Shown: positions 1 to 56,105 of the stretch, in pieces
How positions within the stretch are numbered: the stretch's first letter is position 1
Layout: each line of letters begins with the position of its first letter
Origin: Chitinophagales bacterium
GTDB taxonomy: Bacteria; Bacteroidota; Bacteroidia; Chitinophagales; BACL12
Direction of reading: 5' to 3'
DNA length: 56,105 nucleotides
NCBI GenBank assembly: GCA_046160675.1
Contig: JBJXHH010000076.1
Coordinates: 1 to 56,105 of the forward strand
Notes under the pieces: model-generated
What the model was told of the DNA's origin: nothing
The model's input: the letters and a program-made list of their open reading frames with translations, nothing else
Databases searched by the model: none
Position numbers and translations under genes: made by a program

Positions 1-19
1 TCTACTCTTACCTTTTCCC

Positions 20-27
20 TACATTTG
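20..27 (+). promoter_or_regulatory. Bacteroidota housekeeping promoter -7 element (TACATTTG) upstream of accD
   Basis: Matches the TAnnTTTG consensus about 40 nt before the GTG start. Confidence 0.5.
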
Positions 28-68
28 CATCCCCCGTCAACACATATTGTTGAACGAAACAACCCAAA

Positions 69-914
69 GTGAGCTGGTTCCAAAGGATTAGAAAAGGCAT
101 AGACACTCCCACTGAGGAAAAACTTGACACCCCCGAAGGTGTATGGTTCAAATGCCCGGAGTGCAAGAAAACCACTACCAATATTGAATATGAAGAAAAG
201 CTCTGGTGCTGCCCAAACTGTGGCTACCACGGGCGCATCGGTTCAAAAGAATACTTTTCATTCCTGTTTGATGAGGGGCAACACGAACTCCTTTTTGAGA
301 ACATTATCTCTAAAGACGCCCTCGATTTCACAGATCTGAAACCTTACGAAAGCCGCCTGAAGGAAGCCTACAAAAAAAGTGGCTATACAGACGCCATCTC
401 AGTTGGGCATGGAAAAACCGATGAGATGGATTTTGTGATAGCCTGCATGAACTTCGAATTTATTGGAGGAAGCATGGGAACAGTGGTGGGTGAAAGAATT
501 TCCAGGGCAATAGATTACTGTTTGGAACTTGGTTACCCGTTTATGATCATTAGCAAAAGCGGCGGAGCGAGAATGATGGAAAGCGGCTTTTCCCTGATGC
601 AAATGGCGAAAACATCAGCAAAACTTACTCTTTTAGCAAAACATAAACTCCCATATATCTCCCTCTGCACTGATCCCACCACAGGGGGCGTAACCGCAAG
701 CTATGCCATGCTGGGTGATGTAAACATCGCCGAACCCAAAGCCCTTATTGGCTTTGCAGGCCCCAGAGTTGTTAAAGAAACTATCAAAAAGGACCTTCCA
801 AAAGGATTTCAGCAGGCTGAGTTTGTACTTGAAACCGGCTTCCTCGACATGATAGTGGAGCGAAAAGACATGAAGGCAAGGCTAGCAGTTTTACTCCGGC
901 ATTTTAAGAACTGA
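69..914 (+). CDS. accD: Acetyl-CoA carboxylase carboxyltransferase beta subunit
   Basis: N-terminal C4 zinc finger (KCPECK...CPNC); GGSMG, SGGARMME, PTTGGVTASYA and IGFAGPRV motifs. Confidence 0.97.
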   Translation: MSWFQRIRKGIDTPTEEKLDTPEGVWFKCPECKKTTTNIEYEEKLWCCPNCGYHGRIGSKEYFSFLFDEGQHELLFENIISKDALDFTDLKPYESRLKEAYKKSGYTDAISVGHGKTDEMDFVIACMNFEFIGGSMGTVVGERISRAIDYCLELGYPFMIISKSGGARMMESGFSLMQMAKTSAKLTLLAKHKLPYISLCTDPTTGGVTASYAMLGDVNIAEPKALIGFAGPRVVKETIKKDLPKGFQQAEFVLETGFLDMIVERKDMKARLAVLLRHFKN

Positions 915-1130
915 TCCTCCCGGAAATCCCTCCTTATTTCTAATTATTAAGGGTTTTTCAAAAATTCCCTAACTCTCTTACCAACATTGCATCTACCTTT
1001 GCGTATATTGATTCTTTAACAATTTAACAAATATTACTTACGATTAATATAATTATAACAAAAAGTATCATCTTTTTGGAACATTTTTGCGCATATTTCA
1101 ATTGATATACATGAATCAAATTTAATAATT

Positions 1131-1484
1131 ATGAAAGCTTTACTTTCAGCATTGCTAATCCTCACAACACTAGGAACCCGTGCAGTTAACGACAGTTTAT
1201 TGGCATGCGAAAAACAGGCAATTGAAAATGCAAAAGCAATTGTGATGTTTGATGATGCTGCCGAAGCTATGAAACTGGAAGGTTCTGCTACAGTGACTTT
1301 TGAGATAGATGAAAACAAGATGGTACATGTAAAAGAAGTTCAGGCGTCTGACTTTACTATCGCTTTTCACATCAGACAAGCCTTAAACGGAGCAGTAATT
1401 TGTTCCAGTGATATACTTGCTGGGAAAAAATTTACAGTACTTATGCAGTTTCCTGCGCAGAATCAGCCACTCAGTTCATTTTGA
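1131..1484 (+). CDS. Small exported hypothetical protein, possibly TonB C-terminal-like fold
   Basis: Signal peptide MKALLSALLILTTLG; EGSATVTFEIDEN resembles the TonB_C first strand; TACCTTTG box at 994-1001. Confidence 0.5.
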   Translation: MKALLSALLILTTLGTRAVNDSLLACEKQAIENAKAIVMFDDAAEAMKLEGSATVTFEIDENKMVHVKEVQASDFTIAFHIRQALNGAVICSSDILAGKKFTVLMQFPAQNQPLSSF

Positions 1485-1525
1485 GTGATTGCATTAAAAA
1501 TAAAAAAACTTGATGCGATAAATCG

Positions 1526-1570
1526 AGGGGTTGTTCATAGTTGGTTCATACAATTGAACAGCCCCTTTCT
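1526..1570. terminator. Probable terminator hairpin between convergent genes
   Basis: AGGGGTTGTTCA (1526-1537) pairs with TGAACAGCCCCT (1555-1566). Confidence 0.65.
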
Positions 1571-1981
1571 TTAGCTATAAATTGTAATAACTAATTTTCT
1601 TCTTCCCCCTTTGTTCCTGAATTCACACAAATAAATTCCCTGCCAGGTGCCCAAGTTTAGTTTTTTATTTGTGATTGGAATTGTAACTGAGGAACCCACT
1701 AAGGCAGATTTTATATGTGCCGGCATATCATCATCCCCCTCCATGTTATGCTTATAGTAGGGCATCCCTTCAGGAATAAGTTGATTAAAAACAGTTTCAA
1801 AATCCTTGAGTACAGTCGGGTCTGCATTTTCATTGATAGCTAATCCTGCAGAAGTATGCTGAATGAAAACATGTATGATGCCTGTTTCAGGTAGTTCATT
1901 TTCCTGGGGTAAAATGTAATTGTTAATCAAATGAAAGCCCCTTGCAAAAGCAGGAAGTGTAATTTGAAATTGTTGTATCAT
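1571..1981 (-). CDS. yjbQ: YjbQ (UPF0047) family protein, secondary thiamine-phosphate synthase
   Basis: HTSAGLAINENADP, EGDDDMPAHIKS and LGTWQGIYLCEFR motifs. Confidence 0.93.
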   Translation of the reverse strand: MIQQFQITLPAFARGFHLINNYILPQENELPETGIIHVFIQHTSAGLAINENADPTVLKDFETVFNQLIPEGMPYYKHNMEGDDDMPAHIKSALVGSSVTIPITNKKLNLGTWQGIYLCEFRNKGGRRKLVITIYS

Positions 1982-2015
1982 ATCACAAAACTAAAAATCC
2001 CCTGCCGTGATTTAT

Positions 2016-2023
2016 TATCTTTG
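2016..2023 (+). promoter_or_regulatory. -7 promoter element (TATCTTTG) for lpdA
   Basis: TAnnTTTG consensus 20 nt upstream of the ATG. Confidence 0.55.
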
Positions 2024-2043
2024 CCCCGCTTAATAAACATGAA

Positions 2044-3432
2044 ATGAATTACGACGTAATAGTAATAGGCAGCGGGCCCGGCGGATATGTTACAGCCATC
2101 AGGGCTTCGCAGTTAGGTATGAAGACTGCTATAGTTGAGAAAGCTGAACTCGGTGGTGTCTGCCTGAACTGGGGCTGTATCCCGACAAAAGCATTACTCA
2201 AAAGCGCACAGGTGTTTGAATACCTAAAACATGCAAATGACTATGGTTTGAATGCATCTAATATTGAAATTGATTTCAACGGGGTGATTAAACGCAGCAG
2301 GGATGTAGCCGGTGGTATGAGCAAAGGCGTTAGTTTTCTTATGAAGAAAAACAAGATTGAAGTGATAGAAGGAAATGCTATGTTGAAAAAAGGAAACAAT
2401 GTAGATGTTACAGCTGTTGATGGAAGTAAAAAAACAATTTCAGCAAAACATGTCATTATAGCTACAGGAGCAAGAAGCAAAGAACTTCCTTCTTTAAAAC
2501 AGGATGGAAAAAAAATTATTGGTTACAGGGAAGCGATGGTTCTTCCCTCACAGCCAAAAAGCATGGTGATAGTTGGCGCAGGAGCTATTGGTGTCGAGTT
2601 TGCCTACTTCTATAACTCTCTCGGCACAAAAGTTACAATAGTTGAATTTATGAGCCGCCTTGTTCCTGTAGAAGATGAAGATGTGAGTAAAGAACTTCTT
2701 CGCAGTTTCAAAAAAGCAGGTATCACGGTAATGACGGAAGCAAGTGTTGAAGCAGTTGATACCTCCGGCGAAGGCTGCAAAGTGAAGGTGAAATCTAAAA
2801 CCGGTGAAGAAATGCTGCAATGTGATATAGTGCTTAGCGCTGTTGGCGTTGCTGCAAATATTGAAAACATCGGCCTGGAAGAAGTTGGGATAAAAACTGA
2901 TAAAGGAAAAATCTCTGTTGATGCAAATTATAAAACAAATGTTCCCGGTTATTATGCTATTGGCGATGTAACCCCGGGACCAGCGCTGGCACATGTTGCA
3001 AGCGCAGAAGGCATCACTTGTGTTGAAGCAATTGCAGGATTGAAGCCCGAACCGATTGACTACAACAATATTCCGGGCTGCACATATTGTTCACCTGAAA
3101 TTGCCAGCGTTGGTTATACAGAAGCAGCAGCAAAAGCTGCGGGCTATGAATTGAAGATCGGAAAATTTCCTTTTAGTGCAAGCGGAAAAGCTAAAGCTGC
3201 AGGAGCATCAGAAGGTTTTATAAAAGTAATATTTGATGCCAAGTACGGCGAATTTCTCGGCGCACACATGATAGGCGCAAATGTAACAGAGATGATAGCT
3301 GAAGTGGTAGCTGCTAGAAAATTAGAAACCACCGGGCATGAAATCATCAAAACCATTCACCCCCACCCGACTATGAGTGAAGCATTGATGGAAGCAACTG
3401 CTGCAGCTTACGGAGAGGTGATACATTTGTGA
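2044..3432 (+). CDS. lpdA: Dihydrolipoyl dehydrogenase
   Basis: GSGPGG FAD-binding motif, GGVCLNWGCIPTK redox disulfide, GAGAIG, HPHPTMSE. Confidence 0.97.
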   Translation: MNYDVIVIGSGPGGYVTAIRASQLGMKTAIVEKAELGGVCLNWGCIPTKALLKSAQVFEYLKHANDYGLNASNIEIDFNGVIKRSRDVAGGMSKGVSFLMKKNKIEVIEGNAMLKKGNNVDVTAVDGSKKTISAKHVIIATGARSKELPSLKQDGKKIIGYREAMVLPSQPKSMVIVGAGAIGVEFAYFYNSLGTKVTIVEFMSRLVPVEDEDVSKELLRSFKKAGITVMTEASVEAVDTSGEGCKVKVKSKTGEEMLQCDIVLSAVGVAANIENIGLEEVGIKTDKGKISVDANYKTNVPGYYAIGDVTPGPALAHVASAEGITCVEAIAGLKPEPIDYNNIPGCTYCSPEIASVGYTEAAAKAAGYELKIGKFPFSASGKAKAAGASEGFIKVIFDAKYGEFLGAHMIGANVTEMIAEVVAARKLETTGHEIIKTIHPHPTMSEALMEATAAAYGEVIHL

Positions 3433-3477
3433 TGAGTAACTTGGGGATGAATGTTTAACGGATATAAAAAAATGCGG

Positions 3478-3510
3478 AGCCCTGTTCTTTAAACAGGGCT
3501 TTGATTTTTT
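3478..3510 (+). terminator. Rho-independent terminator after lpdA
   Basis: AGCCCTGTT/AACAGGGCT stem followed by TTGATTTTTT. Confidence 0.7.
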
Positions 3511-3528
3511 AAAAAATAATTTTGAGTA

Positions 3529-4575
3529 ATGACGGATCATTTGATAATCTACTCAAGTCAGGAAATTCTTTCCCGCACAAAAATTCGTAAGCAGGAAACC
3601 AAACTTGGCGAAAAGATTACATCATTGAAAGAGTCTGAAAACTGGCATGAAGAACTGAAGAATGTTTCTTCACAGTTTGTTGTTCTCGGGATGCCTGAAG
3701 ATATTGGTGTGCGGGCCAACTACGGGCGAGGCGGGGCATACGCCGCCTGGAAACCATCACTTGATTTTCTGATCAACATGCAAAGCAATTCTTTTCTTTC
3801 AGGCGAGGAAATTTGTGTACTCGGGCATATTGATTTTTCTGACTTGATGGAAAAAGCCGATCTTCTTGATTATAAAAAAGATATTGGTGTATATGCTGCT
3901 AGGGATATTGTAACAGAAGTTGATGCAAGGGTGGAACATGTTATAACTAAAATTACAGCGGCAGGAAAAACCCCTGTGATAGTTGGTGGTGGGCATAACA
4001 ATGTTTATCCTATCATAAAAGGGAATTGTGCGGGTAGAAAAATTTCTTCAATGAATGTTATTAATTGCGATCCGCATTCTGACCTGCGCCCCCTCAATGG
4101 CAGGCATAGTGGAAACGGTTTTCATTATGCTTTCAGCGAAAAATTTTTAAAGAAGTATGCAGTTTTCGGGTTACATGAAAGTTATAACATTTCATCTGCA
4201 TTAGACCTTTTCGCAAAAGAAAAAAACCATTTATACTTTGAAACATATGATGATATTTTCGTCAGGGAAAGTATCAACTTTTTTGATGCGCTAAAAAATT
4301 GTATTGACTTTGTTTCATCTCATCTCACAGGAATTGAAATTGATCTTGACTCTATTCAAAACGTTCCTGTAAGTGCCCGTACTCCCAGCGGGATGCTGCC
4401 TGTAGATGTAAGAAAATATACCTGGTATTGCGCTGAGCAACTTAATGTTGCTTACCTGCATATTGCAGAAGGGGCGCCGGTTCTGGCGCACAAACAAATG
4501 GATAACAAAACCGGAAAACTCATCGCCTACCTCATTACAGACTTTATAAAAGCCTGCAATGCCCAAGGGTCATGA
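3529..4575 (+). CDS. hutG: Arginase/ureohydrolase family protein, probably formimidoylglutamase
   Basis: PEDIGVRANYGRGG, GGGHNN, DPHSDLR, HSGNGF and EIDLDSI metal-ligand motifs. Confidence 0.75.
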   Translation: MTDHLIIYSSQEILSRTKIRKQETKLGEKITSLKESENWHEELKNVSSQFVVLGMPEDIGVRANYGRGGAYAAWKPSLDFLINMQSNSFLSGEEICVLGHIDFSDLMEKADLLDYKKDIGVYAARDIVTEVDARVEHVITKITAAGKTPVIVGGGHNNVYPIIKGNCAGRKISSMNVINCDPHSDLRPLNGRHSGNGFHYAFSEKFLKKYAVFGLHESYNISSALDLFAKEKNHLYFETYDDIFVRESINFFDALKNCIDFVSSHLTGIEIDLDSIQNVPVSARTPSGMLPVDVRKYTWYCAEQLNVAYLHIAEGAPVLAHKQMDNKTGKLIAYLITDFIKACNAQGS

Positions 4576-4576
4576 G

Positions 4577-5965
4577 TTATTTCTGTATGCTGAATTTGAG
4601 GGTTTCTGTTTTTTCAAATGTACCTGAACTAAGAAAATAAACTCCCGACGGGAATTCCGAAACATCAATAGTAACATTGGAAGTTCCAGCGCTCATCAAT
4701 TCATGATAAATATTTCTTCCTGATAAGTCCATAATACTTATATCTCTTTCAACATGCAATATTTCTGAAAATTGAAGCGCAATAAAATCTTGAGCAGGAT
4801 TGGGAAATAACTGAAATGAACCTGTATTTTCATAAGTGACTGCAGTTGGTTCAGATGCGCATGCTTTCACACTAATAACATAATTGTTTTCAGGATGGTA
4901 ATGGTTTCTCAGAATAATATCTGCAGTGCCCTCTCCTGCAACATCATTTGTATAAAAATAATAATGAAGCGTAACACTTTCTCCCGCCGCAATGAAAAGG
5001 TTTGCTGAATCAACCGAAGGAGGATAACAAATATCTGTACAAATTGAAGTTTCCCATGCATCCGGTAAAGTTTCATTGAGTTTCAAAATATCAATATATG
5101 TATCAATATCATCCTCATTTGTTACAGTTATTTCACCTGTTATAGTTTCCCCGGCAATTCCTTCAAAGCAATCTTCACTATCAGCCATCGCTACAAAATA
5201 CCCATCAGCATCTCCACCACCACCACCTGGTTCCTCACCTAATAAGTTAGCGATCTCTTCCTTAATGTCATCAGGATAGCGGTCAAACCATACTTCGGCG
5301 TCATATACAATCCCGTCAGGGGTCACTAACCAGGAACAATTCGGGTTGGTTCCAAATTTTTCCCACCACTCATTACAAGGACCGTCAATCAATACAGTTA
5401 CATCAATATCAACGTCTGAAAGCATATCCTGCACTATTTCCTTTCTAGCTCCATAGGTACCCGGTTGCCTGTATAAGATCCCATCTTCATAGTTATCTGC
5501 GCCTGTATTTACTTCACCAAAGTAAGGGCTAATATCAGTTTTTGGGTGAGCCTCCACTGTATAAATCAGGAAGATATTGATTTCATCGCCAAATAGAACC
5601 TGCAACTCATTTATATCCGGAATTTTTTCACGAAACACAGGACATGTATAGCTACAACTGATAAGAAGTGCGGGTTTTCCGTCTTCAAGGAATTCTGATG
5701 CTGTGTAGGCTGTATTGTCAAGTGTATAAAGTCTGAAGTCAGGGATAAGACTTCCTTCCACCATTCCTTCCAATTCACTATCAATATCAGGGTACGTTGG
5801 AATTACACAAATTAAATCGTCATCGCCAGGTAAACTTTCCTGCCCGATAAAAGGACCGAGTTCAACGGCTTGTGCTGTAGCTGAAATCTGTGGAAAAATA
5901 CCCCAACTTAACATGGAAATGGTGCAGGCATACACAATGCTTTTGGAGAAATTAAGATTCATCAT
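4577..5965 (-). CDS. T9SS type-A cargo protein with deiodinase-like thioredoxin-fold domain (paralog 1)
   Basis: Signal peptide; KPALLISCSYTCPVF and IYTVEAHP; Cys-containing middle domain (SICTDICY); CTD LFPNPA...DLSGR...GVYFL. Confidence 0.8.
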   Translation of the reverse strand: MMNLNFSKSIVYACTISMLSWGIFPQISATAQAVELGPFIGQESLPGDDDLICVIPTYPDIDSELEGMVEGSLIPDFRLYTLDNTAYTASEFLEDGKPALLISCSYTCPVFREKIPDINELQVLFGDEINIFLIYTVEAHPKTDISPYFGEVNTGADNYEDGILYRQPGTYGARKEIVQDMLSDVDIDVTVLIDGPCNEWWEKFGTNPNCSWLVTPDGIVYDAEVWFDRYPDDIKEEIANLLGEEPGGGGGDADGYFVAMADSEDCFEGIAGETITGEITVTNEDDIDTYIDILKLNETLPDAWETSICTDICYPPSVDSANLFIAAGESVTLHYYFYTNDVAGEGTADIILRNHYHPENNYVISVKACASEPTAVTYENTGSFQLFPNPAQDFIALQFSEILHVERDISIMDLSGRNIYHELMSAGTSNVTIDVSEFPSGVYFLSSGTFEKTETLKFSIQK

Positions 5966-6135
5966 TCTATTTTATAAAAGTTCAACAATCAAATCCCTTA
6001 TTTGCAGGGTATTTCTGAGTGTGAATGAAGGAGGAGTGTAAATTTTACTTGTTGGATAGTGTGAGTATAACAAAAATCAAACCTGAAAATGAAGTTTGAT
6101 AATATAGAAGTAGCTTTCTAATTGGCAAGTAGTAT

Positions 6136-7512
6136 TTACAGAATTATAAACTGATCTGATAAAACGAAATCGCTGATATTCACTTTTATTATATACATCC
6201 CTTTTGCAAAGTTTTCTAGATTAATTGAAGTGCTAAATTGCCCTGATATCTTACTAAAGGCTTCTTTATAGACTGTGTTTCCTGTAGCATCCAAAATTGT
6301 TAAATACATATCTGATTTTCGAGTAGAATATGTTTGTAATTGAATATAATCGGTTGCCGGATTTGGGTAAATAAATAATGTTGGTTTCTCATCTGGTGGC
6401 GCCTCGGAAACATTTGTAGAGGCCTTAAATGTATATGTAAATGTATTAGCTGGTATGTAATGGTTTTTTAACATTATGGTTGCAGAGCCTGATGCATTAT
6501 TACCCGAAGTATAAAAATATATATGCATGACTTTTGTATCGCCTTTATTCACATACATAGTAGCCTCTGAAACATTGGACGAATAACATATGTCCGTACA
6601 AATAGAAGTTGTCCAATTTTTAGGAACATCTTCACTTAAACGATACAAATCAAGGTATGCATCTACAGTATCATTATTTGTAATTGACGCCTCTATAATA
6701 ATTGTTTCGCCACTTATTCCATATACATAATTCGTATCTGCATCTGCTGATACTATTCCCCTGGGAACCGGCTCTCCGTCAGAAGTAATACCAAGCAGGC
6801 CTTCAATGGCTGAATAAATATTTTCAGGAAATCTGTCAAGCCATTGCTCTGCATCATAAATTACACCGTTACGATCTACCAGCCATGCACAGTTCGGGTT
6901 TGTTCCAAAGTTTAGCCACCAAGTGTTACAAGGTCCATCAATTAGAATTGGCACTGAAATATCTTCTGCATTAATCATATTCTCTACGAGAGATTTTCGT
7001 TCTCCATAAGTAGTTGGTTGCCTGTACAATATTTCAGCATCTAAATTCTCAGAACCTGTATTTACATAACCATAATAGGGGCTGATGTCAATTACCGGAT
7101 GTGCCTCAACTGTATAAACCAGGAAAATATTTAGAGCATTCCCGTAAAGGTCTTTCAGATTATTAATGTCAGGGATTTTATTCCTAAAAACCGGGCAGGT
7201 ATAATTACAACTAATAAATAATGCCGGCTTTCCATCGGATAAAATTTCAGAAGCCCTGTATGCCTCACCATTAGTATCATACAACTGGAAATCTGGAATT
7301 AAATCTCCTTCAGTATACCCTTCAAGATCTACATCTACCTCTGGGTAAATGGGTATATTACAAATTAACTCATTGTCAGGTGGTAAACTTTCCTCTCCAA
7401 TAAATGGCCCTAATATAACCGTTTGAGCATAAGAGGAGTTTTTTGGAATTAAGCAACAGCAAAATACAAATCCTAAATAATGAATAATTTGCGGGGAAGT
7501 AATTTTCGTCAC
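6136..7512 (-). CDS. T9SS type-A cargo protein with deiodinase-like thioredoxin-fold domain (paralog 2)
   Basis: KPALFISCNYTCPVF, VYTVEAHP, IYPNPA CTD. The ORF is open to 7587; GTG at 7512 is preferred because it gives a normal-length signal peptide starting xTKI like paralog 3. Confidence 0.78.
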   Translation of the reverse strand: MTKITSPQIIHYLGFVFCCCLIPKNSSYAQTVILGPFIGEESLPPDNELICNIPIYPEVDVDLEGYTEGDLIPDFQLYDTNGEAYRASEILSDGKPALFISCNYTCPVFRNKIPDINNLKDLYGNALNIFLVYTVEAHPVIDISPYYGYVNTGSENLDAEILYRQPTTYGERKSLVENMINAEDISVPILIDGPCNTWWLNFGTNPNCAWLVDRNGVIYDAEQWLDRFPENIYSAIEGLLGITSDGEPVPRGIVSADADTNYVYGISGETIIIEASITNNDTVDAYLDLYRLSEDVPKNWTTSICTDICYSSNVSEATMYVNKGDTKVMHIYFYTSGNNASGSATIMLKNHYIPANTFTYTFKASTNVSEAPPDEKPTLFIYPNPATDYIQLQTYSTRKSDMYLTILDATGNTVYKEAFSKISGQFSTSINLENFAKGMYIIKVNISDFVLSDQFIIL

Positions 7513-7685
7513 TTGTTCTGTAAAAAAAGCAAAAATTGAATTTTTTTTAATGCAGTGGTTTCCTTGTTTCAATAGTTTCGAAAACATGATGCCGGAATAT
7601 TACAAAATATTCTATTCGAATGTAATGTAAAACTCTGGAATATATTCAATATTTTCTAATCGAAGTTAGTTAGGCTCAGATTCAA

Positions 7686-9074
7686 TTAATGAACAATAAT
7701 TTCGCTGTAAATCTCGGTATCGGCTCTTTGCATTTTTACAATATATAAACCACTTGCAAAATTCCCTACATTTACACTTACATTGAATTGGCCGCTAACA
7801 AGAGCTTGAGATTTATTAAACATAACATTTCCAGTTATATCAAAAATAGTTATCAGGAGGTCAGAAGTTGTTGCGGAATAAGTTTGTAATTGTACTTCAT
7901 CTGTTGCAGGGTTCGGGAATAAAAATAATTCAGGTCTTTCTATAGAAATGTCAGCAGTTCCTGTGCTTCCCGTGCAAGCTTTGAAAATGTATGTAAAATT
8001 ATTAGATGGTATGTAATGGTTTTTTATAAGGATTGTTGCTGTTCCGTATGCATCAGCCCCAATTGTATAAAAATAAACATGCATAGGTAAGGTTTCTTCA
8101 GAGTCAACATACATGGTAGCCTCCATTACCTCTGGAGGGAAACAAATATCAGTGCAAATAGAAGTTAGCCAGCCCTCGGGAAGGTTCTCTTCGAGCCTTA
8201 ATACATCCAGGTAAGCATCAGCAGTATCTTCGTTCACAACAGAACCACTAACAACTATCGTCTCACCGCTTTCTCCCGTAATACATTCACTTTCAGCAGA
8301 AGCTGTAACAATCCCGTCAGGTACAGGCTCCCCATCTGTTGTAATACCGAATAAGCCTTCTACTGAGGCAAAAATATCATCGGGAAATCTGTCAAGCCAT
8401 GGTTCGGCATCATAAATCACTCCATCGCTTTGTACAAGGTATGCGCAATTTGGGTTCGTACCGAAATTTAGCCACCATTCATTGCAGGGTCCGTCGATTA
8501 AAACAGGAACTGATATTGTTAGGTCTTCAATCATATCGTTTACGATATCTTTTCTTTGACCATAAGTATCGGGTTGTTCGTACAAAATATCATCCGTAAA
8601 GTTAGGATCTCCTGTAAGTTCCACCCCAAAATAGGGGCTGATATCATATAAAGGATGTGCTTCTACTGTATAAATAATATAAATATGCAGTTCATCACCA
8701 TATAAAGCCTGTAAAAGATTTACAACAGGAAGCTGATCTCTGAACACCCAACAGGTGTAACTGCCACCTACGAATAATGCGGGTTTGCCATCACTTAATA
8801 ATTCAGATGCGGTTACCTCCACTCCATCAACTGTATATAATGTAAAGTCAGGAATAAGATCACCTTCAGTCAGCCCCTCCAGCTCATCGGTTATTAAAGG
8901 GTAAAAAGGAATATCACAAATTTCAGCTGAGTTTGAAGGTAAACTTTCAAGCCCAATGGATGGTCCAAGTTCTACAGGTTGTGCCCAAGATATTTGGTGG
9001 GCAAATACAAGGTGTACAAAAAGATATGTAAAAAGTAAATTGGAGTTACTTTTACAACGAAAGATCTTTGTCAT
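7686..9074 (-). CDS. T9SS type-A cargo protein with deiodinase-like thioredoxin-fold domain (paralog 3)
   Basis: KPALFVGGSYTCWVF, IYTVEAHP, LFPNPA CTD. The ORF is open to 9176; ATG at 9074 is preferred on signal-peptide length. Confidence 0.78.
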   Translation of the reverse strand: MTKIFRCKSNSNLLFTYLFVHLVFAHQISWAQPVELGPSIGLESLPSNSAEICDIPFYPLITDELEGLTEGDLIPDFTLYTVDGVEVTASELLSDGKPALFVGGSYTCWVFRDQLPVVNLLQALYGDELHIYIIYTVEAHPLYDISPYFGVELTGDPNFTDDILYEQPDTYGQRKDIVNDMIEDLTISVPVLIDGPCNEWWLNFGTNPNCAYLVQSDGVIYDAEPWLDRFPDDIFASVEGLFGITTDGEPVPDGIVTASAESECITGESGETIVVSGSVVNEDTADAYLDVLRLEENLPEGWLTSICTDICFPPEVMEATMYVDSEETLPMHVYFYTIGADAYGTATILIKNHYIPSNNFTYIFKACTGSTGTADISIERPELFLFPNPATDEVQLQTYSATTSDLLITIFDITGNVMFNKSQALVSGQFNVSVNVGNFASGLYIVKMQRADTEIYSEIIVH

Positions 9075-9218
9075 AATTACAATTTGTTTAAAAGATACGT
9101 TTTCGTGCGGTTCTGCAGAGGGAGTGTGCGGTAAAGATAGTAAATGCGGATGTTTCTTACAGGTCTTTATGAACAATTATATTGACGAGAGGTCTATTGA
9201 AACGGATGCACTGGTGGA

Positions 9219-9252
9219 AAAACAAAAGCCTCTAGCAAATTACTAAAGGCTT
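9219..9252 (-). terminator. Terminator after ftsZ (end of the dcw operon)
   Basis: Minus strand reads AAGCCTTTAG-loop-CTAGAGGCTT followed by TTGTTTTT. Confidence 0.7.
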
Positions 9253-9274
9253 ACTTTTACAACTATGATGGAAT

Positions 9275-11011
9275 CTAATCTACATTGTCATGCAGGAAGG
9301 TATTATTCTTTTTGATCTCCAGCCCTTCCTCATCAGTTTGCTCAATTGTGAATTTTGAAAATTGTACTTCATTTGAATGGGGGGTGTCTTTTAATTCAAC
9401 TTCTCTTCGCATATATGCTGGCACCTTTTCCAATTCTTCCAGATTATTTAATTTCATGCTCATAGATTTCAAACGCTTCACCCGGTCATCTTCTGCTTTA
9501 TTTATGTGATCCAGCTTGTCCTGATTTCTCATAAAATTATTTTCAGAAGTTTTGGCCACAGGTATCAAATCTTCTTTTGCTTTTTCTTGAATTGGTTCTG
9601 GTTTAATATCTCCTGAATCCCTTTTTATTGTAAACTCAACTTCCTGTTTTGGCTCTTCAAAGGATTCCTGTTGGGCAACAACTTCTGTTAGCGGAGTATC
9701 ATTCACAACATCCTCAATCTTAATGCTTGACGTTTCAAGCACAGACTGCTCATCCTCATGAATAACCTTCTGTTCCGGGGTTTCAGTGGGCTGTTCAATT
9801 TCTTTTTTCTCTAACCCCAATAATTCATTACTGAAATTAAAAGTGAATTGTTTTGGATCTTCTTTTACAGTTTTTTTCAAGTCTTCCTTTTGTTCAGAAA
9901 AAAGTTCTGTTCTTTTTTCCTGCTTCCCTTCCATCACATCAACATTTACAGTTGCATTATTTACAGTTGCCTGTTTTTTTTGTTTTGAATATTCATTTGC
10001 ATCAACATGACTTACGACAACTTTTTTGGATTTCTCTCTCACCTTTCGTTGTTCCTCAGTTTCAAAACCCGTTGCAATTACTGTTACCAGTAAATTATTG
10101 CCAATGCTATCATCTGTACAGTTGCCCCAAATTATATCACAATCATTGCCTGAAGCCATCTGGACAAATTCTGTTATTTCAGAAATTTCATCCATCAGAA
10201 CTGGTTCGGTTCCAGAGGTGATATTTAATAAAATACTTTTAGCTCCACGAATATCATTATCATTCAACAGCGGTGATTCCAATGCAGCTTTTACTGCATT
10301 TAATGACCTGTCTTGTCCACTAGCCTTGCCGCTTCCCATGATTGCAAGCCCGCTGTCTCGCAAAACTGTTTTTACATCTTCAAAGTCTACATTAATATAA
10401 CCGGGTACAGTAATGATTTCAGCAATTCCTTTTGCGGCTGTTGTAAGAATATCATCTGCATGTGCAAAAGCCTCATTCCAGGGAAGATTCCCGTAAATTT
10501 CTCTCAACTTATCATTTGAAATAATAAGAATTGCATCAACATTTTTTTTCAGTTCTTCTAAACCGTCATATGCTTGTGATTTTCTACGCTTACCTTCAAA
10601 GTTAAAGGGTAAGGTAACTATGCCGATAGTAAGAATGCCCATCTCTCTTGCTGTCTTGGCAATAACCGGCGCACCGCCAGTTCCTGTTCCGCCTCCCATA
10701 CCCGCAGTTATAAAAACCATCTCTGTATTTTTCTCCAAAATACCTTTCAGCTCTTGTAAACTTTCCATGGTGGCTTCACGGCCCATGTGTGGATGGGAGC
10801 CTGCCCCCCTTCCCTTTGTGAGGCTTGGGCCAAGTTGAACTTTCACAGGGATGGAACTCATTTCAAGTACCTGAGAGTCCGTGTTACAGATAATAAAATT
10901 TACATCCTTTATTCCTTGTTCAAACATGTGATTTACGGCATTGCAGCCACCGCCACCAACGCCGATGACTTTTATGATTGAACTTTGTTCTTTGGGCAAA
11001 TCAAAATACAT
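9275..11011 (-). CDS. ftsZ: Cell division protein FtsZ (long acidic linker)
   Basis: GVGGGGCNAV, GMGGGTGTG tubulin signature, INVDFEDV; Bacteroidota-type C-terminus PAYMRR...NTFLHDNVD. Confidence 0.98.
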   Translation of the reverse strand: MYFDLPKEQSSIIKVIGVGGGGCNAVNHMFEQGIKDVNFIICNTDSQVLEMSSIPVKVQLGPSLTKGRGAGSHPHMGREATMESLQELKGILEKNTEMVFITAGMGGGTGTGGAPVIAKTAREMGILTIGIVTLPFNFEGKRRKSQAYDGLEELKKNVDAILIISNDKLREIYGNLPWNEAFAHADDILTTAAKGIAEIITVPGYINVDFEDVKTVLRDSGLAIMGSGKASGQDRSLNAVKAALESPLLNDNDIRGAKSILLNITSGTEPVLMDEISEITEFVQMASGNDCDIIWGNCTDDSIGNNLLVTVIATGFETEEQRKVREKSKKVVVSHVDANEYSKQKKQATVNNATVNVDVMEGKQEKRTELFSEQKEDLKKTVKEDPKQFTFNFSNELLGLEKKEIEQPTETPEQKVIHEDEQSVLETSSIKIEDVVNDTPLTEVVAQQESFEEPKQEVEFTIKRDSGDIKPEPIQEKAKEDLIPVAKTSENNFMRNQDKLDHINKAEDDRVKRLKSMSMKLNNLEELEKVPAYMRREVELKDTPHSNEVQFSKFTIEQTDEEGLEIKKNNTFLHDNVD

Positions 11012-11044
11012 GATAGATGTTTTGGTTGATGTTTTAAGGATTGG

Positions 11045-12415
11045 TTATTTAAAATCAGAAACTTCGTCTTCTTCAAACCATTTCTTTGTGTTTGATAAGA
11101 TATTATTAAACCAACTTGTTTTGTCTTTTTTATATGAATTTGAAATATCACTGTGGGCTGCTATGTTTTCATGCAACACATTTTCAGATTGTTCGGAAGC
11201 ACCTTCTTCTCTCTTTTCCATAGAAACCTGGGAAAGGCTCTCTGCTAATTGTTCTTCATAATTCCTGTCATCATTCCCTTTCAGGATCAATCCTACACCA
11301 GTTGCATACATTGGGTGACGGATCTCTTCAAATTGGGTTTTTGTAAGATGCTCAGTCGGGTAACCTACTCTGGCATCTAATCCACTGATGTATTCTACTA
11401 ACTGAACAATGTGTTTCAACTGGGCGCCCCCGCCTGTAACTACAATTCCTCCGATCAGTTTTTTCGCATAACCGCTCATGCGGATCTCATGATACACATG
11501 TTCAAGTATCTCTTCCATTCTTGCCTGAATGATCTTTGCAAGATTCTCCACTCTAATTTCTTTCGGCTCCCTTCCTTTCAATCCGCTAATGGAAATAATT
11601 TCATTTTCTGCTGTTTCAGTTGCGAGAGCACATCCGAATTTCACTTTCAGAAGTTCTGCCTGGTTGCGCATAATCATACAGCCTTCCTTAATATCTTCTG
11701 TGATGATGTTTCCACCGAGTGGTATTACAGCTGTATGACGAATAATTCCTTCTTTAAAAATTGCAATGTCTGTTGTACCACCACCAATATCCACCAAAGC
11801 AACACCCGCTTCTTTTTCTTCATCACTTAAAACAGATGATGCTGATGCAAGTGGTTCGAGTATAAGATCAAGTACTTTCAAACCTGCTTTCTCAACACAT
11901 TTAAAGATATTTTTTGCTGCAGCAATCTGCCCGGTGATGATATGAAAATTCGCTTCAAGCCGAACACCGTTCATACCGATTGGGTCTTTTACATCAGGTT
12001 CGCCATCAACAATAAATTCTTGAGGAAGCACATGAATGATCCTATCACCAGGAGGGAGAACGATCTTATGCATGTTTTGCACCAGGCGATCAATATCTTC
12101 CTGGGCAATTTCCGTTTCAAGATCTTCTCTTGTAATAATGTCTCTGTGTTGTAAGCTTTTTATATGTTGCCCTGCAATCCCGACGTAAACCTCAGAAATT
12201 TTTACCCCGCTTTTAGTTTCGGCTTCTTTCACGGCAAGTTTTATTGCTTCCACTGTTTTATCAATGTTAGCAACTACTCCTCTCATCACCCCGAAAGAGT
12301 CTGCTTTTCCCATGCCGAGCACTTCAATTTTTCCATGCTCATTCATACGGCCTACAATAGCACAAATTTTTGTGGTGCCGATATCAAGTCCTGTAATAAT
12401 GCGATTCATATTCAT
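11045..12415 (-). CDS. ftsA: Cell division protein FtsA
   Basis: GLDIGTTKI, VDIGGGTTD, VTGGGA actin-like motifs; dcw position. Confidence 0.97.
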   Translation of the reverse strand: MNMNRIITGLDIGTTKICAIVGRMNEHGKIEVLGMGKADSFGVMRGVVANIDKTVEAIKLAVKEAETKSGVKISEVYVGIAGQHIKSLQHRDIITREDLETEIAQEDIDRLVQNMHKIVLPPGDRIIHVLPQEFIVDGEPDVKDPIGMNGVRLEANFHIITGQIAAAKNIFKCVEKAGLKVLDLILEPLASASSVLSDEEKEAGVALVDIGGGTTDIAIFKEGIIRHTAVIPLGGNIITEDIKEGCMIMRNQAELLKVKFGCALATETAENEIISISGLKGREPKEIRVENLAKIIQARMEEILEHVYHEIRMSGYAKKLIGGIVVTGGGAQLKHIVQLVEYISGLDARVGYPTEHLTKTQFEEIRHPMYATGVGLILKGNDDRNYEEQLAESLSQVSMEKREEGASEQSENVLHENIAAHSDISNSYKKDKTSWFNNILSNTKKWFEEDEVSDFK

Positions 12416-12418
12416 AGT

Positions 12419-13201
12419 TTACAAAGTATCTTTTTTTGTACAATACACCTGATTCAGAATAGAAACATTCACTGTTTTATATTTATTCCAGCCTATATAA
12501 CTCAATCCTTCGTTGTAGAATGTTTCAAGGTTTTTAAATTTTAGCTGCATATTCTCTATATCCCCAAACTCAATTATGAAATCACCCACCATCGGTACTA
12601 AATCAAATTCTTTTTTCTCATTTACGAAGATCTGCTCTATTTGCGCCTTCCAAACCTCATCACTGCTAAAGAACATAACCAGGCGTAAAGCATCCTGTAA
12701 CGTTTTTGAACTTATATCTTCACTTGAACTTAGCCCTTCTTCTATATTTCCAGAAATCACTGGTACTCTGCAGGTAAATTTATTGTTAAGAGGAAACTTG
12801 GCGCTGCTTTCAGTGATATAATAATGCACACCAAACTTGTTAATAACCCTTGCTACAGGCTGCTTCTGAACAATTTGGATATGAAGTGTTCCCTGCATAT
12901 CCAAAAAAGATTCTGCATCTTGTACGTACATATTCTTCTCTAAAATTTCTTCTACATGTTCCAATGAGATATTTGAAATATTATCACCTTTCAAACTATC
13001 CCCTAATTGATTCATGAGTATTTCTTTTACATCAACATCATCAAGAAACAAAATACCCTGCGATTGATCTATTCGCACATCGATATTTGCGCATGCCTGA
13101 TTCTTCTGCTCGTTTGAGCTAAAAGCCATAAGAAGTATAACTCCGGTAACTGAAATTACAAGAAGCAGCAGCATGGAAATTTTTGCCAGTTTCTTTTTCA
13201 A
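12419..13201 (-). CDS. ftsQ: Cell division protein FtsQ/DivIB
   Basis: Single N-terminal TM plus POTRA-like region (QKQPVARVI); lies between murC and ftsA. Confidence 0.88.
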   Translation of the reverse strand: MKKKLAKISMLLLLVISVTGVILLMAFSSNEQKNQACANIDVRIDQSQGILFLDDVDVKEILMNQLGDSLKGDNISNISLEHVEEILEKNMYVQDAESFLDMQGTLHIQIVQKQPVARVINKFGVHYYITESSAKFPLNNKFTCRVPVISGNIEEGLSSSEDISSKTLQDALRLVMFFSSDEVWKAQIEQIFVNEKKEFDLVPMVGDFIIEFGDIENMQLKFKNLETFYNEGLSYIGWNKYKTVNVSILNQVYCTKKDTL

Positions 13202-14550
13202 GCTTTTGTTTTTTGTTTCAGAATTTCTGTAATTGGTTTCACTAACTTATCAATGTCGCCCGCTCCTATTGTACACAAGACTTCAAATTTACCCTCCTTC
13301 ATCATGCTAAGTAATTCCTCTTTTGTTAATAACTTTTTGTTTTCGTTTTTTATGAGGTCGAAAATTATTTTCGTAGTAACTCCCTCAATTGGTTCTTCCC
13401 TTGCAGGATAAATCGGTAAGAGGATAATTTCATCTGCAATGTCCATGCTGGCGGCAAAGCCCACTTTCAGGTCCCTGGTCCGGGTGTAGAGATGCGGCTG
13501 AAAAACTGCTGTGACTTTTTTATCAGGATAAATCTTTTTTACACTTGATAAAAACATGCGAATTTCTTCCGGGTGATGTGCATAGTCATCAATAAAAATT
13601 GTAGAACCATCATTGTACATTATTTCAAATCTTCTTTTCACACCGATGAATTCATTCAAGGCTGCAGAGATTTCCACCTTATTTATCCCCAACAGGAGTG
13701 CTACTGAAGCCGCAGCAATTGAATTTTCAATATTGTGAATGCCGGGATAAGAAAGTTTGTAGCGGATGCCATTATTCAGTTCCACTTCGCTAAACTGGGT
13801 AGTAAGTTTCCAGGATTTAGCGAACAGATGAGCCGAAGAATTATCCAACGCATATTTCCAAACTTTTCCCTTTATTTTTTTCAAAATCGGGAGGTCATAT
13901 TTTGCAACTAATGTTCCGCCCGCCTTTATTTTGTTTGCAAATTCAGCAAATGTCTCTTCAATTGCCTCTTGTGATCCGTAAATCTCAAGATGGTCAGAAT
14001 CTGTAGCGGTTATCACCGCAATGTCGGGAGTAAGTTGTAAAAAGGAACGGTCAAATTCATCTGCTTCAGCAATTAGCACATCATTATTGCCAGCAACGAA
14101 ATTTGAATTGAAATTTGAACTGATTCCCCCTAGGAATGCTGAACAATCGTACCCGGAATGTTTAAGGATCCATGCAATCATACTGCTTACTGTTGTTTTT
14201 CCGTGAGAGCCACCAACTGCAATCGTAAATTTATTTTCACTCAACAGGCCAAGTACCTTACTGCGTTTTAGCACTGTATAATTGTTGTTAATATAAAAAT
14301 TATATTCAGCATGCGTTTTAGGAATTGCAGGTGTAAATACGATAAGCTCAGCATCTTTGTCAATTAATGCAACGTTGTCTTCAAAATGAATATGAATGCC
14401 CTCTTGCATTAACTGGACTGTTAGTTCAGTTTGGGTTCTATCGTATCCATTTACTTCACAACCCTTCTGTTTGAAATACCTCGCCAGTGCTGACATTCCT
14501 ATGCCGCCTATACCAATAAAATAGACCCTATGTATATGGTTAATATCCAT
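13198..14550 (-). CDS. murC: UDP-N-acetylmuramate--L-alanine ligase
   Basis: GIGGIGMSALA, GSHGKTT, EADEFDRSFL, DDYAHHP. Confidence 0.97.
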   Translation of the reverse strand: MDINHIHRVYFIGIGGIGMSALARYFKQKGCEVNGYDRTQTELTVQLMQEGIHIHFEDNVALIDKDAELIVFTPAIPKTHAEYNFYINNNYTVLKRSKVLGLLSENKFTIAVGGSHGKTTVSSMIAWILKHSGYDCSAFLGGISSNFNSNFVAGNNDVLIAEADEFDRSFLQLTPDIAVITATDSDHLEIYGSQEAIEETFAEFANKIKAGGTLVAKYDLPILKKIKGKVWKYALDNSSAHLFAKSWKLTTQFSEVELNNGIRYKLSYPGIHNIENSIAAASVALLLGINKVEISAALNEFIGVKRRFEIMYNDGSTIFIDDYAHHPEEIRMFLSSVKKIYPDKKVTAVFQPHLYTRTRDLKVGFAASMDIADEIILLPIYPAREEPIEGVTTKIIFDLIKNENKKLLTKEELLSMMKEGKFEVLCTIGAGDIDKLVKPITEILKQKTKA

Positions 14551-15651
14551 TTATTGTTCAACAAGTTTTAACACTTCATCAACTATTCTTTCTGCCGCAT
14601 CAGCAATCGCAAATGATTTAATGTTTTCAGCTAATTCTTTCTTTTTAGTTTCGCTATTCATCAAGTCAATTACAACAGGTATGAGTTTAGCGGGTGCGTC
14701 TTTATCGCTTATATGTATTGCAGCATTTCCGTGTACCAATGCCATGGCATTTTTTGTTTGATGATCTTCTGCTGCAAATGGAAATGGTACAAGAATTACT
14801 GGTTTGCCGACAAGACATAACTCAGAAATTGCGATTGCTCCGGCCCTTGAAATGATAACATCTGCTGCTGCATATGCATGGTCAATATTACTTATGAAAT
14901 CAAGTACACGAATGTTATTATAACCTTTTGCGGCTTGCTTGCATTCATGAAACATACTTGCTCCTGTTTGCCAAATGACATGGATATTTGCATCTTTCAT
15001 TTTCTGCAAATTGCCTTTCATGCAGTTATTTAAGGTTCTACTTCCCAAACTTCCTCCAATAATCAGCAATACTTTTTCCGCAATATCAATATCAAAATCT
15101 TTTCTTGCCTTTTCAGTCTTCACATTGCACAAAATAATATGTTGCCTTACCGGGTTTCCTGTTTTCACAATTTTCTCAGCAGGAAAATATTCCTCCATAC
15201 CGTCATAAGCCACACATATTTTTTTTGCTCTGCGGGATAAAATATTGTTCGTTACCCCAGGGTAGGAATTTTGTTCCTGAATAAGCGCAGGTATTTTATT
15301 TCTGATGGCAGCGTTTATTGCAGGGCCGCTTGCAAAACCGCCAGTACCAATGGCTATAGCAGGTTTAAAACTCCTGACGATACGCCCCGCTTTAAAATAA
15401 CTAGCTATCAATTTTACGGGGAACATCAGGTTTCTTGCGTCAAAGCTCCTGTGAAATCCGCTTATCCAAAGACCCTCAATAGGATACCCTGCAGAGGGAA
15501 CTTTTTGCATTTCCATTTTGCCTTGTGCACCAACAAACAAAATATTAGCATTGGGTTTCCTCCTTTTGATCTCATTCGCAATTGCTATTGCAGGAAAGAT
15601 ATGTCCACCTGTTCCGCCGCCGCTTATTAATATGTTTAGTTGTTTATTCAA
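14551..15651 (-). CDS. murG: Lipid II GlcNAc transferase MurG
   Basis: GGGTGGHIFP, EQNSYPG, GNPVR, GGSLGS, HQTKNA; TTG start. Confidence 0.97.
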   Translation of the reverse strand: MNKQLNILISGGGTGGHIFPAIAIANEIKRRKPNANILFVGAQGKMEMQKVPSAGYPIEGLWISGFHRSFDARNLMFPVKLIASYFKAGRIVRSFKPAIAIGTGGFASGPAINAAIRNKIPALIQEQNSYPGVTNNILSRRAKKICVAYDGMEEYFPAEKIVKTGNPVRQHIILCNVKTEKARKDFDIDIAEKVLLIIGGSLGSRTLNNCMKGNLQKMKDANIHVIWQTGASMFHECKQAAKGYNNIRVLDFISNIDHAYAAADVIISRAGAIAISELCLVGKPVILVPFPFAAEDHQTKNAMALVHGNAAIHISDKDAPAKLIPVVIDLMNSETKKKELAENIKSFAIADAAERIVDEVLKLVEQ

Positions 15652-15668
15652 TGAAAGGAATAATGTTC

Positions 15669-16892
15669 TTAAGCTACTTTCTTTTCGTTTATTATTTCTG
15701 TTTCTAAGTTTTCCTCATCATCCTCACTCATCGCATTTCTGCTATTTTCTTTTTCCTCATTAAGGTCTGCTTCTCTGCTTACACTCAAGATAATTCCGAT
15801 GCTGATACTTGTAAACCAAAGTGATGTTCCCCCCATGCTCACTAAAGGCAGTGTTAAACCTGTTGTTGGTAAGAGATGAGTAGCAACTCCCATGTTAATT
15901 AATGCCTGGATGGTGAGGCTCATTCCGAGTCCGGCTGCTAGGAGTGCCCCAAAACTACTTGGAGCTTTTTTCACAATATTGATGGAACGATATAATAATG
16001 CGAGGTATAAGAAAATGAGAAACAAGGCGCCAATCATCCCATACTCTTCTATTATGGTTGCAAAAATAAAATCAGAATATGCAAAGGGTAAAAAATCTTT
16101 CTGTGTAGAATTTCCCGGGCCAACTCCCAGAATTCCACCTTTGGCAATCGCAATCTTCGCCTGGTTTACCTGGTAATCTTCTTCTCCTCCGCCATGCACA
16201 AAATTTTCCATTCTACTTTGCCATGTGCCCAGCCTTCCTACTTGCGGAAATGCATAAGACATTACGATGATCAAACCAATTAATAAAATTCCACCAGCGA
16301 TTGTATAGGATATATATTTAAAATTTACCCTGCCAATGAACATAAGTAAGATGCATGTGAAAAATAATACGGCTGCAGTAGAAAAGTTTTCTGGAAATAT
16401 CAATGCACAAATTACTACAGGTGGCAAAATGATAGGAACAAATGCTTCCTTGAAACTTTTTATGTTATCCTGTTTTTTAGAAAGCATTCTGGCAGTGTAC
16501 ATAATCAATGCAAACCGTCCAAGGTCGCTTGTTTGAAATGTAAGGTTGATAACCGGTAGTTTTATCCAACGGGCAGCATCATTAACATCAGCTGCAAAAA
16601 ACAATGTATACAGCAACAACGGGACGGAAAGAAAAACCAATACCTGGGATATTCTTGAATAATATTTATAAGGAATCAGGTGGCATAAGTACATCAGGAA
16701 AATTCCAAAAAATAAAATTGAAGTATGTTTGATCAAATAATATTCAGTGTTACCTCCCTGGCTACTGAAAGCCAAACTCCTTGTGCTGGAGTACACCGCA
16801 AGAATGCTGAACACTGACAAAGCAAATACAATGAACCAAATATACCGGTCTCCTTTTATTTTGCTCAGCAGAAATTGCATGGAATTAGTCAT
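15669..16892 (-). CDS. ftsW: SEDS peptidoglycan glycosyltransferase FtsW
   Basis: Multi-TM; RWI...FQTSD, SDFIFATIIEEYG, GLTLPLVSMGGTS. Confidence 0.95.
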   Translation of the reverse strand: MTNSMQFLLSKIKGDRYIWFIVFALSVFSILAVYSSTRSLAFSSQGGNTEYYLIKHTSILFFGIFLMYLCHLIPYKYYSRISQVLVFLSVPLLLYTLFFAADVNDAARWIKLPVINLTFQTSDLGRFALIMYTARMLSKKQDNIKSFKEAFVPIILPPVVICALIFPENFSTAAVLFFTCILLMFIGRVNFKYISYTIAGGILLIGLIIVMSYAFPQVGRLGTWQSRMENFVHGGGEEDYQVNQAKIAIAKGGILGVGPGNSTQKDFLPFAYSDFIFATIIEEYGMIGALFLIFLYLALLYRSINIVKKAPSSFGALLAAGLGMSLTIQALINMGVATHLLPTTGLTLPLVSMGGTSLWFTSISIGIILSVSREADLNEEKENSRNAMSEDDEENLETEIINEKKVA

Positions 16893-16963
16893 ATATGTTC
16901 AAGTTTTTATTTTGGATCCAAGGTTATGTTTCATTTAACATCCTATACTTTACACTTTCAACT

Positions 16964-18301
16964 TTATAATTCTCTCACTTTTTGTTTAAACTGGTTTCCC
17001 CTGTCTTCATAGTTTTCAAAAAGGTCAAAGGATGCGCAGGCAGGAGATAATAAAACAACATCGCCGTTTTTTCCCAGACGATATGCCATTTGCACCGCAT
17101 CTTCCATACTTTCCGTGTTAATAATCATTTCAACTTGTTTTGAAAATGCTTCATGCAGTTTTCTTGTGTCAGTACCCAGACAAACTATTGCTTTTACTTT
17201 TTGCTTTACCATTTCGTTCAGTAAAGCATAATCATTTCCTTTATCAACTCCCCCGGCAATCCAAATGATAGGTTCAGACTGGCTTTCTAAAGCATACCAT
17301 GTGCTGTTCACATTTGTGGCTTTTGAATCATTGATAAAAGAAATTCCATGCACCTTGGCTACAAATTCAAGCCTGTGTTCTAATCCTCTGAAATCCATCA
17401 TACTTTCCCGAATGGTTTCACTTTTAATCTCAAGTACATGCCCGGCAATAGCAGCAGCCATGCTGTTGTAGCGATTGTGCTTGCCTTGTAGCGCTAAATC
17501 ATTAATCGTCATTGTAGTTTTGTTTTGGTTGAACTGAATAAATATATTTTCCCCCTGCATCCAGGCGTTTCTTTTTGAATCATCAGCAAGTGTAAATGTC
17601 AATTGGGTTGCATTACAGGTATGTGATTTCATTTCTTCTGTTACAACAGGATCATCTGCGCAATAAATGAAATAATCCTCCGACGTTTGATTCATGGTGA
17701 TCCTGAATTTTGAATCGATATATTTTTCGAACTGATAGTTATAAGAATCCAAATGGTCAGGTGTGATGTTTAACAGAATGGCGATGTAAGGCTTGAAGGT
17801 AATCGCATCATCAAGCTGGAAATTGGAAACTTCAAGAACATAATAATCGTGTTTGCCATTTGCAATCAATTCTGCGAAACTTATCCCTATGTTTCCTCCA
17901 ATAGCTACATTCAGTCCTGCTTTGCTGAGTAAATGATACGTAAGAGATGTGCATGTTGATTTTCCATTGCTTCCCGTTATTGCAACAACTTTTCCTTCAC
18001 AGTATCTCCATGCAAATTCTATTTCGCCTACAACAGGAATGTTTTTCTCCCTCACTTTTTTCATCACTTCAAACTTTTCCTGTACCCCCGGGCTTTTAAT
18101 TATCTCATCTGCAGAAAAAATAACTTCGTAGTTATGATTCCCCTCCTCATAAGAAATTTCTTCAGCATCTAATTTTCTTTTGTACATCTCTTTTATCTTT
18201 CCTTTATCACTAACAAAAACATCATACCCTTTCCGCTTCGCAAGAATGGCTGCACCTGTGCCGCTTTCACCTGAACCGAGTATGACAATCTTTTTCTGCA
18301 T
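16964..18301 (-). CDS. murD: UDP-MurNAc-L-Ala--D-glutamate ligase
   Basis: GSNGKST, NITPDHLD, NDSKATN, LLSPACASFD. Confidence 0.97.
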   Translation of the reverse strand: MQKKIVILGSGESGTGAAILAKRKGYDVFVSDKGKIKEMYKRKLDAEEISYEEGNHNYEVIFSADEIIKSPGVQEKFEVMKKVREKNIPVVGEIEFAWRYCEGKVVAITGSNGKSTCTSLTYHLLSKAGLNVAIGGNIGISFAELIANGKHDYYVLEVSNFQLDDAITFKPYIAILLNITPDHLDSYNYQFEKYIDSKFRITMNQTSEDYFIYCADDPVVTEEMKSHTCNATQLTFTLADDSKRNAWMQGENIFIQFNQNKTTMTINDLALQGKHNRYNSMAAAIAGHVLEIKSETIRESMMDFRGLEHRLEFVAKVHGISFINDSKATNVNSTWYALESQSEPIIWIAGGVDKGNDYALLNEMVKQKVKAIVCLGTDTRKLHEAFSKQVEMIINTESMEDAVQMAYRLGKNGDVVLLSPACASFDLFENYEDRGNQFKQKVREL

Positions 18302-19605
18302 TATCTGACTTTCAGGGTTACGATGGAAATAATTGCTAACAGAATTGTGATGATCCAGAACCGCACAACGATTTTCGTTTCAAACATCCCTTTCTTTTGA
18401 TAGTGATGATGCAATGGGCTCATCAAAAAAATTCTTCTTCCTTCACCGAATTTTCTTTTCGTATATTTGAAATAGGTCACCTGCATCATCACACTTAAAT
18501 TCTCCACTAAAAAAATTCCGCATAAAACCGGAATAAGCAATTCTTTTCGAATTATAATTGCAAGCGATGCGATAACACCTCCCAGTGCAAGACTGCCAGT
18601 ATCGCCCATGAAAACCTGCGCCGGGTAAGCATTATACCATAGGAAACCTACACAAGCACCAATAAATGCCGCTGAAAAAACCACCAACTCACCCGAGTAG
18701 GGTATATACATGATGTTCAAATAATCAGCAAGGATTACGTTACCCGCAACATAACAGAAAATCAAAAGTGTAAGCATGATAAAGGTGGATGTTCCCGCTG
18801 CTAACCCATCCAATCCATCTGTTAAGTTTGCTCCATTTGAAACGGCAGTAATGATGAGGATGATAATCAAAACAAATACAATCGGGAAAACAATTTTCTG
18901 AGTATCATCACTTAAAAAAGAAACCAACCATTCATAATCGAACTCATTGTTTTTAACTAAAGGAATTGTTGACTTGGTTGATCTTGTATCATGTGATAAA
19001 TAATTTGAACTATCCGCATTGAGCATTCCATTACCTTCTAACCTGATACCATTACTGGGGTAAGATTCTACCGGCCTACCGACCGGTTGACCATTCTCTA
19101 CTTCATACACATAAATTGTACTGAAGTCTCTGAGTTTAATATCATCAGAAAAAAATAAAACTAATCCTACAATTAATCCGAGAACTATTTGACCCAGCAA
19201 TTTGAACTTGGCCCGCAAGCCTTCTTTATTCTTTCTAAAAACTTTAATATAATCATCCAGGAATCCAATGCCTCCCATCCAGATGGTAACGATGAGCATG
19301 AGAATAACATAGATGTTTAAAATATCTGCAAATAAAATGGTAGGAATAATTAATGCAAGCAGAATGATAATTCCGCCCATGGTGGGTGTTCCTTTTTTGG
19401 AAAGCTGTCCTTCCAACCCAAGGTCACGAACAGACTCACCAATTTGCTTTTTCTGCAGGTATTTAATAATTCTTTTTCCATACACAATGGAAATTACAAG
19501 TGATAATAACACCGCCATTGCTGCACGGAAGGATAAAAACTCGAATAACCCCGCTCCGGGTATATCGAATTCTCTTTCCAGCCACTGAAATAAATAATAC
19601 AGCAT
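18301..19605 (-). CDS. mraY: Phospho-MurNAc-pentapeptide transferase
   Basis: [37 protein letters not shown]. Confidence 0.97.
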
Positions 19606-21071
19606 TATCTTGAAAGGGTTTTAAAGTTTTCTGTCAGAATTTGTTTGTCATCAAATGGGTATTTTACACCCTTGATTTCCTGGTATTTTTCATGTCCTTT
19701 ACCTGCAACAAGAATCACATCACTTTTTTGAGCTAACATCACAGCAGTTTTAATTGCCTCTCTCCTGTCAGTTATTGCAATCACTTTTTTCTCTAAATCA
19801 TTGTCGATTCCGTTTTGCATTTCTGCAATTATTACTTCCGGAATTTCGCTTCTCGGGTTATCTGAAGTGAGAATAGCTTTATCGCTCAATTTTGCGGCAA
19901 CCCTTGCCATTACAGGTCTTTTTGTCTTATCTCTATCACCACCGCAACCGATTACTGTAATTATTTTTTGAGATGATTTTATTGATGAACGGAGTGTTGT
20001 TAAAACTTTTTCAACTGCATCCGGTGTGTGTGCATAATCAATAACACCTGTGAGTGTATCTTGTGTTGAGTATACCACATCAAACCTTCCCTCGACAGGA
20101 GAAAGCTTACTTAATGTTGTAAGTACTTGTTGCTTATCAAAACCAAGAAGCCGTGCAGTTGCATAAACAGCCAGAATATTCCATGTATTAAACTCTCCAA
20201 CTAAAGATGTATGAAATTCTGTCCCGTCTATATGCAAAACAAGGCCTGTGATATTATTTTCATTTATACGGCAGGTAAAATCTCCATTACCTTTTACGGA
20301 ATAGGTATGTTTAGAAGCCTTGCAATTCTGTAACATCACATTTCCCCTTTTGTCATCTGTGTTTATTAATGCAAATGCTTCAGAGCCGAGGCCATCAAAA
20401 AAAGATTTCTTTGCAGCTATGTATTCATCAAATGTTTTATGATAATCGAGATGGTCATGAGAAATATTTGTAAATACAGCTCCGCTAAAATGTAATCCTG
20501 CAATTCTTCTTTGATGAGCCGCATGGCTGCTCACCTCCATAAAAACATAATCACAACCTGCAGAAACCATCTCAGCTAGAAGTTTATTAAGCTGAACTGG
20601 ATCAGGGGTGGTGTGTGTGGCTGAAACCGAGGTTTTGTGAATTTGATTTACAACTGTTGAGAGTAACCCGGTACGGAACCCTAGTTTTTCAAAAAGCTCG
20701 TACAATAAAGTAGCAGTTGTTGTTTTTCCATTCGTGCCTGTGACACCAATCAATTTTAACTGATGAGAAGGTTGGGAAAAAAAATTATGTGCGGCAATAC
20801 CCAATGAAGCCGAAGAGTCTTTTACGGAAATAATAACCGTGTTTTTTCTATCGCCCGAAAATTCTTTTTCGCAAAAAATTGCAGCCGCATTATTCTGAAT
20901 TGCTGTTTCAATGAAATCATGTCCATCTGCATTTGTTCCTTTTACAGCAACAAATAGAGAACCATCTTCCACATTTCGTGAATCTGCAGTAATTGAATGA
21001 ATAGAAATATTCCTGTCTCCGCTTACTGCCGTAAACTGAATGCCCGATAATATGTCGTTTAATTTTTTCAA
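19605..21071 (-). CDS. murE: UDP-MurNAc-tripeptide synthetase (meso-DAP ligase)
   Basis: [25 protein letters not shown] (DAP specificity), AGKGHE. Confidence 0.97.
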
Positions 21072-23158
21072 TTCAAAACAATAGTTACATAATTCCCATG
21101 CTGAATTGGTTGGCCGGCTTCAATACTTTGTGAAAAAACTTTTCCTTTTCCAACAGCATTCACTGTCAACCCTTTATTCTCAAGAATAAAGAGGGCATCT
21201 CTTATTCCCATTCCTTTTACTGAAGGCATTATGTTTTCATCTACTGAAATAGTTTGTGTTTCAATTCCAGCAGATTCTGTGTTAAGGGCAACCCATTCGG
21301 CGCTGTTTTCAAAATCAGCATTTATTTTCAACCAGGTCAATATCTTTTGCAGATCATATTTGTATCCCTTTACATTTACCAGCACTCTCTGTTTTGTACT
21401 ATCAGATTGATTAATGGGTTCATTAATACCCAGGTGATGTGAGTACAACTTATCGGCGATCTCCCTAAATACGGGAGCTGAAACAGCACCGCCATAAATA
21501 GCGCCATTGCTTGGAGAATTAATACTTACAATGATGGAATACTTTGGATTTTCTGCAGGAAAATATCCTGCAAAGCTTGCAAGGTATTTATGTACATACG
21601 CCCCATTTTCAATTAATTTTGCCGTTCCTGTTTTTCCAGCAAAATCATAAAAATCATTTTTTAAATACTTTGCAGTACCGCTGTCAACTACTGCCTCCAG
21701 GCATTCCTTCAATTGACGGATTGTGTTTTCGCTGCATAATTTTTCATTTAATATAACAGGCTCAAACTCCTGAAGCGTTTCGTCATACTTTTTTGTCGAC
21801 TCCACTAAATAAGGTTTCATCATTTTTCCATCGTTTGCAATTGCATTATAATAAGTGAGCAACTGCAAAGGAGTAAGTTGCAATTCATATCCAACACTTA
21901 CCCATGGTAGTGTTGTAGCATACCAGTTGTCGGCTTCGGAATCAGTTTTAATAATAGGCTTCCCTTCACCTGCCACTTCTACGCCGGTTTTATTTACAAG
22001 TCCTGCGTCAATAAAATGCTGAGTAAATTCTTTTTTGTCGTTTTTGTAATGCTCATACACTAACCGGGAGATGCCAACATTGCTTGAAAGCGCAAATGCT
22101 GTTTTCACACTCACATTATGCCGGTGATGTGGCTCACTGTCATACATCGTTCCTCCTTTATATTGTAGTGTGCCGCCGTTTAAATTTACTGTATCGTTCA
22201 GGTCAACTTTTCCGTCATCAAACAAACACATTAAAGAAAATAATTTGAAAGTAGAACCGGGTTCAACAGCTTGTGAAACTGCATAATTCAAAACTTCTTT
22301 GTATTGCGCTTCTCCTGTTTTTGTAAGGTTTGCTATAGCCTTTATCTTTCCTGTTTTCACTTCCATAACAATAGCTGTACCCCAGGCTGCATTATTTTTT
22401 ACAAGACTCCTTCGCAAAGCAGTTTCTGTAATGTCTTGCATGTTTACGTCCAGAGTTGTGGTCACATCCATTCCATCTACTGGTTCCATCGCTGCATCAT
22501 CACTCATTGGCAACCAAGTGCCGCCTGTAACTTTTTGCATCAGTTGTTTGCCAGGTATGCCGGAAAGTTGTTTATCATAAGCGCCCTCCAGTCCTACTTT
22601 TGCTCCTTCCTTATTTGTGTATCCAATTGTTCTGTTTGCTAAACTTCCGTAGGGATAAACCCTCCTGTCAAACGATTCTACAATCAACCCGCCGCCATAT
22701 TTTCCTTTCCTGAATAGAGGCAATTTTTTTGTTTGTTCCATTTGGGGAACAGTTGCTTTTTTGTACAAGGTCACATATCGCTTTCCGTTCTTTCTTGCGG
22801 ATGTGATTATTTTCTTGTATTCAGATTTTGATCTATCGCCGTAAATTTTTGATAATCCCAAGGAAAGTGAATCGATATTCTTAGAAAAATCCTTTTCGGA
22901 AGGGGAAACAGGATCCATGATAATGTTATAGTAAGGAAACGAAGCAGCCAACAAGTCACCACCATCAGCATAAATATTTCCACGGTTAGCATTTAGTATT
23001 TCATATTTCACATGTACACTATCGGCCTGTGCTCGATATTCTTCACCATCAATGAACTGAATTTTACCTATCTGCAGGATGATTGCAAGACCTACTAATG
23101 CAATGAGAACCAATGCAAGATTCAGCCGCCATAATATGTCTTTTTTTACTCCTGTCAT
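21068..23158 (-). CDS. ftsI: Class B penicillin-binding protein with C-terminal PASTA domain
   Basis: EPGSTFK, SSN and KTGT catalytic motifs; MPSVKGM PASTA. Confidence 0.93.
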   Translation of the reverse strand: MTGVKKDILWRLNLALVLIALVGLAIILQIGKIQFIDGEEYRAQADSVHVKYEILNANRGNIYADGGDLLAASFPYYNIIMDPVSPSEKDFSKNIDSLSLGLSKIYGDRSKSEYKKIITSARKNGKRYVTLYKKATVPQMEQTKKLPLFRKGKYGGGLIVESFDRRVYPYGSLANRTIGYTNKEGAKVGLEGAYDKQLSGIPGKQLMQKVTGGTWLPMSDDAAMEPVDGMDVTTTLDVNMQDITETALRRSLVKNNAAWGTAIVMEVKTGKIKAIANLTKTGEAQYKEVLNYAVSQAVEPGSTFKLFSLMCLFDDGKVDLNDTVNLNGGTLQYKGGTMYDSEPHHRHNVSVKTAFALSSNVGISRLVYEHYKNDKKEFTQHFIDAGLVNKTGVEVAGEGKPIIKTDSEADNWYATTLPWVSVGYELQLTPLQLLTYYNAIANDGKMMKPYLVESTKKYDETLQEFEPVILNEKLCSENTIRQLKECLEAVVDSGTAKYLKNDFYDFAGKTGTAKLIENGAYVHKYLASFAGYFPAENPKYSIIVSINSPSNGAIYGGAVSAPVFREIADKLYSHHLGINEPINQSDSTKQRVLVNVKGYKYDLQKILTWLKINADFENSAEWVALNTESAGIETQTISVDENIMPSVKGMGIRDALFILENKGLTVNAVGKGKVFSQSIEAGQPIQHGNYVTIVLN

Positions 23159-23538
23159 TTTTCAAGAATTGTATAAGGAGGGTTTGAGAGTTCATACATA
23201 TTTTGTTCCTTCACTACTTCTGCAACACTGCTCTGCCTGCTTTTTTGTGTGAGTGTATCTTTTGATGCGTTGTAATAGTATTGTGATTCGATTAACTCCT
23301 CTTGGGTGTCTCGCATCTCTTTCACCATTTTCACCCCGTGGTGAGAATTCCAGATGTAAAACATGGCTATCACTACTAAGAATAAAAAATAAGGGATATT
23401 TGAAATAAGCCAATCCTGCTTTAACCAGGTAACATTATCAAGCGATTTAATTGTAGATGATAAATTATCGCCTTTCTGTTTTTTCTGTTCTGTTGAAGAA
23501 TTGTTTTTTTCTTCTGAGTTTTTGGTTGTTTCTTTCAT
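23155..23538 (-). CDS. ftsL: FtsL-like cell division protein
   Basis: Short cytoplasmic region, one TM, coiled coil; lies between rsmH and ftsI. Confidence 0.75.
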   Translation of the reverse strand: MKETTKNSEEKNNSSTEQKKQKGDNLSSTIKSLDNVTWLKQDWLISNIPYFLFLVVIAMFYIWNSHHGVKMVKEMRDTQEELIESQYYYNASKDTLTQKSRQSSVAEVVKEQNMYELSNPPYTILEK

Positions 23539-23553
23539 TTCACAGTATTCTTT

Positions 23554-24456
23554 CTAAATCTTTTCAGCTATGCGCATCTTTGCACTTCTGCTTCTCGGGT
23601 TGTTTTTTATTTCTGTATCATCTGGTTCAATCGGTTTTTTAGTCATGATCTGAAAATACTTTTTCTTGTTTCCTTTAAAATCCTCCTCAATAACTCCTTC
23701 CGTATTGCCTGTCTTTATAAGGTTTTTCACAATTCTATCTTCCAGGGAATGATAACTTATCACCACTAATCTTCCTCCGGGTTTCAAAACTTCTTTAGAG
23801 GCTTCAAGCATTTCTTTTAATGCGTTCATTTCATCATTTACTCCAATCCTTATTGCTTGGAAAACCTGTGCTAAATATTTATTCAACTCACCTTTCACAA
23901 CTGTTATGATTATTTCTTTCAGGTGACCAGTAGTTCGTATTTCTCCTGCCATCCTGTTTTTTACAATTGTCTCACTCAATTGCTTTGCATTTCTTATCTC
24001 ACCGTATCTGCTGAATATTTCCTGGAGTTGTTTCTCGCTGTAAGAGTTGATGATATCTTTTGCTGAAATTTTTTGCGAAGTATTCATCCGCATATCCAAC
24101 TGTGCATCAAACCTTGTGGAAAATCCTCTCTGTGCTTCATCAAACTGGTGACTTGAAACGCCGAGATCGGCAAGAATGCCGTCCACTTTTTGAATGCCGT
24201 GGAGTCGGAGAAATTTTCTGATGTAACGGAAATTCTCTCCAATCAGCTGAAACCTTGCATCATTAATTTTGTTTTCAACAGCATCTGTATCCTGGTCAAA
24301 TGCAAATAGTTTTCCCTGAGTGCTTAATCGTTTTAAAATTTCTCTGCTGTGGCCACCACCCCCAAACGTAACATCAACATAAATTCCATTTTCATTTTTT
24401 AGTAAAGCATCAATGCTCTGATGTAAAAGAACGGGTATGTGATAGGTGTTACTCAT
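23554..24456 (-). CDS. rsmH: 16S rRNA m4C1402 methyltransferase
   Basis: HIPVLL, DVTFGGGGHS, DLGVSSHQ, SYHSLEDR, NPRSRSAK; ATG at 24456 preferred (ORF open to 24468). Confidence 0.97.
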   Translation of the reverse strand: MSNTYHIPVLLHQSIDALLKNENGIYVDVTFGGGGHSREILKRLSTQGKLFAFDQDTDAVENKINDARFQLIGENFRYIRKFLRLHGIQKVDGILADLGVSSHQFDEAQRGFSTRFDAQLDMRMNTSQKISAKDIINSYSEKQLQEIFSRYGEIRNAKQLSETIVKNRMAGEIRTTGHLKEIIITVVKGELNKYLAQVFQAIRIGVNDEMNALKEMLEASKEVLKPGGRLVVISYHSLEDRIVKNLIKTGNTEGVIEEDFKGNKKKYFQIMTKKPIEPDDTEIKNNPRSRSAKMRIAEKI

Positions 24457-24907
24457 GCGGAGATCCACCCATTACTTCTTCGGCTAATCCTGCATAATCA
24501 TCCGAACTCTTGCTTTGCATATATATATTATATGTATTCTGATCCCAGATCTCCCAGCCATCCTGCATAGGCACCAATACAATGTCTTTTTTTATGCTTG
24601 CATGATCTGTTAATATTTTTGGCAGGAGAATACGATCACTTGCATCGGGTACAAGTGTGGTTACTGCTGACTTGAAAAAGCGAACGAAATCCCTGTTCTT
24701 AGTTATGAAGGTGTTCACCTTGCTCAGCTTTGCATCAATCTTTTGCCATTCATTTTCTGGGTAAAGCATCAGGCATTTTTCAAAACCCTTATTTACAACA
24801 AACCTTCCCTCAGCCTCTTCCGGCAAGCCTTTAATGAGGGCGGCAGGCAGTTTTATGCGCCCCTTCTCATCAATTGTGCATGGATAAAAGCCTATTATTC
24901 CCGACAC
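24449..24907 (-). CDS. mraZ: Transcriptional regulator MraZ
   Basis: IDEKGRIKLP and DASDRILLP repeats; first gene of dcw; GTG start. Confidence 0.93.
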   Translation of the reverse strand: MSGIIGFYPCTIDEKGRIKLPAALIKGLPEEAEGRFVVNKGFEKCLMLYPENEWQKIDAKLSKVNTFITKNRDFVRFFKSAVTTLVPDASDRILLPKILTDHASIKKDIVLVPMQDGWEIWDQNTYNIYMQSKSSDDYAGLAEEVMGGSPHE

Positions 24908-24950
24908 TGAGTTTTGGTTTTGTGGATAATGAACGTAAAAGTATGTTTTT

Positions 24951-24990
24951 TATTCCACTAAACTCCAAATTTTCCCATTTTTTACCACCA
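24951..24990 (-). promoter_or_regulatory. MraZ operator (four direct repeats, 10-bp period)
   Basis: Minus strand GTGGTAAAAA-ATGGGAAAAT-TTGGAGTTTA-GTGGAATA; CCA on the + strand at 24955, 24965, 24975 and 24985. Confidence 0.75.
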
Positions 24991-25161
24991 AGTTTTTTTC
25001 AACAAAATTCCCACACTCTGATATAAACACGGTGTGGGAAACATAGAAACCCGTTTGAGGAAAGGGTTCTAACAGATAAAGAGAGGATTGAATTATACAG
25101 AAATTAACATTACATGGTGGAAGAAAAGGCGGCTTTTTGAAAGTGGTAAAACATTTCTCAC

Positions 25162-26469
25162 TCAAAAAAAACTTATATCATCATGCAGATCTTTAATGGA
25201 GCCGAAGCCGATAACATCCTTTAAAACAGGTTCGTCGCTGAGTTCAGAGGCAGGAATGATCTTATCTGTGCCGAATTTATCTTTAATAGAATACACGGTT
25301 TTGCGCAGTGTATCTTCTTTCATTTTATTGCCAAACAAAGAGTATTGCACATATTTATCCTCTACAAAATCAGATACCCAGACACCGATACTGGTTATCC
25401 GTTTATTGATCACATCCTCAAAATTGTTTTCCTCAGAATGTTTTTCCATGCGCTTACGCAGTATTTGCATAATTTCTATTCCGCTTTGGATTGGTTGTGA
25501 TGTGATGATATGGTCATCATACCTTTTTATTTCTTTCGTGTACCAGCCGGTTTCTTCATAAGAACAACTGATGCCGAATTTTTTTGCAAATACACTGTTA
25601 CGCACCATTCTTCTCTCCAGAGTCATGCATAGGGAAAGAAATAATTCATTTAATACTTCAATATTTTTCCTTTGTTCTTTTGATACTTGCCGCATGTTTT
25701 GCATGTTCTTATAACCATGTACCTGCATATCCACCTCCCGAAAATTCAGGCGATAATTCCAGTGCAGGCCTACAATACTTTTGCAAACTCTTTTCAACCT
25801 TTCGGCAGAAGCATAACGCAATTCAAGTGGTGTATGAATGCCACCTCTGATAAGTCTTTTACTCATACCGTCTGCTATGCCCGGAAGGTCAGTGAGTTTG
25901 AGTTTGCTGAGATGTTCATCAATGTTGTCCGGGGTGATCAGACATATTTCATCTGTGCCCCCAATATCAGAACCGAGTTTTGCAAGAAAAGCATTGGGTG
26001 CCACACCGATGGAACATTTTAGATAGTCGCCCACTTCATTTTTTATGTCCTGCTGAATTTGTTTTGCTACTGCAACGGTGTCTTTATAAATAAGATCATA
26101 CCCGTTCAGGTTTACTATGGCCTCATCAATGCTTTTAGGAATTACATTATCTGAATATTTTTTCAACACCTCCATAATCTTTACATGAAACTCCCGGTAG
26201 CGGGTGGGGTGTGTTTCCAGCGGCACAAGTTCCGGGCAGATTTTCATTGCTTCATCTAAGCGCAGGCCCAGGCCAATTCCTTTTTTCTTTGCTTCAATGG
26301 AAGATGAGATCACACAACCGAACTGACCTGTATAAACACAAACACCAACGGGCCTGTGGCGCAACCAGTAATTTACCTGCTGCTCACAGGTAGCAAAAAA
26401 GCTGTTCATGTCTACAAACAGAACTGAGGGCTTCAGGTTTTGGTGTTGATGGTTGAAGTTTGGAAGCAT
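25162..26469 (-). CDS. dinB: Y-family translesion DNA polymerase (Pol IV-like)
   Basis: FVDMNSFFA, SIEAKKKGI, SIDEA catalytic acids, SIGVAPNAFLAKL, QYSLF clamp-like motif. Confidence 0.88.
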   Translation of the reverse strand: MLPNFNHQHQNLKPSVLFVDMNSFFATCEQQVNYWLRHRPVGVCVYTGQFGCVISSSIEAKKKGIGLGLRLDEAMKICPELVPLETHPTRYREFHVKIMEVLKKYSDNVIPKSIDEAIVNLNGYDLIYKDTVAVAKQIQQDIKNEVGDYLKCSIGVAPNAFLAKLGSDIGGTDEICLITPDNIDEHLSKLKLTDLPGIADGMSKRLIRGGIHTPLELRYASAERLKRVCKSIVGLHWNYRLNFREVDMQVHGYKNMQNMRQVSKEQRKNIEVLNELFLSLCMTLERRMVRNSVFAKKFGISCSYEETGWYTKEIKRYDDHIITSQPIQSGIEIMQILRKRMEKHSEENNFEDVINKRITSIGVWVSDFVEDKYVQYSLFGNKMKEDTLRKTVYSIKDKFGTDKIIPASELSDEPVLKDVIGFGSIKDLHDDISFF

Positions 26470-26483
26470 GGTATTTTGTTTCC

Positions 26484-26510
26484 CGTAGATTACGCTGATG
26501 GCGCAGATGA
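26484..26510. repeat. Three imperfect 9-bp tandem repeats between the DUF5131 gene and dinB
   Basis: CGTAGATTA CGCTGATGG CGCAGATGA. Confidence 0.45.
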
Positions 26511-26518
26511 AAAATTAA

Positions 26519-27244
26519 TTAAGCTACTTGGCGATGAGGTCTCATCACAGGCATTTCATCATAAGTTCTTCCGTTCAAAATTCTCCCGGCTTTCTTTTTA
26601 TTTGCCCCTCCCCATTGTTTGAAAAAGAATTTCACTTTCTGTTTCCTACATTGATTTTTTATATCAATTACCCACTCTTTAGCCATTGGTCTTGCTTTCC
26701 TTCCGCTTTCCCCGCCAACAATTACCCAGTTTATGTTCTCTAGATGTAAGTTATTGAGAGGGCCAATCAGTGGTTCGCAGGAAAGAAATTTGGTTTTCGC
26801 ATTTGTACCCCGAAGAAAATCTATTCTGTCAATTACTTTTTCATCTTCTACTGAAACTCCCATCCAGATATTTTCACTCCAATTTAACTTATCGTGCAAT
26901 TCATAAAGACGCTCAGCTCTCTTTGTCAAAATCTGGTAAACATGTTCTGTATCATTCATCACTCCAAAAACTTTTTTGATAAACTCCAGTGGCACATCTT
27001 TATGAAACAAGTCACTCATGGAGTTTACAAAAACAACTTTCTGTTTATTCCAGGAATAAGGGATATGAAGGGCATCTTCATGCAATCGTAATTTAAAAGC
27101 ATCTTTATATTTTTCAATTCCCATCGCCTGCAAGCGTTTCGCCATTACTTCAGCATAACAGTATTTGCATCCTGCCGAGACTTTATTGCAACCCGTTGTC
27201 GGGTTCCAGGTCATTTCAGTCCATTCTATTGATGATTGAGACAT
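26519..27244 (-). CDS. DUF5131 / phage Gp37-Gp68 family three-Cys protein
   Basis: IEWTEMTWNPTTGC-x6-CKYCYA, FVNSMSDLFH, QILTKR, SCEPL, WVIVGGESG, FFKQWGG. Confidence 0.92.
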   Translation of the reverse strand: MSQSSIEWTEMTWNPTTGCNKVSAGCKYCYAEVMAKRLQAMGIEKYKDAFKLRLHEDALHIPYSWNKQKVVFVNSMSDLFHKDVPLEFIKKVFGVMNDTEHVYQILTKRAERLYELHDKLNWSENIWMGVSVEDEKVIDRIDFLRGTNAKTKFLSCEPLIGPLNNLHLENINWVIVGGESGRKARPMAKEWVIDIKNQCRKQKVKFFFKQWGGANKKKAGRILNGRTYDEMPVMRPHRQVA

Positions 27245-27246
27245 AG

Positions 27247-28371
27247 TTATTTAAATTTTACAGTTGCTGTGTATGTTATTTTCTGTTTCCGGTTACCTTT
27301 TATGTCTATTAGAAATATTTCATCCTTACTTAACAATTGTTTAATTGCTTCTTTATAATTTTCTTTGATATAATTTGTTCCGTAATTATGTTCTAAATAT
27401 ATGTCCTCAATTTTCTTGTTATTAAATCTAGCTTTATCATCCCGTAAAAGTGTAATTAGATTAACTATTGAGTATTTATTTAGTTCTGGGAATAATGTAG
27501 GTGAAATTGGCAAATTTGCGCCGAACATAGGAACACCATCCCCCTGAAAATCACTATACTTCTGCATTATTTCTTTTGCTCTCGTCAATGCAATATTAAC
27601 CTTCGAGACAAAATAAAGATAATGGCTTGATTGATCTCTATCAGGAAAATTAATTTTAAATCTTAAAGTCTTATAATTTTTTTCCTTAAATATACTTTCG
27701 AAAATTTCTAATATGAATAATTCCCTTTTATCTGGGTTTCTTTCAAGTTCATAAAATTCTCTAATTTTATCTAAATCATCTTCGAAAATTTCCTGCATGT
27801 TTCTTTCGACAGACTCATTTATTACTGCCATTCGTATTCGGTTGATATTGAACAGTACGAATAGATCTGAACCCCAACTTCTTATTGCTTCAAGTAACAT
27901 CTTTTTGGTATAACCATACCCTAATGGATCAATAAAAGTCAATGATGGAACACCTCTTCTTAAAATATTTACCAAAAGAGAATGGGCTGCCTCTTGTTGA
28001 AAGATAACTGGTTTGTGAGTCAATTCATTGTAAAAGGTTAACGATGTTACATTAGCAATCAATTTTTCAATAATTTTGGGCTCATCATCATTAAAAAATG
28101 TTTTGACACTTTTATCATAATCAATAAAATCATTCCCTTTACTCTTATAAATGCTATTCAATATTTTTAGTGGTGTTGATATATTTCCATCCTCATATTT
28201 GCCGGTTCCAGCGAACAAATCAATATATGCTAATTCATTAATGCTTTTATAAGATTGTCCCTTCAACATTATCGCAGCCCATGCTTTAAAATATTCAACT
28301 AAAATTTCTGATTTTATTTCAGATGTGTCTCTTTGTTTTTTGAAAAAGTTTTCGGGAGATATTCCAGCCAT
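27247..28371 (-). CDS. tcmP: Three-Cys-motif partner protein (TcmP family, methyltransferase-like)
   Basis: K-x-x-IL-x-x-Y start, YIDLFAGTG SAM-binding loop, FIDPLG; 2 nt upstream of the DUF5131 gene. Confidence 0.8.
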   Translation of the reverse strand: MAGISPENFFKKQRDTSEIKSEILVEYFKAWAAIMLKGQSYKSINELAYIDLFAGTGKYEDGNISTPLKILNSIYKSKGNDFIDYDKSVKTFFNDDEPKIIEKLIANVTSLTFYNELTHKPVIFQQEAAHSLLVNILRRGVPSLTFIDPLGYGYTKKMLLEAIRSWGSDLFVLFNINRIRMAVINESVERNMQEIFEDDLDKIREFYELERNPDKRELFILEIFESIFKEKNYKTLRFKINFPDRDQSSHYLYFVSKVNIALTRAKEIMQKYSDFQGDGVPMFGANLPISPTLFPELNKYSIVNLITLLRDDKARFNNKKIEDIYLEHNYGTNYIKENYKEAIKQLLSKDEIFLIDIKGNRKQKITYTATVKFK

Positions 28372-28384
28372 AAAATATTTTTCT

Positions 28385-28392
28385 CAAATTTA
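28385..28392 (-). promoter_or_regulatory. Possible internal -7 promoter element (TAAATTTG) for tcmP
   Basis: TAnnTTTG on the minus strand 13 nt upstream of the tcmP ATG. Confidence 0.35.
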
Positions 28393-28402
28393 TAAAGCCA
28401 TC

Positions 28403-29206
28403 TTAATTCCTTTCAATACTATCCAGCCTGCTTTTTAAAATACTCACTTGCATCGTTAAATCGCCTACTAACTTATCCAGGTCATTTTTTTTCACAGGCA
28501 TATAATTGGAAAGTTTGCTTTTTACATACCAGAGTTCTTTTATTGCTTCGGCATCTACAGCTATTTCGGGGTAGGCTTCATTATCGCTCAGTAGGTAAAT
28601 TTTATTCTCTGATTGAAGTTTATTGATTACTCTTTTCACCAACACATTATCATTAGTAACCACAACATGTATGTATCCCTCCCGGATATCTTTTGTAAAA
28701 TCATCACAAAACCGTGCAATCACATAGTCGCCATGCTGCAGAGTATCCTGCATACTATCGCCCTCAATTTGAAAACAACGGAAAGTCCCATTTCGGTAAT
28801 CGGTGCCTGGCAATTTAAATGCGGGCAGTTCTTTATAAAATTCAGGTTCAAGAAATCTTGTCGGGTATCCTGCGGCTGCTTTGGTATCTACCATCACAAT
28901 ATTTTCCTCGCCAGCTTCATCAACAGTGATCACAAACGGACGATAAATAATAGTGCCACTGCCTTGTTCAACATCTTTTGTAGAAACCTTCTTCAACTGC
29001 TTTGACAGGTCTTTATGGAGGAGTTCGTCTAGCGAAACGTCAAATATTTTGACAATTTCAAGCAAGGTTTTATGTCCCGGGTTAGCAAGGTTGGCTTCAA
29101 TGTTTGCTACTGCGGTTCGCCCTACGCTCAGCATGTCAGCAAGTTCCTGCTGGCTCATCTTTCTTTTACTGCGTAAGTGTTTGAGGTTCTTTGCTAAATG
29201 ATTCAT
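28403..29206 (-). CDS. XRE-HTH + S24 peptidase repressor (LexA/CI-like)
   Basis: NLKHLR...SQQELADMLSVGRTAVANIE HTH; AAAGY Ala-Gly cleavage site; EGDSM catalytic Ser; LVKRV catalytic Lys. Confidence 0.9.
   Translation of the reverse strand: MNHLAKNLKHLRSKRKMSQQELADMLSVGRTAVANIEANLANPGHKTLLEIVKIFDVSLDELLHKDLSKQLKKVSTKDVEQGSGTIIYRPFVITVDEAGEENIVMVDTKAAAGYPTRFLEPEFYKELPAFKLPGTDYRNGTFRCFQIEGDSMQDTLQHGDYVIARFCDDFTKDIREGYIHVVVTNDNVLVKRVINKLQSENKIYLLSDNEAYPEIAVDAEAIKELWYVKSKLSNYMPVKKNDLDKLVGDLTMQVSILKSRLDSIERN
29039..29053. promoter_or_regulatory. Candidate repressor operator within the repressor gene (GTCA-N7-TGAC)
   Basis: GTCAAATATTTTGAC. Confidence 0.5.
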
Positions 29207-29239
29207 AAGAAAATAATTTTATCAACAAGTATTGAAATT

Positions 29240-29277
29240 GTCAAATATATTGACTTTTTTTGTCAAAAATAATGACA
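29240..29277. promoter_or_regulatory. Two tandem candidate operators (GTCA-N7-TGAC) in the divergent promoter
   Basis: GTCAAATATATTGAC (29240-29254) and TGTCAAAAATAATGACA (29261-29277). Confidence 0.7.
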
Positions 29278-29280
29278 TTT

Positions 29281-30354
29281 ATGGAAATTCCAAAAATTGA
29301 AGAAGAAAAATTTCTAAAAGGCCGGGGAGCGCAGATAAATCCTTTTAACCCCTTTCATGATAATAATTATGTGCAGGAGCATATTGAAGGGTTAGATGAG
29401 GAGATGATTACGCCGAGGGAGACTTTGTTTTTTACAGATTTTCCTAAAAATGCTTTGAACAAGGTGGAAAGCCCCGATTCGGGAATGATGTATTCCATCA
29501 ATCCCTACCAGGGCTGCGAACATGGTTGTGTCTATTGTTATGCAAGAAACTCTCACAACTATTGGGGTTTTAGTGCTGGGCTGGATTTTGAAACAAGGAT
29601 TATCGTAAAACCCAATGCGCCCCAGTTATTAGAAAAGGTTTTTTTGAATAAAAATTGGAACCCCTACCCGATTCATATTTCAGGCAACACAGATTGTTAT
29701 CAACCTATCGAAAGAAAAATGAAAATCACACGGACTATTCTTGAAGTGTGTTTGAAATATAAAAATCCGGCGGGTATGCTTACAAAAAATCAGCTCATAG
29801 TCCGTGATATTGATATACTTGGTGAACTTGCAAAAGAAAGATTGATTCACACATTATTGTCAGTTACAGCCCTTGATGAAAACATCAGGCTGAAGTTGGA
29901 GCCGAGAACTGCTACCTATAAAGCAAGATTAAAAACAATGGAAAAACTTGCACAAAATGGAATTCCTGTTGGTGTGATGATAGGCCCGATTATTCCCGGG
30001 CTCACAGATCATTTTCTACCCGACATTATGAAAGCTGCTGCCGATCATGGTGCACATACTGCTGTATTTACGATGCTGCGGTTGAACGGAGCTATTGCTC
30101 AAATTTTTACAGATTGGATCTATAAGACTTTTCCTGATCATGCTGACAGAGTTTTGAGCAATGTGAAAGCAGTTCACAACGGAAAACTGAACGACAGTCG
30201 TTGGGGAAAAAGAAAACGAGGTGATGGTGAGCTTGCTTTTGCCATTCAACAAATGTTCTATTTAATGAAGGAAAAATACATGGGGCATTACCCTCCATTC
30301 GCTTTTAATTTAAAGGCTTTCAGAAGACCGGGGCAAATGCAATTAGAATTATGA
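29281..30354 (+). CDS. PA0069-family radical SAM protein (spore photoproduct lyase-like clade)
   Basis: KGRGAQINP, SINPYQGCEHGCVYCYAR (CX3CX2C), GLDFETRI, NTDCYQP, LEPRT; ATG at 29281 preferred over TTG at 29260. Confidence 0.9.
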   Translation: MEIPKIEEEKFLKGRGAQINPFNPFHDNNYVQEHIEGLDEEMITPRETLFFTDFPKNALNKVESPDSGMMYSINPYQGCEHGCVYCYARNSHNYWGFSAGLDFETRIIVKPNAPQLLEKVFLNKNWNPYPIHISGNTDCYQPIERKMKITRTILEVCLKYKNPAGMLTKNQLIVRDIDILGELAKERLIHTLLSVTALDENIRLKLEPRTATYKARLKTMEKLAQNGIPVGVMIGPIIPGLTDHFLPDIMKAAADHGAHTAVFTMLRLNGAIAQIFTDWIYKTFPDHADRVLSNVKAVHNGKLNDSRWGKRKRGDGELAFAIQQMFYLMKEKYMGHYPPFAFNLKAFRRPGQMQLEL

Positions 30355-30378
30355 CTAGAGTTTTTCTGTGTCACCTTT

Positions 30379-30409
30379 TATCAATTTGGCGAATACAAAT
30401 TGATATTTT
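30379..30409 (+). terminator. Probable terminator after the radical SAM gene
   Basis: TATCAATTTG-7 nt-CAAATTGATA followed by TTTT (AT-rich stem). Confidence 0.5.
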
Positions 30410-30607
30410 AGCAATCAATTGTATATTGATATGTGTCAGGTATTTACAAATAAGAAAAACATCTTATAAGCAGGAAAGTATGTAAAATAAGCTATTCGCT
30501 GGTTTTCTGAACCCATATGCAGCTATTTAATTTGTCACAAAGGTTATTTTCAAGTAATTCAATCTCATTATATTCGACTTAAATTTGGAGTAAGAAAATA
30601 CACACAC

Positions 30608-31147
30608 ATGAACTCTTTCTACCCAAAAAACCCAAGCAGAGGATTGCTATTTACAGGAACATTTCTTTTCCTGGCATGCGCAATTTCAAATGTTCAAGCA
30701 ACAATTTCTATTGTTTCTTTTACAGGCATTCAAAATCAAACAACTGTTGAGCTTGAATGGGTTACTGCTTCAGAAGAAAATACCGGGCAGTTTCTAGTAC
30801 AACGATCAACGGATGGTATAAACTGGGAAACTATCTCCAGTTTGGAAGCAGCAGGGTTCTCATCGGAAAAACTCTATTATACTTATGAGGATGGTATAAC
30901 GCCTGATATTGAATATATATATTATAGACTTGAGGTAGTAAGTGCGGATGAAAATAGTTCAATTTTCTCAGACATTATTCCGATTAGGTTAACTAATAAT
31001 ACACTGACCGAAGATACTGAGCAAGTTACTTCGATATATTACGACCTATCCGGCAGGTCTTATACAGTTCTTACAAATGCGCCTTCGGGAATTTATATCG
31101 CCATCGCAGGTACGAAACGAAGTAAGATCTATTTCTCACAGAATTGA
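30608..31147 (+). CDS. Small secreted protein with one FN3/Ig-like domain and a short T9SS-like C-terminus
   Basis: Signal peptide; SFTG...VELEWVTASEEN...VQRSTDG.NW...YYRL domain common in T9SS cargo; YDLSGR...GIYI tail. Confidence 0.65.
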   Translation: MNSFYPKNPSRGLLFTGTFLFLACAISNVQATISIVSFTGIQNQTTVELEWVTASEENTGQFLVQRSTDGINWETISSLEAAGFSSEKLYYTYEDGITPDIEYIYYRLEVVSADENSSIFSDIIPIRLTNNTLTEDTEQVTSIYYDLSGRSYTVLTNAPSGIYIAIAGTKRSKIYFSQN

Positions 31148-31176
31148 TAGCTTTTTAATCCCATAAACGTTTTCAG

Positions 31177-31204
31177 AAACCCGGAAGTATTTCCGGGTTT
31201 TTTT
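31177..31204 (+). terminator. Rho-independent terminator
   Basis: AAACCCGGAA-GTAT-TTCCGGGTTT followed by a T run. Confidence 0.85.
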
Positions 31205-31253
31205 ATCTTTCCATAAACCCCTGCATACTAAAAATTCGTATATCAATGAAGTT

Positions 31254-31916
31254 ATGTACGTTGTACTTTTATTTTTTTCAATTCTTTTTCACAAACATGT
31301 ACAAGAAAAAAGTTACACATTGTTGTGCCTTGGCGACTCTTATACCATAGGCGAATCAGTAACAGCGGAAGAAAGGTTTCCCGACCAGGCTATTACTATA
31401 CTTAAAAAGGAAAACATCCGTTTTAAAGACCCTATAATTGTTGCCAGAACTGGATGGACCTCTCAAAATTTGATTTCGGCAATTGATAAAGCCAACTTTG
31501 AAAACACATTTGATTATGTTACAGTTTTAATCGGAGTGAATGATCAGTTTCAGGGTGTAGATACAAGTGAGTATGCAGCGAATTTTGAAAGATTAATAAA
31601 AAATGCAATACAATGTACCGCCGGCATGAAAGATCATGTGATTGTATTTTCAATACCTGATTATAGTGTCTCCCCCTTTGCTGCGCATTTAAGGAAACCG
31701 CAAGAGCTAATTAGCAATGAAATTGATGCATTTAACACAGTTAATAGAAAAATCGCCGAAGAATATCAGGTACAATATATTGATATAAATCCTATCAGTA
31801 AGAAAGCCAAAACAGATATTACACTTTTGGCCCCCGACGGGTTGCACACTTCGGGTAAAATGTATGGCATTTGGGCGGAATTTCTGGCAAAGGAAATTCG
31901 AATTCAAATTGAGTAA
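31254..31916 (+). CDS. SGNH/GDSL hydrolase
   Basis: LGDSYT, TGWT, IGVND and DGLH blocks. Confidence 0.92.
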   Translation: MYVVLLFFSILFHKHVQEKSYTLLCLGDSYTIGESVTAEERFPDQAITILKKENIRFKDPIIVARTGWTSQNLISAIDKANFENTFDYVTVLIGVNDQFQGVDTSEYAANFERLIKNAIQCTAGMKDHVIVFSIPDYSVSPFAAHLRKPQELISNEIDAFNTVNRKIAEEYQVQYIDINPISKKAKTDITLLAPDGLHTSGKMYGIWAEFLAKEIRIQIE

Positions 31917-32010
31917 TTACATTTTTTAATATTATACTTTCAAAGCCTTGTACCCTAAATCAACTTTGAGATTCACTGGCCTATTAACAACTGAACCTGC
32001 AGGAATTTTT

Positions 32011-35000
32011 CTATCTCAATAAGGTTAGGTTTCCGTATGCAATTATCTTTTCACCACTTAAACAAACCGCTTCAATTGAATAAACATACACATCCTGATT
32101 GCAAAGTTTTCCCTTAGAAGTTCCATCCCAGCTTGCATATGGGTCATTTGTAGAAAATATCAGCCCGCCAAGTCTGTCAAAAATCTTATATCCTGAAACA
32201 CTTTCTAATCCTTCATATTTTATACTAAATACATCATTAAACCCATCGTTATTCGGTGTGAATAAATTGGGTATTGCGAAGAGACTCACCTCACATCCTT
32301 TTACATTAATAAAAGCGAAATCAGTGTCGGAGCAGCCAAATTGATTAGTAACGATAACACTGTAGAGTGTTGTAACATTTGGTGAAACATTAACACTTGA
32401 ACATGTATTACAGTCTATATTATAATCAGGCATCCATGCATAACTCATGGTATTTGAAGAAAAATCAGTTACAGTTGTATTTAACACAAGTGGGTCCTGG
32501 CCAATAATGTATAAAAGGGAGTCTTCAATAATATTTACAACAGGAGGGTCGTTTACAGATATATAGGCTGTATATGTTTCGATTAGGTTTCCACATGTTG
32601 CTTCCACAGTATAACTAATATCATTTGTGGGAATGCTGTATGGGTCTAACGAATAACTATCTGATAAAAATGTGGAGGGCGACCAGACATAATTAATGAA
32701 TCCTTCATTAACAGAATCTGTAAAATCAACAAACAAAGAAACAGTATCACCTATACAAATATCTGCATCAGAACCTGCAGCATTGATTAGGTTATTTATG
32801 ACAGATATTGTTGTTGATGTGTCAGAAGTACAATATCCATTATCCGCTATTACGGTGTAAGTAGTTGTGGTAATTGGCGATGCGATCGGGTCATTAATGT
32901 TTGTTGCTGAAAGGCTATCAGTTGGTGACCAGGTATAAGAAACAGCTCCATCAGCGTAAGCACTTAAAGAAACCGATAAACCGGGACAAATTGTAGTATC
33001 AGGCGAAATCATAATATCGGGATACTCAAGGGCAGTTACCAGAATTTCCATTTCATCTGTACATCCAAAAATCGTTTCAACCGTTAAGCTTGTATTATAA
33101 ACCCCAGGGTTCGTATAAACATGATTATAATTAGAGGATGAATCCGAAGAAATACTTAAATCCCCTAAATCCCAAAACCAACTTATCAGCTCATCGGGCC
33201 CCGAAGAACTATCTGTAAATGTTATCTCCTGACCAGTACAGATTGTAAGTTCTGAAACAAAATAATTTGCTGTTGGTAAGCCTCCAACTTCAATGGTATC
33301 ATTTGCGAGAAAAATATTAGAGCACCCTGCACTATCCGTAACATATGCTGAAATATAAAATGTTCCTGTATCTGAATAAATATAAGGGATTGTATATGTT
33401 GAATAAACATCTGTATAAAGTATGTCAGCATTATAAGTATTCCCATCTCCAAAAAACAATGATACTGTATCTATTGAAGCTCCATTTAAATAAAAGGAAA
33501 CGGCATCACCAATACACAAGCTATCATCGCTGATAGAAATATTCCCATAAGGGCCGGGAACGAGAGTATAACCATCTATTATGACCTCTCCGGAACACCC
33601 GTTTGTGTTTGTAATGATAACTGAAACCGTATATTCTCCAGCACTGATATATGCATGAATTGGTTCTGCTTCTGATGATGTGTAGCCATCCCCAAAATCC
33701 CATTCAAAACTTTCCAGGCTGTCAGCAGATTCAACAAAAAATTGAACTAAAGCATAGTTACAACTTGAAATCAAAATATCTGAATTGATTTCTCCCAAAA
33801 CTGTATCGGAAACAATTGATTCAAAGACTTTACTATCTGTACATCCATTAATGTCAGTAACAGTTAGAGTGACCGGGTAAGAGCCAATATCTGAATAGGA
33901 GTGAGATGGGAAACTATCCGTAGAAAAGCTGCCATCGCCAAATTCCCATGAGTAATCAATATCATAACCTGTTACTGTTTCATAAAAAAACACTTCTTCA
34001 TTAAGGCAGGGTATTGTATCTGAAATATAAAAATCTGCGAATGGTTGAGAAGCAATAATTTCAACTGTATCGTATGCAATACAACCCAACTCGTTAATTA
34101 CTGTCATAGTAACATTATAATAATTCTGAGTTGAATAGGTATGCGTCAAATCATCCACATCCGAAGCAGAATAAAATGTATCAATAGTACCATCATCCCA
34201 ATTGATTGTCCAAGATGATATATCAGCTCCTGATGAAACAGATAGATCAGAAAATTCTGCATCAAAAGGTAAACATCCCCCATAATCTGGAGTAAACAGT
34301 GAAGCGGTTATTGAACTTAAATATACGGTATCGCTTGTAAAAGCTGTACAACCTCTTGAATCTGTAATTGTCAGTTCCACAATAAATTGACCCGGAGAAA
34401 AATAAGTGTGGGTTGGATTATCTAAAGTTGAATAATACCCATCCCCAAAATCCCATTGATATGTTAATCCAGCGTCAGAAATACCGTCAGTTGAAAAATT
34501 CGAAAAATAAATTGCACCTGGCACATAACATCTCACTTCAGGTACGGCAATAAAATCAGCAACCGGTGTCTTTATAGTAACATATATTCCCAATCCCTGG
34601 CAAGGATCGGGTGTAATACAATAATAAGTCACCGTTACATGATATGTACCCGCAGCTGAATATGTGTGCGTAGGATTTAGTGATATGCTATCTGTGGTTC
34701 CGTCTCCAAAGTCCCATAACCACCCACAACTGGAATCTGCAAGTACTGGGTCTATAAATAATTCGACGGTGTAAGGATCTGTACAATTATATGTTACACT
34801 TAAGTTAGAATCATCAACATCAAGAATATGAATATCAGAAGAAATTGTATCTGTACATCCATTATTCCAAGTTATATAATCTACTGTGTGATCCCCTGGT
34901 GGAAGTGTAATAACAGTTGACGAACTAACTGGTGATGTTGACGCATAATCTAATCCACCATCAATTATTGCAGTAATAGAATCTAAAGGTAAATAATCCA

Positions 35001-36681
35001 CTTCTAACATTACTCCGGGGCAAGATGAATCAGGTATAACCAAAAGTGCAGTAAGTGTATCTCCAACACAAATCATATCATTTATATATACTGTATCACT
35101 ACAACCATTTACACTTGAGGCTATTAGCGAAACATCAGTACATCCAACAGTAGAATATAAATGAGTTGGGTTTGCGGCAGTTGAAGTTGTGCCATCCCAA
35201 AAATTCCATAAATAAGTTGTTAAAGCTTCAGAGCCGGTAGCACTAAAAGTTGTGGTTAACGGAAAACAACCTTCAGGTGGGAACGCATTTAAAACTAAAT
35301 CCAATTCACCAATTGTAACAAGGTCAGGAAGAGAATAGGTTGATATACAACCTCCTGTTGTAGATACAGTAATACTTACGTCAAAATCACCTGATTGATT
35401 CCAGGTATAAGTTGGATTTAACATTGATGAAGTAGAGGTGAATCCATCATCTTCAAATGACCATAATACTGTAGAATAACTGCCACTTATAGTAGGTGTA
35501 AAAGAAACACTGAAAGGTGTTTCGCAAACACTTGAGGGATCAGTATAAGTATATGTTACCAAAGGAGGTTCCTCAACTGTAATCAAATTCACAAAACTAA
35601 TACTGCCGCTGCATCCTCCTCCAAAATCAGCATCTAATGAAACTGTATATACACCCGGGCCGGGGTATATATGACTGGGTTCAAATAAGGTAGAAGTTGA
35701 CCCATCACCAAAATTCCAAAGCCATGAACCAGTTGATGAACCGCTCAAATTATCAAAGAATATCTCTTCACCATCGCATATAATTGTTTCTGAAGGAATA
35801 AAATTGACAATTGGGCTGGCATTTATTTGTACATAATCTGTAAATACTTCAGTATATATACATCCATTATTATCTGTAACTGTTAATGAAACATCATAAG
35901 AGCCATATGACGTATAATTATGTGATGGGCTTGTTCCAACTGAAGTAGCACCATCCCCAAAATCCCAGAGATAGGTTAGAGGTAAGACTCCAGTGCTTGT
36001 ATTTGTAAAGTTTATGTTTAATGGTGTTGCACAAGAAATAGAAGCCGTTGATGTAAAAGAGGGCTCTGGCCAATCATAAACTGTTACCTCAACGGTGGCA
36101 AAATCTTCACACCCTGCATCATCTTCAATAAATAAATAAACATAATATGTACCCGGAGTATCAAAAGTATAGGTGAGTGTGGGATCTGAAGGTAAAGTTC
36201 CCGAGCCGAAAATTACCCAGTAGTAACTACTTATTGCTCCATAAGAGCCCGGAATAGAAGTATTTGAAAATGAGGTTGTGAAGGGAGCACAACCTTCTAG
36301 GTCTGAGGCTGAAATAGAGGCTGTGGGTGGACTATGGACAGTTGCAAATGCCGGGATAGTCAAAATATCCGTCGAACCACCAGAACCTGTAGCAGTTAAG
36401 GTTACAGTATAATCACCAACTGAATACAGAAAAAAAACGGGTTCAAATAAAGTTGAACTGCCTACTAATGAGCCAGTGGGATCATAAACCTCCCAGTAAT
36501 AAGATGTGGCACCGGTTGAATTATTTATTAGGACCAATTCCAGAGATAAACATCCATCAGTTGTATCGGAACTAAAATTTGCAGAAACCTGACTATTTGC
36601 CTTTTGACCAATAGTTAGAAAAATGATCAGAAGTAAACTGATAATAACTCTACTTAAGATATTAAACTTAAAGATAGACAT
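32011..36681 (-). CDS. Large PKD-repeat surface protein with T9SS type-B (gliding-motility-associated) C-terminal domain
   Basis: Signal peptide; six WxFGDG motifs plus variants; C-terminal IPNLFTPNNDGFNDVF...IFDR.G...WDG...VYVY...GNLTLLR. Confidence 0.92.
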   Translation of the reverse strand: MSIFKFNILSRVIISLLLIIFLTIGQKANSQVSANFSSDTTDGCLSLELVLINNSTGATSYYWEVYDPTGSLVGSSTLFEPVFFLYSVGDYTVTLTATGSGGSTDILTIPAFATVHSPPTASISASDLEGCAPFTTSFSNTSIPGSYGAISSYYWVIFGSGTLPSDPTLTYTFDTPGTYYVYLFIEDDAGCEDFATVEVTVYDWPEPSFTSTASISCATPLNINFTNTSTGVLPLTYLWDFGDGATSVGTSPSHNYTSYGSYDVSLTVTDNNGCIYTEVFTDYVQINASPIVNFIPSETIICDGEEIFFDNLSGSSTGSWLWNFGDGSTSTLFEPSHIYPGPGVYTVSLDADFGGGCSGSISFVNLITVEEPPLVTYTYTDPSSVCETPFSVSFTPTISGSYSTVLWSFEDDGFTSTSSMLNPTYTWNQSGDFDVSITVSTTGGCISTYSLPDLVTIGELDLVLNAFPPEGCFPLTTTFSATGSEALTTYLWNFWDGTTSTAANPTHLYSTVGCTDVSLIASSVNGCSDTVYINDMICVGDTLTALLVIPDSSCPGVMLEVDYLPLDSITAIIDGGLDYASTSPVSSSTVITLPPGDHTVDYITWNNGCTDTISSDIHILDVDDSNLSVTYNCTDPYTVELFIDPVLADSSCGWLWDFGDGTTDSISLNPTHTYSAAGTYHVTVTYYCITPDPCQGLGIYVTIKTPVADFIAVPEVRCYVPGAIYFSNFSTDGISDAGLTYQWDFGDGYYSTLDNPTHTYFSPGQFIVELTITDSRGCTAFTSDTVYLSSITASLFTPDYGGCLPFDAEFSDLSVSSGADISSWTINWDDGTIDTFYSASDVDDLTHTYSTQNYYNVTMTVINELGCIAYDTVEIIASQPFADFYISDTIPCLNEEVFFYETVTGYDIDYSWEFGDGSFSTDSFPSHSYSDIGSYPVTLTVTDINGCTDSKVFESIVSDTVLGEINSDILISSCNYALVQFFVESADSLESFEWDFGDGYTSSEAEPIHAYISAGEYTVSVIITNTNGCSGEVIIDGYTLVPGPYGNISISDDSLCIGDAVSFYLNGASIDTVSLFFGDGNTYNADILYTDVYSTYTIPYIYSDTGTFYISAYVTDSAGCSNIFLANDTIEVGGLPTANYFVSELTICTGQEITFTDSSSGPDELISWFWDLGDLSISSDSSSNYNHVYTNPGVYNTSLTVETIFGCTDEMEILVTALEYPDIMISPDTTICPGLSVSLSAYADGAVSYTWSPTDSLSATNINDPIASPITTTTYTVIADNGYCTSDTSTTISVINNLINAAGSDADICIGDTVSLFVDFTDSVNEGFINYVWSPSTFLSDSYSLDPYSIPTNDISYTVEATCGNLIETYTAYISVNDPPVVNIIEDSLLYIIGQDPLVLNTTVTDFSSNTMSYAWMPDYNIDCNTCSSVNVSPNVTTLYSVIVTNQFGCSDTDFAFINVKGCEVSLFAIPNLFTPNNDGFNDVFSIKYEGLESVSGYKIFDRLGGLIFSTNDPYASWDGTSKGKLCNQDVYVYSIEAVCLSGEKIIAYGNLTLLR

Positions 36682-36724
36682 GTGTGTTTACAACAAAATA
36701 CTTTTATCGATACAATGCTGGGTA

Positions 36725-36740
36725 TCAATATATATGCCTT
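36725..36740 (-). promoter_or_regulatory. Candidate sigma-54 promoter for the PKD gene
   Basis: Minus strand AAGGCATATATATTGA (GG-N10-GA; -12 imperfect). Confidence 0.4.
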
Positions 36741-37000
36741 GACAATTCCATTTTAACCATCAAGACATTTGGTTCAAATTGTTAAGTCACATCTTAGATG
36801 ATATGTTCTTACATTTTATAATGAAGGAAAGCTAAGCTGATTGAAATGAGTAGTTTTCCTTCTAATACATTATACTTATTATGTTTTACCTAACCAATTG
36901 TGCTGTTACAAAAATGTGATAAAATAGTACCCTATGAGCAAAATTTATAGAGTATTTTAAGTTTTCACCAGACTTCCATAATCTATATTAACAACCCATT

Positions 37001-37249
37001 TTCCATTTTTTGGAATGACTGGAAATGTATATGTATTTACATATATATTGATGTATTTGAATACTCTGTAACCCATGTGAATAAAAGCCATTTTTCACTA
37101 CAATCTTACTGATTTAGTGACTTCTCCAAATTTTGGAATAAGGTACAATTTCTAGAATTCGGAATCCATAATTTTCTCACAAATTGCTTTCATACTCTTT
37201 ATAAATTAGGCTTGTAAGAGCTGATATACATCAGTTCCAAGGAATGGAA
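37001..37249. promoter_or_regulatory. Cluster of TTCCA-N5-TGGAA palindromes (candidate enhancer sites)
   Basis: TTCCATTTTTTGGAA 37001-37015, CTCCAAATTTTGGAA 37124-37138, TTCCAAGGAATGGAA 37235-37249. Confidence 0.65.
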
Positions 37250-37389
37250 ATAAACTAAAGTGAGTTTTACAAACCTGGATTTTGGTAATATGAAAAATTC
37301 TTCTGTTCATTTAATTAATAATGTGACATTACTAAAATACCCCAAAAAAGTTTCGTATTGCATTCTACTATAGTTTTGTTAAACTAAAC

Positions 37390-38739
37390 ATGGCACACTT
37401 TAAAATCTTTATTGTTGAAGACGATCCCTGGTACGGAGAATTACTTGAGTATCATATCACTCAAAATCCGGAAAATGAGGTTTTCAGGTTTACTACTGCT
37501 AAAGAATGTCTGAAAAACCTGAACATTAATCCTGACCTTATTACAATTGACTTCTCTCTACCTGACATGAATGGGGAAGAGCTGATTAAAAAAATTCAGC
37601 ATTTTAACATAGATATACCACTAATAGTAATTTCCGGTCAGGAGAATGTTTCTACCGCTGTATCACTTTTGCATAAGGGTATATATGACTATTTTGTAAA
37701 AGAAGACGGAACACTTGAACGGCTATGGAATCATGTAAATAAGATAAGAGTAAATAAAGAACAAGTAACTCAAATTACAGCTTTAAGAAGTGAACTTGGG
37801 AAAAAATACAAATTTGAAAATAATTTAAAAGGAGAGAGCCAAGCCATAAAATCGACTTTTTCATTAATAGAAAGAGCCTCGAAATCTAATATCAATGTGT
37901 CAATTTCCGGGGAAACCGGGACCGGAAAAGAATTGGTTGCAAAAGCTATTCACTATAATTCTGATAGACACAAGAAACCATTCATTGCAGTGAATATGGC
38001 TGCAATACCGAAGGATTTAATTGAAAGCGAACTTTTTGGATATGAAAAAGGAGCATTCACCGGAGCCGTTTCAAGAAAAATTGGTCGTTTTGAGGAAGCA
38101 GATAAAGGAACTTTATTCCTGGATGAAATAGGTGACCTTGATTTGAATTTACAAAGTAAATTATTAAGAGTTATCCAAGAGAAGGAACTTACTAGATTAG
38201 GAGGAAATGATGTTACAAAATTCGATGTTAGGTTAATTATAGCAACACATAAAAATCTTGCTCAAGAAGTTAGAATCGGTAATTTCAGAGAAGACCTATA
38301 TTATAGAATCATTGGCCTACCGATAGAATTAGCTCCGTTAAGAGACCGTGGAGATGATGTGATTTTACTTGCTGAACATTTTCTGGAAGAATTTACCCGT
38401 GAAAATAAACTCAGAGCTGCAAAATTAAGTGAACAGGCATTGAAAAAATTAACCCAGTATCATTTCCCCGGAAACATCAGAGAACTTAAATCAATAATTG
38501 AGATAGCAGCGGTAGTTGCTGATAACGGAATTATTAAAGAGGACGATATCCGTCTATCGAGGGTACATAATACTATGTCCATCATTCAGGAAGAAATAAC
38601 ACTCGAAGAATATAAAAAAAGAATTATTGGGCATTTTTTAAAAAAATATGATAATAACGTTTTGTTGGTTGCAAAAAAGTTGGATATCGGTAAATCTACT
38701 ATATATAATATTCTACAATCTAATTCATTATCAATATAA
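37390..38739 (+). CDS. Sigma-54-dependent response regulator (NtrC family: REC-AAA+-Fis HTH)
   Basis: IVEDD...IDFSLPD receiver; [41 protein letters not shown]; C-terminal HTH; TAGTTTTG -7 box at 37371. Confidence 0.96.
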
Positions 38740-38759
38740 ATCATTAAAACACACAAAAA

Positions 38760-39176
38760 ATGGAACATACAATTGCATCAACAAATTTGAACTTTGAATC
38801 TCGCAAAAATGACTCAATGTATGATTTAAGCAATTTGTATAAAATTGCCCGAGGAAACTCCATGTTTATAGAAAAAATGCTTACTCTTTTTTTAGCAGAA
38901 ACCACAATTATAAATAAACTCATAATTGATAACTATAAAAAACATGCATTCAATGAAGTTAAAACATTGGCACATAAATTAAAATCTAACCTGCAGGTTC
39001 TTGGTATAACAATTTTAAAAAAGCAAATATCTATAATTGAAGAAATGGATGTAAAAGATTTTGAGTTGAGAGGGTCAGACAATCATATCCACTCATTTTG
39101 TTCTTCATTAGAAGTAACACTCAATATGATACAACAAAATGAACTTGGTAAAACAAAAAATCCAATAAAAGATTAA
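38760..39176 (+). CDS. Stand-alone Hpt phosphotransfer protein
   Basis: YDLSNL...GNSMFIEKMLTLF...LAHKLKSNL with the conserved His. Confidence 0.85.
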   Translation: MEHTIASTNLNFESRKNDSMYDLSNLYKIARGNSMFIEKMLTLFLAETTIINKLIIDNYKKHAFNEVKTLAHKLKSNLQVLGITILKKQISIIEEMDVKDFELRGSDNHIHSFCSSLEVTLNMIQQNELGKTKNPIKD

Positions 39177-39345
39177 TGAGGATATGATAAAAAATAAAAT
39201 ATAAATACATGTACCAAATGACAGTAACAAGTTTCAAATTTTTAAACCAATTAAATAGCTAAATACAAAGTATTCAGTAATAAATGAAAAAAATCATTTA
39301 GAGACAAATTGGTATAATTATTCAAACATCACTAAGCACATAAGT

Positions 39346-40560
39346 ATGGAAAATATGAACAGTTTAAAATTTTTTGTTGTAGATGACAATAAAGCGTATG
39401 CATATTTATTAATAAAGACTTTAGAAAATGAAGGTTTTCAAGAAATTGAATATTATGAAAGCGGAAAAAAATGTATTGAAAACTTAAATAATAAACCCGA
39501 TATTATATTGCTTGATCATCACATGCCCGGGATGACGGGTTTGGAAACACTTAAAGAAATTAAGAAGCAATTACCAGGTGTTTATGTGATTAATGTGAGC
39601 GGGCAGGAACAAACTGATATTGCTGTCGGAGCACTAAAAGCAGGGGCTTATGATTATATAATAAAAGGTGACAATGAATTTGAAGCTCTCATAGAAATAA
39701 TAAATAAAATTCGAAATATTTCAAAAACTGAAGTAAAGCATTCCCTTGTTGAAAAACATAAAACTCAACCTTATCCCAACCCCATTTCACTTTTTCAGAA
39801 AAATAAAATTGAAGGAAATCTATTCGCTTTCATACTTGCAATTACAGCCTTCATCGCTCTTTCCTCATGTTCAACACAAAATTTACTCACTCAAGCATCA
39901 ACCAAATCAAAAGATGCTGATGATTTAATAAATAACAATACTCCATCTGCTTATACCATTCAACAAGGAGATAAACTAAGTGTAAGTATTTGGGATCATG
40001 ATGATTTAAGTGTAGGTTCCATTTTCACAATCTACAATTCCAACGAAGTTTATGGTAAATGGTTACAGGTAGATCCTGATGGAAATATTGCATTACCGGG
40101 GATCGGAACCACAAAAGTTGAAGGATTATCATTAACTGATTGCGAAAAGCACTTATCAGAATTGTATAAAAACACAATTGTAAATCCGTTAATTGAAATT
40201 CGAGTATTGAATTGGGAAGCATCTGTTTTAGGCGAGGTTCGGAATCCCGGAAACATTTCATTGGAAAACGAAAAGCAAATTTTACTTGAGGTCATCGCAC
40301 TTGCCGGAGATTTTGAACCTTATGCTGATAAAAAAAATGTAAAGGTGGTGAGAATGCAAGATGGAAACACGATTGAATACAATATCAATCTTGTACAACT
40401 GGAATCTGAGCTGCAAAGTAAACTTTTCATTTATCCCGGTGATATAATATATATCCCTTCACGTAAAGGGAAAATATTGGATATCAAATCACAATCACTA
40501 ATTCCTATAGCTTCGGTTTTGACCGCTGCTGCCATTTTATATTCAACACTCAATAAATAA
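39346..40560 (+). CDS. Receiver domain fused to a Wza-like polysaccharide export lipoprotein
   Basis: Residues 1-125 form an intact REC (VVDD, LLDHHMP, VSG, IK); internal hydrophobic helix and LSSC lipobox (Cys175); YTIQQGDKL, VDPDGNIALPGIG, VLGEVRNPG, PGDIIYIP Poly_export/SLBB motifs. Confidence 0.85.
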   Translation: MENMNSLKFFVVDDNKAYAYLLIKTLENEGFQEIEYYESGKKCIENLNNKPDIILLDHHMPGMTGLETLKEIKKQLPGVYVINVSGQEQTDIAVGALKAGAYDYIIKGDNEFEALIEIINKIRNISKTEVKHSLVEKHKTQPYPNPISLFQKNKIEGNLFAFILAITAFIALSSCSTQNLLTQASTKSKDADDLINNNTPSAYTIQQGDKLSVSIWDHDDLSVGSIFTIYNSNEVYGKWLQVDPDGNIALPGIGTTKVEGLSLTDCEKHLSELYKNTIVNPLIEIRVLNWEASVLGEVRNPGNISLENEKQILLEVIALAGDFEPYADKKNVKVVRMQDGNTIEYNINLVQLESELQSKLFIYPGDIIYIPSRKGKILDIKSQSLIPIASVLTAAAILYSTLNK

Positions 40561-40571
40561 AACTAATTGAC

Positions 40572-42806
40572 ATGACTGAATATCAAAAAAATATTAAAAT
40601 TATTTCCCCTGTAATAAAAGGAATTCCGATAATAATCATTTGTATTGGAGCAGCCTTCTGGCTTGGGAATCAATATTTAAAATATTGTACCCCGGAATAT
40701 GAAAGTACAGCTGAGATCAAACTGGCGGATATTCAAGATGGCCCGTCAAGCAGCAATCTGTTCAAAGATTTTGATGTATTTGTCCAATCAAATAAAATTC
40801 AGGAGGAGGTTGCCACCATTAAATCACATATGATAGCCGATCGAGCATTGGATAAATTACAAATGTATAGGACAAATTGTTATAGAATCGGGGATATTAA
40901 GACTACCAACCTGTATAAAGAGTCGCCGTTTATTGTAAAGTTTTCAGAAAATAATTCCCATTTTTTTGATAAATCATTTCCGATTTCAATTGATATAAAT
41001 GAACGTTTTATATTGACTGATGTAACTGATAATAACAGAAAATACAACGGAAAACTAGGAAATGAATTGAAGCTTAAACATGGAACCCTATCTATTCTGA
41101 AAAACGAGGAGTTGTTCAATAAAAAGAAAAACATTGACCTTGCTGATAATTATTCCTTTATAATATACAACAGGGAAAGTCTCATCTCGAATATTATGAA
41201 TGGCTTAGACGTAACATCGATAGATAAAGATGTTGCTGTTTTGCGATTATCTTATAGAAGCGATGTTCCGGAGGAAGCAGCGGATGTTGTAAATGCTGTT
41301 GCGGAGGCATACATGGATGATTATGTGCAAAATAAAATTGAAGCAGCAGAACTCACAGTTAAATTTATTGATGAACAAATAGCATCCATTTCCGCACAGT
41401 TATCAGGTAGTGAAAACACAATAGAGTCTTTCCGAGATGCAAATAATATTATCAATATCAACCAACAAACAGAAACAGATTTGCGCAAAATTGCTGAAAT
41501 GAAAATTCAGATGTCAAATCTGCAAATGAATATAGCTGGAGTTGACACTTTAGTAAACTACCTGGAAAAAAATAAAAATGATTTTCATTCTACAGCCCCG
41601 AATTTCCAGGCTTACAATGATTTACTTTCAACTCAACTTGTCAAACAATTAAAGGAGCTAGAAGCTGAAAAGAAAGACTTACTACTAAAGTATACACCGG
41701 ATAATCAGAAAATAAAAGTCCTGGATGACAAGATGCAGGATATTACTGATTATATTATTGAAAGCGCAAAAAACACTCAAATAAATTTAAAAGCTAAATA
41801 CGATGAAACCTATTCGGCAATTTCGCAATCTGAAAGTGCATTTATTGGATTGCCCGCAAAGGAAAAACAATTAAGTATATATGAAAGGTACTTTAACCTC
41901 AATGAGAAAATGTACAATTTCCTAAATGAAAAAAAGATGGAAGCCGAAATCGCAAAAGCGGCATCAATTACTTTTCATCGCATAATAGAACCGGGAATTG
42001 TATCCAATGTTCCGGTTTCTCCTAATCGCTTATTTGTTCTTGCCCTTTTCATATTTATTGGGATCGTCATTAGCATCATTAGCATTTACATTTGGGATTC
42101 ATTTAAACCCGGTATTAGAAATTCTGATAAAGTAGAAAAGAATTCTAATATTCCATTTGGGGGTAAATTAAAATTATTATTTCCTAAAGAAGTTTTTCCA
42201 GCATTTAGAAAATTTTTATTTGACCTCAAGTTTAAGGGCGTAATAAACCACGGTAATACAGTTTGTATAAGTTCATATGGTCCAAAAACAGGAAAATCAT
42301 TTATTGCAAATTACTTGTCAGAAACCTTTGTAGAGGAAAACTTCCTAACCCTGTTTATTTCCTGCGATAATTCAGAATCCGGGTTAGACGAGATGAAAAA
42401 TTATACCGAAATGCCGGATAATTATTTAGCATGCAATAAACTACATGAATTAAGAATATCAGAAAGTGATATTCTTACACATAAATTTGAACAAATGTTA
42501 CCGTTTATTCAACATCGGTTCCAGGCAATTATTATTGATTGTTTTTCGATTTCAAATTCTGTTGCTGCCATCGGCTTAATGCGCCAGAGCCATCAAAATA
42601 TGATCGTTCTTGATTCATTTAAATCAAACCTCACTCATCTTCGGGAACTTGAAATCATATGTCTACAGTATCAAATTAGAAATCCATTTATCATACTAAA
42701 TAGAGAAGGTGCTTCAAGAATTGATGTCCTAAGATTTAATCTCGCTTCAGTTAAACAAAAACTGCCTCAGCCATCATTTCGTCCACAACTATCCCCGACT
42801 CACTAA
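40572..42806 (+). CDS. wzc: Wzc/GumC-like polysaccharide co-polymerase with degenerate kinase domain
   Basis: Two TMs, PEYESTA, long coiled coil, PVSPNR, Walker-A-like GPKTGKS; no C-terminal Tyr cluster. Confidence 0.85.
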   Translation: MTEYQKNIKIISPVIKGIPIIIICIGAAFWLGNQYLKYCTPEYESTAEIKLADIQDGPSSSNLFKDFDVFVQSNKIQEEVATIKSHMIADRALDKLQMYRTNCYRIGDIKTTNLYKESPFIVKFSENNSHFFDKSFPISIDINERFILTDVTDNNRKYNGKLGNELKLKHGTLSILKNEELFNKKKNIDLADNYSFIIYNRESLISNIMNGLDVTSIDKDVAVLRLSYRSDVPEEAADVVNAVAEAYMDDYVQNKIEAAELTVKFIDEQIASISAQLSGSENTIESFRDANNIININQQTETDLRKIAEMKIQMSNLQMNIAGVDTLVNYLEKNKNDFHSTAPNFQAYNDLLSTQLVKQLKELEAEKKDLLLKYTPDNQKIKVLDDKMQDITDYIIESAKNTQINLKAKYDETYSAISQSESAFIGLPAKEKQLSIYERYFNLNEKMYNFLNEKKMEAEIAKAASITFHRIIEPGIVSNVPVSPNRLFVLALFIFIGIVISIISIYIWDSFKPGIRNSDKVEKNSNIPFGGKLKLLFPKEVFPAFRKFLFDLKFKGVINHGNTVCISSYGPKTGKSFIANYLSETFVEENFLTLFISCDNSESGLDEMKNYTEMPDNYLACNKLHELRISESDILTHKFEQMLPFIQHRFQAIIIDCFSISNSVAAIGLMRQSHQNMIVLDSFKSNLTHLRELEIICLQYQIRNPFIILNREGASRIDVLRFNLASVKQKLPQPSFRPQLSPTH

Positions 42807-42807
42807 T

Positions 42808-44058
42808 ATGAAGAGGCTCATGCACAATCATAAACTACTTGTAGTAACTGACCAGTGTATTATAAGCGGTACAAATTTCATTACCGGAATATTTCTAGCA
42901 AAATTTTTAGGGTCAGAGCTTTTTGGAGTTTTTGCATTTTCATGGTTAATTCTTTTGATCATGATGTCATTCCAATTCAGCTTTTTCATTCAACCCATGC
43001 AAATATTATTAGCCAGGCTTACTATAATAAAACAAAAAGAATATTTAGGCAATGTACTTTATTTACAAATATTTTGGGCATTGAGTGCAGGAAGTATAGC
43101 TGCATTGCTTATTCATTTTAGCAACCTGAATCAGGTAAATAACAAATTCATATTAGCAACGATGATTACAGTAACTGCTACCCTATGCCAGGATTATATC
43201 CGACGAACCTATATCATCAAAAATAAATTATTAAATGCAGTTATCCATGATAGTTTTGTTAGCATTTTACAACTACTTTCGTTAATCATTATTTATTTCA
43301 CACAGGCATCCTTACCTTTTTGTTTATTCGCAATAGGTTGCAGCTACATACCCTCTGTTATTGTTGGGATTTATAAAAGCGAGAGGTCTAAATTAATTTT
43401 TTCAGAAATTAAATCAACCTTCATTAAAAACTGGGGTTATTCAAAATGGCTTGTTGCTACATCAACTTTGCAGATATTTTCAGGGAACTACTTATTATTG
43501 TTAGCTCCCAGTTATCTTGGGGTTGCAGTATTGGGTTCAATACGGCTTGCTCAAAATTTAATAGGAATTCTCAATGTAGTATTACAGGCCTTTGATAACT
43601 ATGTTCCTGTTACAGCTGCAAAACTCTACTCAGTAGAAACGAATAAATCTTATAAGTATTTAACTAAAATCAGTTTACAAGCTGCTGCTTTGATTTTCAC
43701 TATTCTGATACTTGTTTATATGACTGCAAGTCCTATTTTCTCCATTTCCGGTGGTTCCTCTTATGAAGGAAACGCATACATACTTCAAGGATTTTGTTTT
43801 GTCTATTTTTTCATGTTTGCAGGATATCCAATGAGGATTTTACTCCGTTTACAAGAAAGAACCCATCATATATTTATTGCTTATGTTCTAGCCTCAGTTT
43901 CAAATTTAGCATTTGCAAAATATATTCTTGAGAATTTTGGAGTAATCGGTTTACTGGTTTCGCTTTCAGCTATACAATGCATCATGCTTATTTATATGTC
44001 TTTAGTATTACTCATCAACAAAAAACAACATGCGAATTATTCATTGCATATTAGGTAA
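42808..44058 (+). CDS. wzx: Wzx-like flippase
   Basis: Multi-TM; DQCIISGTNF...LGSELFG start typical of polysaccharide flippases; locus context. Confidence 0.8.
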   Translation: MKRLMHNHKLLVVTDQCIISGTNFITGIFLAKFLGSELFGVFAFSWLILLIMMSFQFSFFIQPMQILLARLTIIKQKEYLGNVLYLQIFWALSAGSIAALLIHFSNLNQVNNKFILATMITVTATLCQDYIRRTYIIKNKLLNAVIHDSFVSILQLLSLIIIYFTQASLPFCLFAIGCSYIPSVIVGIYKSERSKLIFSEIKSTFIKNWGYSKWLVATSTLQIFSGNYLLLLAPSYLGVAVLGSIRLAQNLIGILNVVLQAFDNYVPVTAAKLYSVETNKSYKYLTKISLQAAALIFTILILVYMTASPIFSISGGSSYEGNAYILQGFCFVYFFMFAGYPMRILLRLQERTHHIFIAYVLASVSNLAFAKYILENFGVIGLLVSLSAIQCIMLIYMSLVLLINKKQHANYSLHIR

Positions 44059-45148
44059 GGCAAACCCTGAACGAATGAACGGTGTTAACCGTGTTGTTAA
44101 TGAATTAGCAACTAAACAACAACAGGCAAATAAAAATGTTGAAGTATGGGGGATATCAAAAAACATAGAACATAACTACCCGGAAAGAACATTTAGTACA
44201 AGGTTATATAAAGAAGCTGTTTTACAATTTATTGTACCTCGAAAGTTGAAAAAGGATATTTTACAATTAGATGCATCTGAAACAATTTTCCACCTCCATG
44301 GCGGATTTATTCCGTTGTATCCTGCTTTAGTTAGAACTCTAAGAAAAAAAAGTATTCGTTATATAATTACTCCCCATGGAGCATATAATAAATTAGCACT
44401 AAATAAAAATCCCTTTATCAAAAAGATATATACACAGTTATTTGAAAAAACCATTCTTAGGCATGCACACTATATTCACTGCCTGGGCAAAAGTGAAACA
44501 GACATAATTAAAACATTTATTGCACCAGAAAAAATAAAAGTAATTCCTTATGGATTTGAACAACCTGTAAATTCAGATTTAGAAACACACCAAAAAAATA
44601 AAAGCCTGGTATTTGGATATTGTGGCCGCATAGATATACATACAAAGGGATTGGATCTATTAATGCAAGGGTTTGCTAATTTTTTAACACAATCAAAAGC
44701 TGATGCATATTTAAACATTATCGGCGGGGGAACTGAATTACCTAGATTAACCGCACTTGCATCAGCCTTGGGAGTTGCAGATAAAGTTATTTTTTCCGGA
44801 GCTAAATATGGTAAAGAAAAATTTACGCTCTTACAAGAGATGGATGTTTTCTTTCACCCATCTCGAAACGAAGGGTTGCCCACCGCAGTTTTAGAAGCTA
44901 GTATGCTTGGAATTCCATGTGTTTTAAGTGAAGAGACAAACATGGGGGAATATATCAGGAAATCCGGTTGCGGAATCATGTTAGAAAGAAACGATGCGAA
45001 CACAATTCAAAATACAATGGCATTATTCCATCAACAAAAACAAATAAATGCTTTGCATAAAACTCATACTGAAAAGATTAAGAAACTTGCAGAATTTTTT
45101 AATTGGAAAACCATAATTCCGCAATTTGAAAAATTATATTTAGGATGA
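44030..45148 (+). CDS. GT4 glycosyltransferase
   Basis: ITPHG, GRIDIHTKGLD, PSRNEGLPTAVLEA (EX7E). Confidence 0.92.
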   Translation: MRIIHCILGKANPERMNGVNRVVNELATKQQQANKNVEVWGISKNIEHNYPERTFSTRLYKEAVLQFIVPRKLKKDILQLDASETIFHLHGGFIPLYPALVRTLRKKSIRYIITPHGAYNKLALNKNPFIKKIYTQLFEKTILRHAHYIHCLGKSETDIIKTFIAPEKIKVIPYGFEQPVNSDLETHQKNKSLVFGYCGRIDIHTKGLDLLMQGFANFLTQSKADAYLNIIGGGTELPRLTALASALGVADKVIFSGAKYGKEKFTLLQEMDVFFHPSRNEGLPTAVLEASMLGIPCVLSEETNMGEYIRKSGCGIMLERNDANTIQNTMALFHQQKQINALHKTHTEKIKKLAEFFNWKTIIPQFEKLYLG

Positions 45149-46437
45149 TAAACAATGTAAATACAGTCAATCATCAAGGTTTTACAAAGCTTTATTTGTT
45201 GCTATTGTTTGTCTTTTGCATCCATTTAGCCGGGTTTTTTAGCTGGAATGAGAATGTATTAATTACCCGTATCCTAAAACTGTGCATGCGAACTTCCATG
45301 ACTTTTCTGTTGCTAGGAATTTATTATCGCTTAAAAATTAAAGGTTTAGTCCCATCATTTCGATATGAGAATTCATTCGTACTTATTTTTTATGGCCTCT
45401 ATCTTCTATTAGGTTTATTTTCATTTTTATGGTCATCAGATCCTCTTTACTCAGCACTACAGTGGTTTATGGATATTCAGGTTTTACTATTTGCTTTTTA
45501 TTTGATGCAAATATTAATAATTATCAAGGCATATTACCCGCAGAATAAAATAAATATATCTCGTTTAATTTCTGATTCTTCATTTTTCATTCTTCTGATA
45601 TTCATTGTTGGTAAATTTCTTTTACCCTCCACTTTTTACAGAATGACACATGGAGGTGAGTTGGCCAGGCTCGGAGGATGGATGATGAATCCGAATGAAT
45701 TAGGGATGCTTTGTGCAGTTGGAGTGAGCTGTTCATTGTATAACATGATAACATTTAAAAAATATATTTTCTCTTTATGTAAAATTTGTATACTCATATA
45801 TGCACTTTTTCTAACGGGGTCAAGGTCTTCTCTTATTGGTTTAATTCTTATTATTCTGTTTTATATTCTTACATCAAAACAGAGGATACTAAAGACAATA
45901 TCAATAACAATTCTGGTTATCGGTATTCCATTTATTGTACAATATTTATTTTTAAATCAGGGAGGATGGGAGGAAATTTTCAGTTTAACCGGTAGGATCC
46001 CATTTTGGAATGCGCTAATCACAGAAGGCTTACCTAAAGAACCTATCTGGGGTTATGGGTTTATGCGTATAGCTTATGAAGATTCTTTCCAAGGAGTACA
46101 TACATATGCAGGGCAGATGACACATAATACTTTCTTACAGGTACTAATGAATCTAGGGCTTGTTGGCTTTTTTATTGTACTTCTCCAACTCACATTCACA
46201 ATCAGGGCATTTTATCATCTCAAAGAGAAAAAAGAAAAACTAATGCTGATGGGGCTTAGCATACCAATACTAATTAATTCATTTACCGAATTCGGAATAT
46301 TTGGTGAAAACAATTTTGGTATACTATTCTATTATTTAATCTTATTTTCTCTATGTATAAAATACAACCCAAAACTGACTCTCAAAGAAAAATTGGTTGA
46401 AGAGAGGCATTTTCCATCAAGAACCATTCTGGCCTAG
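45145..46437 (+). CDS. Wzy polymerase / O-antigen ligase family protein
   Basis: Multi-TM; RLGG..MNPNELG, LTGSRSS, LTGRIPFW, PIWGYG, HNTFLQ. Confidence 0.88.
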   Translation: MINNVNTVNHQGFTKLYLLLLFVFCIHLAGFFSWNENVLITRILKLCMRTSMTFLLLGIYYRLKIKGLVPSFRYENSFVLIFYGLYLLLGLFSFLWSSDPLYSALQWFMDIQVLLFAFYLMQILIIIKAYYPQNKINISRLISDSSFFILLIFIVGKFLLPSTFYRMTHGGELARLGGWMMNPNELGMLCAVGVSCSLYNMITFKKYIFSLCKICILIYALFLTGSRSSLIGLILIILFYILTSKQRILKTISITILVIGIPFIVQYLFLNQGGWEEIFSLTGRIPFWNALITEGLPKEPIWGYGFMRIAYEDSFQGVHTYAGQMTHNTFLQVLMNLGLVGFFIVLLQLTFTIRAFYHLKEKKEKLMLMGLSIPILINSFTEFGIFGENNFGILFYYLILFSLCIKYNPKLTLKEKLVEERHFPSRTILA

Positions 46438-46439
46438 GT

Positions 46440-46473
46440 TTCCATTTTTTGGAAAGCTTTCCTATAACTGGAT
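46440..46473. promoter_or_regulatory. Tandem TTCCA-N5-TGGAA-type sites (candidate enhancer)
   Basis: TTCCATTTTTTGGAA (46440-46454) and TTCCTATAACTGGAT (46459-46473). Confidence 0.65.
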
Positions 46474-46534
46474 AAAAACTTAAACCCTATTATTAAAAGT
46501 GCTTATTTCACTAGGCTTTCAGGCCATTCAGACC

Positions 46535-46551
46535 TTGGTATATTATATGCA
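46535..46551 (+). promoter_or_regulatory. Sigma-54 -24/-12 promoter
   Basis: TTGGTATATTATATGCA: GG at 46537, GC at 46549 (GG-N10-GC). Confidence 0.65.
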
Positions 46552-46576
46552 AAACTTATATTACGTACACACACAC

Positions 46577-49045
46577 ATGTTAACCGGCTCCGAATATTTT
46601 ACAAAATCTTTTCTCAGTAACCACTTCTTTCCGGAACCTACCGAAGGAAATAAAATTGAATTGCATTTCATCAAAAATCCGGATAAATCGATACGCTGGA
46701 TTTACCCAGCAAAATTAACAGAACCTCTCTTTCTCAAATTTTACAATGCCGCTACAATAAAAAGTAAAATATATGCATTTCTGGTCGAAATTGTTTTCCT
46801 GCTTCGATTAAATCGGTTCCTAAAAAGCGGAAGCATTTTTACAGAAGCTTCCCATATTAAAAATCTGCTTGGAAGCGATTTAAGCAATACCGCTTGGGCA
46901 CTCTTCACGGGAACAATAGGTCCCGGGAGAAAGTTAATTTCAGTTACAAAAAGTAAAAAAGGGATCTATTATTTTACTAAACTAGCAATAACTGAAAAAA
47001 GCAAACTTGATTTAGAAAATGAAATTACAGCATTACAATATATACATAGTATTAACCTAAAAGATATTCAAGTTTCAAAAATAAAGATTTTAGATTCTGA
47101 TAGTTGCAAATTCACAGATCTGAAATCGAAAGGTGCATTCAGAACTCCTTACCTGACTCAACAGCATGTTCATGCGATAATAGATTTACAATCTTCAACA
47201 ATAAACACGACATATGCAAAGTCGGAATTTTGGAAGGAAATTTCGTTGCGCATTTCGAACCTAAAAAATACTCAGTCAAAAATACCAACCGATCTAATAG
47301 GCAAAGTTGAGCAGCTCCAAAATCAACTGAAAAGCAATAATGAATTTCAATCGTATTTTGCTCACGGAGATTTTACACCCTGGAATTTATATGTTACAAA
47401 ACATAATATAGCCCTTTATGATTGGGAGTTAGCTGGTTTTCAGCCCATATTATTTGATTTATTTCACTTTATATGTCAATCCGGTATATTGTTACAAAAG
47501 AAAAATTATGTTTCTTTAAGAAAAGAAATTGATACTTTTATAAACACTTGTACCGAAGATACTCGTCTGAATAATTCAGGCCTTCAACCCCGCATTTATT
47601 TTGGCCTTTATTTATTAAGTATAACAACTTATTACATAAACATCTACAATACTCAAGAAAAGTGGCATACGCAAGTGTATTGGCTTCTTTCGTTTTGGGA
47701 AAAAGCTTTATCAGAAGAAATTGCATACTACTCAAAAAAGAAGTACAGGGAAATATTTTTGCCAGAATTCTTTTCGCATTTGCGCAATTCCAGGTATGCA
47801 TTTTTGAAATTTCATTATTCGAATATTGAAGACATTCCAATAACTTCCGATATTGATCTTGTTGTTGAAAAATCCGAAATAGAAACTGTAAATAAATTCA
47901 TCGCACAGCATGTATTAGTTAAAAAATTGAACATCGTAAAGAATTCTATGATGGCAAATTTTGAAATATTTTTCCGGGATGGAAGTATGCTTAGCGTCGA
48001 CTTAATTCATAGCATCAGGCGGAAAAATGTTGTAATGTTGGAAGCGAATTCTGTTTTAGATTCTGCAATTGTTAATGAATCGGGTATAAAAGTAGCATCA
48101 AAAATAAATGACCTACTGTACACCTGGTTATTTTATATTCTAAATGATTCTAATATTCCGGATAAATATATAGTACGATATGCACAGCTCTATAATATAG
48201 AACTGCAAAAACTCATGCAAGAATTTGAATCTATTCTTCATTTACGAGAAAGTAATTTGTGTGATATTTTTACTAATTCAAATCTACATGCCAGCAAAGC
48301 AAAAATTTACTTAAAGACTTTAAGAGAAAATCATGGAATACAAAAATTGAAAAATAGTATTCAATATTTCAGGGATATAATCAAGAATTTAAGTTTTAAT
48401 AAAAAAGGGCTTACAATAACATTTAGCGGAGTTGATGGTTCCGGTAAATCAACAGTGATTCAGGAAACACAAAAACTATTAGAAAAAAAATATAGACGAA
48501 AAGTAGTAGTCATTAGACACCGTCCAGGTATATTACCTATCTTAAGCGCCTGGAAATATGGGAAAAAAGAAGCCGAAACCAGGGCTACACATCAATTACC
48601 AAGAAAAGGAAAAAATACCAGTAAATCTCTCTCCTTACTCCGCTTTAGCTATTATTACTTGGATTTTATACTAGGCCAGTTTTATGTTTGGTTTAAATAT
48701 ACTGCTCAGGGGTACATTGTTTTATATGACAGGTACTATTTTGATTTCATAAATGACCCGAAGCGTTCAAATATAAATTTATCTTCTTCATTTATTAAAA
48801 AGTTTTATGCCGCCATCTTTAAACCTAAACTCAATTTCTTTTTATATGCCCCTGCAGATGTTATTATTTCCAGAAAACAAGAATTGTCTAAAGAAGATAT
48901 AATAGATCTGACTGAAAAATACAACGGTCTTTTTCAAAACTTTCAAAAGAAATATAACCGTTCTGCGTATATAAGTATACAAAATATTGAACTTGAAAAA
49001 ACCTTGCAAACTATTTTATCAAATTATCAAAATTCGTTAGAATGA
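46577..49045 (+). CDS. Three-domain protein: APH-like phosphotransferase + nucleotidyltransferase-like + thymidylate-kinase-like P-loop
   Basis: HGDFTPWN...YDWE...FDLFHF; SDIDLVV...VDL; FSGVDGSGKST...YDRY. ATG at 46577 preferred (ORF open to 46499) because of the promoter and leader motif. Confidence 0.8.
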   Translation: MLTGSEYFTKSFLSNHFFPEPTEGNKIELHFIKNPDKSIRWIYPAKLTEPLFLKFYNAATIKSKIYAFLVEIVFLLRLNRFLKSGSIFTEASHIKNLLGSDLSNTAWALFTGTIGPGRKLISVTKSKKGIYYFTKLAITEKSKLDLENEITALQYIHSINLKDIQVSKIKILDSDSCKFTDLKSKGAFRTPYLTQQHVHAIIDLQSSTINTTYAKSEFWKEISLRISNLKNTQSKIPTDLIGKVEQLQNQLKSNNEFQSYFAHGDFTPWNLYVTKHNIALYDWELAGFQPILFDLFHFICQSGILLQKKNYVSLRKEIDTFINTCTEDTRLNNSGLQPRIYFGLYLLSITTYYINIYNTQEKWHTQVYWLLSFWEKALSEEIAYYSKKKYREIFLPEFFSHLRNSRYAFLKFHYSNIEDIPITSDIDLVVEKSEIETVNKFIAQHVLVKKLNIVKNSMMANFEIFFRDGSMLSVDLIHSIRRKNVVMLEANSVLDSAIVNESGIKVASKINDLLYTWLFYILNDSNIPDKYIVRYAQLYNIELQKLMQEFESILHLRESNLCDIFTNSNLHASKAKIYLKTLRENHGIQKLKNSIQYFRDIIKNLSFNKKGLTITFSGVDGSGKSTVIQETQKLLEKKYRRKVVVIRHRPGILPILSAWKYGKKEAETRATHQLPRKGKNTSKSLSLLRFSYYYLDFILGQFYVWFKYTAQGYIVLYDRYYFDFINDPKRSNINLSSSFIKKFYAAIFKPKLNFFLYAPADVIISRKQELSKEDIIDLTEKYNGLFQNFQKKYNRSAYISIQNIELEKTLQTILSNYQNSLE

Positions 49046-49779
49046 AAGGTTTAATTGAAAATATTATCCGATTACGCAACCCCTTGTTCTCGTTTGATAG
49101 AGAAATAAGTGGTGTTGAAATTTTCATGTTTTTTATGCAGAAGAGCATAATGATATTTCGTGGGTTCAGGATACTTTTCCGATTCCGAAAGCCTAAGTTT
49201 ATTATGTTAGGAAGAAATGTTCGATTCTTCAATTTCAGAAAAATTCATTTTGGGAAGTTTGTAAAAATTGACACAAACGTTTTTATCTCAGCTTTGGGAA
49301 AGGAGGGAATTTTCATAGGTGATAATTCCAGTATAGGCGCTTTCAGCAGGGTAATTATATCAACAACATTAAACAATACAGGAGCCTTTATTCGTATTGG
49401 AAATAATGTAGGCATTGGTGAATTTGCATATCTGGGAGGAGCCGGTGGTTTGCAAATTGGTGATAATTGTATTGTAGGACAATATTTTAGTTGCCATCCT
49501 GAAAATCATAACTACGCATCAACAGATGATTTAATTCGCAACCAGGGTGTAAATAGAAAAGGAATTAAAATAGGCGCAGATTGCTGGATAGGAAGCAAGG
49601 TAACCATTCTTGATGGGGTTATAATTGGAGAGGGTTGTGTTATTGCAGCAGGTGCAGTAGTTACAAGGTCAATGCCTGCTTATTCTGTGGTTGGCGGGGT
49701 ACCGGCTAAAGTGCTAAAAAGCAGAAATGAATTAGAACGACATCGAAACATACTAACACTTAAAAAAGCCATTGCCTGA
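49042..49779 (+). CDS. Hexapeptide-repeat (LbetaH) O-acyltransferase
   Basis: IGDNSSIG, IGNNVGIG, IGADCWIG, IAAGAVVT, GGVPAKV. Confidence 0.92.
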   Translation: MKGLIENIIRLRNPLFSFDREISGVEIFMFFMQKSIMIFRGFRILFRFRKPKFIMLGRNVRFFNFRKIHFGKFVKIDTNVFISALGKEGIFIGDNSSIGAFSRVIISTTLNNTGAFIRIGNNVGIGEFAYLGGAGGLQIGDNCIVGQYFSCHPENHNYASTDDLIRNQGVNRKGIKIGADCWIGSKVTILDGVIIGEGCVIAAGAVVTRSMPAYSVVGGVPAKVLKSRNELERHRNILTLKKAIA

Positions 49780-51083
49780 AAATACTGAAAACCATATTAG
49801 TAACTGCTTATGCAGTAAATCCTTATAAAGGATCTGAAGATGGCACAGGCTGGAATTGGATTTTAGAAATAGCCAGATTTAGGAAGGTTATTGCTATTAC
49901 AAGAAAAAACAACCGCCCCCATATTGAGAAATATATCCTTGAGCATCCTGATCTATATTCCGTAACAAACAATATCCAATTTTTTTATTTTGATCTTCCC
50001 TATTTTCTTAGATTCTGGAAAAAAGGACCACATCTCGCACTACTATATTTTTATTTATGGCAAATCACAATGCCCATCTTTATAAAAAGAAATAAACTAA
50101 AATTTGATATAGTACATAATTTAAATTTTCACACGGACTGGTTACCGAGTTTTTTATGGGTATTTAACAAACCTTTCATTTGGGGACCTGTAGGCCACCA
50201 TCCTTGTGTGCCCAATGAATTTTCACTAAATCCTTATGGAAGAAAAGAAGTAATAAAAAACAAAGCAACCTGGTTTCTGAAAAAACTATTTTGGACGTTT
50301 GATATTTTTCTAAAAATATGCAGGAACAGTGCAGATTATATTTTAGCAGTCAATTCTGACACACGGAAACATTTAAGTTCTGATAAAAACAAAACCATTG
50401 TTATACCGGCTGTAGCAGCACCAAAATATGTTTTCGAAAAAAAGAAAGATGAAATATTTACAGTACTAAGTGTTGGAAGGTTTGTACCACTTAAAGGATT
50501 TGATCTAACTGTTGCCTGTTTTGCCAAGTTTATTAAAGGACTCCCCTTAGAAAAAAGAAAAAACGCAAAACTTTTTCTTATTGGAAGTGGTCCCCTGAAA
50601 ACATTTCTGCAGAATCAAATAAAAGAATTACAGATAGAAGAATATGTAGAAATGATTCCTTGGATTGAGCAGAATAAGTTATTTGATATCTATACGTTAG
50701 CAGATGTTTTTCTTTTCCCATCACATGAAGGTGCAGGGATGGTAATACCAGAGGCATTAAGTTTTGAATTACCTGTGATTTGCTTTGACAACAGTGGTCC
50801 CGGTGAACTTGTTTCGAAACTTTCAGAATTAAAAGTGCCGTACACAACATATGATAATTCTGTTAACCAGTTTGCTGGAAAACTAAATTTATTATTCACT
50901 AATAATGCCCTATTTCAAAAAGAAAAAGAACTTGCTCGTGAACATCATGCAGCATACTTAACCTGGGAATCTAAAGGTATATTTTTAGATACCTTATATA
51001 ATACATTAGATAGAAAATTTTATGAAGAAGGTTTGTGCAGTACACCTGCTGAACGACTACAGCGGGAGCCCGTTGGTTTTTAG
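49776..51083 (+). CDS. GT4 glycosyltransferase, probable CTG start
   Basis: The frame of ORF 50070-51083 is open upstream to a TAA at 49761 and encodes ILVTAYAVNPYKGSEDGTGWNW; VGRFVPLKG and PSHEGAGMVIPEA. Confidence 0.85.
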   Translation: MKILKTILVTAYAVNPYKGSEDGTGWNWILEIARFRKVIAITRKNNRPHIEKYILEHPDLYSVTNNIQFFYFDLPYFLRFWKKGPHLALLYFYLWQITMPIFIKRNKLKFDIVHNLNFHTDWLPSFLWVFNKPFIWGPVGHHPCVPNEFSLNPYGRKEVIKNKATWFLKKLFWTFDIFLKICRNSADYILAVNSDTRKHLSSDKNKTIVIPAVAAPKYVFEKKKDEIFTVLSVGRFVPLKGFDLTVACFAKFIKGLPLEKRKNAKLFLIGSGPLKTFLQNQIKELQIEEYVEMIPWIEQNKLFDIYTLADVFLFPSHEGAGMVIPEALSFELPVICFDNSGPGELVSKLSELKVPYTTYDNSVNQFAGKLNLLFTNNALFQKEKELAREHHAAYLTWESKGIFLDTLYNTLDRKFYEEGLCSTPAERLQREPVGF

Positions 51084-52137
51084 GCAGGCAATTGAAGCTT
51101 TGATTGAAAATCAATTCGAGGTAGATGTTTTCACATCTGCTAATAAATGCGGATTTCTTTCTAATATCCCGAATGCAAGTTATAAATATTTCAATTATAC
51201 TTGGAGCAAAAACAAATACCTGACGCTGTTTTATTATATTTTTACTCAGGCAGTTATCTTTTTCAGGCTCTTTTTCAGTTTAAAAAAAGGAACAATCGTA
51301 TATATAAATACCGTACTGCCATTTGGGGCAGCTCTTGCTGGTTATTTTCGTTGTTGTAAAGTAATATACCACATACATGAAACATCAATTAAACCATATG
51401 CTTTGAAAAAAATCCTGTTTAGAATAGCTAAGCAAACTGCATCCGATGTACTATATGTTTCCAAGTTTGTGCACCAGGAGGAAAAAGTATCTGATGTAAA
51501 CACCCATGTTATTTATAATTGCTTATCTGATAGTTTTCTGGAAAAAGTAATAAGAAATGAAAATGCCCGGGAAAATAAAACTATTCTCATGCTATGTTCA
51601 TTAAAATTATATAAAGGTATTTATGAATTTGTCAAACTTGCAAGGGAATTACAATCTTATAAATTTCAACTTGTTTTGAATGCTGATATGAATGCAATTC
51701 AAATGTATTTTAAAGACACCCAGATTCCATTAAACTTGGAGATTTATCCTACAACTGAGGATGCTCATAAATTTTACACAAATGCATCTTTAGTGGTAAA
51801 TCTATCAAAACCAAAATTATGGAGGGAAACATTTGGTATGACAATTCTTGAAGCTATGTCTTTTGGGTTGCCAGTAATAGTTCCACCTGTTGGAGGTGTA
51901 ACTGAATTAGTAAAAAATGGCCGCAATGGGTATTACTGCGATAGCAGCAATATTACTCAATTGAAAGAATATATTATTTCAATTCTTGACGATCCTTCTT
52001 TATATGAAAGTATGTCATATGAAGCATATACATTGTCAACTCATTTTAGCGCAATAAGTTTTAAAAAACAATTGCTTAGTGTTTTTAATGTAGTAAGCCA
52101 GGTTCATAGTATACAATTAAACACAAAAGGAATTTAA
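51022..52137 (+). CDS. GT4 glycosyltransferase
   Basis: YHIHE, YKG, ETFGMTILEAMSFGLPVI, GGVTELV. Confidence 0.92.
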   Translation: MKKVCAVHLLNDYSGSPLVFRQAIEALIENQFEVDVFTSANKCGFLSNIPNASYKYFNYTWSKNKYLTLFYYIFTQAVIFFRLFFSLKKGTIVYINTVLPFGAALAGYFRCCKVIYHIHETSIKPYALKKILFRIAKQTASDVLYVSKFVHQEEKVSDVNTHVIYNCLSDSFLEKVIRNENARENKTILMLCSLKLYKGIYEFVKLARELQSYKFQLVLNADMNAIQMYFKDTQIPLNLEIYPTTEDAHKFYTNASLVVNLSKPKLWRETFGMTILEAMSFGLPVIVPPVGGVTELVKNGRNGYYCDSSNITQLKEYIISILDDPSLYESMSYEAYTLSTHFSAISFKKQLLSVFNVVSQVHSIQLNTKGI

Positions 52138-52169
52138 CCAAAATGGAACAAAATAAGACTATTATGCAT

Positions 52170-52272
52170 ATTAAATTTCTGGAATTTATTCCAATTTTTG
52201 GAATGCAACGCCCTATTTACTCTCTGAAACCACAAGGCCATAGGGAGTCAAAAAAATGGCATATATTTTTTA
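52170..52272 (+). promoter_or_regulatory. Candidate enhancer palindrome plus weak sigma-54 promoter
   Basis: Half site ending TGGAA at 52184, perfect TTCCAATTTTTGGAA 52189-52203, TGGCATATAT at 52257 (-24 good, -12 lacks GC). Confidence 0.5.
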
Positions 52273-52302
52273 TACATCTAAAAAGAACAATTAGTTGTTA
52301 AC

Positions 52303-53445
52303 ATGAAACGCATTGCAATTATAGGAACCGCAGGTGTGCCGGCGAGATACGGAGGGTTTGAAACCTTGGCAGAGCAGTTAGTAAATACGCTTTCTAATCA
52401 ATATTCTTTTATAGTATATTGTACAAAGTCACTTTATACAAAAGAAGAAAGATCAAAATCAAATAATGAAAATTTCAAACACTTGTATTTGCCATTACAG
52501 GCGAATGGGAAAAGTAGTATTTTGTATGATTTTGTATCAATGCTACATGCAATTTTTTATGCAGATATCTTGTTAGTATTGGGCGTTTCGGGTGCCATAC
52601 TATTTCCTGTTCTCAGGTTATTTACTAATAAAAAACTTATTGTAAATATTGATGGTATTGAATGGCGAAGAGACAAATGGAAAGGTATAGCTAAATGGTA
52701 TTTGAAGTTGAGCGAAAGGGTTGCTGTGAATTATGCGCATACCTGTATAGCAGATAATAAAGCCATTCAGGATTATGTTTTTGAAACTTATCACAAGAAT
52801 GCAATTCTTGCAGAATATGGTGCTGATCACACTATGCAACAACAATTCAGCGCCGAACTGAAAAGGAAATACCCATTCATATATTTACCCTACGCATTTG
52901 TTGTTTGCCGAATAGAACCTGAAAATAATACTCATTTAATATTAGAAGCATTTTCAAAAGACCCAACCAAACAATTAGTCATTGTTGGCAACTGGGAAAA
53001 TAGTTTGTATGGAAAAGCATTACTAGATAAATATTCTCAAACTTTAAACATCCATTTACTTGGCCCCATTTACGAACAGGTTACCCTAAATATGCTGCGC
53101 AGTAATTGTTTTGTTTATATACATGGCCACAGCGCCGGAGGTACAAATCCATCCTTAATTGAAGCAATGTATTTAGGGTTGCCCATACTTGCATTTGATG
53201 TAAGTTATAACAGGGAGTCAACGGAAAATAAGGCTCACTATTTTGAAAATGTGCAAACATTAACAACTCAGCTAAAAACATTACGATTAAATGATTTAAT
53301 GGAAAATGGAAAAAACATGAAAGAAATAGCTGACAGAAGATACAGGTGGGAAATTATAGCAGCAAAATATAATGACATGTTCACAACTGCCATTAAAAAG
53401 AAAAGAGAAAAAAAGTCATTGGTAATGCAAAACCAAATAGGTTAG
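52303..53445 (+). CDS. DUF1972-type GT4-like glycosyltransferase
   Basis: IIGTAGVPARYGGFET, NIDGIEWRRDKW, RIEPENN, HGHSAGGTNPSLIEAM. Confidence 0.9.
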   Translation: MKRIAIIGTAGVPARYGGFETLAEQLVNTLSNQYSFIVYCTKSLYTKEERSKSNNENFKHLYLPLQANGKSSILYDFVSMLHAIFYADILLVLGVSGAILFPVLRLFTNKKLIVNIDGIEWRRDKWKGIAKWYLKLSERVAVNYAHTCIADNKAIQDYVFETYHKNAILAEYGADHTMQQQFSAELKRKYPFIYLPYAFVVCRIEPENNTHLILEAFSKDPTKQLVIVGNWENSLYGKALLDKYSQTLNIHLLGPIYEQVTLNMLRSNCFVYIHGHSAGGTNPSLIEAMYLGLPILAFDVSYNRESTENKAHYFENVQTLTTQLKTLRLNDLMENGKNMKEIADRRYRWEIIAAKYNDMFTTAIKKKREKKSLVMQNQIG

Positions 53446-53477
53446 GAATTTATTAAAATGCACACAACACACACACT

Positions 53478-54590
53478 ATGAATTATATTTACTCAGCGTT
53501 AACCATTATTGCCCCCCTAATAATACTTTCTTTTATCGGTGTTCGGCTTTTGGTTCCCAAAATAATTGCTTACGCATTTAACAATAACCTAACTGATAAA
53601 CCTAATGACAGAAAAGTTCATCATAATGCAATTCCCAGGTTGGGAGGAATTGCATTCGGAGGCACCCTCCTACTTATTTTTACCGGTTATGTAATACTTG
53701 ATGGAAGCCTTGGTTCGTTAGCTACACTGATTGCTTTGAGTCTCATTTTTATTACCGGCCTTATGGATGATATTAAAGAAATAAAAGCAAAAAAGAAATT
53801 TGTAATTCAAATTGTAGCCGCAGTAATTATAGCATCAGAAGGAATCCGCATTACACATTTATGGGGCCTGTTTGGTATCAATGAACTCAGTATTTTCTAT
53901 CAATATGTAATAACCGTTATTATACTTGTAGGTATTACAAATTCTTTTAATTTAATTGATGGAATAGATGGCCTTGCTGCCGGAATTGGTTTGATAAATT
54001 CATTTGCACTGGGATGTATGGCTTTTTATGCCTCCTTCACGGAAATTGCAGTTCTGAATTTCACTTTGGCAGGAGGGCTTTTTGCTTTTTTGTTTTTCAA
54101 CTTCAACCCCGCAAAAATTTTTATGGGAGACAGCGGATCCACCCTCATTGGTTTTTTAATGGGTGTTTCTGCCTTATATCTTGCTACCCATCATGAAAGT
54201 TTTCAAACTATAAATGTACCCATTGCTATGTTTGGTATTTTATTATTGCCTGTCTTTGATACAATAAGAATTCTTGTTGAGCGAATAATAAGAGGCGTTT
54301 CGCCGTTCACTGCTGAAAAGAATCACATTCATCATCTGCTTTTAGAAACAGGGTTAAATCATAAGAAATCTTCCATTATTTTATACATATCGAATATTCT
54401 TATTATCATTTTCTCAATGTTTATTCAGCAGATTGTGAGCATGACGGATGCTATAATTTTAACCTTCACTTTTGGAATTTTACTTTTTGAGGCTTGTACA
54501 ATCAAAAACATCTTATATTCCAAAAAAACAAGGCTTAAAAACATGCTTAATTTAATTGAACTGGAAAGGGAAAATACACTTATAAAATAA
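53478..54590 (+). CDS. wecA: WecA/TagO-like undecaprenyl-phosphate HexNAc-1-phosphate transferase
   Basis: DKPNDRKVH..IPRLGG, GLMDD, NLIDGIDGLA, IFMGDSGS, HIHH. Confidence 0.88.
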   Translation: MNYIYSALTIIAPLIILSFIGVRLLVPKIIAYAFNNNLTDKPNDRKVHHNAIPRLGGIAFGGTLLLIFTGYVILDGSLGSLATLIALSLIFITGLMDDIKEIKAKKKFVIQIVAAVIIASEGIRITHLWGLFGINELSIFYQYVITVIILVGITNSFNLIDGIDGLAAGIGLINSFALGCMAFYASFTEIAVLNFTLAGGLFAFLFFNFNPAKIFMGDSGSTLIGFLMGVSALYLATHHESFQTINVPIAMFGILLLPVFDTIRILVERIIRGVSPFTAEKNHIHHLLLETGLNHKKSSIILYISNILIIIFSMFIQQIVSMTDAIILTFTFGILLFEACTIKNILYSKKTRLKNMLNLIELERENTLIK

Positions 54591-54599
54591 CACACACAT

Positions 54600-55088
54600 A
54601 TGAAAACAGAAATACTTTTAATTGACAAAAATGCTGATTTCTCTGAAAACATTGCATCCTTACTCTCTAACAATTTTACTAAGGATGTTCAGGTTTATAA
54701 TTCTCTTGAAGAAATGCCAGAGAAAAGTCCCGACGTAAAACGGATTGTTATTTATATTATGACTGTACCGCCGGACACAAACTATCATCATCAGCATATT
54801 GAAGAAAAAAGAAAGTCTCTGGCGTTTGATTATATTATAGTACTTACAAAAGAAAATACAATCAAGTCTGCTCTCAACTTTATAAAAGCAGGTGCAATTG
54901 ACTGCATTGAATTAGACGAAAAATTCTACGCAAAGCTAGATGATACATTAACAAATGTTTTTAAGTTCATGTCATTAAAGGAGAACATCAATACAATAGA
55001 CTCAAAATTGGATATCAGGTCAAGGCAACTAATTGGATCCATATCTCTAACCATTTTACTTATCACATTAGCATTTTTGATGTTTTAA
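54600..55088 (+). CDS. Degenerate receiver-like protein with C-terminal TM helix
   Basis: ILLIDKN and IIVLT...ALNFIKAGAIDCIE follow the REC pattern; phospho-Asp absent (IVIYIM); hydrophobic C-terminus. Confidence 0.6.
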   Translation: MKTEILLIDKNADFSENIASLLSNNFTKDVQVYNSLEEMPEKSPDVKRIVIYIMTVPPDTNYHHQHIEEKRKSLAFDYIIVLTKENTIKSALNFIKAGAIDCIELDEKFYAKLDDTLTNVFKFMSLKENINTIDSKLDIRSRQLIGSISLTILLITLAFLMF

Positions 55089-55459
55089 TTTTTATTGAAT
55101 GAAATAAACTAAGTTAAGGTTATTCCATAAATAATAAAGTGCATCACTTGTAAAATGATTAAGTATCTATAGTACTTAAAAGTTTGATGCATTGATATAT
55201 TCCATAAGCATAAATTTACATTTGGTTCATATTACAAACATGCATTGGATTCTTTTCTATTGAAAAAACTTTATTCATTGTGTTTCTCTTCTTGCCCTAT
55301 ATTTTATGGTAGAAAAATAAATAAATCATTACCTGCCATTCTTTTATAATTCAAAGACTTACAGAAGTCCTGTACAGATACAAATGCAACTTGGAAACTG
55401 AAGACAGAACATGGATTGCATTTATTTGTGTACTTTTAGTCATAAGAAATATTCTGTTT

Positions 55460-56105
55460 ATGAAAAAACCTTTTGCCATTTTCCTCTTCACGATAAGTGC
55501 ATTTCTTTTGCAGGCACAAAACATTGAATATAAAACAGATACCGCTGCCTTACAATCACTTGGAAAGGAATTCCTTAAATACAGGAATCAAAAAACATTT
55601 GCGGAAGACTTCTTACATCAAAGAAATCTACCATTTTCATTTTTAACTGCAGACAGCAGTTATGCAGAAATTAAATCACTGGAAAACGGTTTACCTGTTT
55701 TTTATACAACCGATAATGTAAACTCCTGTAAAACCATTTCTTCCAACCAGGTTTGGAGTGGAGGAACAGCAGGGCTTTCACTATCAGGAAATGGTATTTC
55801 ACTCCGTATCTGGGATGGCGGTTCAGTTTCTCTTTCTCACCAGGAAATTACAGGAAGGTCCACCCTGGGTTCCGGGCAGGATGCATCTGTGCATTATCAT
55901 GCGGCGCATGTGGCCGGAACTATGATTGCCTCAGGAGTGAACTCATCAGCAAAGGGGCATGCATATGATGCCGATCTTGTTAGTTTTGATTGGAACTTTG
56001 ATATTGAAGAAATTTCTGATGAAGTTGCAAACGGAATGTTGCTTTCAAATCATTCTTACGGAATTGCCGGTGGATGGGAAGGAACAATATGGTATGGTGA
56101 TCCTG
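55460..56105 (+). CDS. S8 subtilisin-like serine peptidase (partial, runs off the window)
   Basis: My translation: signal MKKPFAIFLFTISAFLLQAQ; IWDGG (Asp), HAAHVAGTM (His), SNHSYG; no stop before the window end. Confidence 0.9.
   Translation, partial: MKKPFAIFLFTISAFLLQAQNIEYKTDTAALQSLGKEFLKYRNQKTFAEDFLHQRNLPFSFLTADSSYAEIKSLENGLPVFYTTDNVNSCKTISSNQVWSGGTAGLSLSGNGISLRIWDGGSVSLSHQEITGRSTLGSGQDASVHYHAAHVAGTMIASGVNSSAKGHAYDADLVSFDWNFDIEEISDEVANGMLLSNHSYGIAGGWEGTIWYGDP

Follow-up and report, generated by a model that had tools for sequence, protein, structure and literature searches.

Three intact paralogous genes, W1, W2 and W3, are arranged head to tail along the minus strand directly downstream of ftsZ in the stretch of Bacteroidota DNA analysed here (the "window", 56,105 nucleotides), just where a preliminary description of this DNA had placed them; all feature coordinates below refer to that strand. 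W1 (4577-5965) encodes 462 amino acids; W2 (6136-7587) encodes 483 if translation starts at ATG 7587, or 458 if it starts at GTG 7512; W3 (7686-9074) encodes 462 from ATG 9074. The database form of W2 has 458 amino acids, matching the GTG 7512 start, which may be the true one in place of ATG 7587. The W3 reading frame is open further, to TTG 9176, and its database form has 462 amino acids. A terminator-like hairpin (9226-9252; 12 pairs and then a T-rich tail, a consensus match only) lies after ftsZ and upstream of W3. [quoted passage not shown]

How did three copies come to lie side by side? Chance and an assembly artefact are both ruled out by the extent of divergence: pairwise identities are 48, 49 and 55%, synonymous sites have reached saturation (pS 0.70-0.80) but pN is lower (0.30-0.36), and the DNA repeats that run across the locus at a spacing of 1553-1559 bp are at most 81% identical. 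The three genes descend from an ancient tandem triplication and are held under purifying selection.

Each protein begins with a hydrophobic stretch followed by A-Q, and the signal peptides are accordingly assigned to residues 1-31 of W1 (5873-5965; predicted cleavage A31/Q32), 1-54 of W2 if its start is ATG 7587 (7426-7587; A54/Q55) and 1-31 of W3 (8982-9074; A31/Q32). (A technical note: these sites were derived from the hydrophobic core and the family consensus ahead of LxPxIG, which is A in 54 of 83 sequences and then Q in 67 of 83, and not from a dedicated signal-peptide program; a "Q-rule" for signal-peptide cleavage is described in PMC5837995 and PMC10653852.) The opposite ends carry the type A sorting domains, at 4580-4810 in W1 (46.5 bits for PF18962, Por_Secre_tail; 38.7 for TIGR04183), 6139-6372 in W2 (51.1; 40.3) and 7689-7922 in W3 (50.2; 37.9), all above the curated cut-offs of 27 and 23 bits, respectively, so that the combination of signal peptide and sorting domain originally proposed for all three copies holds. 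T9SS cargo has its sorting domain cut off and is then released or anchored, according to PMC11285876. A further T9SS cargo is encoded in the same window. Between the catalytic and sorting domains lies what had been called a "Cys-pair domain" (W1, 4826-5212; W2, 6388-6768; W3, 7938-8324). The pair itself is real, with both cysteines of a C-x-D-x-C motif (C309/C313, C330/C334 and C307/C311 in W1, W2 and W3) invariant in 83/83 family sequences, but the domain around it is better described as an Ig-like sandwich: in an Atlas structure search with the W2 domain, unnamed clusters and clusters of T9SS cargo matched with TM scores by query of 0.75-0.85, and an NPCBM_assoc/CARDB cluster with 0.68.

The N-terminal extension and thioredoxin-fold domain together span residues 32-245 of W1 (5231-5872), 55-268 of W2 (6784-7425) and 32-245 of W3 (8340-8981). 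Does this domain belong with the thyroid-hormone deiodinases of animals, as first suggested, or with ordinary TlpA and peroxiredoxin proteins? Single-protein Pfam searches end in a tie below threshold: T4_deiodinase scores 18.1, 13.0 and 14.2 bits on W1, W2 and W3 against a cut-off of 27, and Redoxin, also under its cut-off, scores 20.3 and 24.4 on W1 and W2, slightly higher, and nothing on W3. More sensitive comparisons favour the deiodinases. The NCBIfam model deiodinase_rel ("deiodinase family protein", NF038285) matches the three proteins at 55-64 bits (E 1e-14 to 2e-17), scores that are far under its cut-off of 250 bits, and the NCBIfam deiodinase model matches every one of the 28 rows in the domain alignment (ResA-type models: 3 of 28). 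T4_deiodinase finds 49 of 62 family members at E <= 0.01, compared with 26 for AhpC-TSA and 23 for Redoxin; among relatives of other lengths it finds 35 of 40 at E <= 0.001, 16-17 of them at or above 27 bits. When the domain profile was compared with solved structures, Dio3 (4tr3, E 9.1e-13) and Dio2 (9h48, E 5.6e-12) came first, followed by ResA (4nmu, 3.3e-5), 2ls5 ("Uncharacterized protein", 4.9e-5), GPx5 (9.8e-5), YkuV (2e-4), BCP (6.7e-4) and several "thioredoxin family proteins" (1e-3 to 5e-3). The nearest named Atlas clusters all carry PF00837 (feature scores 0.92-0.94, TM 0.70-0.79). By these profile measures W1, W2 and W3 sit in the deiodinase branch of the thioredoxin/peroxiredoxin-like fold, and they are very probably secreted Cys-type members of the deiodinase family.

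The residue at the selenocysteine position is cysteine, as had been read from the codons: TGT in W1 (Cys108, 5642-5644), TGC in W2 (Cys131, 7195-7197) and TGT in W3 (Cys108, 8751-8753). It is cysteine in 83/83 family sequences and at 259 of 260 filled positions among domain instances; a selenocysteine form was found in none of the 84 genes examined. The E-A-H-P motif (W1 residues 138-141, 5543-5554; W2 161-164, 7096-7107; W3 138-141, 8652-8663) is equally firm: Glu161, Ala162, His163 and Pro164 of W2 are each present in 83/83 sequences, the histidine in 261 of 263 domain instances, and Arg135, Arg197 and Asp217 (W2 numbering) are near-invariant across the same 263. In a 50-residue ungapped alignment of the family with Dio3, the patterns P-x6-S-x-T-C and Y-x-x-E-A-H-P of the two coincide column by column; with Dio2 as well as Dio3, E-A-H-P aligns to E-A-H-P and the invariant cysteine to selenocysteine, and the deiodinase-type insertion after E-A-H-P is kept. 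All of the motifs originally quoted occur in W1, and HMMER pairs the four with those of Dio3 and Dio2 in the same order. They are not all shared features, however: W3 reads YTC-W-VF, and the cysteine of NPNC is no feature of the family.

The site also departs from that of the deiodinases. The proton relay of Dio2 is given as Ser127, Thr129, Tyr157, Glu160, His162 and His182 (PMC11592359); the position of its second histidine, His182, is Pro191 in W2; of the 263 domain instances, 234 have Pro there and 9 have His. Dio2 Glu225-Arg226, the pair placed by the same paper at the amino-carboxylate group of the substrate, is aligned to Pro-Asn, and the distal Cys position of deiodinases is Val in all three proteins. 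With the residues that the Dio2 paper ties to thyronine binding replaced, the substrate is probably not a thyronine. Among the conserved residues of the domain (W2 numbering), F100, Y129, Y158, Y171, Y188, Y194, W223 and W224 are aromatic and may line the pocket.

Three further cysteines deserve comment. Cys127 of W2 (7207-7209) lies four residues before the catalytic cysteine, making a C-x-x-x-C that W1 shares (Cys at 5654-5656) and W3 lacks (Gly at 8763-8765); a cysteine stands at -4 in 16 of 83 family sequences. Cys220 of DGPCN (6928-6930) and Cys76 (7360-7362) of W2, with equivalents at 5375-5377 and 5807-5809 in W1 and at 8484-8486 and 8916-8918 in W3, probably form a disulfide, because they co-occur perfectly: across the 248 domain instances that fill the two columns, 215 have cysteine at both, 33 at neither and 0 at one alone. 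Cys233 of NPNC (W2, 6889-6891; W1, 5336-5338; W3, 8445-8447), aligned to Dio2 Arg226, is found among the 83 family sequences only in W1, W2 and W3; alignment A2 has it in 8 of its 62 rows, and it appears to be specific to this subclade.

A scheme can be put together from these elements. The precursors would be exported by Sec and cut at A/Q, a Cys76-Cys220 disulfide (W2 numbering) would staple each protein, and the T9SS would carry them across the outer membrane by way of the type A domain, to be released or fixed on the cell surface. The catalytic centre would be the invariant Cys131 in S/N-Y-T-C-P/W-V-F-R, with Tyr158, Glu161 and His163 of Y-T-V-E-A-H-P behind it, at exactly the spacing of Dio2 and Dio3, in which the equivalents form a hydrogen-bond relay. 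The Cys131 thiolate would attack an electrophilic atom, most probably halogen, of a small aromatic substrate; reductive dehalogenation would yield a sulfenyl halide or sulfenic acid on Cys131. Resolution would fall to a nearby thiol, in these copies Cys127, Cys233 or both, or else to sulfide or a thiol from outside. That these are exported Cys-type enzymes of the deiodinase branch with this chemistry is the best overall explanation, with a probability of roughly 0.55; the dehalogenation step, taken specifically, is a tentative assignment. Selenocysteine is regarded as much better than cysteine at halogen abstraction. A non-selenoprotein deiodinase of amphioxus is reportedly a precedent for thiol-only dehalogenation; another is Bmp8, in the review PMC5577590. 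Against a dehalogenase stands the lack of any obvious thiol reductant for such an enzyme outside the cell.

That last difficulty applies equally to the main competing idea, that these are extracellular or surface thiol peroxidases, in which a peroxidatic Cys131 reduces H2O2 or organic hydroperoxides and either Cys127, Cys233 or a thiol from elsewhere resolves the sulfenic acid. This is rather unlikely, though it draws on the sub-threshold Redoxin and AhpC-TSA matches (in W1 and W2, and in the wider family, where 23 and 26 of the 62 members match), on GPx5 and BCP in the profile search, and on the peroxiredoxin-like fold and re-reduction cascade of the deiodinases themselves (PMC11592359). The deiodinase chains, on the other hand, have E-values 7-8 orders of magnitude below that of every Prx or GPx chain, and the insertion after E-A-H-P is retained. 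The peroxiredoxin signature is PxxxTxxC, which the deiodinase spacing P-x6-S-x-T-C does not fit. A TlpA/ResA/DsbE-type thiol:disulfide oxidoreductase, or another thiol-transfer enzyme acting on surface or periplasmic proteins or small disulfides, is a good deal less probable: the active-site region has a single invariant cysteine and no CxxC, the additional cysteine that makes the C-x-x-x-C of W1 and W2 is sporadic, and the ResA-type models match few domain rows. In its favour are that same C-x-x-x-C, the ResA and thioredoxin-family structures in the profile search, weak NCBIfam matches to DsbE, ResA and MauD, and the example of HBP35, which is exported by a T9SS and bears a thioredoxin-like motif (PMC2907840). 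That the proteins are non-catalytic, binding or adhesion modules on a dead enzyme fold with the copies as antigenic or structural variants, is very improbable: loss of the thyronine contacts and one relay histidine, an architecture of Ig-like plus sorting domain common to many adhesin-like T9SS cargoes and the lack of partner genes at 80 loci would suit it, but Cys131, Glu161, His163 and Pro164 never vary in the family, the three near-invariant polar residues persist, and among the parts of the paralogs the catalytic core has diverged least (it is 62-63% identical, the Ig-like domain 42-56% and the sorting domain 28-45%).

The rarity implied by the preliminary description was overstated. The family comprises 264 full-length relatives, and species-representative genomes, nearly all of them Bacteroidota MAGs, contain 189 loci; some members already bear the automatic name "deiodinase-like protein"; no activity of any bacterial member is reported in the literature searched. 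Conserved neighbours, sought at 80 related loci, were not found (the best neighbour cluster reaches 7/80), and no neighbour that is conserved hints at a redox partner or at chemistry on halogens. It is, then, a known family, common in Bacteroidota and uncharacterised, and what is unusual here is just the presence of three copies in tandem: even two copies in tandem occur at only 1 of the 80 loci. W1, W2 and W3 are best taken as thiol enzymes acting outside the cell; dehalogenation is their most likely activity and peroxide reduction the chief alternative. The loops around the catalytic centre vary from one copy to the next, and the three enzymes for that reason probably differ in substrate.

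[quoted passage not shown] (A technical note on their starts: W2 may begin instead at GTG 7512, which would yield the 458-aa protein that is its database form; the frame of W3 is open up to 9176, and the database form of W3 has 462 aa. Residue numbers are those of W2 counted from ATG 7587.) Aligned end to end, the three proteins are 48, 49 and 55% identical. Their synonymous sites are saturated (pS 0.70-0.80), nonsynonymous differences stand at 0.30-0.36, and DNA repeats across the array are confined to short stretches of at most 81% identity with a period of 1553-1559 bp. This is an old tandem triplication, maintained by selection: saturated synonymous sites, low nonsynonymous divergence and weak DNA repeats lead us to reject a recent duplication, a pseudogene array and an assembly artefact. 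Identity between the paralogs is highest in the catalytic core (62-63%); it is 42-56% in the Ig-like domain and 28-45% in the CTD.

The array comes after ftsZ (9275-11011), the end of a murC-ftsQ-ftsA-ftsZ cluster, and converges on a gene of the arginase family (3529-4575), beyond which lies lpd, encoding lipoamide dehydrogenase (2044-3432). A terminator-like hairpin on the reverse strand (9226-9252; 12 pairs and a T-rich tail) directly follows the ftsZ stop, which suggests that W3 receives no read-through from the cell-division operon. A σ70 scan finds 18 sites against a shuffle mean of 20.0, that is, no excess. None of the three upstream spacers contains the Bacteroidetes -7 promoter motif, TAnnTTTG, which shows no enrichment over the window as a whole (57 occurrences against a mean of 83). 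Searches of the window with Rfam at gathering thresholds, for tRNAs, and with PADLOC for defence systems returned no matches.

Farther along lie two clusters of other kinds. The first, five genes at 25162-30354, resembles a small island of mobile or damage-response type: it encodes a Y-family polymerase (IMS domain), a DUF5131 protein, a LexA-like HTH with an S24 peptidase, a TcmP-like "three-Cys-motif partner" protein (112.6 bits; cut-off 53) and, in the opposite orientation, a radical SAM protein. The second, at 37390-56104, is devoted to polysaccharide synthesis and export (Wzz/GNVR, Wzy_C, several GT4 glycosyltransferases, a hexapeptide transferase, Glycos_transf_4), and its G+C content is 0.30-0.34, compared with 0.36-0.42 before 36 kb. 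It includes a σ54 activator (37390-38739), a receiver domain fused to a Poly_export/SLBB protein (39346-40560) and an 848-aa ORF on the forward strand (46499-49045) in which the only matches are weak ones, to parts of an APH phosphotransferase and of a thymidylate-kinase P-loop.

Among species-representative genomes, a search gave 215 candidate stretches, and a relative is encoded in 189 of them. The best 80 of these 189 loci, all from metagenome-assembled genomes (MAGs), are distributed among Bacteroidota (76; Chitinophagales, Saprospirales and Flavobacteriales), Ignavibacteriota (3) and Pseudomonadota (1). Within this set of 80, tandem copies occur as a pair at a single locus, L005, and as a triplet at none. 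L005 is also the sole locus of the 80 with the ftsZ/lpd setting of the window: on Chitinophagales MAG contig JACJXO010000001.1, murC-ftsQ-ftsA-ftsZ is followed by two tandem deiodinase-like genes (L005:7944-10708) and then by an oppositely oriented lpd. Its FtsA shares 75% and its Lpd 79% identity with the window proteins; the window differs in having the third copy and the extra arginase-family gene between array and lpd. The common setting makes a related Chitinophagales-type organism the probable source of the window. When the 907 ORFs of the best 80 of 189 loci are clustered, no neighbouring family recurs at more than 7 of the 80, so that no operon partner emerges for W1-W3; neither a reductase nor a halogen-related gene is a recurring neighbour in these loci.

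To which branch of the thioredoxin fold does the catalytic domain belong? Pfam, applied to the single window proteins, is undecided between T4_deiodinase and Redoxin. T4_deiodinase (PF00837) gives 18.1, 13.0 and 14.2 bits for W1, W2 and W3, under its gathering cut-off of 27 bits; Redoxin gives 20.3 bits for W1, 24.4 for W2 and nothing for W3 (cut-off 26.6), and AhpC-TSA matches W2 only, at 20.7 bits (cut-off 26). The best NCBIfam match of the domain is NF038285 ("deiodinase family protein", deiodinase_rel), at 54.8, 63.7 and 61.4 bits for W1-W3 (E 1e-14 to 2e-17), covering profile positions 168-320 and leaving the first 167 unmatched. NF038285 is a hypothetical equivalog of 347 positions with a cut-off of 250 bits; the scores fall far under it, and W1-W3 are therefore relatives rather than members.

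The family as a whole speaks more clearly. In a domain-only alignment NF038285 matches 28 of 28 rows and ResA 3 of 28. At E <= 0.01, T4_deiodinase is found in 49 of 62 full-length family members, AhpC-TSA in 26 and Redoxin in 23; among relatives of other lengths T4_deiodinase matches 35 of 40 at E <= 0.001, and 16-17 of the 40 reach 27 bits. A precomputed PF00837 assignment accompanies about 47 of 120 proteins among the matches listed in the family protein search. Searched against the PDB, the full-length family profile finds Dio3 (4tr3, E 4.9e-7) and Dio2 (9h48, 1e-5), two of the animal iodothyronine deiodinases, the best other thioredoxin-fold chain standing at 0.073. The domain-only profile finds the same two at 9.1e-13 and 5.6e-12, followed by ResA (3.3e-5), the uncharacterised 2ls5 (4.9e-5), GPx5 (9.8e-5), YkuV (2e-4) and BCP (6.7e-4). 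The nearest named clusters in the Atlas, the protein cluster and structure resource used for neighbour searches, all carry PF00837 (feature scores 0.92-0.94, TM 0.70-0.79). The preliminary description had called the domain deiodinase-like, a view that a better fit to TlpA or peroxiredoxin would have overturned; at the family level it holds, since family and domain profiles favour Dio3 and Dio2, NF038285 and PF00837.

The same comparison bears on the possibility that W1-W3 are peroxidases. The peroxiredoxin, TlpA, ResA and GPx proteins share the fold class, and they are matched weakly by profile (E 3e-5 to 7e-4) as well as through the sub-threshold Redoxin and AhpC-TSA scores. Their matches are nevertheless 7-8 orders of magnitude weaker than those of the deiodinases, and W1-W3 differ from them in lacking CxxC and in possessing a deiodinase-type insertion and an EAHP motif. 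We regard a peroxidase function as rather unlikely.

The resemblance to the deiodinases extends into the active site. The alignment with Dio3 runs ungapped for 50 residues, from a Pro ten before the catalytic position through S-x-T-C-P-x-F to Y-x-x-E-A-H-P, and S/N-Y-T-C-P/W-V-F of W1-W3 falls on S-C-T-C-P-P-F of the Dio3 chain and S-A-T-C-P-P-F of the Dio2 chain, both chains being Sec-to-Cys constructs (PMC11592359). The spacing between Cys131, at the Sec position, and His163 is 32 residues, identical to that between Cys130 and His162 of Dio2. (The Dio2 numbering is confirmed by the K180A/K181A construct, which reads "AAH" in the aligned chain.) The proton relay assigned to Dio2 comprises Ser127, Thr129, Tyr157, Glu160, His162 and His182; Pro163 introduces a kink, the distal Cys is Cys205, and Glu225-Arg226 contact the amino-carboxylate group of the substrate (PMC11592359). 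Counted over the 83 sequences of the family alignment, window copies included, the kept residues are Thr130 (82/83), Tyr158 (81/83) and Glu161, Ala162, His163 and Pro164 (83/83 each); Ser128 is present in 62/83 and is replaced by Asn in W2. Also shared with Dio1-3, whose Dio3 (4tr3/4tr4) and Dio2 (9h48) structures are the best solved relatives by profile, are a conserved Gln, an Arg after the insertion, D-x-x-x-N, and the insertion itself, which follows EAHP at the same place and aligns with that of the deiodinases. On these alignments, the predicted catalytic centre is of the deiodinase type.

The departures from Dio1-3 are equally distinct: 1) Cys takes the place of Sec. 2) All three copies have Pro191 where Dio2 has His182, its second relay His; of the 263 domain instances in a wider alignment, 234 have Pro in this column and 9 have His. 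3) The distal Cys is missing, its column being Val212 (Cys in 9/263). 4) Glu225-Arg226 align to Pro231-Asn232-Cys233, with Pro231 in 82/83 and Asn232 in 80/83 of the family. 5) EAHP is followed by a loop with about 8 more residues. 6) An extra N-terminal extension is present, apparently tied on by a disulfide, and PF00837 scores fall under the cut-off. 7) A predicted cleavable signal peptide, the Ig-like domain and the T9SS CTD stand in place of the N-terminal membrane anchor of the animal enzymes (PMC11592359, PMC9141512). Because the residues to which the Dio2 paper assigns thyronine binding are replaced, the substrate of W1-W3 is not thyronine.

Cys131 is present in 83/83 family sequences and in 259 of 260 filled positions of the wider domain alignment. 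Sec is known among bacterial deiodinase-like proteins; here, TGA occupies the catalytic site in 0 of 84 genes (81 from the 80 loci and the three of the window), all of which encode Cys. The other cysteines of the domain sort into patterns. The N-terminal extension contains Cys76, and the D-G-P-C-N motif contains Cys220. The two positions are both Cys in 215 of 248 instances and both without it in 33, with no instance of one alone; this all-or-none co-occurrence points to a structural disulfide tying extension to domain, and the predicted bond is in keeping with an extracytoplasmic life. A second pair, at W2 columns 259 and 271, occurs in 58/83 and 57/83 family members and is absent from all three window copies. 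Cys127 precedes the catalytic Cys by four residues; W1 and W2 have it and W3 does not, and in the family it is found in 16/83 sequences. Cys233, which aligns to Dio2 Arg226, is confined among the 83 to the three window copies and occurs in 8 of the 62 rows of a second family alignment. By their positions, Cys127 and Cys233 appear to be placed where a resolving Cys could act. That the window copies have one or both of them in place of the 259/271 pair suggests that one cysteine pattern was exchanged for another within a single subclade. W3 is further set apart by the Trp that stands in place of Pro next to its catalytic Cys, as in 3/83 sequences. A Sco-like copper site (C-x-x-x-C plus His) was considered and rejected: its first Cys is found in only 16/83 and no SCO1/SenC model matches.

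The N-terminus of each protein has a hydrophobic core ending in A-Q, and the family consensus just before a conserved LxPxIG is A (54/83) followed by Q (67/83). The site agrees with the "Q-rule" described for signal peptidase I substrates of Bacteroidetes (PMC5837995, PMC10653852), and cleavage of W1-W3 at A|Q is accordingly predicted from sequence. At the other end, all three carry a T9SS type A sorting domain above both curated cut-offs: TIGR04183 scores 38.7, 40.3 and 37.9 bits for W1, W2 and W3 (cut-off 23) and PF18962 46.5, 51.1 and 50.2 bits (cut-off 27), the matches occupying the C-terminal 75-80 residues and stopping 1-4 residues short of each protein end. The window holds no T9SS core genes. 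It does hold a second T9SS cargo, a 1556-aa protein encoded on the reverse strand (32011-36681) in which a type B sorting domain (CHU_C, 52.9 bits; TIGR04131, 51.1 bits, cut-off 35) accompanies about ten PKD repeats.

Between catalytic and sorting domains lies a middle domain of about 125 residues, which matches no Pfam model and finds nothing better than E 1.5 in a profile search of the PDB. The Atlas structure search groups it with the Ig-like sandwiches found in other T9SS cargoes (TM by query 0.75-0.85), with NPCBM_assoc/CARDB also near (0.68). It carries a C-x-D-x-C motif, a candidate disulfide or metal site (C330-C334 of W2, at 6586-6600; its equivalents at 5027-5041 and 8142-8156) in which both Cys are present in 83/83 and the Asp in 79/83, with Asn304 and Trp325 invariant alongside. 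HBP35 of Porphyromonas gingivalis is likewise a T9SS cargo in which a thioredoxin-like motif and the conserved C-terminal domain occur together (PMC2907840). It is described there as a hemin-binding protein with thioredoxin activity, and the likeness to W1-W3 is one of architecture alone, drawn from descriptions; that W1-W3 serve some other thiol-transfer role of this general sort is improbable.

How far is this family already known? A 2005 analysis of the Sargasso Sea selenoproteome reported bacterial Sec- and Cys-containing deiodinase homologues and suggested a redox function for them (PMC1088965), and reviews of 2022 and 2026 list "deiodinase-like protein" (PF00837, UxxC) among selenoprotein families (PMC9312934, PMC13188914), the latter adding that the biological functions of nearly all these families are still largely unknown. 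Beside the 2005 paper, the "bacterial deiodinase" literature we found consists of reviews on the thyroid and the microbiome. W1-W3 are like these proteins in being PF00837 homologues, of which Sec and Cys forms are known, and the nearest named Atlas clusters are of the same kind; they are unlike them in that the selenoprotein form has UxxC, whereas W1-W3 read C-P/W-V-F, with no Cys at +3. A search of mostly open-access literature found nothing linking type IX secretion with a deiodinase, and as far as searchable the exported, T9SS-tagged architecture is undescribed in print. The architecture is nonetheless common in databases, partly under automatic names; the family is known but uncharacterised. 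What is unusual here is the triple tandem copy and the extra cysteines specific to the subclade.

A search of 5.8 billion clustered proteins yields 264 relatives at E <= 0.001, most of them 440-470 aa long and many with precomputed PF18962 and PF00837; those with source names are all from MAGs, and the names include "deiodinase-like protein", "redoxin domain-containing protein" and "T9SS type A sorting domain-containing protein". The catalytic domain alone retrieves 1005 clusters (at 50% identity) at E <= 0.001, 466 at <= 1e-10 and 136 at <= 1e-30, and is found by itself behind a signal or lipoprotein-like leader, joined to a CTD, joined to four PKD_6 domains and a CTD, or doubled. In a FastTree tree of 92 rows, W1-W3 are joined by three metagenome proteins and a database copy of W1 in a group of 7 rows, nested in a well-supported 23-row clade that is mostly Chitinophagales. 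In a tree by length class, the classes are clustered yet mixed, blurred by fragmentary metagenome ORFs; W2 falls in a 33-row clade consisting exclusively of 400-500-aa proteins.

A plausible life history of these proteins can be sketched. The precursor would be exported by Sec and cut at A|Q, and disulfide stapling would take place in the periplasm; transit through the T9SS would then be followed by removal of the CTD and by release or anchoring to anionic LPS, the course of events reported for P. gingivalis (PMC11285876). At the active site, the thiolate of Cys131 would attack an electrophilic atom of the substrate and form a sulfenyl halide or sulfenic acid, and the oxidised Cys131 might be resolved by Cys127, by Cys233, or by an outside thiol or sulfide.

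As the reaction of W1-W3 we rank first, at a probability of about 0.35, the reductive dehalogenation of small haloaromatics. Three considerations place it there: the spacing of the deiodinase motifs and the insertion are kept and the peroxiredoxin signature is not; several conserved positions of the predicted catalytic domain are aromatic and might line the pocket (F100, Y129, Y158, Y171, Y188, Y194, W223 and W224); and thiol-only aromatic dehalogenation has precedents. One precedent is Bmp8, a debrominase of marine Pseudoalteromonas with a fold different from that of W1-W3, and the other is reportedly provided by the non-selenoprotein deiodinase of amphioxus. Bmp8 shows that bacteria perform reductive aromatic dehalogenation with enzyme cysteines that are oxidised to a disulfide (PMC5577590); it is, on the other hand, an intracellular biosynthetic enzyme, set beside W1-W3 by description and not by sequence. 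Counting against the dehalogenase, peroxidase and other readings alike are the want of an obvious reductant outside the cell, where the proteins would act, and the loss of the second relay His. A non-catalytic role is very improbable.

Reductive dehalogenation can be carried one step further. W1-W3 might constitute a graded set of surface-bound or released thiol dehalogenases, a selenium-free counterpart of the deiodinases, each copy tuned to different haloaromatics (bromophenols, iodotyrosine residues, halogenated pollutants) and recycled by environmental thiols or sulfide by way of the subclade-specific Cys127 and Cys233. We think this full version unlikely. If true, it would supply a first function for the bacterial deiodinase-like family and define a new class of extracellular, cofactor-free dehalogenase.

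Should W1-W3 turn out to be ordinary peroxidases, the outcome would be one of routine annotation. Whichever reading holds, the three diverged copies are a ready comparison set for experiments, and the window offers a clean example of an exported branch of the deiodinase family, with its secretion tag, predicted disulfide-stapled extension and Cys-based centre of apparent deiodinase type. If halogens are indeed removed outside the cell, cofactor-free dehalogenases of this kind would be of interest for the breakdown of pollutants, and the family would bear on how the hormone-processing enzymes of animals originated from microbial redox enzymes.

Follow-up and report, generated by a model that had tools for sequence, protein, structure and literature searches.

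The locus examined here raises the question of why tcmP and a DUF5131 gene, two members of an uncharacterised module, lie between an SOS-type repressor and a DNA polymerase. The window (the whole stretch of 56,105 nt that was analysed) carries on its minus strand, in this order, genes for a non-canonical LexA-type repressor (28403..29206; 267 aa), TcmP (27247..28371; 374 aa), DUF5131 (26519..27244; 241 aa) and a Y-family DNA polymerase (25162..26469; 435 aa), and the ORF calls reproduce the co-oriented order and the gaps of 31, 2 and 49 nt given in the initial annotation. The divergent plus-strand ORF (29260-30354) is, as had also been proposed, a PA0069-family (SplB/COG1533-like) radical-SAM gene (NF033668, 449 bits; cut-off 360), with cysteines C86-X3-C90-X2-C93 when residues are counted from the called TTG at 29260. 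Its start is more likely the ATG at 29281 (feature 29281..30354), since the MEIPK... encoded there matches MEFPK... in the relative G002, and with this start the divergent intergenic region measures 74 nt. No terminator-like sites were found on the minus strand between 24400 and 30700. We consider this locus to be, probably, an SOS-type operon of this bacterial family that is run by a non-canonical LexA and carries an inserted tcmP-DUF5131 pair proposed to act on DNA. As a mobile, uncharacterised module that recurs beside both DNA-repair and anti-phage genes, the pair has a function that is directly testable.

The repressor matched both domains expected of it in the profile search: an N-terminal, phage CI-like HTH_3 (2.7e-11) and a Peptidase_S24 domain (5.7e-15) that has A112-G113, S151 and K191 and is followed by a C-terminal helical tail. 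Its counterparts in five genomes of the same bacterial family are 89, 73, 70, 67 and 64% identical to it. Two operator-like palindromes of the form GTCA-W7-TGAC lie in the divergent promoter region: O1 (GTCAAATATATTGAC, 29240..29254), which on the minus strand includes TATATTTG, a -7-type TAnnTTTG box (29242-29249) located 35 nt upstream of the repressor ATG, and O2 (GTCAAAAATAATGAC, 29262..29276), which is 22 nt from O1 and ends 4 nt ahead of the likely PA0069 start codon. A third palindrome (GTCAAATATTTTGAC, 29039..29053) lies inside the repressor gene and is conserved in relatives, at a site that falls in the conserved coding stretch EIVKIFD. These three are the only sites in the 3.2-Mb assembly and all fall within 224 bp, against a mononucleotide shuffle expectation of 1.9 genome-wide; no perfect site occurs elsewhere, including upstream of umuDC on contig C70, so that the action of the repressor may be confined to this locus. 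The relatives G002, G005 and G009 each carry a pair of upstream sites at a spacing of 21-22 nt and one intragenic site, and G003 has six upstream of lexA. The validated motifs CTAA-N5-TTAG and GGA-N5-TCC are both absent from the intergenic region, and the difference of the operator-like site from them was counted against our reading; repressors of the same domain make-up are reported to have been validated by gel shift (PMC8565304). In silico, orthology of the repressor to the "non-canonical LexA" of Bacteroidota is supported, and its operator-like sites are conserved.

On this basis we propose that the repressor would bind GTCA-W7-TGAC at the two sites in the 74-nt divergent promoter region and at the one inside its own gene, with O1 and O2 lying over the -7 box of the repressor promoter and directly beside the PA0069 start. 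DNA damage would produce RecA filaments and lead to repressor self-cleavage at A112-G113, which would release both the minus-strand lexA-tcmP-DUF5131-polymerase unit, co-transcribed on this view, and the plus-strand PA0069 gene from repression. In our judgment the locus repressor likely controls the pair.

What the pair might do was approached through profiles and structural models. [quoted passage not shown] Its model (pLDDT 84.0) has a class I SAM-methyltransferase fold and is closest to the methyltransferase RlmJ (6qe5: Z 15.8, rmsd 3.1, 203 residues aligned), followed by an uncharacterised RlmJ-family DUF519 protein (2oo3, Z 15.6) and Trm1 (Z 14.0). DUF5131 scored 324.7 bits against PF07505 (cut-off 28.9), and the cysteine motif noted earlier was found as C19-X6-C26-X2-C29. 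It is modelled as a radical-SAM barrel (pLDDT 84.9) closest to spore photoproduct lyase (SPL; 4fhc: Z 14.0, rmsd 2.9, 194 residues aligned), with viperin second (Z 11.3). A motif of CX6CX2C rather than CX3CX2C was counted against our reading, and sequence comparison yields no solved relative for either family. In the mechanism that we propose, a strongly conserved SPL-like radical-SAM enzyme and a hypervariable RlmJ-like SAM-binding partner with a wHTH would act together on DNA, perhaps as a complex: recognition and presentation of a base would fall to TcmP, and the radical chemistry on it, which would reverse a lesion or modify the base, to DUF5131. The pair would share a pathway with the SplB-like PA0069 protein and work alongside translesion synthesis.

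The two genes are indeed a conserved pair, as initially stated, and are adjacent more often than by chance (67/79 loci, 48/71 loci and 45/80 viral loci in three surveys), with a gap of mostly -1 to +6 nt. SOS-type architectures other than this one that include the pair number at least five. Published LexA operators (CTAA-N5-TTAG, GGA-N5-TCC) also precede the pair elsewhere, where PA0069, umuDC, ogt or imuB-dnaE2 belong to the same operons. PA0069 is co-oriented upstream of DUF5131 in 40 of 80 loci, 25 of them reading consecutively PA0069>TcmP>DUF5131, and 30 of these 40 have CTAA-N5-TTAG in the 2.5 kb upstream (background 0.047 sites per kb), an operator also found in 19/34 regions upstream of S24 genes. 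Three Flagellimonas loci carry TGGA-N5-TCCA in the arrangement lexA<>rSAM-HhH>DUF4130>TcmP>DUF5131; other forms are canonical LexA>Ogt>...>DUF72>TcmP>DUF5131>...>PolY>DnaE2 and HTH-S24>DUF3795>TcmP>DUF5131. A neighbourhood survey, suggested at the outset as a check, found S24, PolY or PA0069 genes within about 8 kb of DUF5131 in 14/40 windows and in 1/40 control windows drawn from the same genomes. No published link of tcmP-DUF5131 to SOS was found in the literature searched.

These contexts have to be weighed against others. The pair also occurs inside Type I restriction-modification (R-M) operons, defence islands and (pro)phages, and in an evenly drawn phylum sample only 15/71 DUF5131 loci have an SOS-type gene, with Type I R-M subunits in 14/71 (eight with all three; for example hsdR>tcmP>DUF5131>hsdS>hsdM) and AbiJ, Shedu, Eco57I/MmeI-like, ABC-3C, Schlafen, HepT, PIN, ParE, IrrE or integrase genes at many other loci; in that sample SOS contexts do not outnumber those of R-M, defence and mobile elements. 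The strongest rival explanation builds on this: the pair would be an anti-phage or anti-mobile-element module that an SOS-type repressor fires upon DNA damage or prophage induction, and its adjacency to repair genes would reflect shared regulation, not a shared pathway. PADLOC models match both proteins (PDC-M30A at 5e-16 for TcmP; PDC-M41B at 1e-127 and PDC-M30B at 2.4e-125 for DUF5131), the neighbours are diverse (370 clusters among 453 ORFs, toxin-antitoxin genes included) and the distribution is patchy (85/401 genomes). Across loci with 65-80% identity in DUF5131, TcmP retains 15-25%, and such a pattern of a hypervariable and a conserved partner is seen more often in conflict systems. Among phage records 178/50,697 contain the pair, as do at least 589 confirmed IMG/VR stretches; in Gordonia phage Angelique, gp42 (DUF5131) and gp43 (TcmP-like, E 4e-7) sit between integrase and immunity repressor. 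The Sinorhizobium meliloti TcmP gene SMa2243 is listed next to the defence gene hna (PMC12445080), and one regulator spanning damage response and defence systems has a precedent (PMC12392091). Against this, the PDC entries are candidate systems, the literature found, as far as its text was accessible, reports no test of the pair under the names PDC-M30, PDC-M41, DUF5131 or PF07505, and the fold nearest to DUF5131 is that of a DNA-repair lyase. In many genomes, moreover, the pair shares operons with PA0069, a 2H phosphoesterase, ogt or imuB-dnaE2 behind LexA operators, and to our knowledge known defence systems are not usually located there. We regard the defence explanation as rather unlikely, and hold a repair-type role over a defence role only tentatively, at slightly less than an even chance.

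How the pair came to the locus is suggested by its relatives. The same-genus genome G001 reads lexA>PolY>DnaE2>mraZ>rsmH and lacks tcmP-DUF5131, G003 reads PA0069<>lexA>PolY>DnaE2, and G009, from another genus, reads PA0069<>lexA>TcmP>DUF5131>DUF559>PolY>DnaE2; the order lexA>TcmP>DUF5131>polymerase is therefore not unique to the source genome; uniqueness would have told against the initial reading. DUF5131 is carried by 8/61 relatives and by 2/27 within the family, and the low G+C of tcmP likewise accords with an insertion. Because the pair is missing from the same-genus genome, it is, judged by these gene orders, not ancestral at the locus and represents a mobile insertion behind lexA; between G000 and G009, TcmP is 75% identical, LexA 70% and PA0069 64%, and the closer TcmP hints at lateral spread. 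The polymerase has IMS (1.4e-37) and IMS_C domains and residues D20, D115 and E116, and reaches none of the NCBIfam cut-offs for DNA polymerase IV (best score 170 bits, where 381 is required). At 17-20% identity to the PolY behind lexA in relatives, it is by sequence not their orthologue and belongs to another clade, a Bacteroidota 'DNA polymerase IV' clade. No dnaE2 was found in the source genome, where the sole match is a 26% identical DnaE-type protein on contig C226. We propose that a mobile, tightly coupled two-gene module landed just behind lexA; its neighbour here is a DinB-clade polymerase, in the place taken in the nearest relative by an imuB-like PolY and dnaE2.

Such an insertion could also be accidental, leaving the pair as selfish or neutral cargo that is expressed from its own promoter independently of damage, which we find improbable. 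The possible -7 box pointed out in the initial annotation is present as a motif match on the minus strand (TAAATTTG, 28385..28392), in the 31-nt gap and 13 nt ahead of the tcmP ATG; it could give tcmP its own promoter and was counted against our reading, although the 57 TAnnTTTG matches in the window do not exceed the number expected by chance (about 83). Absence from 25/27 family genomes and the same-genus genome, the low G+C of tcmP (0.316 for 27001-28000) and the identities between G000 and G009 fit cargo as well. The pair has repeatedly and independently entered operons that follow LexA operators, with several different architectures, which argues against cargo, as do the matched control and a co-orientation with the flanking operon that holds nearly everywhere. 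Most improbable is an RNA substrate, with the pair modifying or repairing rRNA or tRNA damaged by the same agents: the best TcmP folds are RNA methyltransferases, the 2H/LigT-like phosphoesterase (PF13563) at the head of the Chitinophagaceae operons, found at 7 of the 8 loci with a scanned upstream ORF, would fit such a role, and an unlabelled same-strand ORF of 150-260 aa lies directly upstream of PA0069 in 21 loci, but the other recurrent partners are all DNA enzymes (translesion polymerases, Ogt, SRAP, UDG-linked rSAM, DprA, Type I R-M), the DUF5131 fold is nearest to a DNA lyase and TcmP has a wHTH.

Of the damage-inducible unit originally proposed, the non-canonical LexA orthologue, the conserved operators and the recurrence of the arrangement speak in its favour; its force is reduced by the mobility of the pair, by R-M, defence and mobile-element contexts that are at least as common in the even phylum sample and by a polymerase that differs from the relatives'. 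Read as an SOS-type operon with an inserted pair, the locus resembles several known systems. The imuA-imuB-dnaE2/lexA-PolY-dnaE2 cassettes are represented at the same locus in G001, G003 and G009 (with the pair inserted in G009), from which the source genome differs in its lack of dnaE2 and in the clade of its lexA-linked polymerase. The PADLOC candidates PDC-M30/PDC-M41 share the A and B components and many loci in R-M or defence islands. They are candidates that lack a described mechanism, and the pair lies instead in SOS operons both here and in many genomes. 'Radical SAM mobile pair' A/B (TIGR04471/TIGR04470) likewise keeps a DUF5131-like and an SplB-like enzyme together, and matches of DUF5131 to A (7e-21) and of PA0069 to B (2.4e-24) suggest that this partnership recurs; with scores far below the cut-offs (74.7 against 355 for A, 86.2 against 410 for B), the proteins of the window were rejected as members. 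Of SPL and the SplB-like proteins (COG1533, PA0069, Rv2578c), SPL provides the best fold match for the DUF5131 model, which differs from them in its cysteine spacing, in lacking any solved chain as a significant sequence match and in needing, or at least accompanying, a methyltransferase-fold partner.

In Mycobacterium tuberculosis, a different phylum with different regulators, a TcmP-domain gene, Rv2735c, appears to belong to a damage-induced cluster, and we take Rv2734 to be its DUF5131 partner. Rv2735c is co-transcribed with recA-recX (PMC3062782), Rv2734-Rv2735c-recX-recA is a mitomycin-induced cluster (PMC5057432), and a TcmP domain is assigned to BCG_2748c, listed beside recX (BCG_2749c) (PMC7387457), which from this place we infer to correspond to Rv2735c; the accessible text of these papers does not discuss the TcmP family. 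In the RadicalSAM.org classification, DUF5131 falls into megacluster 5-2, next to SPL in 5-3 (PMC9477430). The closest likeness is to the non-canonical LexA operons of Bacteroidota (Sanchez-Osuna et al. 2021, PMC8565304), a phylum in which SplB is reported as an SOS regulon member. The main text of that paper contains neither 'DUF5131' nor 'three-Cys', and one supplement file, which is not the regulon tables and in which COG1533 is missing too, contains none of COG4422, PF07505, DUF5131 or gp37. Those operons, as described there, share with ours an HTH (XRE/CI-type)-S24 repressor with a dyad operator in its own promoter, a Y-family polymerase and a divergent or nearby SplB/COG1533 radical-SAM gene; they differ in that the operator-like site here is GTCA-W7-TGAC rather than CTAA-N5-TTAG or GGA-N5-TCC, that it is confined to this locus and not found at umuDC, and that tcmP-DUF5131 here stands between lexA and the polymerase.

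The locus is a compact cassette of four head-to-tail open reading frames (ORFs) on the minus strand, whose coordinates bear out the 31, 2 and 49 nt spacings given in the initial annotation. In transcription order these encode an HTH-S24 repressor (28403-29206; 267 aa; HTH_3 and Peptidase_S24), TcmP (27247-28371; 374 aa; TIGR04474, plus a weak match to GMT-wHTH at the C terminus), DUF5131 (26519-27244; 241 aa; PF07505) and a Y-family polymerase (25162-26469; 435 aa; IMS and IMS_C). The PA0069-family radical-SAM gene that had been described as divergent from the cassette was recovered as a plus-strand ORF at 29260-30354, which scores 449.1 bits against NF033668 (cut-off 360) and carries the cysteine motif C86-X3-C90-X2-C93 (CX3CX2C); its start is probably the ATG at 29281 rather than the ORF start at 29260, our sole correction to the initial annotation. 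Downstream of the cassette lie mraZ, 254 nt after the polymerase gene, rsmH and the cell-division cluster, and a search of the minus strand from 24400 to 30700 found no terminator-like site. Separately, a repeat-rich minus-strand ORF of 1556 aa with an N-terminal hydrophobic stretch (32011-36681) lies 1.7 kb from the cassette.

The repressor matches HTH_3 (2.7e-11) and Phage_CI_repr (4.4e-05) in its N-terminal, CI/XRE-type HTH part and Peptidase_S24 (5.7e-15) in its C-terminal part. By domain content it is built like the non-canonical LexA proteins, which gel-shift evidence described in PMC8565304 places in control of the Bacteroidota SOS response, and whose operators are reported there as dyad-spacer-dyad elements (CTAA-N5-TTAG, GGA-N5-TCC and a diverged TTAC-N5-GTAA). 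Residues A112-G113, S151 (GDSM) and K191 (VKR) line up with the canonical LexA and HTH-S24 rows of our alignment, giving the protein the Ala-Gly site and Ser/Lys dyad of self-cleaving S24 repressors, and self-cleavage is predicted. Orthologues occur in five genomes of the same family at 89, 73, 70, 67 and 64% identity.

Two palindromes occupy the divergent intergenic region, GTCAAATATATTGAC (29240-29254) and GTCAAAAATAATGAC (29262-29276), and a third, GTCAAATATTTTGAC (29039-29053), lies within the repressor gene. The pattern GTCA-W7-TGAC has three sites in the whole 3.2-Mb assembly, every one of them at this locus, with about 1.9 expected genome-wide. Three relatives (G002, G005 and G009) share this layout, with a pair of upstream sites spaced 21-22 nt from each other and a single intragenic site, which falls in a conserved coding stretch, so that its conservation may stem from coding. 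The first palindrome includes, 35 nt ahead of the repressor ATG, a minus-strand TAnnTTTG box, which we take to be the Bacteroidota -7 consensus, and the second ends 4 nt ahead of the PA0069 ATG. Neither CTAA-N5-TTAG nor GGA-N5-TCC is found in the divergent intergenic region, and the former is absent from the whole contig. We infer that the divergent promoter region would be autoregulated and derepressed upon damage. The genome has no perfect GTCA-W7-TGAC site outside the locus, including at a umuD-umuC cluster on contig C70, so that the repressor may be a local regulator; in a search limited to sites with at most one mismatch, four sites look intergenic genome-wide and none is at umuDC.

Several observations on these and neighboring regulatory regions are recorded here in their own right. 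The relative G003 (L103) has six GTCA-N7-TGAC sites in the roughly 150 nt separating PA0069 from lexA, three times as many as other family members have, and in G001 (L100) the region upstream of lexA, where the contig ends, is made up of imperfect tandem repeats, each about 30 nt long (TATAAG...AGGGA...), in place of the two operators. In the window's own genome, a one-mismatch operator-like site, GTCAAATATATTTAC, lies at C117:27641 between ORFs of 165 and 154 aa. The C70 cluster (C70:7376-10344) encodes UmuD (141 aa), UmuC (420 aa), a 171-aa ORF and a 252-aa ORF that is SRAP-like by its MC... start only; upstream of it is a direct repeat, TTCCTGTT, and none of the tested operator motifs.

Judged from gene order, the TcmP-DUF5131 pair is an insertion at this locus. 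The order in G001, a genome of the same genus, is lexA>PolY(417 aa)>DnaE2(1011 aa)>mraZ>rsmH and in G003 PA0069<>lexA>PolY>DnaE2 (PolY being a Y-family polymerase), and G009, from another genus of the family, has PA0069<>lexA>TcmP>DUF5131>DUF559>PolY>DnaE2. DUF5131 is present in 8 of 61 relatives and, within the family, in two of 27 genomes; a search of the G001 assembly (89% complete) found none. G+C reaches its regional minimum (0.316) in tcmP, and identities between the window's genome and G009 are 75% for TcmP, 80% for DUF5131, 70% for LexA and 64% for PA0069. The polymerase also differs. Its earlier designation as DinB holds at the level of the Y family (IMS 129.3 bits; D20, D115 and E116 present) but not at that of DNA polymerase IV, for which the best NCBIfam score, 170.4 bits against a cut-off of 381, falls below every equivalog cut-off. 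It falls within a wide Bacteroidota clade for which sources use the name DNA polymerase IV (55-88% identity among the 120 matches listed), was not found in the 18 other family genomes searched and is present in three of 12 other families of the order; its orthologue in the relative G028 has two CTAAATATTTTAG sites directly upstream. Orthology to the relatives' lexA-linked PolY was ruled out at 17-20% identity in alignment. Together, the relatives' gene orders and this non-orthology show that this lineage has replaced the genes carried behind lexA, a clear case of SOS operon cargo swapped between close relatives. A second Y-family polymerase gene, cut by a contig end (C176:3312-4196), is 48-49% identical to the relatives' lexA-linked PolY. 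No dnaE2 was found in the assembly, where tblastn with the DnaE2 of G001 returned only a 26% identical DnaE-type match on contig C226.

The two inserted proteins differ sharply in conservation. DUF5131 (PF07505, 324.7 bits; cut-off 28.9) is 65-80% identical in 48 of 50 other aligned rows, with outliers at 52 and 33%, and the CX6CX2C motif previously noted is present as C19-X6-C26-X2-C29, its three cysteines invariant in 51 sequences. TcmP (TIGR04474, 112.6 bits; cut-off 53), encoded 2 nt upstream, is 15-25% identical outside the two closest relatives and occurs in two forms, of about 280 aa and of about 370 aa with a C-terminal wHTH. Its only invariant residues in 50 sequences, K20, Y27, D51, G55, G57 and D148, span a putative SAM-binding motif (D-x-F-x-G-x-G) and a D-P-x-G element in the motif IV position. 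When profiles of the two families were searched against PDB sequences, no meaningful match emerged, and neither family has a relative among solved chains by sequence. The predicted structure of TcmP (pLDDT 84.0) matches RlmJ best (6qe5; Z 15.8, rmsd 3.1 over 203 residues), followed by the RlmJ-family protein 2oo3 (Z 15.6) and then Trm1, which points to an RlmJ-like class I SAM-methyltransferase fold with putative SAM binding and catalysis. For the DUF5131 model (pLDDT 84.9) the top match is spore photoproduct lyase (SPL; 4fhc; Z 14.0, rmsd 2.9 over 194 residues), 2.7 Z above viperin, and every one of the 22 best fold matches is a radical-SAM enzyme; DUF5131 is megacluster 5-2 of RadicalSAM.org, a subgroup beside SPL. 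Longer DUF5131 genes (344-442 aa rather than the normal ~240 aa) occur in prophage-like contexts with no recognizable TcmP (L167, L169, L176 and G352) and may be fusions or have other partners. The literature searched yielded no function for TcmP or DUF5131 and no link between the pair and SOS.

The pair recurs in SOS-type operons elsewhere. Among the 80 closest DUF5131 loci from species-representative genomes, a set biased to relatives of the query, TcmP adjoins DUF5131 in 67 of 79. In the 54 loci whose upstream flank extends for 5 kb or more, PA0069 was found in 31, an S24 gene in 31 and a Y-family polymerase in 25, with all three in 22 and any of them in 38. The dominant form is umuC<umuD<>2H-phosphoesterase>(PD-(D/E)XK)>PA0069>TcmP>DUF5131; PA0069 is co-oriented upstream of DUF5131 in 40 of the 80 loci (consecutive with TcmP and DUF5131 in 25), and 30 of these 40 have CTAA-N5-TTAG within 2.5 kb upstream, against an overall density of 0.047 sites per kb. 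Of 34 upstream regions of S24 genes, 19 contain the same operator. Other forms are HTH-S24<>rSAM-HhH>DUF4130>TcmP>DUF5131 in Flagellimonas, where rSAM denotes radical SAM and two to four TGGA-N5-TCCA sites are present, TcmP>DUF5131 convergent with dnaE2<PolY<>HTH-S24 in Algoriphagus, canonical LexA>Ogt>UPF0047>...>DUF72>TcmP>DUF5131>...>PolY>DnaE2, and HTH-S24 (216-228 aa)>DUF3795>TcmP>DUF5131. Given the bias of this first set, we added an even Bacteroidota sample of 401 genomes from 180 genera, in which DUF5131 occurs in 85 genomes and 55 genera; of the 71 loci fetched, 15 have an SOS-type gene. The neighborhood survey proposed in the initial annotation upheld the association: S24, PolY or PA0069 genes are present in 14 of 40 DUF5131-centered windows, compared with one of 40 matched control windows placed some 100 kb from them in those genomes (Fisher p 3e-4, the related genomes not being independent). 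Outside the phylum, Rv2735c of M. tuberculosis is reported to be co-transcribed with recA-recX (PMC3062782) and, together with Rv2734, to lie in a mitomycin-induced cluster (PMC5057432); a TcmP domain is annotated in BCG_2748c (PMC7387457), which is listed by recX (BCG_2749c) and, from this position, probably corresponds to Rv2735c.

Some genes at these loci stand apart from this pattern. Short S24 genes beside PolY in Chitinophagaceae loci were ruled out as repressors, being S24-only and UmuD-like by Pfam. Those of 142-146 aa by umuC (e.g., L009:2968-3402 and L134:12020-12454) have GDAM rather than GDSM and R-R rather than K-R, and the seeming replacement of both the catalytic Ser and the catalytic Lys suggests UmuD homologues incapable of self-cleavage. 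Unrelated loci (L086:6871-7284, L048:3018-3404 and L118:10814-11224) share a DUF559 (Vsr-like endonuclease) gene beside the S24 gene or the pair, DUF72 genes directly adjoin the pair in L068, L106, L107 and L151, and one family (L118, L121, L131 and L160) has DUF3795 separating HTH-S24 from TcmP.

We propose that a LexA-type repressor sits on operators overlapping both promoters and that its self-cleavage upon damage would release the operon and PA0069, a regulatory scheme that is well supported in silico. The pair itself would be a DNA-directed two-component enzyme acting in the pathway of the SplB-like PA0069, with TcmP as the SAM-binding, DNA-recognizing and probably base-flipping subunit and DUF5131 as the radical catalyst. 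A DNA-directed role is suggested by the operons shared with PA0069, by a distant echo of the “radical SAM mobile pair”, which joins a DUF5131-like protein to an SplB-like one, and by the other partners, which are DNA-repair and damage-tolerance genes. A repair-type function is our leading but tentative reading, held at slightly less than even confidence; the strongest points against plain repair are the hypervariability of TcmP, the embedding of the pair in Type I restriction-modification (R-M) operons and the carriage of the pair by phages.

These same points bear on the alternative that the pair has a defense function under damage control. Type I R-M subunits occur in 14 of the 71 even-sample loci, all three subunits in eight, and in L110 and L113 the one-strand order is hsdR>tcmP>DUF5131>hsdS>hsdM. 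Other neighbors among the 71 loci include AbiJ, Shedu SduA, Eco57I/MmeI-like enzymes, AAA_13, ABC-3C, Schlafen/AlbA_2, HepT, PIN, ParE, IrrE with DUF4411, Fic and integrases, and the neighboring ORFs are diverse (453 ORFs in 370 clusters). Component models of the PADLOC candidate systems PDC-M30 and PDC-M41, for which no cut-offs are given, match the adjacent TcmP and DUF5131. DUF5131 is present in 178 of 50,697 phage records, chiefly of Mycobacterium and Gordonia phages; in Gordonia phage Angelique its gene converges with a “methyltransferase” gene (gp43, TcmP-like by pairwise comparison) between the integrase and the immunity repressor. A tblastn search of the phage collection with the window's TcmP gave no match. 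As the TcmP alignment is too divergent for scanning viral contigs, the DUF5131 alignment was used and identified at least 589 confirmed IMG/VR stretches, the best 80 of which include TcmP in 45, an S24 gene in 16, and no PolY, PA0069, DnaE2, SRAP or 2H protein. A single regulator covering both damage response and defense systems has a described precedent (PMC12392091). Set beside the repair-type partners of the SOS operons, a defense function appears possible but rather unlikely. Hitch-hiking cargo, an RNA substrate and a phage anti-restriction modification share the remaining weight.

A repair-type function remains our preferred single reading, and the two settings can also be joined, albeit doubtfully, in a new two-component radical-SAM system on DNA bases that uses one chemistry for both repair and defense. 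A hypervariable, RlmJ-like SAM-binding subunit would hand the base to a conserved SPL-like radical enzyme, working with SplB-like PA0069 proteins, and both bacteria and phages would deploy this chemistry; under LexA control the pair would reverse or mark damage, whereas DNA would be marked or attacked when the pair lies in R-M or defense islands or in the immunity regions of prophages. If true, this would constitute an unrecognized radical-SAM branch of the SOS response in about one fifth of the sampled Bacteroidota genomes.

Non-canonical LexA, the SOS control of SplB and Y-family polymerases, and TcmP-DUF5131 as a named pair and PADLOC candidate are already known. In the literature searched, including the main text and one text supplement of PMC8565304, we did not find the repeated placement of the pair behind LexA operators across several gene arrangements, its second setting within R-M operons, an operator of the form GTCA-W7-TGAC, or the SPL-like and RlmJ-like fold assignments of DUF5131 and TcmP. 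The significance lies in a widespread pair that recurs downstream of LexA operators established by experiment, alongside translesion polymerases and genes for SplB-like radical-SAM proteins, and is also lodged within Type I restriction operons and the immunity regions of prophages; both settings together make the placement of the family in repair or defense cheaply testable. The locus can also be compared with known systems. In the lexA-imuB-dnaE2 cassette an error-prone DnaE2 follows the Y-family gene, whereas here the polymerase is followed by mraZ. DUF5131, a putative radical-SAM enzyme by its fold matches, has CX6CX2C where the superfamily has CX3CX2C, and would bind a cluster and cleave SAM. 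Finally, whereas the published operators of non-canonical LexA are CTAA-N5-TTAG or GGA-N5-TCC, the putative operator here is GTCA-W7-TGAC, which we predict to be a third operator type for this family.

Follow-up and report, generated by a model that had tools for sequence, protein, structure and literature searches.

The window, by which we mean the whole stretch of 56,105 nucleotides of Chitinophagales DNA that was analyzed, probably contains one copy of a patchily distributed, self-regulated Bacteroidota cassette for Wzx/Wzy-dependent exopolysaccharide (EPS). In tblastn searches with the window proteins, a 12-gene core was found in a conserved order in distantly related genomes: Wza, Wzc-like, Wzx-like, GT4, Wzy, APH/TMPK-like kinase fusion, hexapeptide acyltransferase, GT4, GT4, DUF1972-GT and WecA-like genes, together with a gene for an NtrC-family sigma-54 activator. 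The cassette was recovered in L002, G032, G079, G126, G194, G381 and G107, and in partial form in G134, G289 and G015. The related loci referred to below are 10 Bacteroidota loci, in which homologs of the window proteins were called by tblastn at E ≤ 1e-6. Carriers of the cassette come mostly from metagenome runs of biofilters and aquatic sites, settings in which matrix formation is important, and the genomes that share both the cassette and a 15-bp palindrome show only 35–60% protein identity.

An earlier note on this DNA had proposed a sigma-54/phosphorelay-controlled matrix system. The gene order and domains given there were borne out by Pfam and NCBIfam profile matches, and the regulatory genes, on whose conservation with the EPS locus that proposal depended, are retained. 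An activator homolog (47–60% identity) is present in all 10 related loci, a sensor and/or hybrid histidine kinase follows the activator in 9 of the 10, and a receiver adjoins or is fused to Wza in 6 and is not beside Wza in the other 4. All ORFs of the window locus are open and full length relative to their orthologs, and few differences in the locus were found among runs of several studies. In Proteobacteria, EPS loci controlled by sigma-54 and a phosphorelay are known; for Bacteroidota, we found no description of such a locus in the literature searched. The cassette offers a compact, testable regulon of a single activator, a 15-bp site almost confined to the locus and three or four target promoters, to which the cassettes of the relatives add a defined H-NOX or FIST input.

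Polymerization, export and transferase genes

The genes described in this section all lie on the forward strand. The Wzc-like polysaccharide co-polymerase (40572–42806; Pfam Wzz, E = 1.3e-6, and GNVR, E = 6.5e-7) resembles a Wzc-type BY-kinase (PCP-2a) in its Wzz and GNVR periplasmic parts, its two membrane segments and its C-terminal P-loop domain. The Wzc BY-kinases are marked by Walker A, A′ and B motifs and a tyrosine cluster. In the window protein, Walker A (GKS) and the Walker-B Asp are present, whereas there is no A′ motif and no tyrosine in the tail; judged by these motifs, it is not a Wzc BY-kinase. The tyrosine cluster is also absent in five of seven relatives, the Walker motifs are degenerate in three relatives, and no Wzb gene is found in the window locus. 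The next gene (42808–44058) encodes a 416-aa multi-pass membrane protein without any Pfam or NCBIfam match, which we assign as a Wzx-like flippase from Atlas features and from synteny kept in the relatives; its nearest Atlas clusters are oligosaccharide flippase / Polysacc_synt (score 0.99).

A GT4 glycosyltransferase (44030–45148; Glycos_transf_1, E = 3.4e-26, Pfam) and a Wzy-type polymerase (45145–46437; Wzy_C, E = 2.6e-18, Pfam) are followed by the marker gene of the cassette, a fusion of an APH-like phosphotransferase with a thymidylate-kinase-like P-loop domain (46577–49045; APH, E = 3.9e-7, and Thymidylate_kin, E = 1.4e-6, Pfam). This fusion also matches a thymidylate kinase in the PDB (4.8e-5), and its Atlas clusters are mostly from Bacteroidota. 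Its start is likely the ATG at 46577, after an (AC)5 run; in run X1 the (AC) run is 2 bp shorter at 46567, which would shift the frame if translation started at the GTG at 46499. Downstream, Pfam identifies a hexapeptide acyltransferase (49042–49779) and two further GT4 glycosyltransferases, GT4b (49785–51083) and GT4c (51022–52137). At the conserved start position of GT4b there is a CTG, with no difference in runs from two studies. The DUF1972/GT4 glycosyltransferase (52303–53445; DUF1972, E = 6.8e-24, Pfam) and the WecA-like initiating phosphotransferase (53478–54590; Glycos_transf_4, E = 3.3e-40; TIGR02380 wecA, E = 1.5e-45, below cut-off) complete the core. The last ORF (54600–55088; 162 aa) is an orphan for which we found no homolog, and it is weakly REC-like, with sub-threshold matches only to TadZ-like ARD (Pfam, 0.0023) and FixJ (NCBIfam, 7e-4). 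It has a C-terminal hydrophobic helix and, by eye, lacks the acceptor Asp at the end of strand 3; its single-sequence fold is unreliable (pLDDT 55).

A repeated palindrome and candidate sigma-54 promoters

The shared palindromes pointed out in the earlier note are clearly above expectation. Allowing ≤1 mismatch, TTCCA-N5-TGGAA has 11 matches in the window against 3.99 expected, and none of 100 shuffles reached 11. Five of these matches are located in intergenic DNA of the locus (37001, 37124, 37235, 46440 and 52189). Three of them (37001–37015; 37124–37138, with one mismatch; 37235–37249) lie in the 708-bp divergent region between the activator gene and a gene for a PKD-repeat surface protein, one exact copy (46440–46454) lies upstream of the kinase-fusion gene, and another exact copy, on the forward strand (52189–52203), lies upstream of the DUF1972 gene, with a TGGCAT hexamer 54 nt after it. 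In the cassette, the palindrome precedes three transcription units, those of receiver/Wza, the kinase fusion and DUF1972, and is also found at the activator gene. In the 3.2-Mb genome there are 11 exact copies, four of them in the locus; among the other seven, six are inside ORFs. The related loci (250,025 bp) have 11 exact palindromes, 10 of which are at the same three promoter positions, and the position upstream of the kinase fusion is also occupied in L104, L106, L108, L112 and L114. In L105 and L109 the palindrome overlaps the start codon of the activator itself. Different palindromes are found in L002 and L110, and the HTH helices of the activators do not covary with them.

The sigma-54-like boxes that the same note had reported in the window could not be confirmed. 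TGGCAC-N5-TTGCW (≤2 mismatches) has no intergenic match in the window, where 17 matches were found vs. 27.6 expected, and GG-N10-GC gives a single weak intergenic match at 36750 (7 of 12 positions), the GG of which is polymorphic in two runs. The TGGCAT hexamer at 52257, 46 nt upstream of the DUF1972 start, comes with a poor, T-rich −12 region (the pair spanning 52257–52273), in a palindrome–TGGCAT layout like that in L105 and L109. No TGGCA[CT] was found upstream of the receiver-Wza and kinase-fusion genes of the window, and a relaxed box pattern occurs in the window at chance level (3 vs. 2.2 expected). In the relatives, 12 of 20 upstream regions have a sense-strand TGGCA[CT] no more than 120 nt from the start (shuffles: mean 0.59, maximum 5 in 2000; antisense: 3). 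These boxes read TGGCA[CT]-N5-T[TG]G, and their −12 halves deviate from TTGC. The canonical sigma-54 consensus is rare genome-wide (1 vs. 1.8 expected; 2 vs. 7.5) and may not be what the RpoN of this host reads. The palindromes, taken with the −24-like TGGCA[CT] boxes of the relatives, would fit enhancer-dependent transcription. We propose them as putative binding sites of the activator, from which it would drive RpoN-dependent promoters 60–100 bp downstream.

The activator and its proposed phosphorelay

The activator gene (37390–38739, forward strand) encodes an NtrC-family sigma-54 enhancer-binding response regulator with REC, AAA+ and C-terminal HTH parts (Pfam: Sigma54_activat, PF00158, E = 3.1e-69; Response_reg, E = 3.6e-16) and with GAFTGA at residue 221. 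Its receiver has the DD pair and the Asp at the end of strand 3, and its C-terminal tail is of the Fis type (residues assigned by eye). GAFTGA or GSFTGA is found in 10 of the 11 activators compared, an rpoN gene with the RpoN box is present in the same genome, and the cassette has no conserved DNA-binding protein other than the activator.

In the relatives, the gene beside the activator encodes an H-NOX protein in four loci and a FIST protein in three, and the hybrid kinase follows directly in two. The H-NOX proteins match HNOB at E-values of 3.8e-37 to 5.3e-52, and all four keep Y-x-S/T-x-R. A C-terminal Hpt domain of the kinase was detected by Pfam in three relatives (31.1, 25.7 and 23.7 bits, the last of which is below the cut-off of 24.6) and by tblastn in a fourth. 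In the window, a Pfam scan identified no H-NOX, FIST or kinase gene beside the activator, and no HNOB domain was found in the 95%-complete genome. The activator gene is followed by a stand-alone Hpt-like ORF of 138 aa (38760–39176, forward strand), which is homologous to the C-terminus of the relatives' hybrid kinases. Its match to Pfam Hpt (E = 0.0012, 19.5 bits) is under the cut-off of 24.6 bits; it aligns to the kinase C-termini with the His of the AHKLK stretch conserved in 5 of 5, and residues 818–931 of the G126 kinase match positions 38805–39146 of the window (tblastn). No stand-alone Hpt homolog of similar length was found. The activator–Hpt junction is bridged by contigs of 5.5 kb (run X1) and 1.3 kb (run X3) from two studies. 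We conclude that the window copy has lost the sensor and the sensing, catalytic and receiver parts of the kinase, and that only the Hpt part is left, as an ORF of its own. The absence of the relatives' sensor and kinase from this copy had been overlooked in the earlier note.

In the relatives, the H-NOX or FIST sensor would control the hybrid kinase (HisKA-HATPase-REC, with the C-terminal Hpt detected in four), which would phosphorylate two receivers via its Hpt. The first receiver, on the activator, would set transcription, and the second, beside or fused to Wza, would work at the membrane after translation, with the Wzc-like protein as a possible target. Since the window copy is without sensor and kinase, its input would come from unlinked hybrid kinases, or the relay may be idle. 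The former would be a LuxU/LuxO-like arrangement. Unlinked hybrid kinases are found in the genome on C130 and C137, and relays in which a stand-alone Hpt receives its input from separate hybrid kinases exist there.

The receiver-Wza fusion

The second receiver of the window is part of a short Wza/OPX protein (39346–40560, forward strand) composed of REC, a hydrophobic segment with the lipobox Cys172, Poly_export (PF02563, E = 1.5e-18) and SLBB (E = 3.2e-6) domains (Pfam) and a C-terminal helix, so that the lipoprotein signal is internal, behind the receiver. The features of an OPX/Wza protein are all found: PES, SLBB, lipoprotein signal and C-terminal helix (373–399 in the model). The AF2 model (pLDDT 83) shows REC, a linker, a helix at 154–170, PES/SLBB and the C-terminal helix. 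In an alignment of the fusions, D10, D11, D54, S82 and K104 are invariant and C172 is kept in 26 of 27. REC and Wza domains occur together in 36 of the best 120 clusters listed, and the nearest unfused homologs among the clusters listed are Bacteroidota Wza proteins of 240–270 aa. Split forms alternate with the fusions; the split Wza carries its own lipoprotein signal peptide, and a membrane helix is present at the C-terminus of one split receiver.

Schwabe et al. (2022, PMC9601211) suggested that short Bacteroidetes OPX proteins, which have a C-terminal helix, function in a Wza-like way. The Wza part of the window protein is similar (∼230 aa; PES, a single SLBB and a C-terminal helix), and the difference is a 125-aa canonical receiver upstream of the lipoprotein signal peptide. 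A receiver upstream of a Wza lipoprotein signal was not found in the literature searched, including the available parts of PMC9601211. This architecture is unusual and could show export control without a Wzc tyrosine switch.

Because the fusion keeps the lipobox and alternates with split genes, its REC is probably a membrane-tethered domain that is retained at the inner membrane, separate from the mature outer-membrane Wza. Of the earlier proposal that receiver domains are placed on the export machinery, the recurrence of fusion or adjacency stands, whereas the receiver itself most likely lies outside the mature protein. Signal peptidase II would separate the tethered receiver from a normal Wza lipoprotein, a cleavage suggested by the conservation of the lipobox. 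Tentatively, we take this one step further and consider the fusion as a possible two-in-one precursor. The receiver would be translated as a cytoplasmic extension of the lipoprotein signal peptide; after the cut the spent signal peptide would serve as the anchor of a response regulator, 1:1 with each Wza protomer; and the tethered receiver, not tyrosine autophosphorylation, would turn the Wzc-like co-polymerase on or off. If so, a gas or redox signal via H-NOX/FIST would act in the relatives on both the transcription and the export of the polysaccharide. That the protein instead stays uncleaved, as a bitopic inner-membrane protein with a periplasmic Wza gated by phosphorylation of the cytoplasmic receiver, seems rather doubtful to us. 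It would account for the occurrence of both domains in a single ORF in those 36 clusters, for the lack of an internal Met ahead of the hydrophobic segment and for the continuous AF2 chain with one helix between the domains. However, an uncleaved anchor would not need the lipobox Cys that nearly all fusions keep, the split forms encode an ordinary lipoprotein Wza, and the C-terminal helix implies insertion into the outer membrane, which is hard to reconcile with an inner-membrane anchor in a protein that has a single SLBB.

Comparison with known systems

In Vibrio fischeri, SypG is a sigma-54-dependent activator, and a conserved enhancer is found at each syp operon. The cassette belongs with Syp (SypG, SypF, HahK/HnoX, SypE) in one functional class, in that an activator is encoded in the EPS locus and an enhancer-like palindrome is repeated before several operons; the H-NOX-linked hybrid kinase of the relatives and the second receiver are further similarities. 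This likeness is one of functional class, and the cassette is from another phylum. Moreover, its second receiver is not on a SypE-type protein but is attached to the Wza lipoprotein or encoded next to it, some related loci have a FIST sensor, and the window copy has neither sensor nor kinase.

Another Vibrio relay runs from H-NOX via a hybrid kinase (HqsK) and an Hpt protein (LuxU) to a sigma-54 activator (LuxO). The stand-alone Hpt and the activator of the window resemble LuxU and LuxO, and the activator matches the NCBIfam LuxO model at E = 5.1e-99, below cut-off. Unlike in LuxU/LuxO, the targets of the cassette would be EPS genes in cis and not small RNAs, and Hpt is fused to the kinase in the relatives. 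H-NOX-responsive quorum-sensing circuits in Vibrio are described in PMC3759921 and PMC6759604.

The analogy to the PEP-CTERM/XrtA-PrsK/PrsR system (Haft et al. 2006, PMC1569441), drawn in the earlier note, can be kept for function only. In both, the EPS locus is associated with a sigma-54 activator, and the activator, Wza and Wzc parts of the window give matches to PEP-CTERM models, all three of which are below cut-off (TIGR02915, 344.1 vs. 502.6 bits; TIGR03027, 74.1 vs. 180; TIGR03007, 96.3 vs. 278.85). In contrast to that system, there is no exosortase-family match among the 16 window proteins scanned (Pfam, NCBIfam), PEP-CTERM cargo is absent, and the T9SS cargo is not retained with the locus in relatives.

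The PKD gene and alternative explanations

That cargo is a 1556-aa PKD-repeat surface protein (32011–36681, reverse strand; PKD_4, E = 2e-135 over 11 stretches, and CHU_C, E = 4.1e-14, Pfam) with a T9SS type-B sorting domain (TIGR04131, 51.1 bits, cut-off 35, NCBIfam), which the earlier note had made part of the system. A tblastn search (E ≤ 1e-6) detected no PKD homolog in the 10 related loci, and only 2 of the 10 have a T9SS cargo gene nearby, encoding enzymes or adhesins unrelated to the PKD protein. The adjacency of PKD and EPS genes counts little because the window has three further T9SS cargo genes. We therefore regard the PKD/T9SS gene as an unrelated neighbor that does not belong to the conserved cassette. 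At most, the control region between the divergent genes may be shared, and the PKD gene should not be annotated as a member of the EPS system. It is unlikely that the PKD protein and the EPS are regulated together as one matrix system, in which T9SS cargo would take the place of PEP-CTERM proteins and which would be the Bacteroidota equivalent of PEP-CTERM/PrsK-PrsR. One could invoke the divergent arrangement with three palindromes in the shared region, a relaxed box (AGGCAT-N5-TTGA) 58 nt upstream of the PKD ATG, an (AC)n context at that ATG as at four locus genes, and the T9SS cargo genes near two related loci. Yet those two cargos are unrelated proteins, T9SS cargo is common here, relaxed boxes are at chance level, the GG of the other box candidate is polymorphic, and the lack of PKD homologs, of above-cut-off PEP-CTERM matches and of an exosortase match among the scanned proteins all argue against it.

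The window copy could be partly disabled, given the CTG at the conserved GT4b start and the missing sensor, and the lesson specific to this window is that of a copy without its sensor. A stronger version, in which it is a remnant in decay, silent or for the most part unregulated, that has lost its sensor-kinase, −24 boxes and a glycosyltransferase start codon, is improbable in our view. The activator without a neighboring H-NOX, FIST or kinase gene, the lack of TGGCA[CT] before two of the units, the CTG unchanged in runs from two studies and the failure to find stand-alone homologs of either the Hpt or the REC-like ORF would fit such decay. However, the ORFs are intact, the receiver catalytic residues, the Hpt His, GAFTGA and four exact palindromes are retained, the locus is little changed between runs of several studies, and stand-alone Hpt relays with separate hybrid kinases exist in this genome. 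Quite unlikely, too, is that the palindromes serve as structural elements, or as operators for a regulator whose gene lies elsewhere, rather than as enhancers of the activator. In favor of this, the overlap with the activator start codon in L105 and L109 looks like repression, and clear sigma-54 promoters downstream of the palindromes are lacking in the window. Nevertheless, the palindrome travels with the cassette between genomes of such low protein identity, is nearly restricted to the locus within the genome and is accompanied by one sole conserved DNA-binding protein, the activator. A hairpin formed from it would have just five pairs, and its 5-nt half-site and 5-nt spacer are the layout of NtrC-type sites.

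(AC)n runs

The earlier note had also listed (AC)n leaders as a shared feature. Runs of (AC)3–5 are indeed found directly 5′ of the ATG of the PKD, Hpt, kinase-fusion, WecA and REC-like genes, but the supposed leader at 49780–50069 is coding sequence, the N-terminus of the GT4b gene. One more (AC) run lies outside the locus, before a gene at 30600.

Conservation and distribution of the cassette

The ORF listing and the Pfam and NCBIfam scans bear out the gene order reported in the earlier note. The minus strand encodes a protein of 1556 aa (32011-36681) in which 11 PKD stretches are combined with a T9SS type-B sorting domain, and a divergent region of 708 bp separates its gene from that of an NtrC-family activator with REC, AAA+ and HTH domains (37390-38739). 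The activator gene opens a series on the plus strand that continues with a 138-aa Hpt-like ORF (38760-39176), a 404-aa fusion of a receiver, a hydrophobic segment, Poly_export and SLBB (receiver-Wza; 39346-40560) and a Wzz/GNVR co-polymerase (40572-42806). These are followed by a 416-aa membrane protein without a Pfam match, whose closest Atlas clusters are flippases, a GT4, Wzy, a fusion of APH-like and thymidylate-kinase-like parts (kinase fusion; 46577-49045), a hexapeptide acyltransferase, two further GT4 genes, a DUF1972 glycosyltransferase, a WecA-like transferase and, last in the locus, a weakly REC-like ORF of 162 aa (54600-55088). Scans of 36000-55500 for sigma-70 promoters (96 matches vs 97.4 expected) and terminators (12 vs 9.1 expected) were uninformative.

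Related loci were sought with two queries, the receiver-Wza protein and the kinase fusion, the latter belonging to an uncharacterised 800-aa family that is found mostly in Bacteroidota and marks the cassette. Sampling 400 other Bacteroidota genomes gave the kinase fusion in 9; it is also present in 2 of 40 relatives and was not found in the sole genome of the same genus (89% complete). Flanks were taken from seven of the nine genomes, G067 and G052 being excluded as the weakest partial matches, and together with L002, G032 and G015 they make up ten related loci, which are few, include some kin and have start codons set by eye. L002 was the only one of 80 loci kept, with a full-length relative and the cassette, from a fusion-alignment scan of genome contigs that used two patterns, one of them a generic receiver motif; a single-protein scan of metagenome contigs gave two loci, which matched in the receiver alone, at 29-32% identity.

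Most of the ten loci share the order Wza, Wzc-like, Wzx-like, GT4, Wzy, kinase fusion, acyltransferase, GT4, GT4, DUF1972 glycosyltransferase and WecA-like transferase, with cassette proteins 24-65% identical to those of the window (tblastn). The regulatory gene is conserved with the EPS locus, as had been supposed: an activator homologue of 47-60% identity (tblastn) occurs in all ten, placed upstream, divergently or right after WecA. The patchy distribution among the sampled genomes and the drop in G+C across the locus (0.30-0.34, down from 0.36-0.40) fit horizontal spread of the cassette.

A shared palindrome in the intergenic regions

The palindrome TTCCA-N5-TGGAA is the clearest cis signal of the locus. 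At no more than one mismatch it has 11 matches in the window vs 3.99 expected, a count reached by none of 100 shuffles, and the shared palindromes described earlier are thus upheld. Five matches lie in intergenic DNA of the locus: the divergent region has three, and the kinase fusion and the DUF1972 gene are each preceded by one. A pattern with 6 nt in place of the real 5-nt spacer occurs no more often than by chance. The 3.2-Mb genome holds 11 exact copies, four of them in the locus, and six of the seven others fall within ORFs. The related loci, 250,025 bp in all, likewise contain 11 exact copies, and all but one precede the receiver gene, the kinase fusion or the DUF1972 gene. In two related loci the start of the activator gene itself is overlapped by a one-mismatch palindrome. 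Loci at greater distance have 5-5-5 palindromes of variant sequence; the activator HTH helices are too conserved to discriminate among these variants. The kinase fusion has its own palindrome and promoter region, both in the window and in relatives.

Probable sigma-54 dependence of the cassette family

Among 20 upstream regions of the relatives, 12 carry a sense-strand TGGCA[CT] within 120 nt of the start and downstream of the palindromes; 2000 mononucleotide shuffles, which preserve base composition only, average 0.59 and never exceed 5, and the antisense strand gives 3. The boxes mostly lie 27-62 nt before the start, with T[TG]G 5 nt further on, an arrangement that reads as an enhancer-dependent promoter layout with a non-canonical -12 element. 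Of 11 activators, 10 retain GAFTGA or GSFTGA.

The sigma-54-like boxes claimed for the window itself were not confirmed. Its intergenic DNA has no match to the sigma-54 consensus, and a relaxed pattern is at chance (3 vs 2.2 expected). One TGGCAT lies before the DUF1972 gene (52257), and no TGGCA[CT] was found upstream of the receiver-Wza or kinase-fusion genes. Given the boxes and GAFTGA motifs of the relatives and the weaker boxes of the window, sigma-54 dependence, as judged from these motifs, is well supported for the cassette family, and this grading applies to the family rather than to the window copy. The window's own genome encodes rpoN with an RpoN box and five true activators, and it holds 1 match to the canonical consensus vs 1.8 expected and 2 to a looser form vs 7.5; the promoter form read by its RpoN may differ from the textbook one. 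Another sequence that recurs near starts, TTGGTATA, occurs 6 times (2.8 expected), a count attained by 8 of 100 shuffles.

Several observations elsewhere touch on sigma-54. In one complete genome (G079), rpoN is divergent from the receiver-Wza gene and directly adjoins it (L104 7693-9219). The G107 locus (L116), the sole related locus with neither palindromes nor an adjacent kinase, has a 12/12 consensus match at 5401 on the minus strand, within the GT4a coding region and on its coding strand. One of the two TGGCAY-N5-TTGC matches in the window's genome lies 156 nt upstream of a gene for a low-molecular-weight phosphotyrosine phosphatase of the Wzb-like family (C178 6797-7348, L128), and an exact palindrome lies inside this ORF.

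Probable loss of the kinase from the window copy

A sensor and/or hybrid kinase follows the activator gene in nine of the ten related loci, G107 being the exception. Four loci encode H-NOX (HNOB, E 3.8e-37 to 5.3e-52), with Y-x-S/T-x-R kept in all four proteins, and these also encode an HNOBA/PAS-HisKA-HATPase-REC(-Hpt) kinase; FIST is found in three, and a hybrid kinase directly follows the activator in two. In the window, the Hpt ORF begins 20 nt past the activator stop. Its alignment with the relatives' kinase C-termini starts at the first residues of the ORF and spans their linker and Hpt, the His of the AHKLK stretch being kept in 5/5. A word-based search of a 5.8-billion-protein collection gave no stand-alone Hpt homologue of similar length, and HNOB was not found in the window's own genome (95% complete).

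Such a junction could also be an assembly artefact, which is ruled out by contigs of two sequencing runs that bridge activator and Hpt, one of 5,509 bp in X1 (36685-42193, 4 differences) and one of 1,337 bp in X3 (38610-39946, 0 differences); the runs come from two studies, and one of the runs may be the window's own source. The alignment of Hpt to kinase C-termini, the lack of an HNOB match and the bridged junction together suggest that the window copy most likely descends, by clean deletion, from a kinase-bearing form.

LuxU receives its phosphoryl input in trans, and the stand-alone Hpt of the window may now be fed in a similar way. The genome has two unlinked relays, a PAS-HisKA-HATPase-REC-Hpt kinase with a single receiver (C130) and a HisKA-HATPase-REC kinase with a 119-aa Hpt and a receiver (C137, L119). 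The C130 relay (L131) adjoins a SpoU methylase, which also flanks the cassette in G381.

The closest functional parallels of the cassette are the H-NOX/HqsK-LuxU-LuxO relay and the Syp system of Vibrio fischeri, the latter as presented in PMC12369376. The earlier note had proposed a PEP-CTERM counterpart; all PEP-CTERM models score below their cut-offs, so the cassette is not a member of that system. PMC3162934 already links sigma-54 with EPS genes, and we found no description of the cassette itself in the open-access literature.

The receiver-Wza fusion and the Wzc-like protein

Response_reg and Poly_export occur together in 36 of the best 120 clusters listed at 90% identity, and every named source of a fusion cluster is a metagenome or a MAG of Bacteroidota. 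An alignment of 27 fusions shows no variation in the receiver's acidic pair, acceptor Asp, Ser or Lys. The proposal that receivers are placed on the export machinery stands in part: the receiver adjoins or is fused to Wza in six of the ten related loci, but the two are often split genes, and 26 of the 27 fusions have a lipobox-like Cys ending the hydrophobic segment. Where the genes are split, Wza has a normal lipoprotein signal peptide at its start, and a C-terminal membrane helix is present in one split receiver. The AF2 model of the fusion (pLDDT 83) starts with a receiver of high confidence, which a disordered linker joins to a helix (154-170); the PES/SLBB body and a C-terminal helix follow. 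The sequence has no internal Met for separate synthesis of Wza. The simplest reading is that the fusion would insert N-in and then be cut at the lipobox; this putative cleavage would yield a membrane-tethered receiver and a normal short Wza with a C-terminal helix. A short Bacteroidetes-type Wza with such a helix is described in PMC9601211. We found no description in the open-access literature of a receiver-Wza fusion, an internal lipobox or a receiver upstream of a lipoprotein signal peptide.

The tyrosine cluster is missing from the Wzc-like protein in the window and in five of seven relatives, and the Walker motifs are decayed in three relatives. On these grounds we speculate that His-Asp input could substitute for the Wzc tyrosine switch. 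A complex prediction for the receiver (1-130) and the Wzc C-terminal domain (525-744) scored 0.00, which speaks neither for nor against it.

For the 162-aa REC-like ORF at the end of the locus, a homologue search found none, and the single-sequence fold (pLDDT 55) is too low for a structure search. The ORF has a hydrophobic helix at its C-terminal end and would therefore be tail-anchored, as is also proposed for the receiver once it is processed from the Wza fusion.

(AC)n runs and start codons

The (AC)n runs described earlier are real: each of six ATGs has one immediately in front of it, and five of these ATGs belong to the locus. The (AC)5 before the kinase-fusion ATG (46567-46576) is 2 bp shorter in run X1, a repeat-length polymorphism in the leader, which places the true start of the kinase fusion at 46577. 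The stretch at 49780-50069, previously taken for a leader, is coding and forms the GT4b N-terminus. The interval from the upstream stop to the conserved GT4b N-terminus contains no ATG, GTG or TTG; the conserved Met codon reads CTG in the window (49776-49800), without difference in the covering runs.

The PKD gene and the surroundings of the locus

The earlier note had made the PKD/T9SS protein part of the system, a claim that the comparison does not sustain, as tblastn found a PKD homologue in none of the ten related loci. Unrelated T9SS cargo lies near two of them, a GH5 enzyme and a reprolysin/cadherin protein, and T9SS cargo is common in the window's own genome. Co-regulation of the PKD and EPS genes via the shared divergent region is possible, and the ten loci lend it no support.

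Upstream of 32 kb, the window contains the dcw cell-division cluster and three further T9SS cargo genes. Three tandem paralogues of 462-496 aa adjoin ftsZ (4577-9176), with Por_Secre_tail (T9SS) as their sole Pfam match. Between the dcw cluster and the locus (25162-29206) lie genes for a Y-family polymerase (IMS), DUF5131, a wHTH protein and a repressor-like protein with HTH and S24 peptidase domains, a group that may represent an SOS or mobile module.

Follow-up and report, generated by a model that had tools for sequence, protein, structure and literature searches.

The window analyzed here is a stretch of 56,105 nucleotides from a Chitinophagales bacterium, and it holds a polysaccharide locus preceded by a regulatory block (Table 1). 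Between them lies a gene that joins a response-regulator receiver (REC) in frame to a Wza-like export lipoprotein (OPX). The open reading frame runs in a single frame with 0 internal stops, and it encodes, in this order, a complete REC, a linker, a hydrophobic helix with the lipobox LSS-C175, and an OPX half made up of Poly_export, SLBB, and a C-terminal helix. The database gene call (P0001, 401 aa) starts 3 residues later, with no effect on this reading. A preliminary description, made from the sequence alone, had reported a REC with its full catalytic set, a linker, a hydrophobic helix, LSS-C175, and a Wza-like domain in one uninterrupted frame, and all of this holds in the translation and in Pfam. 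It had also found no ATG, GTG, or TTG just before the helix, only ATT; codons 130 to 175 read as it said, with the ATT at 39808, and the final in-frame Met ahead of the internal helix is M63.

Table 1. Features of the fused gene and its surroundings, with positions in the window
Feature	Positions	Strand	Residues or composition	Basis
NtrC-type response regulator (REC + sigma-54 AAA+ activator), first of the regulatory block	37390..38739	+		Pfam Sigma54_activat E 3.1e-69, Response_reg E 3.6e-16; NCBIfam ntrC-like below equivalog cut-offs
Stand-alone Hpt (histidine phosphotransfer) protein	38760..39176	+	138 aa	Weak Pfam Hpt, E 1.2e-3, 19.5 bits, below cut-off 24.6
Fused REC::OPX gene	39346..40560	+	404 aa including start; stop at 40558-40560	ORF list, Pfam
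Receiver (CheY-like) domain	39367..39720	+	8-125	Pfam, AF2, Foldseek
Linker	39721..39813	+	126-156; extended alpha-5 helix, REC-tail remnant (..PISLF), spacer QKNKIEGN
Internal lipoprotein signal peptide	39814..39870	+	h-region + lipobox L-S-S-C175	AF2 helix, motif comparison
Predicted mature OPX (Wza-like) lipoprotein	39868..40557	+	175-404	phmmer, Foldseek
Poly_export (PES) domain	39937..40206	+		Pfam
Single SLBB domain	40222..40455	+		Pfam SLBB_2
C-terminal hydrophobic helix, candidate Wza_C-like OM-spanning helix	40471..40551	+	376-402	AF2
PCP, Wzc-like co-polymerase	40572..42806	+	744 aa; degenerate BY-kinase-like cytoplasmic domain	Pfam Wzz + GNVR; NCBIfam Wzc-like below cut-off
Polytopic membrane protein, probable Wzx-type flippase	42808..44058	+		ESM Atlas feature matches 0.99 to oligosaccharide-flippase clusters (lead only)
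Wzy-type polymerase	45145..46437	+		Pfam Wzy_C, E 2.6e-18
WecA/MraY-type initiating phosphoglycosyl transferase (PGT)	53478..54590	+		Pfam Glycos_transf_4 E 3.3e-40; NCBIfam ECA_wecA 155.9 bits, below cut-off

The domain-architecture search that the preliminary description had proposed was productive. Response_reg and Poly_export occur together in 36 of the best 120 database matches, the window's own included, with 34 to 50% identity over 95 to 100% of the length. An architecture common to 35 other proteins, all on other contigs, takes the fusion beyond chance or artefact. Thirty-three fused proteins make up the alignment used below (A1), from which P0009, P0017, and P0020 were left out.

Pfam places Response_reg (PF00072) at residues 10-109 (E 2.5e-22; 79.6 bits, over the curated cut-off of 30.2). 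Residues D13, D14, D57, K107, and the aromatic switch Y104 are invariant in the 33 aligned fused proteins, and S85, at the Thr/Ser position, is conserved in at least 90% of them. The AF2 model has pLDDT >90 over residues 10-125 and the element order of a (beta-alpha)5 fold, and Foldseek matches it to the CheY, CpxR, and PmrA receivers with TMt of 0.83 to 0.91.

In the exporter half, Poly_export (PF02563) covers residues 198-287 (E 1.5e-18; 67.2 bits against a cut-off of 28), and SLBB_2, at residues 293-370, is a marginal pass (27.6 bits against 27) that is backed by the structural match to D1-D2 of Wza. Searched against the PDB with phmmer, residues 201-373 match residues 63-232 of Escherichia coli Wza (2J58; E 7.5e-15), and the OPX half aligns with Wza 7xfd at a Foldseek TMt of 0.74. 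Sequence matches to Wza end by residue 374; the predicted helix that follows, residues 376-402, is a conserved feature of unfused relatives and of every one of the 33 aligned fused proteins. PMC9603273, which sets out the OPX classes, gives Class-1 OPX as Poly_export-SLBBn-Wza_C and the OM-spanning Wza_C helix as 2J58 residues 326-359. Like Wza, the paradigm of that class, the OPX half has Poly_export (D1), SLBB (D2), a lipobox, and a C-terminal helix. Unlike Wza, which has two SLBB domains and a mature length of ∼359 aa, it has one SLBB and ∼230 aa, and the fused protein carries a 174-residue N-terminal extension with the receiver. The OPX half may belong to Class 1 or to Class 3. The genomic context is that of an OPX: the PCP gene lies 11 nt downstream, in a locus with Wzy, a Wzx-like protein, and a PGT.

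A lipobox has the consensus [LVI][ASTVI][GAS]C and is preceded by basic residues and then a hydrophobic h-region. The segment before the Cys in the fused protein, KNKIEGN-LFAFILAITAFIA-L-S-S-C175, fits this pattern, with a hydrophobic helix (LFAFILAITAFIAL, predicted by AF2 at residues 157-173), then S-S-C175, whose Cys codon is the TGT at 39868-39870. The n-region (KNKIEGN) is only weakly basic, with a net charge near +1. All 16 of the 16 unfused relatives open with "MK..h-region..[SG]-C-x-T-Q-N-..", and the pattern "h-region-[SGA]-C-x-T-Q-N-[LIM]-[FL]" that lies at residues 158-181 here is the N-terminus of every one of them. By this comparison, the internal helix is what was once the N-terminal lipoprotein signal peptide of the OPX. 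Upstream of it, the linker has pLDDT <50 over residues 137-154. When the junctions are compared, the RECs of split loci end in ..LLSIF followed by a stop, and we infer that QKNKIEGN in the fused linker is the translated former stop and intergenic spacer.

The lipobox Cys is retained in 32 of the 33 aligned fused proteins, always with S, A, or G at -1 where the Cys is present, and this retention holds over a total branch length of ∼7.6 substitutions per site within fused-only clades. Such conservation indicates that the lipobox is under selection in the fused proteins. The sole Cys-less protein, P0068, reads ..LISQA-QHS.., akin to a signal peptidase I site in which Gln takes position +1. The signal peptide of the fused protein is not at the precursor's N-terminus; C175 sits behind a folded cytoplasmic domain, and because of this internal position the gene is not classed as a canonical lipoprotein precursor. 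A folded cytoplasmic domain of ∼150 residues ahead of the signal peptide is, to our knowledge, undocumented among signal peptidase II substrates, and the full text of open-access papers and bioRxiv gave nothing relevant on internal lipoprotein signal peptides. Both LspA and Lgt are encoded in the window's genome. We infer that the fused protein is processed like a lipoprotein precursor. Since the window's clade has no canonical start before the helix, the OPX could be exported only as part of the precursor.

How do the two halves occur elsewhere? In 74 of 80 related genome loci, the OPX gene is immediately preceded by a REC-only gene, and the remaining 6 are fused. A cultured organism, Phnomibacter sp. 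MR (L015), has a fused ortholog. In a sample picked by the OPX alone, REC is directly upstream in 68 of 72 informative loci and fused in only 2 of the 72. The split module is found, for example, in Flavobacterium hungaricum (L013), Pedobacter sp. KBW06 (L006), and Chryseobacterium spp. (L029 and L030), where a REC gene is followed by genes for a lipoprotein OPX of ∼250 aa and a PCP. Both halves of the fused protein have orthologs in it (37 to 47% identity by tblastn), and the order REC-OPX-PCP-flippase, the signal peptide, and the post-Cys motif are alike. The split module differs in having a stop and a few to some tens of bases between the genes, and a REC with its own amphipathic or transmembrane tail; in the fused gene, the stop is lost and the OPX signal peptide has become internal.

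The tree requires a minimum of 12 switches between the fused and the split state, of which 7 or more are forced by well-supported branches. The window's protein forms one fused clade (SH-aLRT 100) with its nearest relatives, P0002 and P0003, which come from other sources and are 50% and 47% identical to it. Six single fused proteins (P0004, P0010, P0012, P0032, P0033, and P0035) still have the old OPX-start Met. From these comparisons, the fused gene appears to derive by natural in-frame fusion from the common two-gene REC-OPX module, and the fusion to be a rare, recurrent derivative of a REC-OPX-PCP module widespread in Bacteroidota. The preliminary description had taken a stop between the domains in relatives as grounds against the fusion. 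Such a stop is indeed present in most relatives, but the window's own clade is without it, so that the fusion stays real; what the separate genes do imply is that the halves need no covalent link, which weakens the notion of coupling through an uncleaved protein. Among 30 sampled genomes of the same genus, family, and order, the fused form occurs in 0 and this OPX type in only two. The locus is therefore patchy in distribution, and its function in this organism is a predicted one.

We also considered programmed read-through or frame coupling between the two genes and dropped it: REC and OPX share a frame in only 17 of 66 split loci of the OPX-picked sample, and the shared frame in 64 of 74 split genome loci is a ranking artefact of the fused query.

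Among 125 distinct separately encoded RECs, 23 have a TM-like helix at the end and 102 a short basic-hydrophobic tail. Judged by their sequences, all of them end in a membrane-binding tail, and a tethered receiver is normal in this family.

Upstream of the fused gene, the regulatory block offers a candidate source of phosphoryl groups. The Hpt gene ends 170 nt upstream, and its product matches the C-terminal Hpt part of PAS-hybrid kinases encoded upstream of REC in relatives (phmmer, 20 to 45 bits); in L012, kinase residues 906-1019 match window positions 38802-39143. In each of the 4 relatives scanned, a PAS/GAF-HisKA-HATPase-REC(-Hpt) kinase is encoded upstream, and Pfam finds Hpt in 2 of these 4 kinases. 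The Hpt protein is the probable phosphodonor to the receiver, as this relatedness suggests. Two more modules of a hybrid kinase/Hpt and a tail-anchored REC occur elsewhere in the window's genome. The NtrC-like gene has a counterpart on the same strand within 6 kb upstream in 16 of 80 related loci. A sigma-54 promoter scan with the consensus gave 9 matches against 14 expected by chance, and none in 36682-39346.

Downstream, a PCP gene follows the OPX gene in 79 of 80 related loci, and a Wzx-like gene is present in all 70 of the loci that have at least 3.6 kb downstream. Glycosyltransferase genes and Wzy come after the PCP and the Wzx-like flippase. The window's probable flippase has no Pfam or NCBIfam match. 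In the PCP alignment (A2; 42 of 72 listed full-length PCPs plus the window's own), the Walker A Lys is retained in 24 of 43 proteins and the Walker B Asp in 12 of 43. A complex prediction of PCP residues 512-744 with REC residues 1-136 returned 0.00 and 0.00, values that count neither for nor against binding.

What, then, becomes of the precursor? We consider it reasonably likely that Lgt and LspA processing would yield a normal outer membrane lipoprotein exporter and a receiver tethered to the inner membrane, and that an Hpt phosphorelay would feed this receiver, which would tune the Wzx/Wzy pathway post-translationally; the cleavage and the target in this account are drawn from conservation and analogy. 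The internal signal peptide (residues ∼157-174) would insert the precursor into the inner membrane, so that the OPX part is translocated and REC remains cytoplasmic. Conservation suggests that C175 would be lipidated by Lgt and that LspA (signal peptidase II) would cut before the Cys. The lipidated OPX (residues 175-404), to judge by its homologs, would go to the outer membrane and form the export channel with the PCP. The N-terminal product, composed of REC, the linker, and the former signal peptide helix, would stay as a tail-anchored inner membrane receiver, like the separately encoded ones of relatives. There, the adjacent Hpt protein would phosphorylate D57, and REC~P may tune polysaccharide assembly/export post-translationally from the cytoplasmic side of the membrane. 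With EpsW-EpsZ of Myxococcus as the analogy, its partner could be the initiating transferase, Wzx, or the pseudokinase domain of the PCP. A bolder version, which we hold to be doubtful, is that lipoprotein signal peptidase splits the single precursor into an outer membrane exporter and an inner membrane receiver anchored by the spent signal peptide, and that this receiver, fed by a PAS-hybrid-kinase/Hpt relay, switches the PCP/flippase/polymerase machine; the His-Asp relay would then replace the tyrosine-kinase cycle that controls Wzc in Proteobacteria, the kinase domain of the PCPs in these Bacteroidota being mostly degenerate.

The preliminary description had offered two alternatives, cleavage by signal peptidase II into a lipidated exporter and a tethered receiver, or an uncleaved protein that couples phosphorylation to export. 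The second would be a bitopic inner membrane protein, with a cytoplasmic REC and a tethered periplasmic OPX, in which the helix relays phosphorylation to the exporter or to PCP docking. Internal signal-anchor sequences are often left uncut, and the fusion is stable across deep divergence in three clades. The predicted 17-residue helix could span a membrane, and the uncharged run before the Cys has a median of 17 residues in fused proteins (n = 33) against 14 in split ones (n = 72; Mann-Whitney p 3e-7, with kinship ignored and two rows mis-parsed). This longer run would also fit a permanent transmembrane anchor, and the length of the h-region does not separate cleaved from uncleaved forms. However, an uncut anchor has no need of the Cys and the small -1 residue that 32 of the 33 fused proteins keep, and this signal peptide is the same as that of the unfused lipoproteins. 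The halves are separate genes in 68 of the 72 OPX-picked loci, hence the covalent link is dispensable, and the 7 to 12 or more gains and losses of the fusion fit a near-neutral event better than a new transmembrane signaling device. In addition, just ∼13 poorly ordered residues (174-187) lie between the helix and the first OPX element, which, going by the architecture of Wza, seems short for a reach to the outer membrane. Altogether, this favors the cleaved exporter with its tethered receiver, and we regard the uncleaved form as unlikely. A cleaved precursor might also leave the receiver without an anchor, if signal-peptide peptidases freed a soluble REC or degraded it; the fusion would then be silent or would equalize the amounts of REC and OPX. 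Signal peptides are normally cleared after cleavage, 102 of the 125 separate RECs have only a short amphipathic tail without a TM helix, and the fused proteins that keep the old OPX Met look like recent, simple stop losses. Set against this are the TM tails of 23 of the 125 and of two paralogs in the window's genome, as well as the longer h-region of the fused forms, and we find the loss of the anchor improbable.

Two further explanations were weighed. One is that the exporter is translated separately from a non-canonical internal start, such as the ATT at 39808, which lies 13 codons ahead of the lipobox, with the long product as a minor by-product. Some fused relatives do keep an in-frame Met just before the helix, but the window, P0002, and P0003 have no canonical start there, and the junction frame is open in all 33 aligned fused proteins despite identities of 34 to 50%, so that we give this very little credence. 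The other is that the fusion arose as an error of assembly or sequencing, or that the locus is decaying and was recently disabled by mutation. The genome assembly is fragmented (246 contigs), the fused form is found in 0 of the 30 related genomes, and public contigs aligned to the gene leave 39779-39915 uncovered. Thirteen listed public sequencing runs from 6 studies, with no RNA run among those listed, contain the stretch wholly or partly, and Logan contigs of 4 runs were compared, one of these without any contig placed. Contigs from another study are identical over 39398-39778 and 39916-40409, and one letter differs in 40437-40620. The two nearest relatives, at 50% and 47% identity, are fused alike in a clade with SH-aLRT of 100, the conserved residues of both halves are all kept, and the remaining Wzx/Wzy locus is intact; error or decay is scarcely credible against this record.

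The account we favor, a precursor cut into exporter and tethered receiver, has partial parallels in known systems. FbcH, the cytochrome b/c1 precursor of Bradyrhizobium japonicum, is a polyprotein cut at an internal signal peptide by signal peptidase I. There, too, one gene with an internal signal peptide gives two functional membrane-associated products after a signal peptidase cut. The two products of FbcH are subunits of one complex, whereas here the enzyme would be signal peptidase II and the products would go to different membranes. On the side of regulation, the single-domain response regulator EpsW of Myxococcus xanthus activates, as EpsW~P, the EPS Wzx/Wzy pathway post-translationally by binding the initiating transferase EpsZ (PMC12802240, 2025). 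The likeness is that a stand-alone receiver is encoded with a Wzx/Wzy pathway, and that control in Myxococcus is post-translational with a kinase/phosphorelay upstream. However, the EpsW target is a large monotopic PGT, and the window's initiating transferase is of the polytopic WecA/MraY type. The window's REC differs as well in its membrane tail and in its place beside the OPX and PCP genes.

Through the fusion, a module comes to light that many Bacteroidota share: a membrane-associated stand-alone receiver coupled to a short OPX and a PCP, in most cases downstream of a PAS hybrid kinase. In a full-text search of bioRxiv and open-access papers, no report of a REC-OPX fusion or gene pair turned up, and no description of the module. 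The module points to two-component, post-translational control of the polysaccharide export machinery, in parallel with EpsW-EpsZ, with other partner genes adjoining. If the precursor is cleaved as proposed, it would offer a naturally occurring example of two functional proteins obtained through an internal lipoprotein signal peptide, with the spent signal peptide reused as an anchor, and it would bear on which substrates Lgt and LspA accept. If the fusion is functionally silent, it would amount to the loss of a stop, in itself ordinary, within an EPS locus under regulation. The repeated gain and loss of the fusion is itself a natural experiment, in which the two halves tolerate synthesis as one chain.

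The REC-OPX gene of the window, in which a receiver domain (REC) is joined in frame to a Wza-like polysaccharide exporter (OPX), is real and conserved but rare; it fuses two genes that occur widely as a regulatory-export pair and that seem not to have been described as such. A preliminary description had proposed a REC, a linker, a helix with a lipobox at C175, and a Wza-like domain, and the open reading frame, the Pfam matches, and the DNA bear out all of these elements. Across the junction, the translated DNA reads ..PISLFQKNKIEGN-LFAFILAITAFIAL-SS-C175-STQNLL... Reading codon by codon from M63 to the helix, we found zero stops and zero in-frame ATG, GTG, or TTG codons; as had been stated, the sole near-start codon ahead of the helix is ATT (at 39808). 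The REC half is a canonical receiver, matching CheY and NtrC receivers in sequence and Foldseek searches. The OPX half falls in the OPX family, has a single SLBB domain, carries a helix at its C terminus, and matches E. coli Wza by sequence (2J58 residues 63-232, E 7.5e-15) and by structure (7xfd, Foldseek TMt 0.74). In the OPX scheme of PMC9603273, Class 1 and Class 3 are both candidate assignments for it. The whole fusion is not a canonical lipoprotein precursor, because its signal is not N-terminal. The structural boundaries in the table come from an AlphaFold2 (AF2) model built on 33 homologues, with a mean pLDDT of 82.5.

Features of the fused gene, its product, and the surrounding locus
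Feature	Position	Strand	Detail
NtrC-type REC/sigma-54 activator	37390-38739	+	upstream of fusion
Hpt-like protein	38760-39176	+	138 aa; Pfam E 1.2e-3, below cut-off
REC::OPX gene	39346..40560	+	single open frame, 404 aa
Response_reg	residues 10-109		Pfam E 2.5e-22, 79.6 bits, cut-off 30.2
Poly_export	residues 198-287		Pfam E 1.5e-18, 67.2 bits, cut-off 28
SLBB_2	residues 293-370		Pfam 27.6 bits, cut-off 27
Receiver fold	up to about residue 125		AF2, pLDDT >90
Long alpha-5 helix	reaches residue 138		AF2
Low-confidence stretch	residues 137-154		AF2
Internal helix	residues 157-173		AF2
Second poorly ordered stretch	residues 174-187		AF2
Exporter domains	residues 188-375		AF2
Terminal helix	residues 376-402		AF2
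Wzc-like co-polymerase (PCP)	40572-42806	+	downstream of fusion
Polytopic protein, Wzx-flippase-like	42808-44058	+	416 aa; no Pfam/NCBIfam match; language-model features, Atlas lead at 0.99
GT4 glycosyltransferase	after Wzx-like gene
Wzy polymerase	downstream in locus, after GT4
Further transferases	downstream, after Wzy
WecA-type initiating enzyme	downstream in locus

The fusion is neither an artefact nor unique to the window. We searched 5.8 billion protein sequences; 7999 candidates were scored, with 991 at E <=1e-3. Among the best 120 of these 991, Response_reg and Poly_export occur together in 36 (the window's own protein, P0002-P0035, and P0068), so that the domain-architecture search suggested at the outset yields 35 other fused proteins. 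The fused proteins among the best 120 are 374-445 aa long, with 34-50% identity and 95-100% of the query covered; the remaining 84 hold exporter domains only (226-269 aa). Databases label the fused proteins just "response regulator" or "polysaccharide export protein," and our full-text literature searches (open-access papers and bioRxiv) turned up no paper describing either the fusion or the REC-OPX gene pair. The window protein was aligned with 32 other fused proteins of these 35 (P0009, P0017, and P0020 left out); D13, D14, D57, Y104, and K107 are invariant (n=33), and S85 and C175 are conserved in at least 90%. The lipobox C175 is present in 32 of the 33, with P0068 as the sole exception.

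How widespread is the fused form? In a genome scan with one genome per species (308 relatives found, 80 kept), loci were typed with HMMs of both halves over all stop-to-stop frames. Six loci are fused (L004, L005, L015, L016, L021, and L035), and in the other 74 a receiver-only gene lies directly upstream of the exporter gene, usually with 0-30 nt from the REC stop to the first ATG of the exporter. The two genes share one reading frame in 64 of these 74 split loci, which were ranked with the fused query, and we suspect that the frame sharing reflects selection by that ranking. To check this, a second scan covered metagenome contigs with an exporter-only alignment (163 relatives found, 80 kept, 8 without upstream room). 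Its 72 informative loci comprise 2 fused, 17 split in the same frame, 49 split in another frame, and 4 without an upstream receiver, which places the REC upstream or fused in 68 of 72. The gene pair is nearly universal for this exporter type, and fusion is rare, at about 3%. Programmed read-through was also considered and was dropped because there is no frame enrichment, the same frame being found in only 17/66 split exporter-only loci.

The two halves were concatenated for a maximum-likelihood tree of 113 rows, of which 39 are fused and 74 split, made by a short IQ-TREE search with SH-aLRT support only. This tree needs 12 changes between fused and split, at least 7 of them forced by well-supported branches. 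The window protein forms a fused clade with P0002 and P0003 (support 100), whose end branches measure 0.35-0.55 substitutions per site. Two other fused clades are larger, with 9 and 14 rows, and several single fused proteins still carry the old exporter-start Met. In a sample of 30 genomes from the window's genus, family, and order, the fused form is absent throughout; only two carry an exporter of this type, and one of these two has the split pair. The distribution of the locus is therefore patchy. Four loci labelled Synechococcus, Bosea, Halioglobus, and Rhizobium (L004, L007, L041, and L082) are of Bacteroidota type and are placed among Bacteroidota rows in the tree; mis-binning of MAG contigs is a more probable cause than gene transfer.

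All 16 unfused relatives that we read begin with MK.., a hydrophobic run, [S/G]-C, and x-T-Q-N-[LIM]-[FLM], and residues 158-181 of the window protein follow the same pattern. From this resemblance, the internal segment is the exporter's own lipoprotein signal peptide, now mid-chain. Most likely, lipoprotein processing would cleave the chain before C175 and undo the fusion after translation. Cleavage is favored by retention of the lipobox across fused-only clades, over a summed branch length of about 7.6 substitutions per site; by a crude, midpoint-rooted estimate, a neutral site would survive this with a probability near 5e-4. It is also favored because nearly all relatives make the halves as two proteins, and because the fusion shows repeated gains or losses, as a change of little effect would. 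The sole Cys-less fused protein, P0068, argues in the same direction, since at the lipobox position (alignment columns about 255-270) it reads ..PLISQA-QHSIL.., resembling a site for signal peptidase I in which Gln occupies position +1. A Bacteroidetes "Q-rule" is reportedly the subject of a published paper. Against cleavage stands the hydrophobic run ahead of the Cys, longer in fused than in split proteins (median 17 versus 14), which would also suit a permanent membrane anchor with the helix left uncut.

Under the most likely mechanism, insertion followed by lipoprotein cleavage, the precursor would insert so that its receiver stays in the cytoplasm and its exporter part is translocated. The window's genome encodes Lgt and LspA, which would lipidate C175 and cut just before it. 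The exporter would then move to the outer membrane, and the receiver would remain tethered to the inner membrane, be phosphorylated by the relay, and act on the polysaccharide assembly machine. Such a cut would leave a receiver followed by a linker and, at the C terminus, a membrane helix, a product exactly like the 23 of 125 distinct separately encoded receivers that end in a hydrophobic helix of membrane-spanning length (13 of 53 in the exporter-only sample). The other 102 of the 125 have short basic-hydrophobic tails of the KPxF[LI]KK[LF][LF]S[IF]F type. Judged by sequence, all forms of the receiver are membrane proteins. Stand-alone receivers with a tail anchor seem to make up a broader family in the window's organism, whose genome holds two more modules of hybrid kinase and receiver, with Hpt fused or separate (L176 1453-4054, +; L177 586-2840, -). 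Their receivers are 168-170 aa with a C-terminal transmembrane-like helix, and neither module adjoins an exporter.

An Hpt-like match lies on the same strand within 6 kb upstream in 36 of the 80 genome loci, mostly within proteins of 950-1270 aa, and an NtrC-like gene is upstream in 16 of 80. All four large upstream proteins scanned are PAS/GAF-HisKA-HATPase_c-Response_reg hybrid kinases, two with a Pfam-detected Hpt. These upstream kinases and Hpt domains suggest that the module is a His-Asp-His-Asp phosphorelay ending on the small receiver beside the export genes. The window's own Hpt domain forms a separate protein with no adjoining kinase, and three related hybrid kinases are encoded elsewhere in the genome. 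A 162-aa ORF at the locus end (54600-55088) weakly matches a FixJ-type receiver (NCBIfam E 7.3e-4; no Pfam match) and may be a second, divergent receiver.

A PCP gene follows the exporter in 79 of 80 genome loci, and a flippase-like gene comes after it in 70 of 70 with enough downstream sequence. In an alignment of 43 PCPs, the window's own included, the cytoplasmic C-terminal domain has the Walker A Lys in 24 and the Walker B Asp in 12. L042, L074, and L075 alone have a Tyr-rich C-terminus, with 5-7 Tyr among the final 30 residues. The window's PCP has GPKTGKS and ..IIID.., with zero Tyr in its last 30 residues. This domain is a mostly degenerate BY-kinase-like one across the module's PCP family, which, with Tyr-rich tails in so few, makes it an attractive candidate target of the receiver. 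A published precedent for the receiver is EpsW of Myxococcus, whose target is the initiating transferase (PMC12802240). The fusion would gain in importance if LspA were shown to cut internally and the receiver to switch the PCP or the transferase.

Two other proteins of the window deserve mention. Inside the locus, an 848-aa protein (46499-49045) matches both an APH-type phosphotransferase (E 3.9e-7) and a thymidylate-kinase-like P-loop (E 1.4e-6) and may act in sugar phosphorylation or polymer modification. A 1555-aa protein at 32011-36681 (-) carries PKD_4 in 11 stretches together with a CHU_C sorting domain for type IX secretion, marking the genome as that of a T9SS-bearing member of the Bacteroidota.
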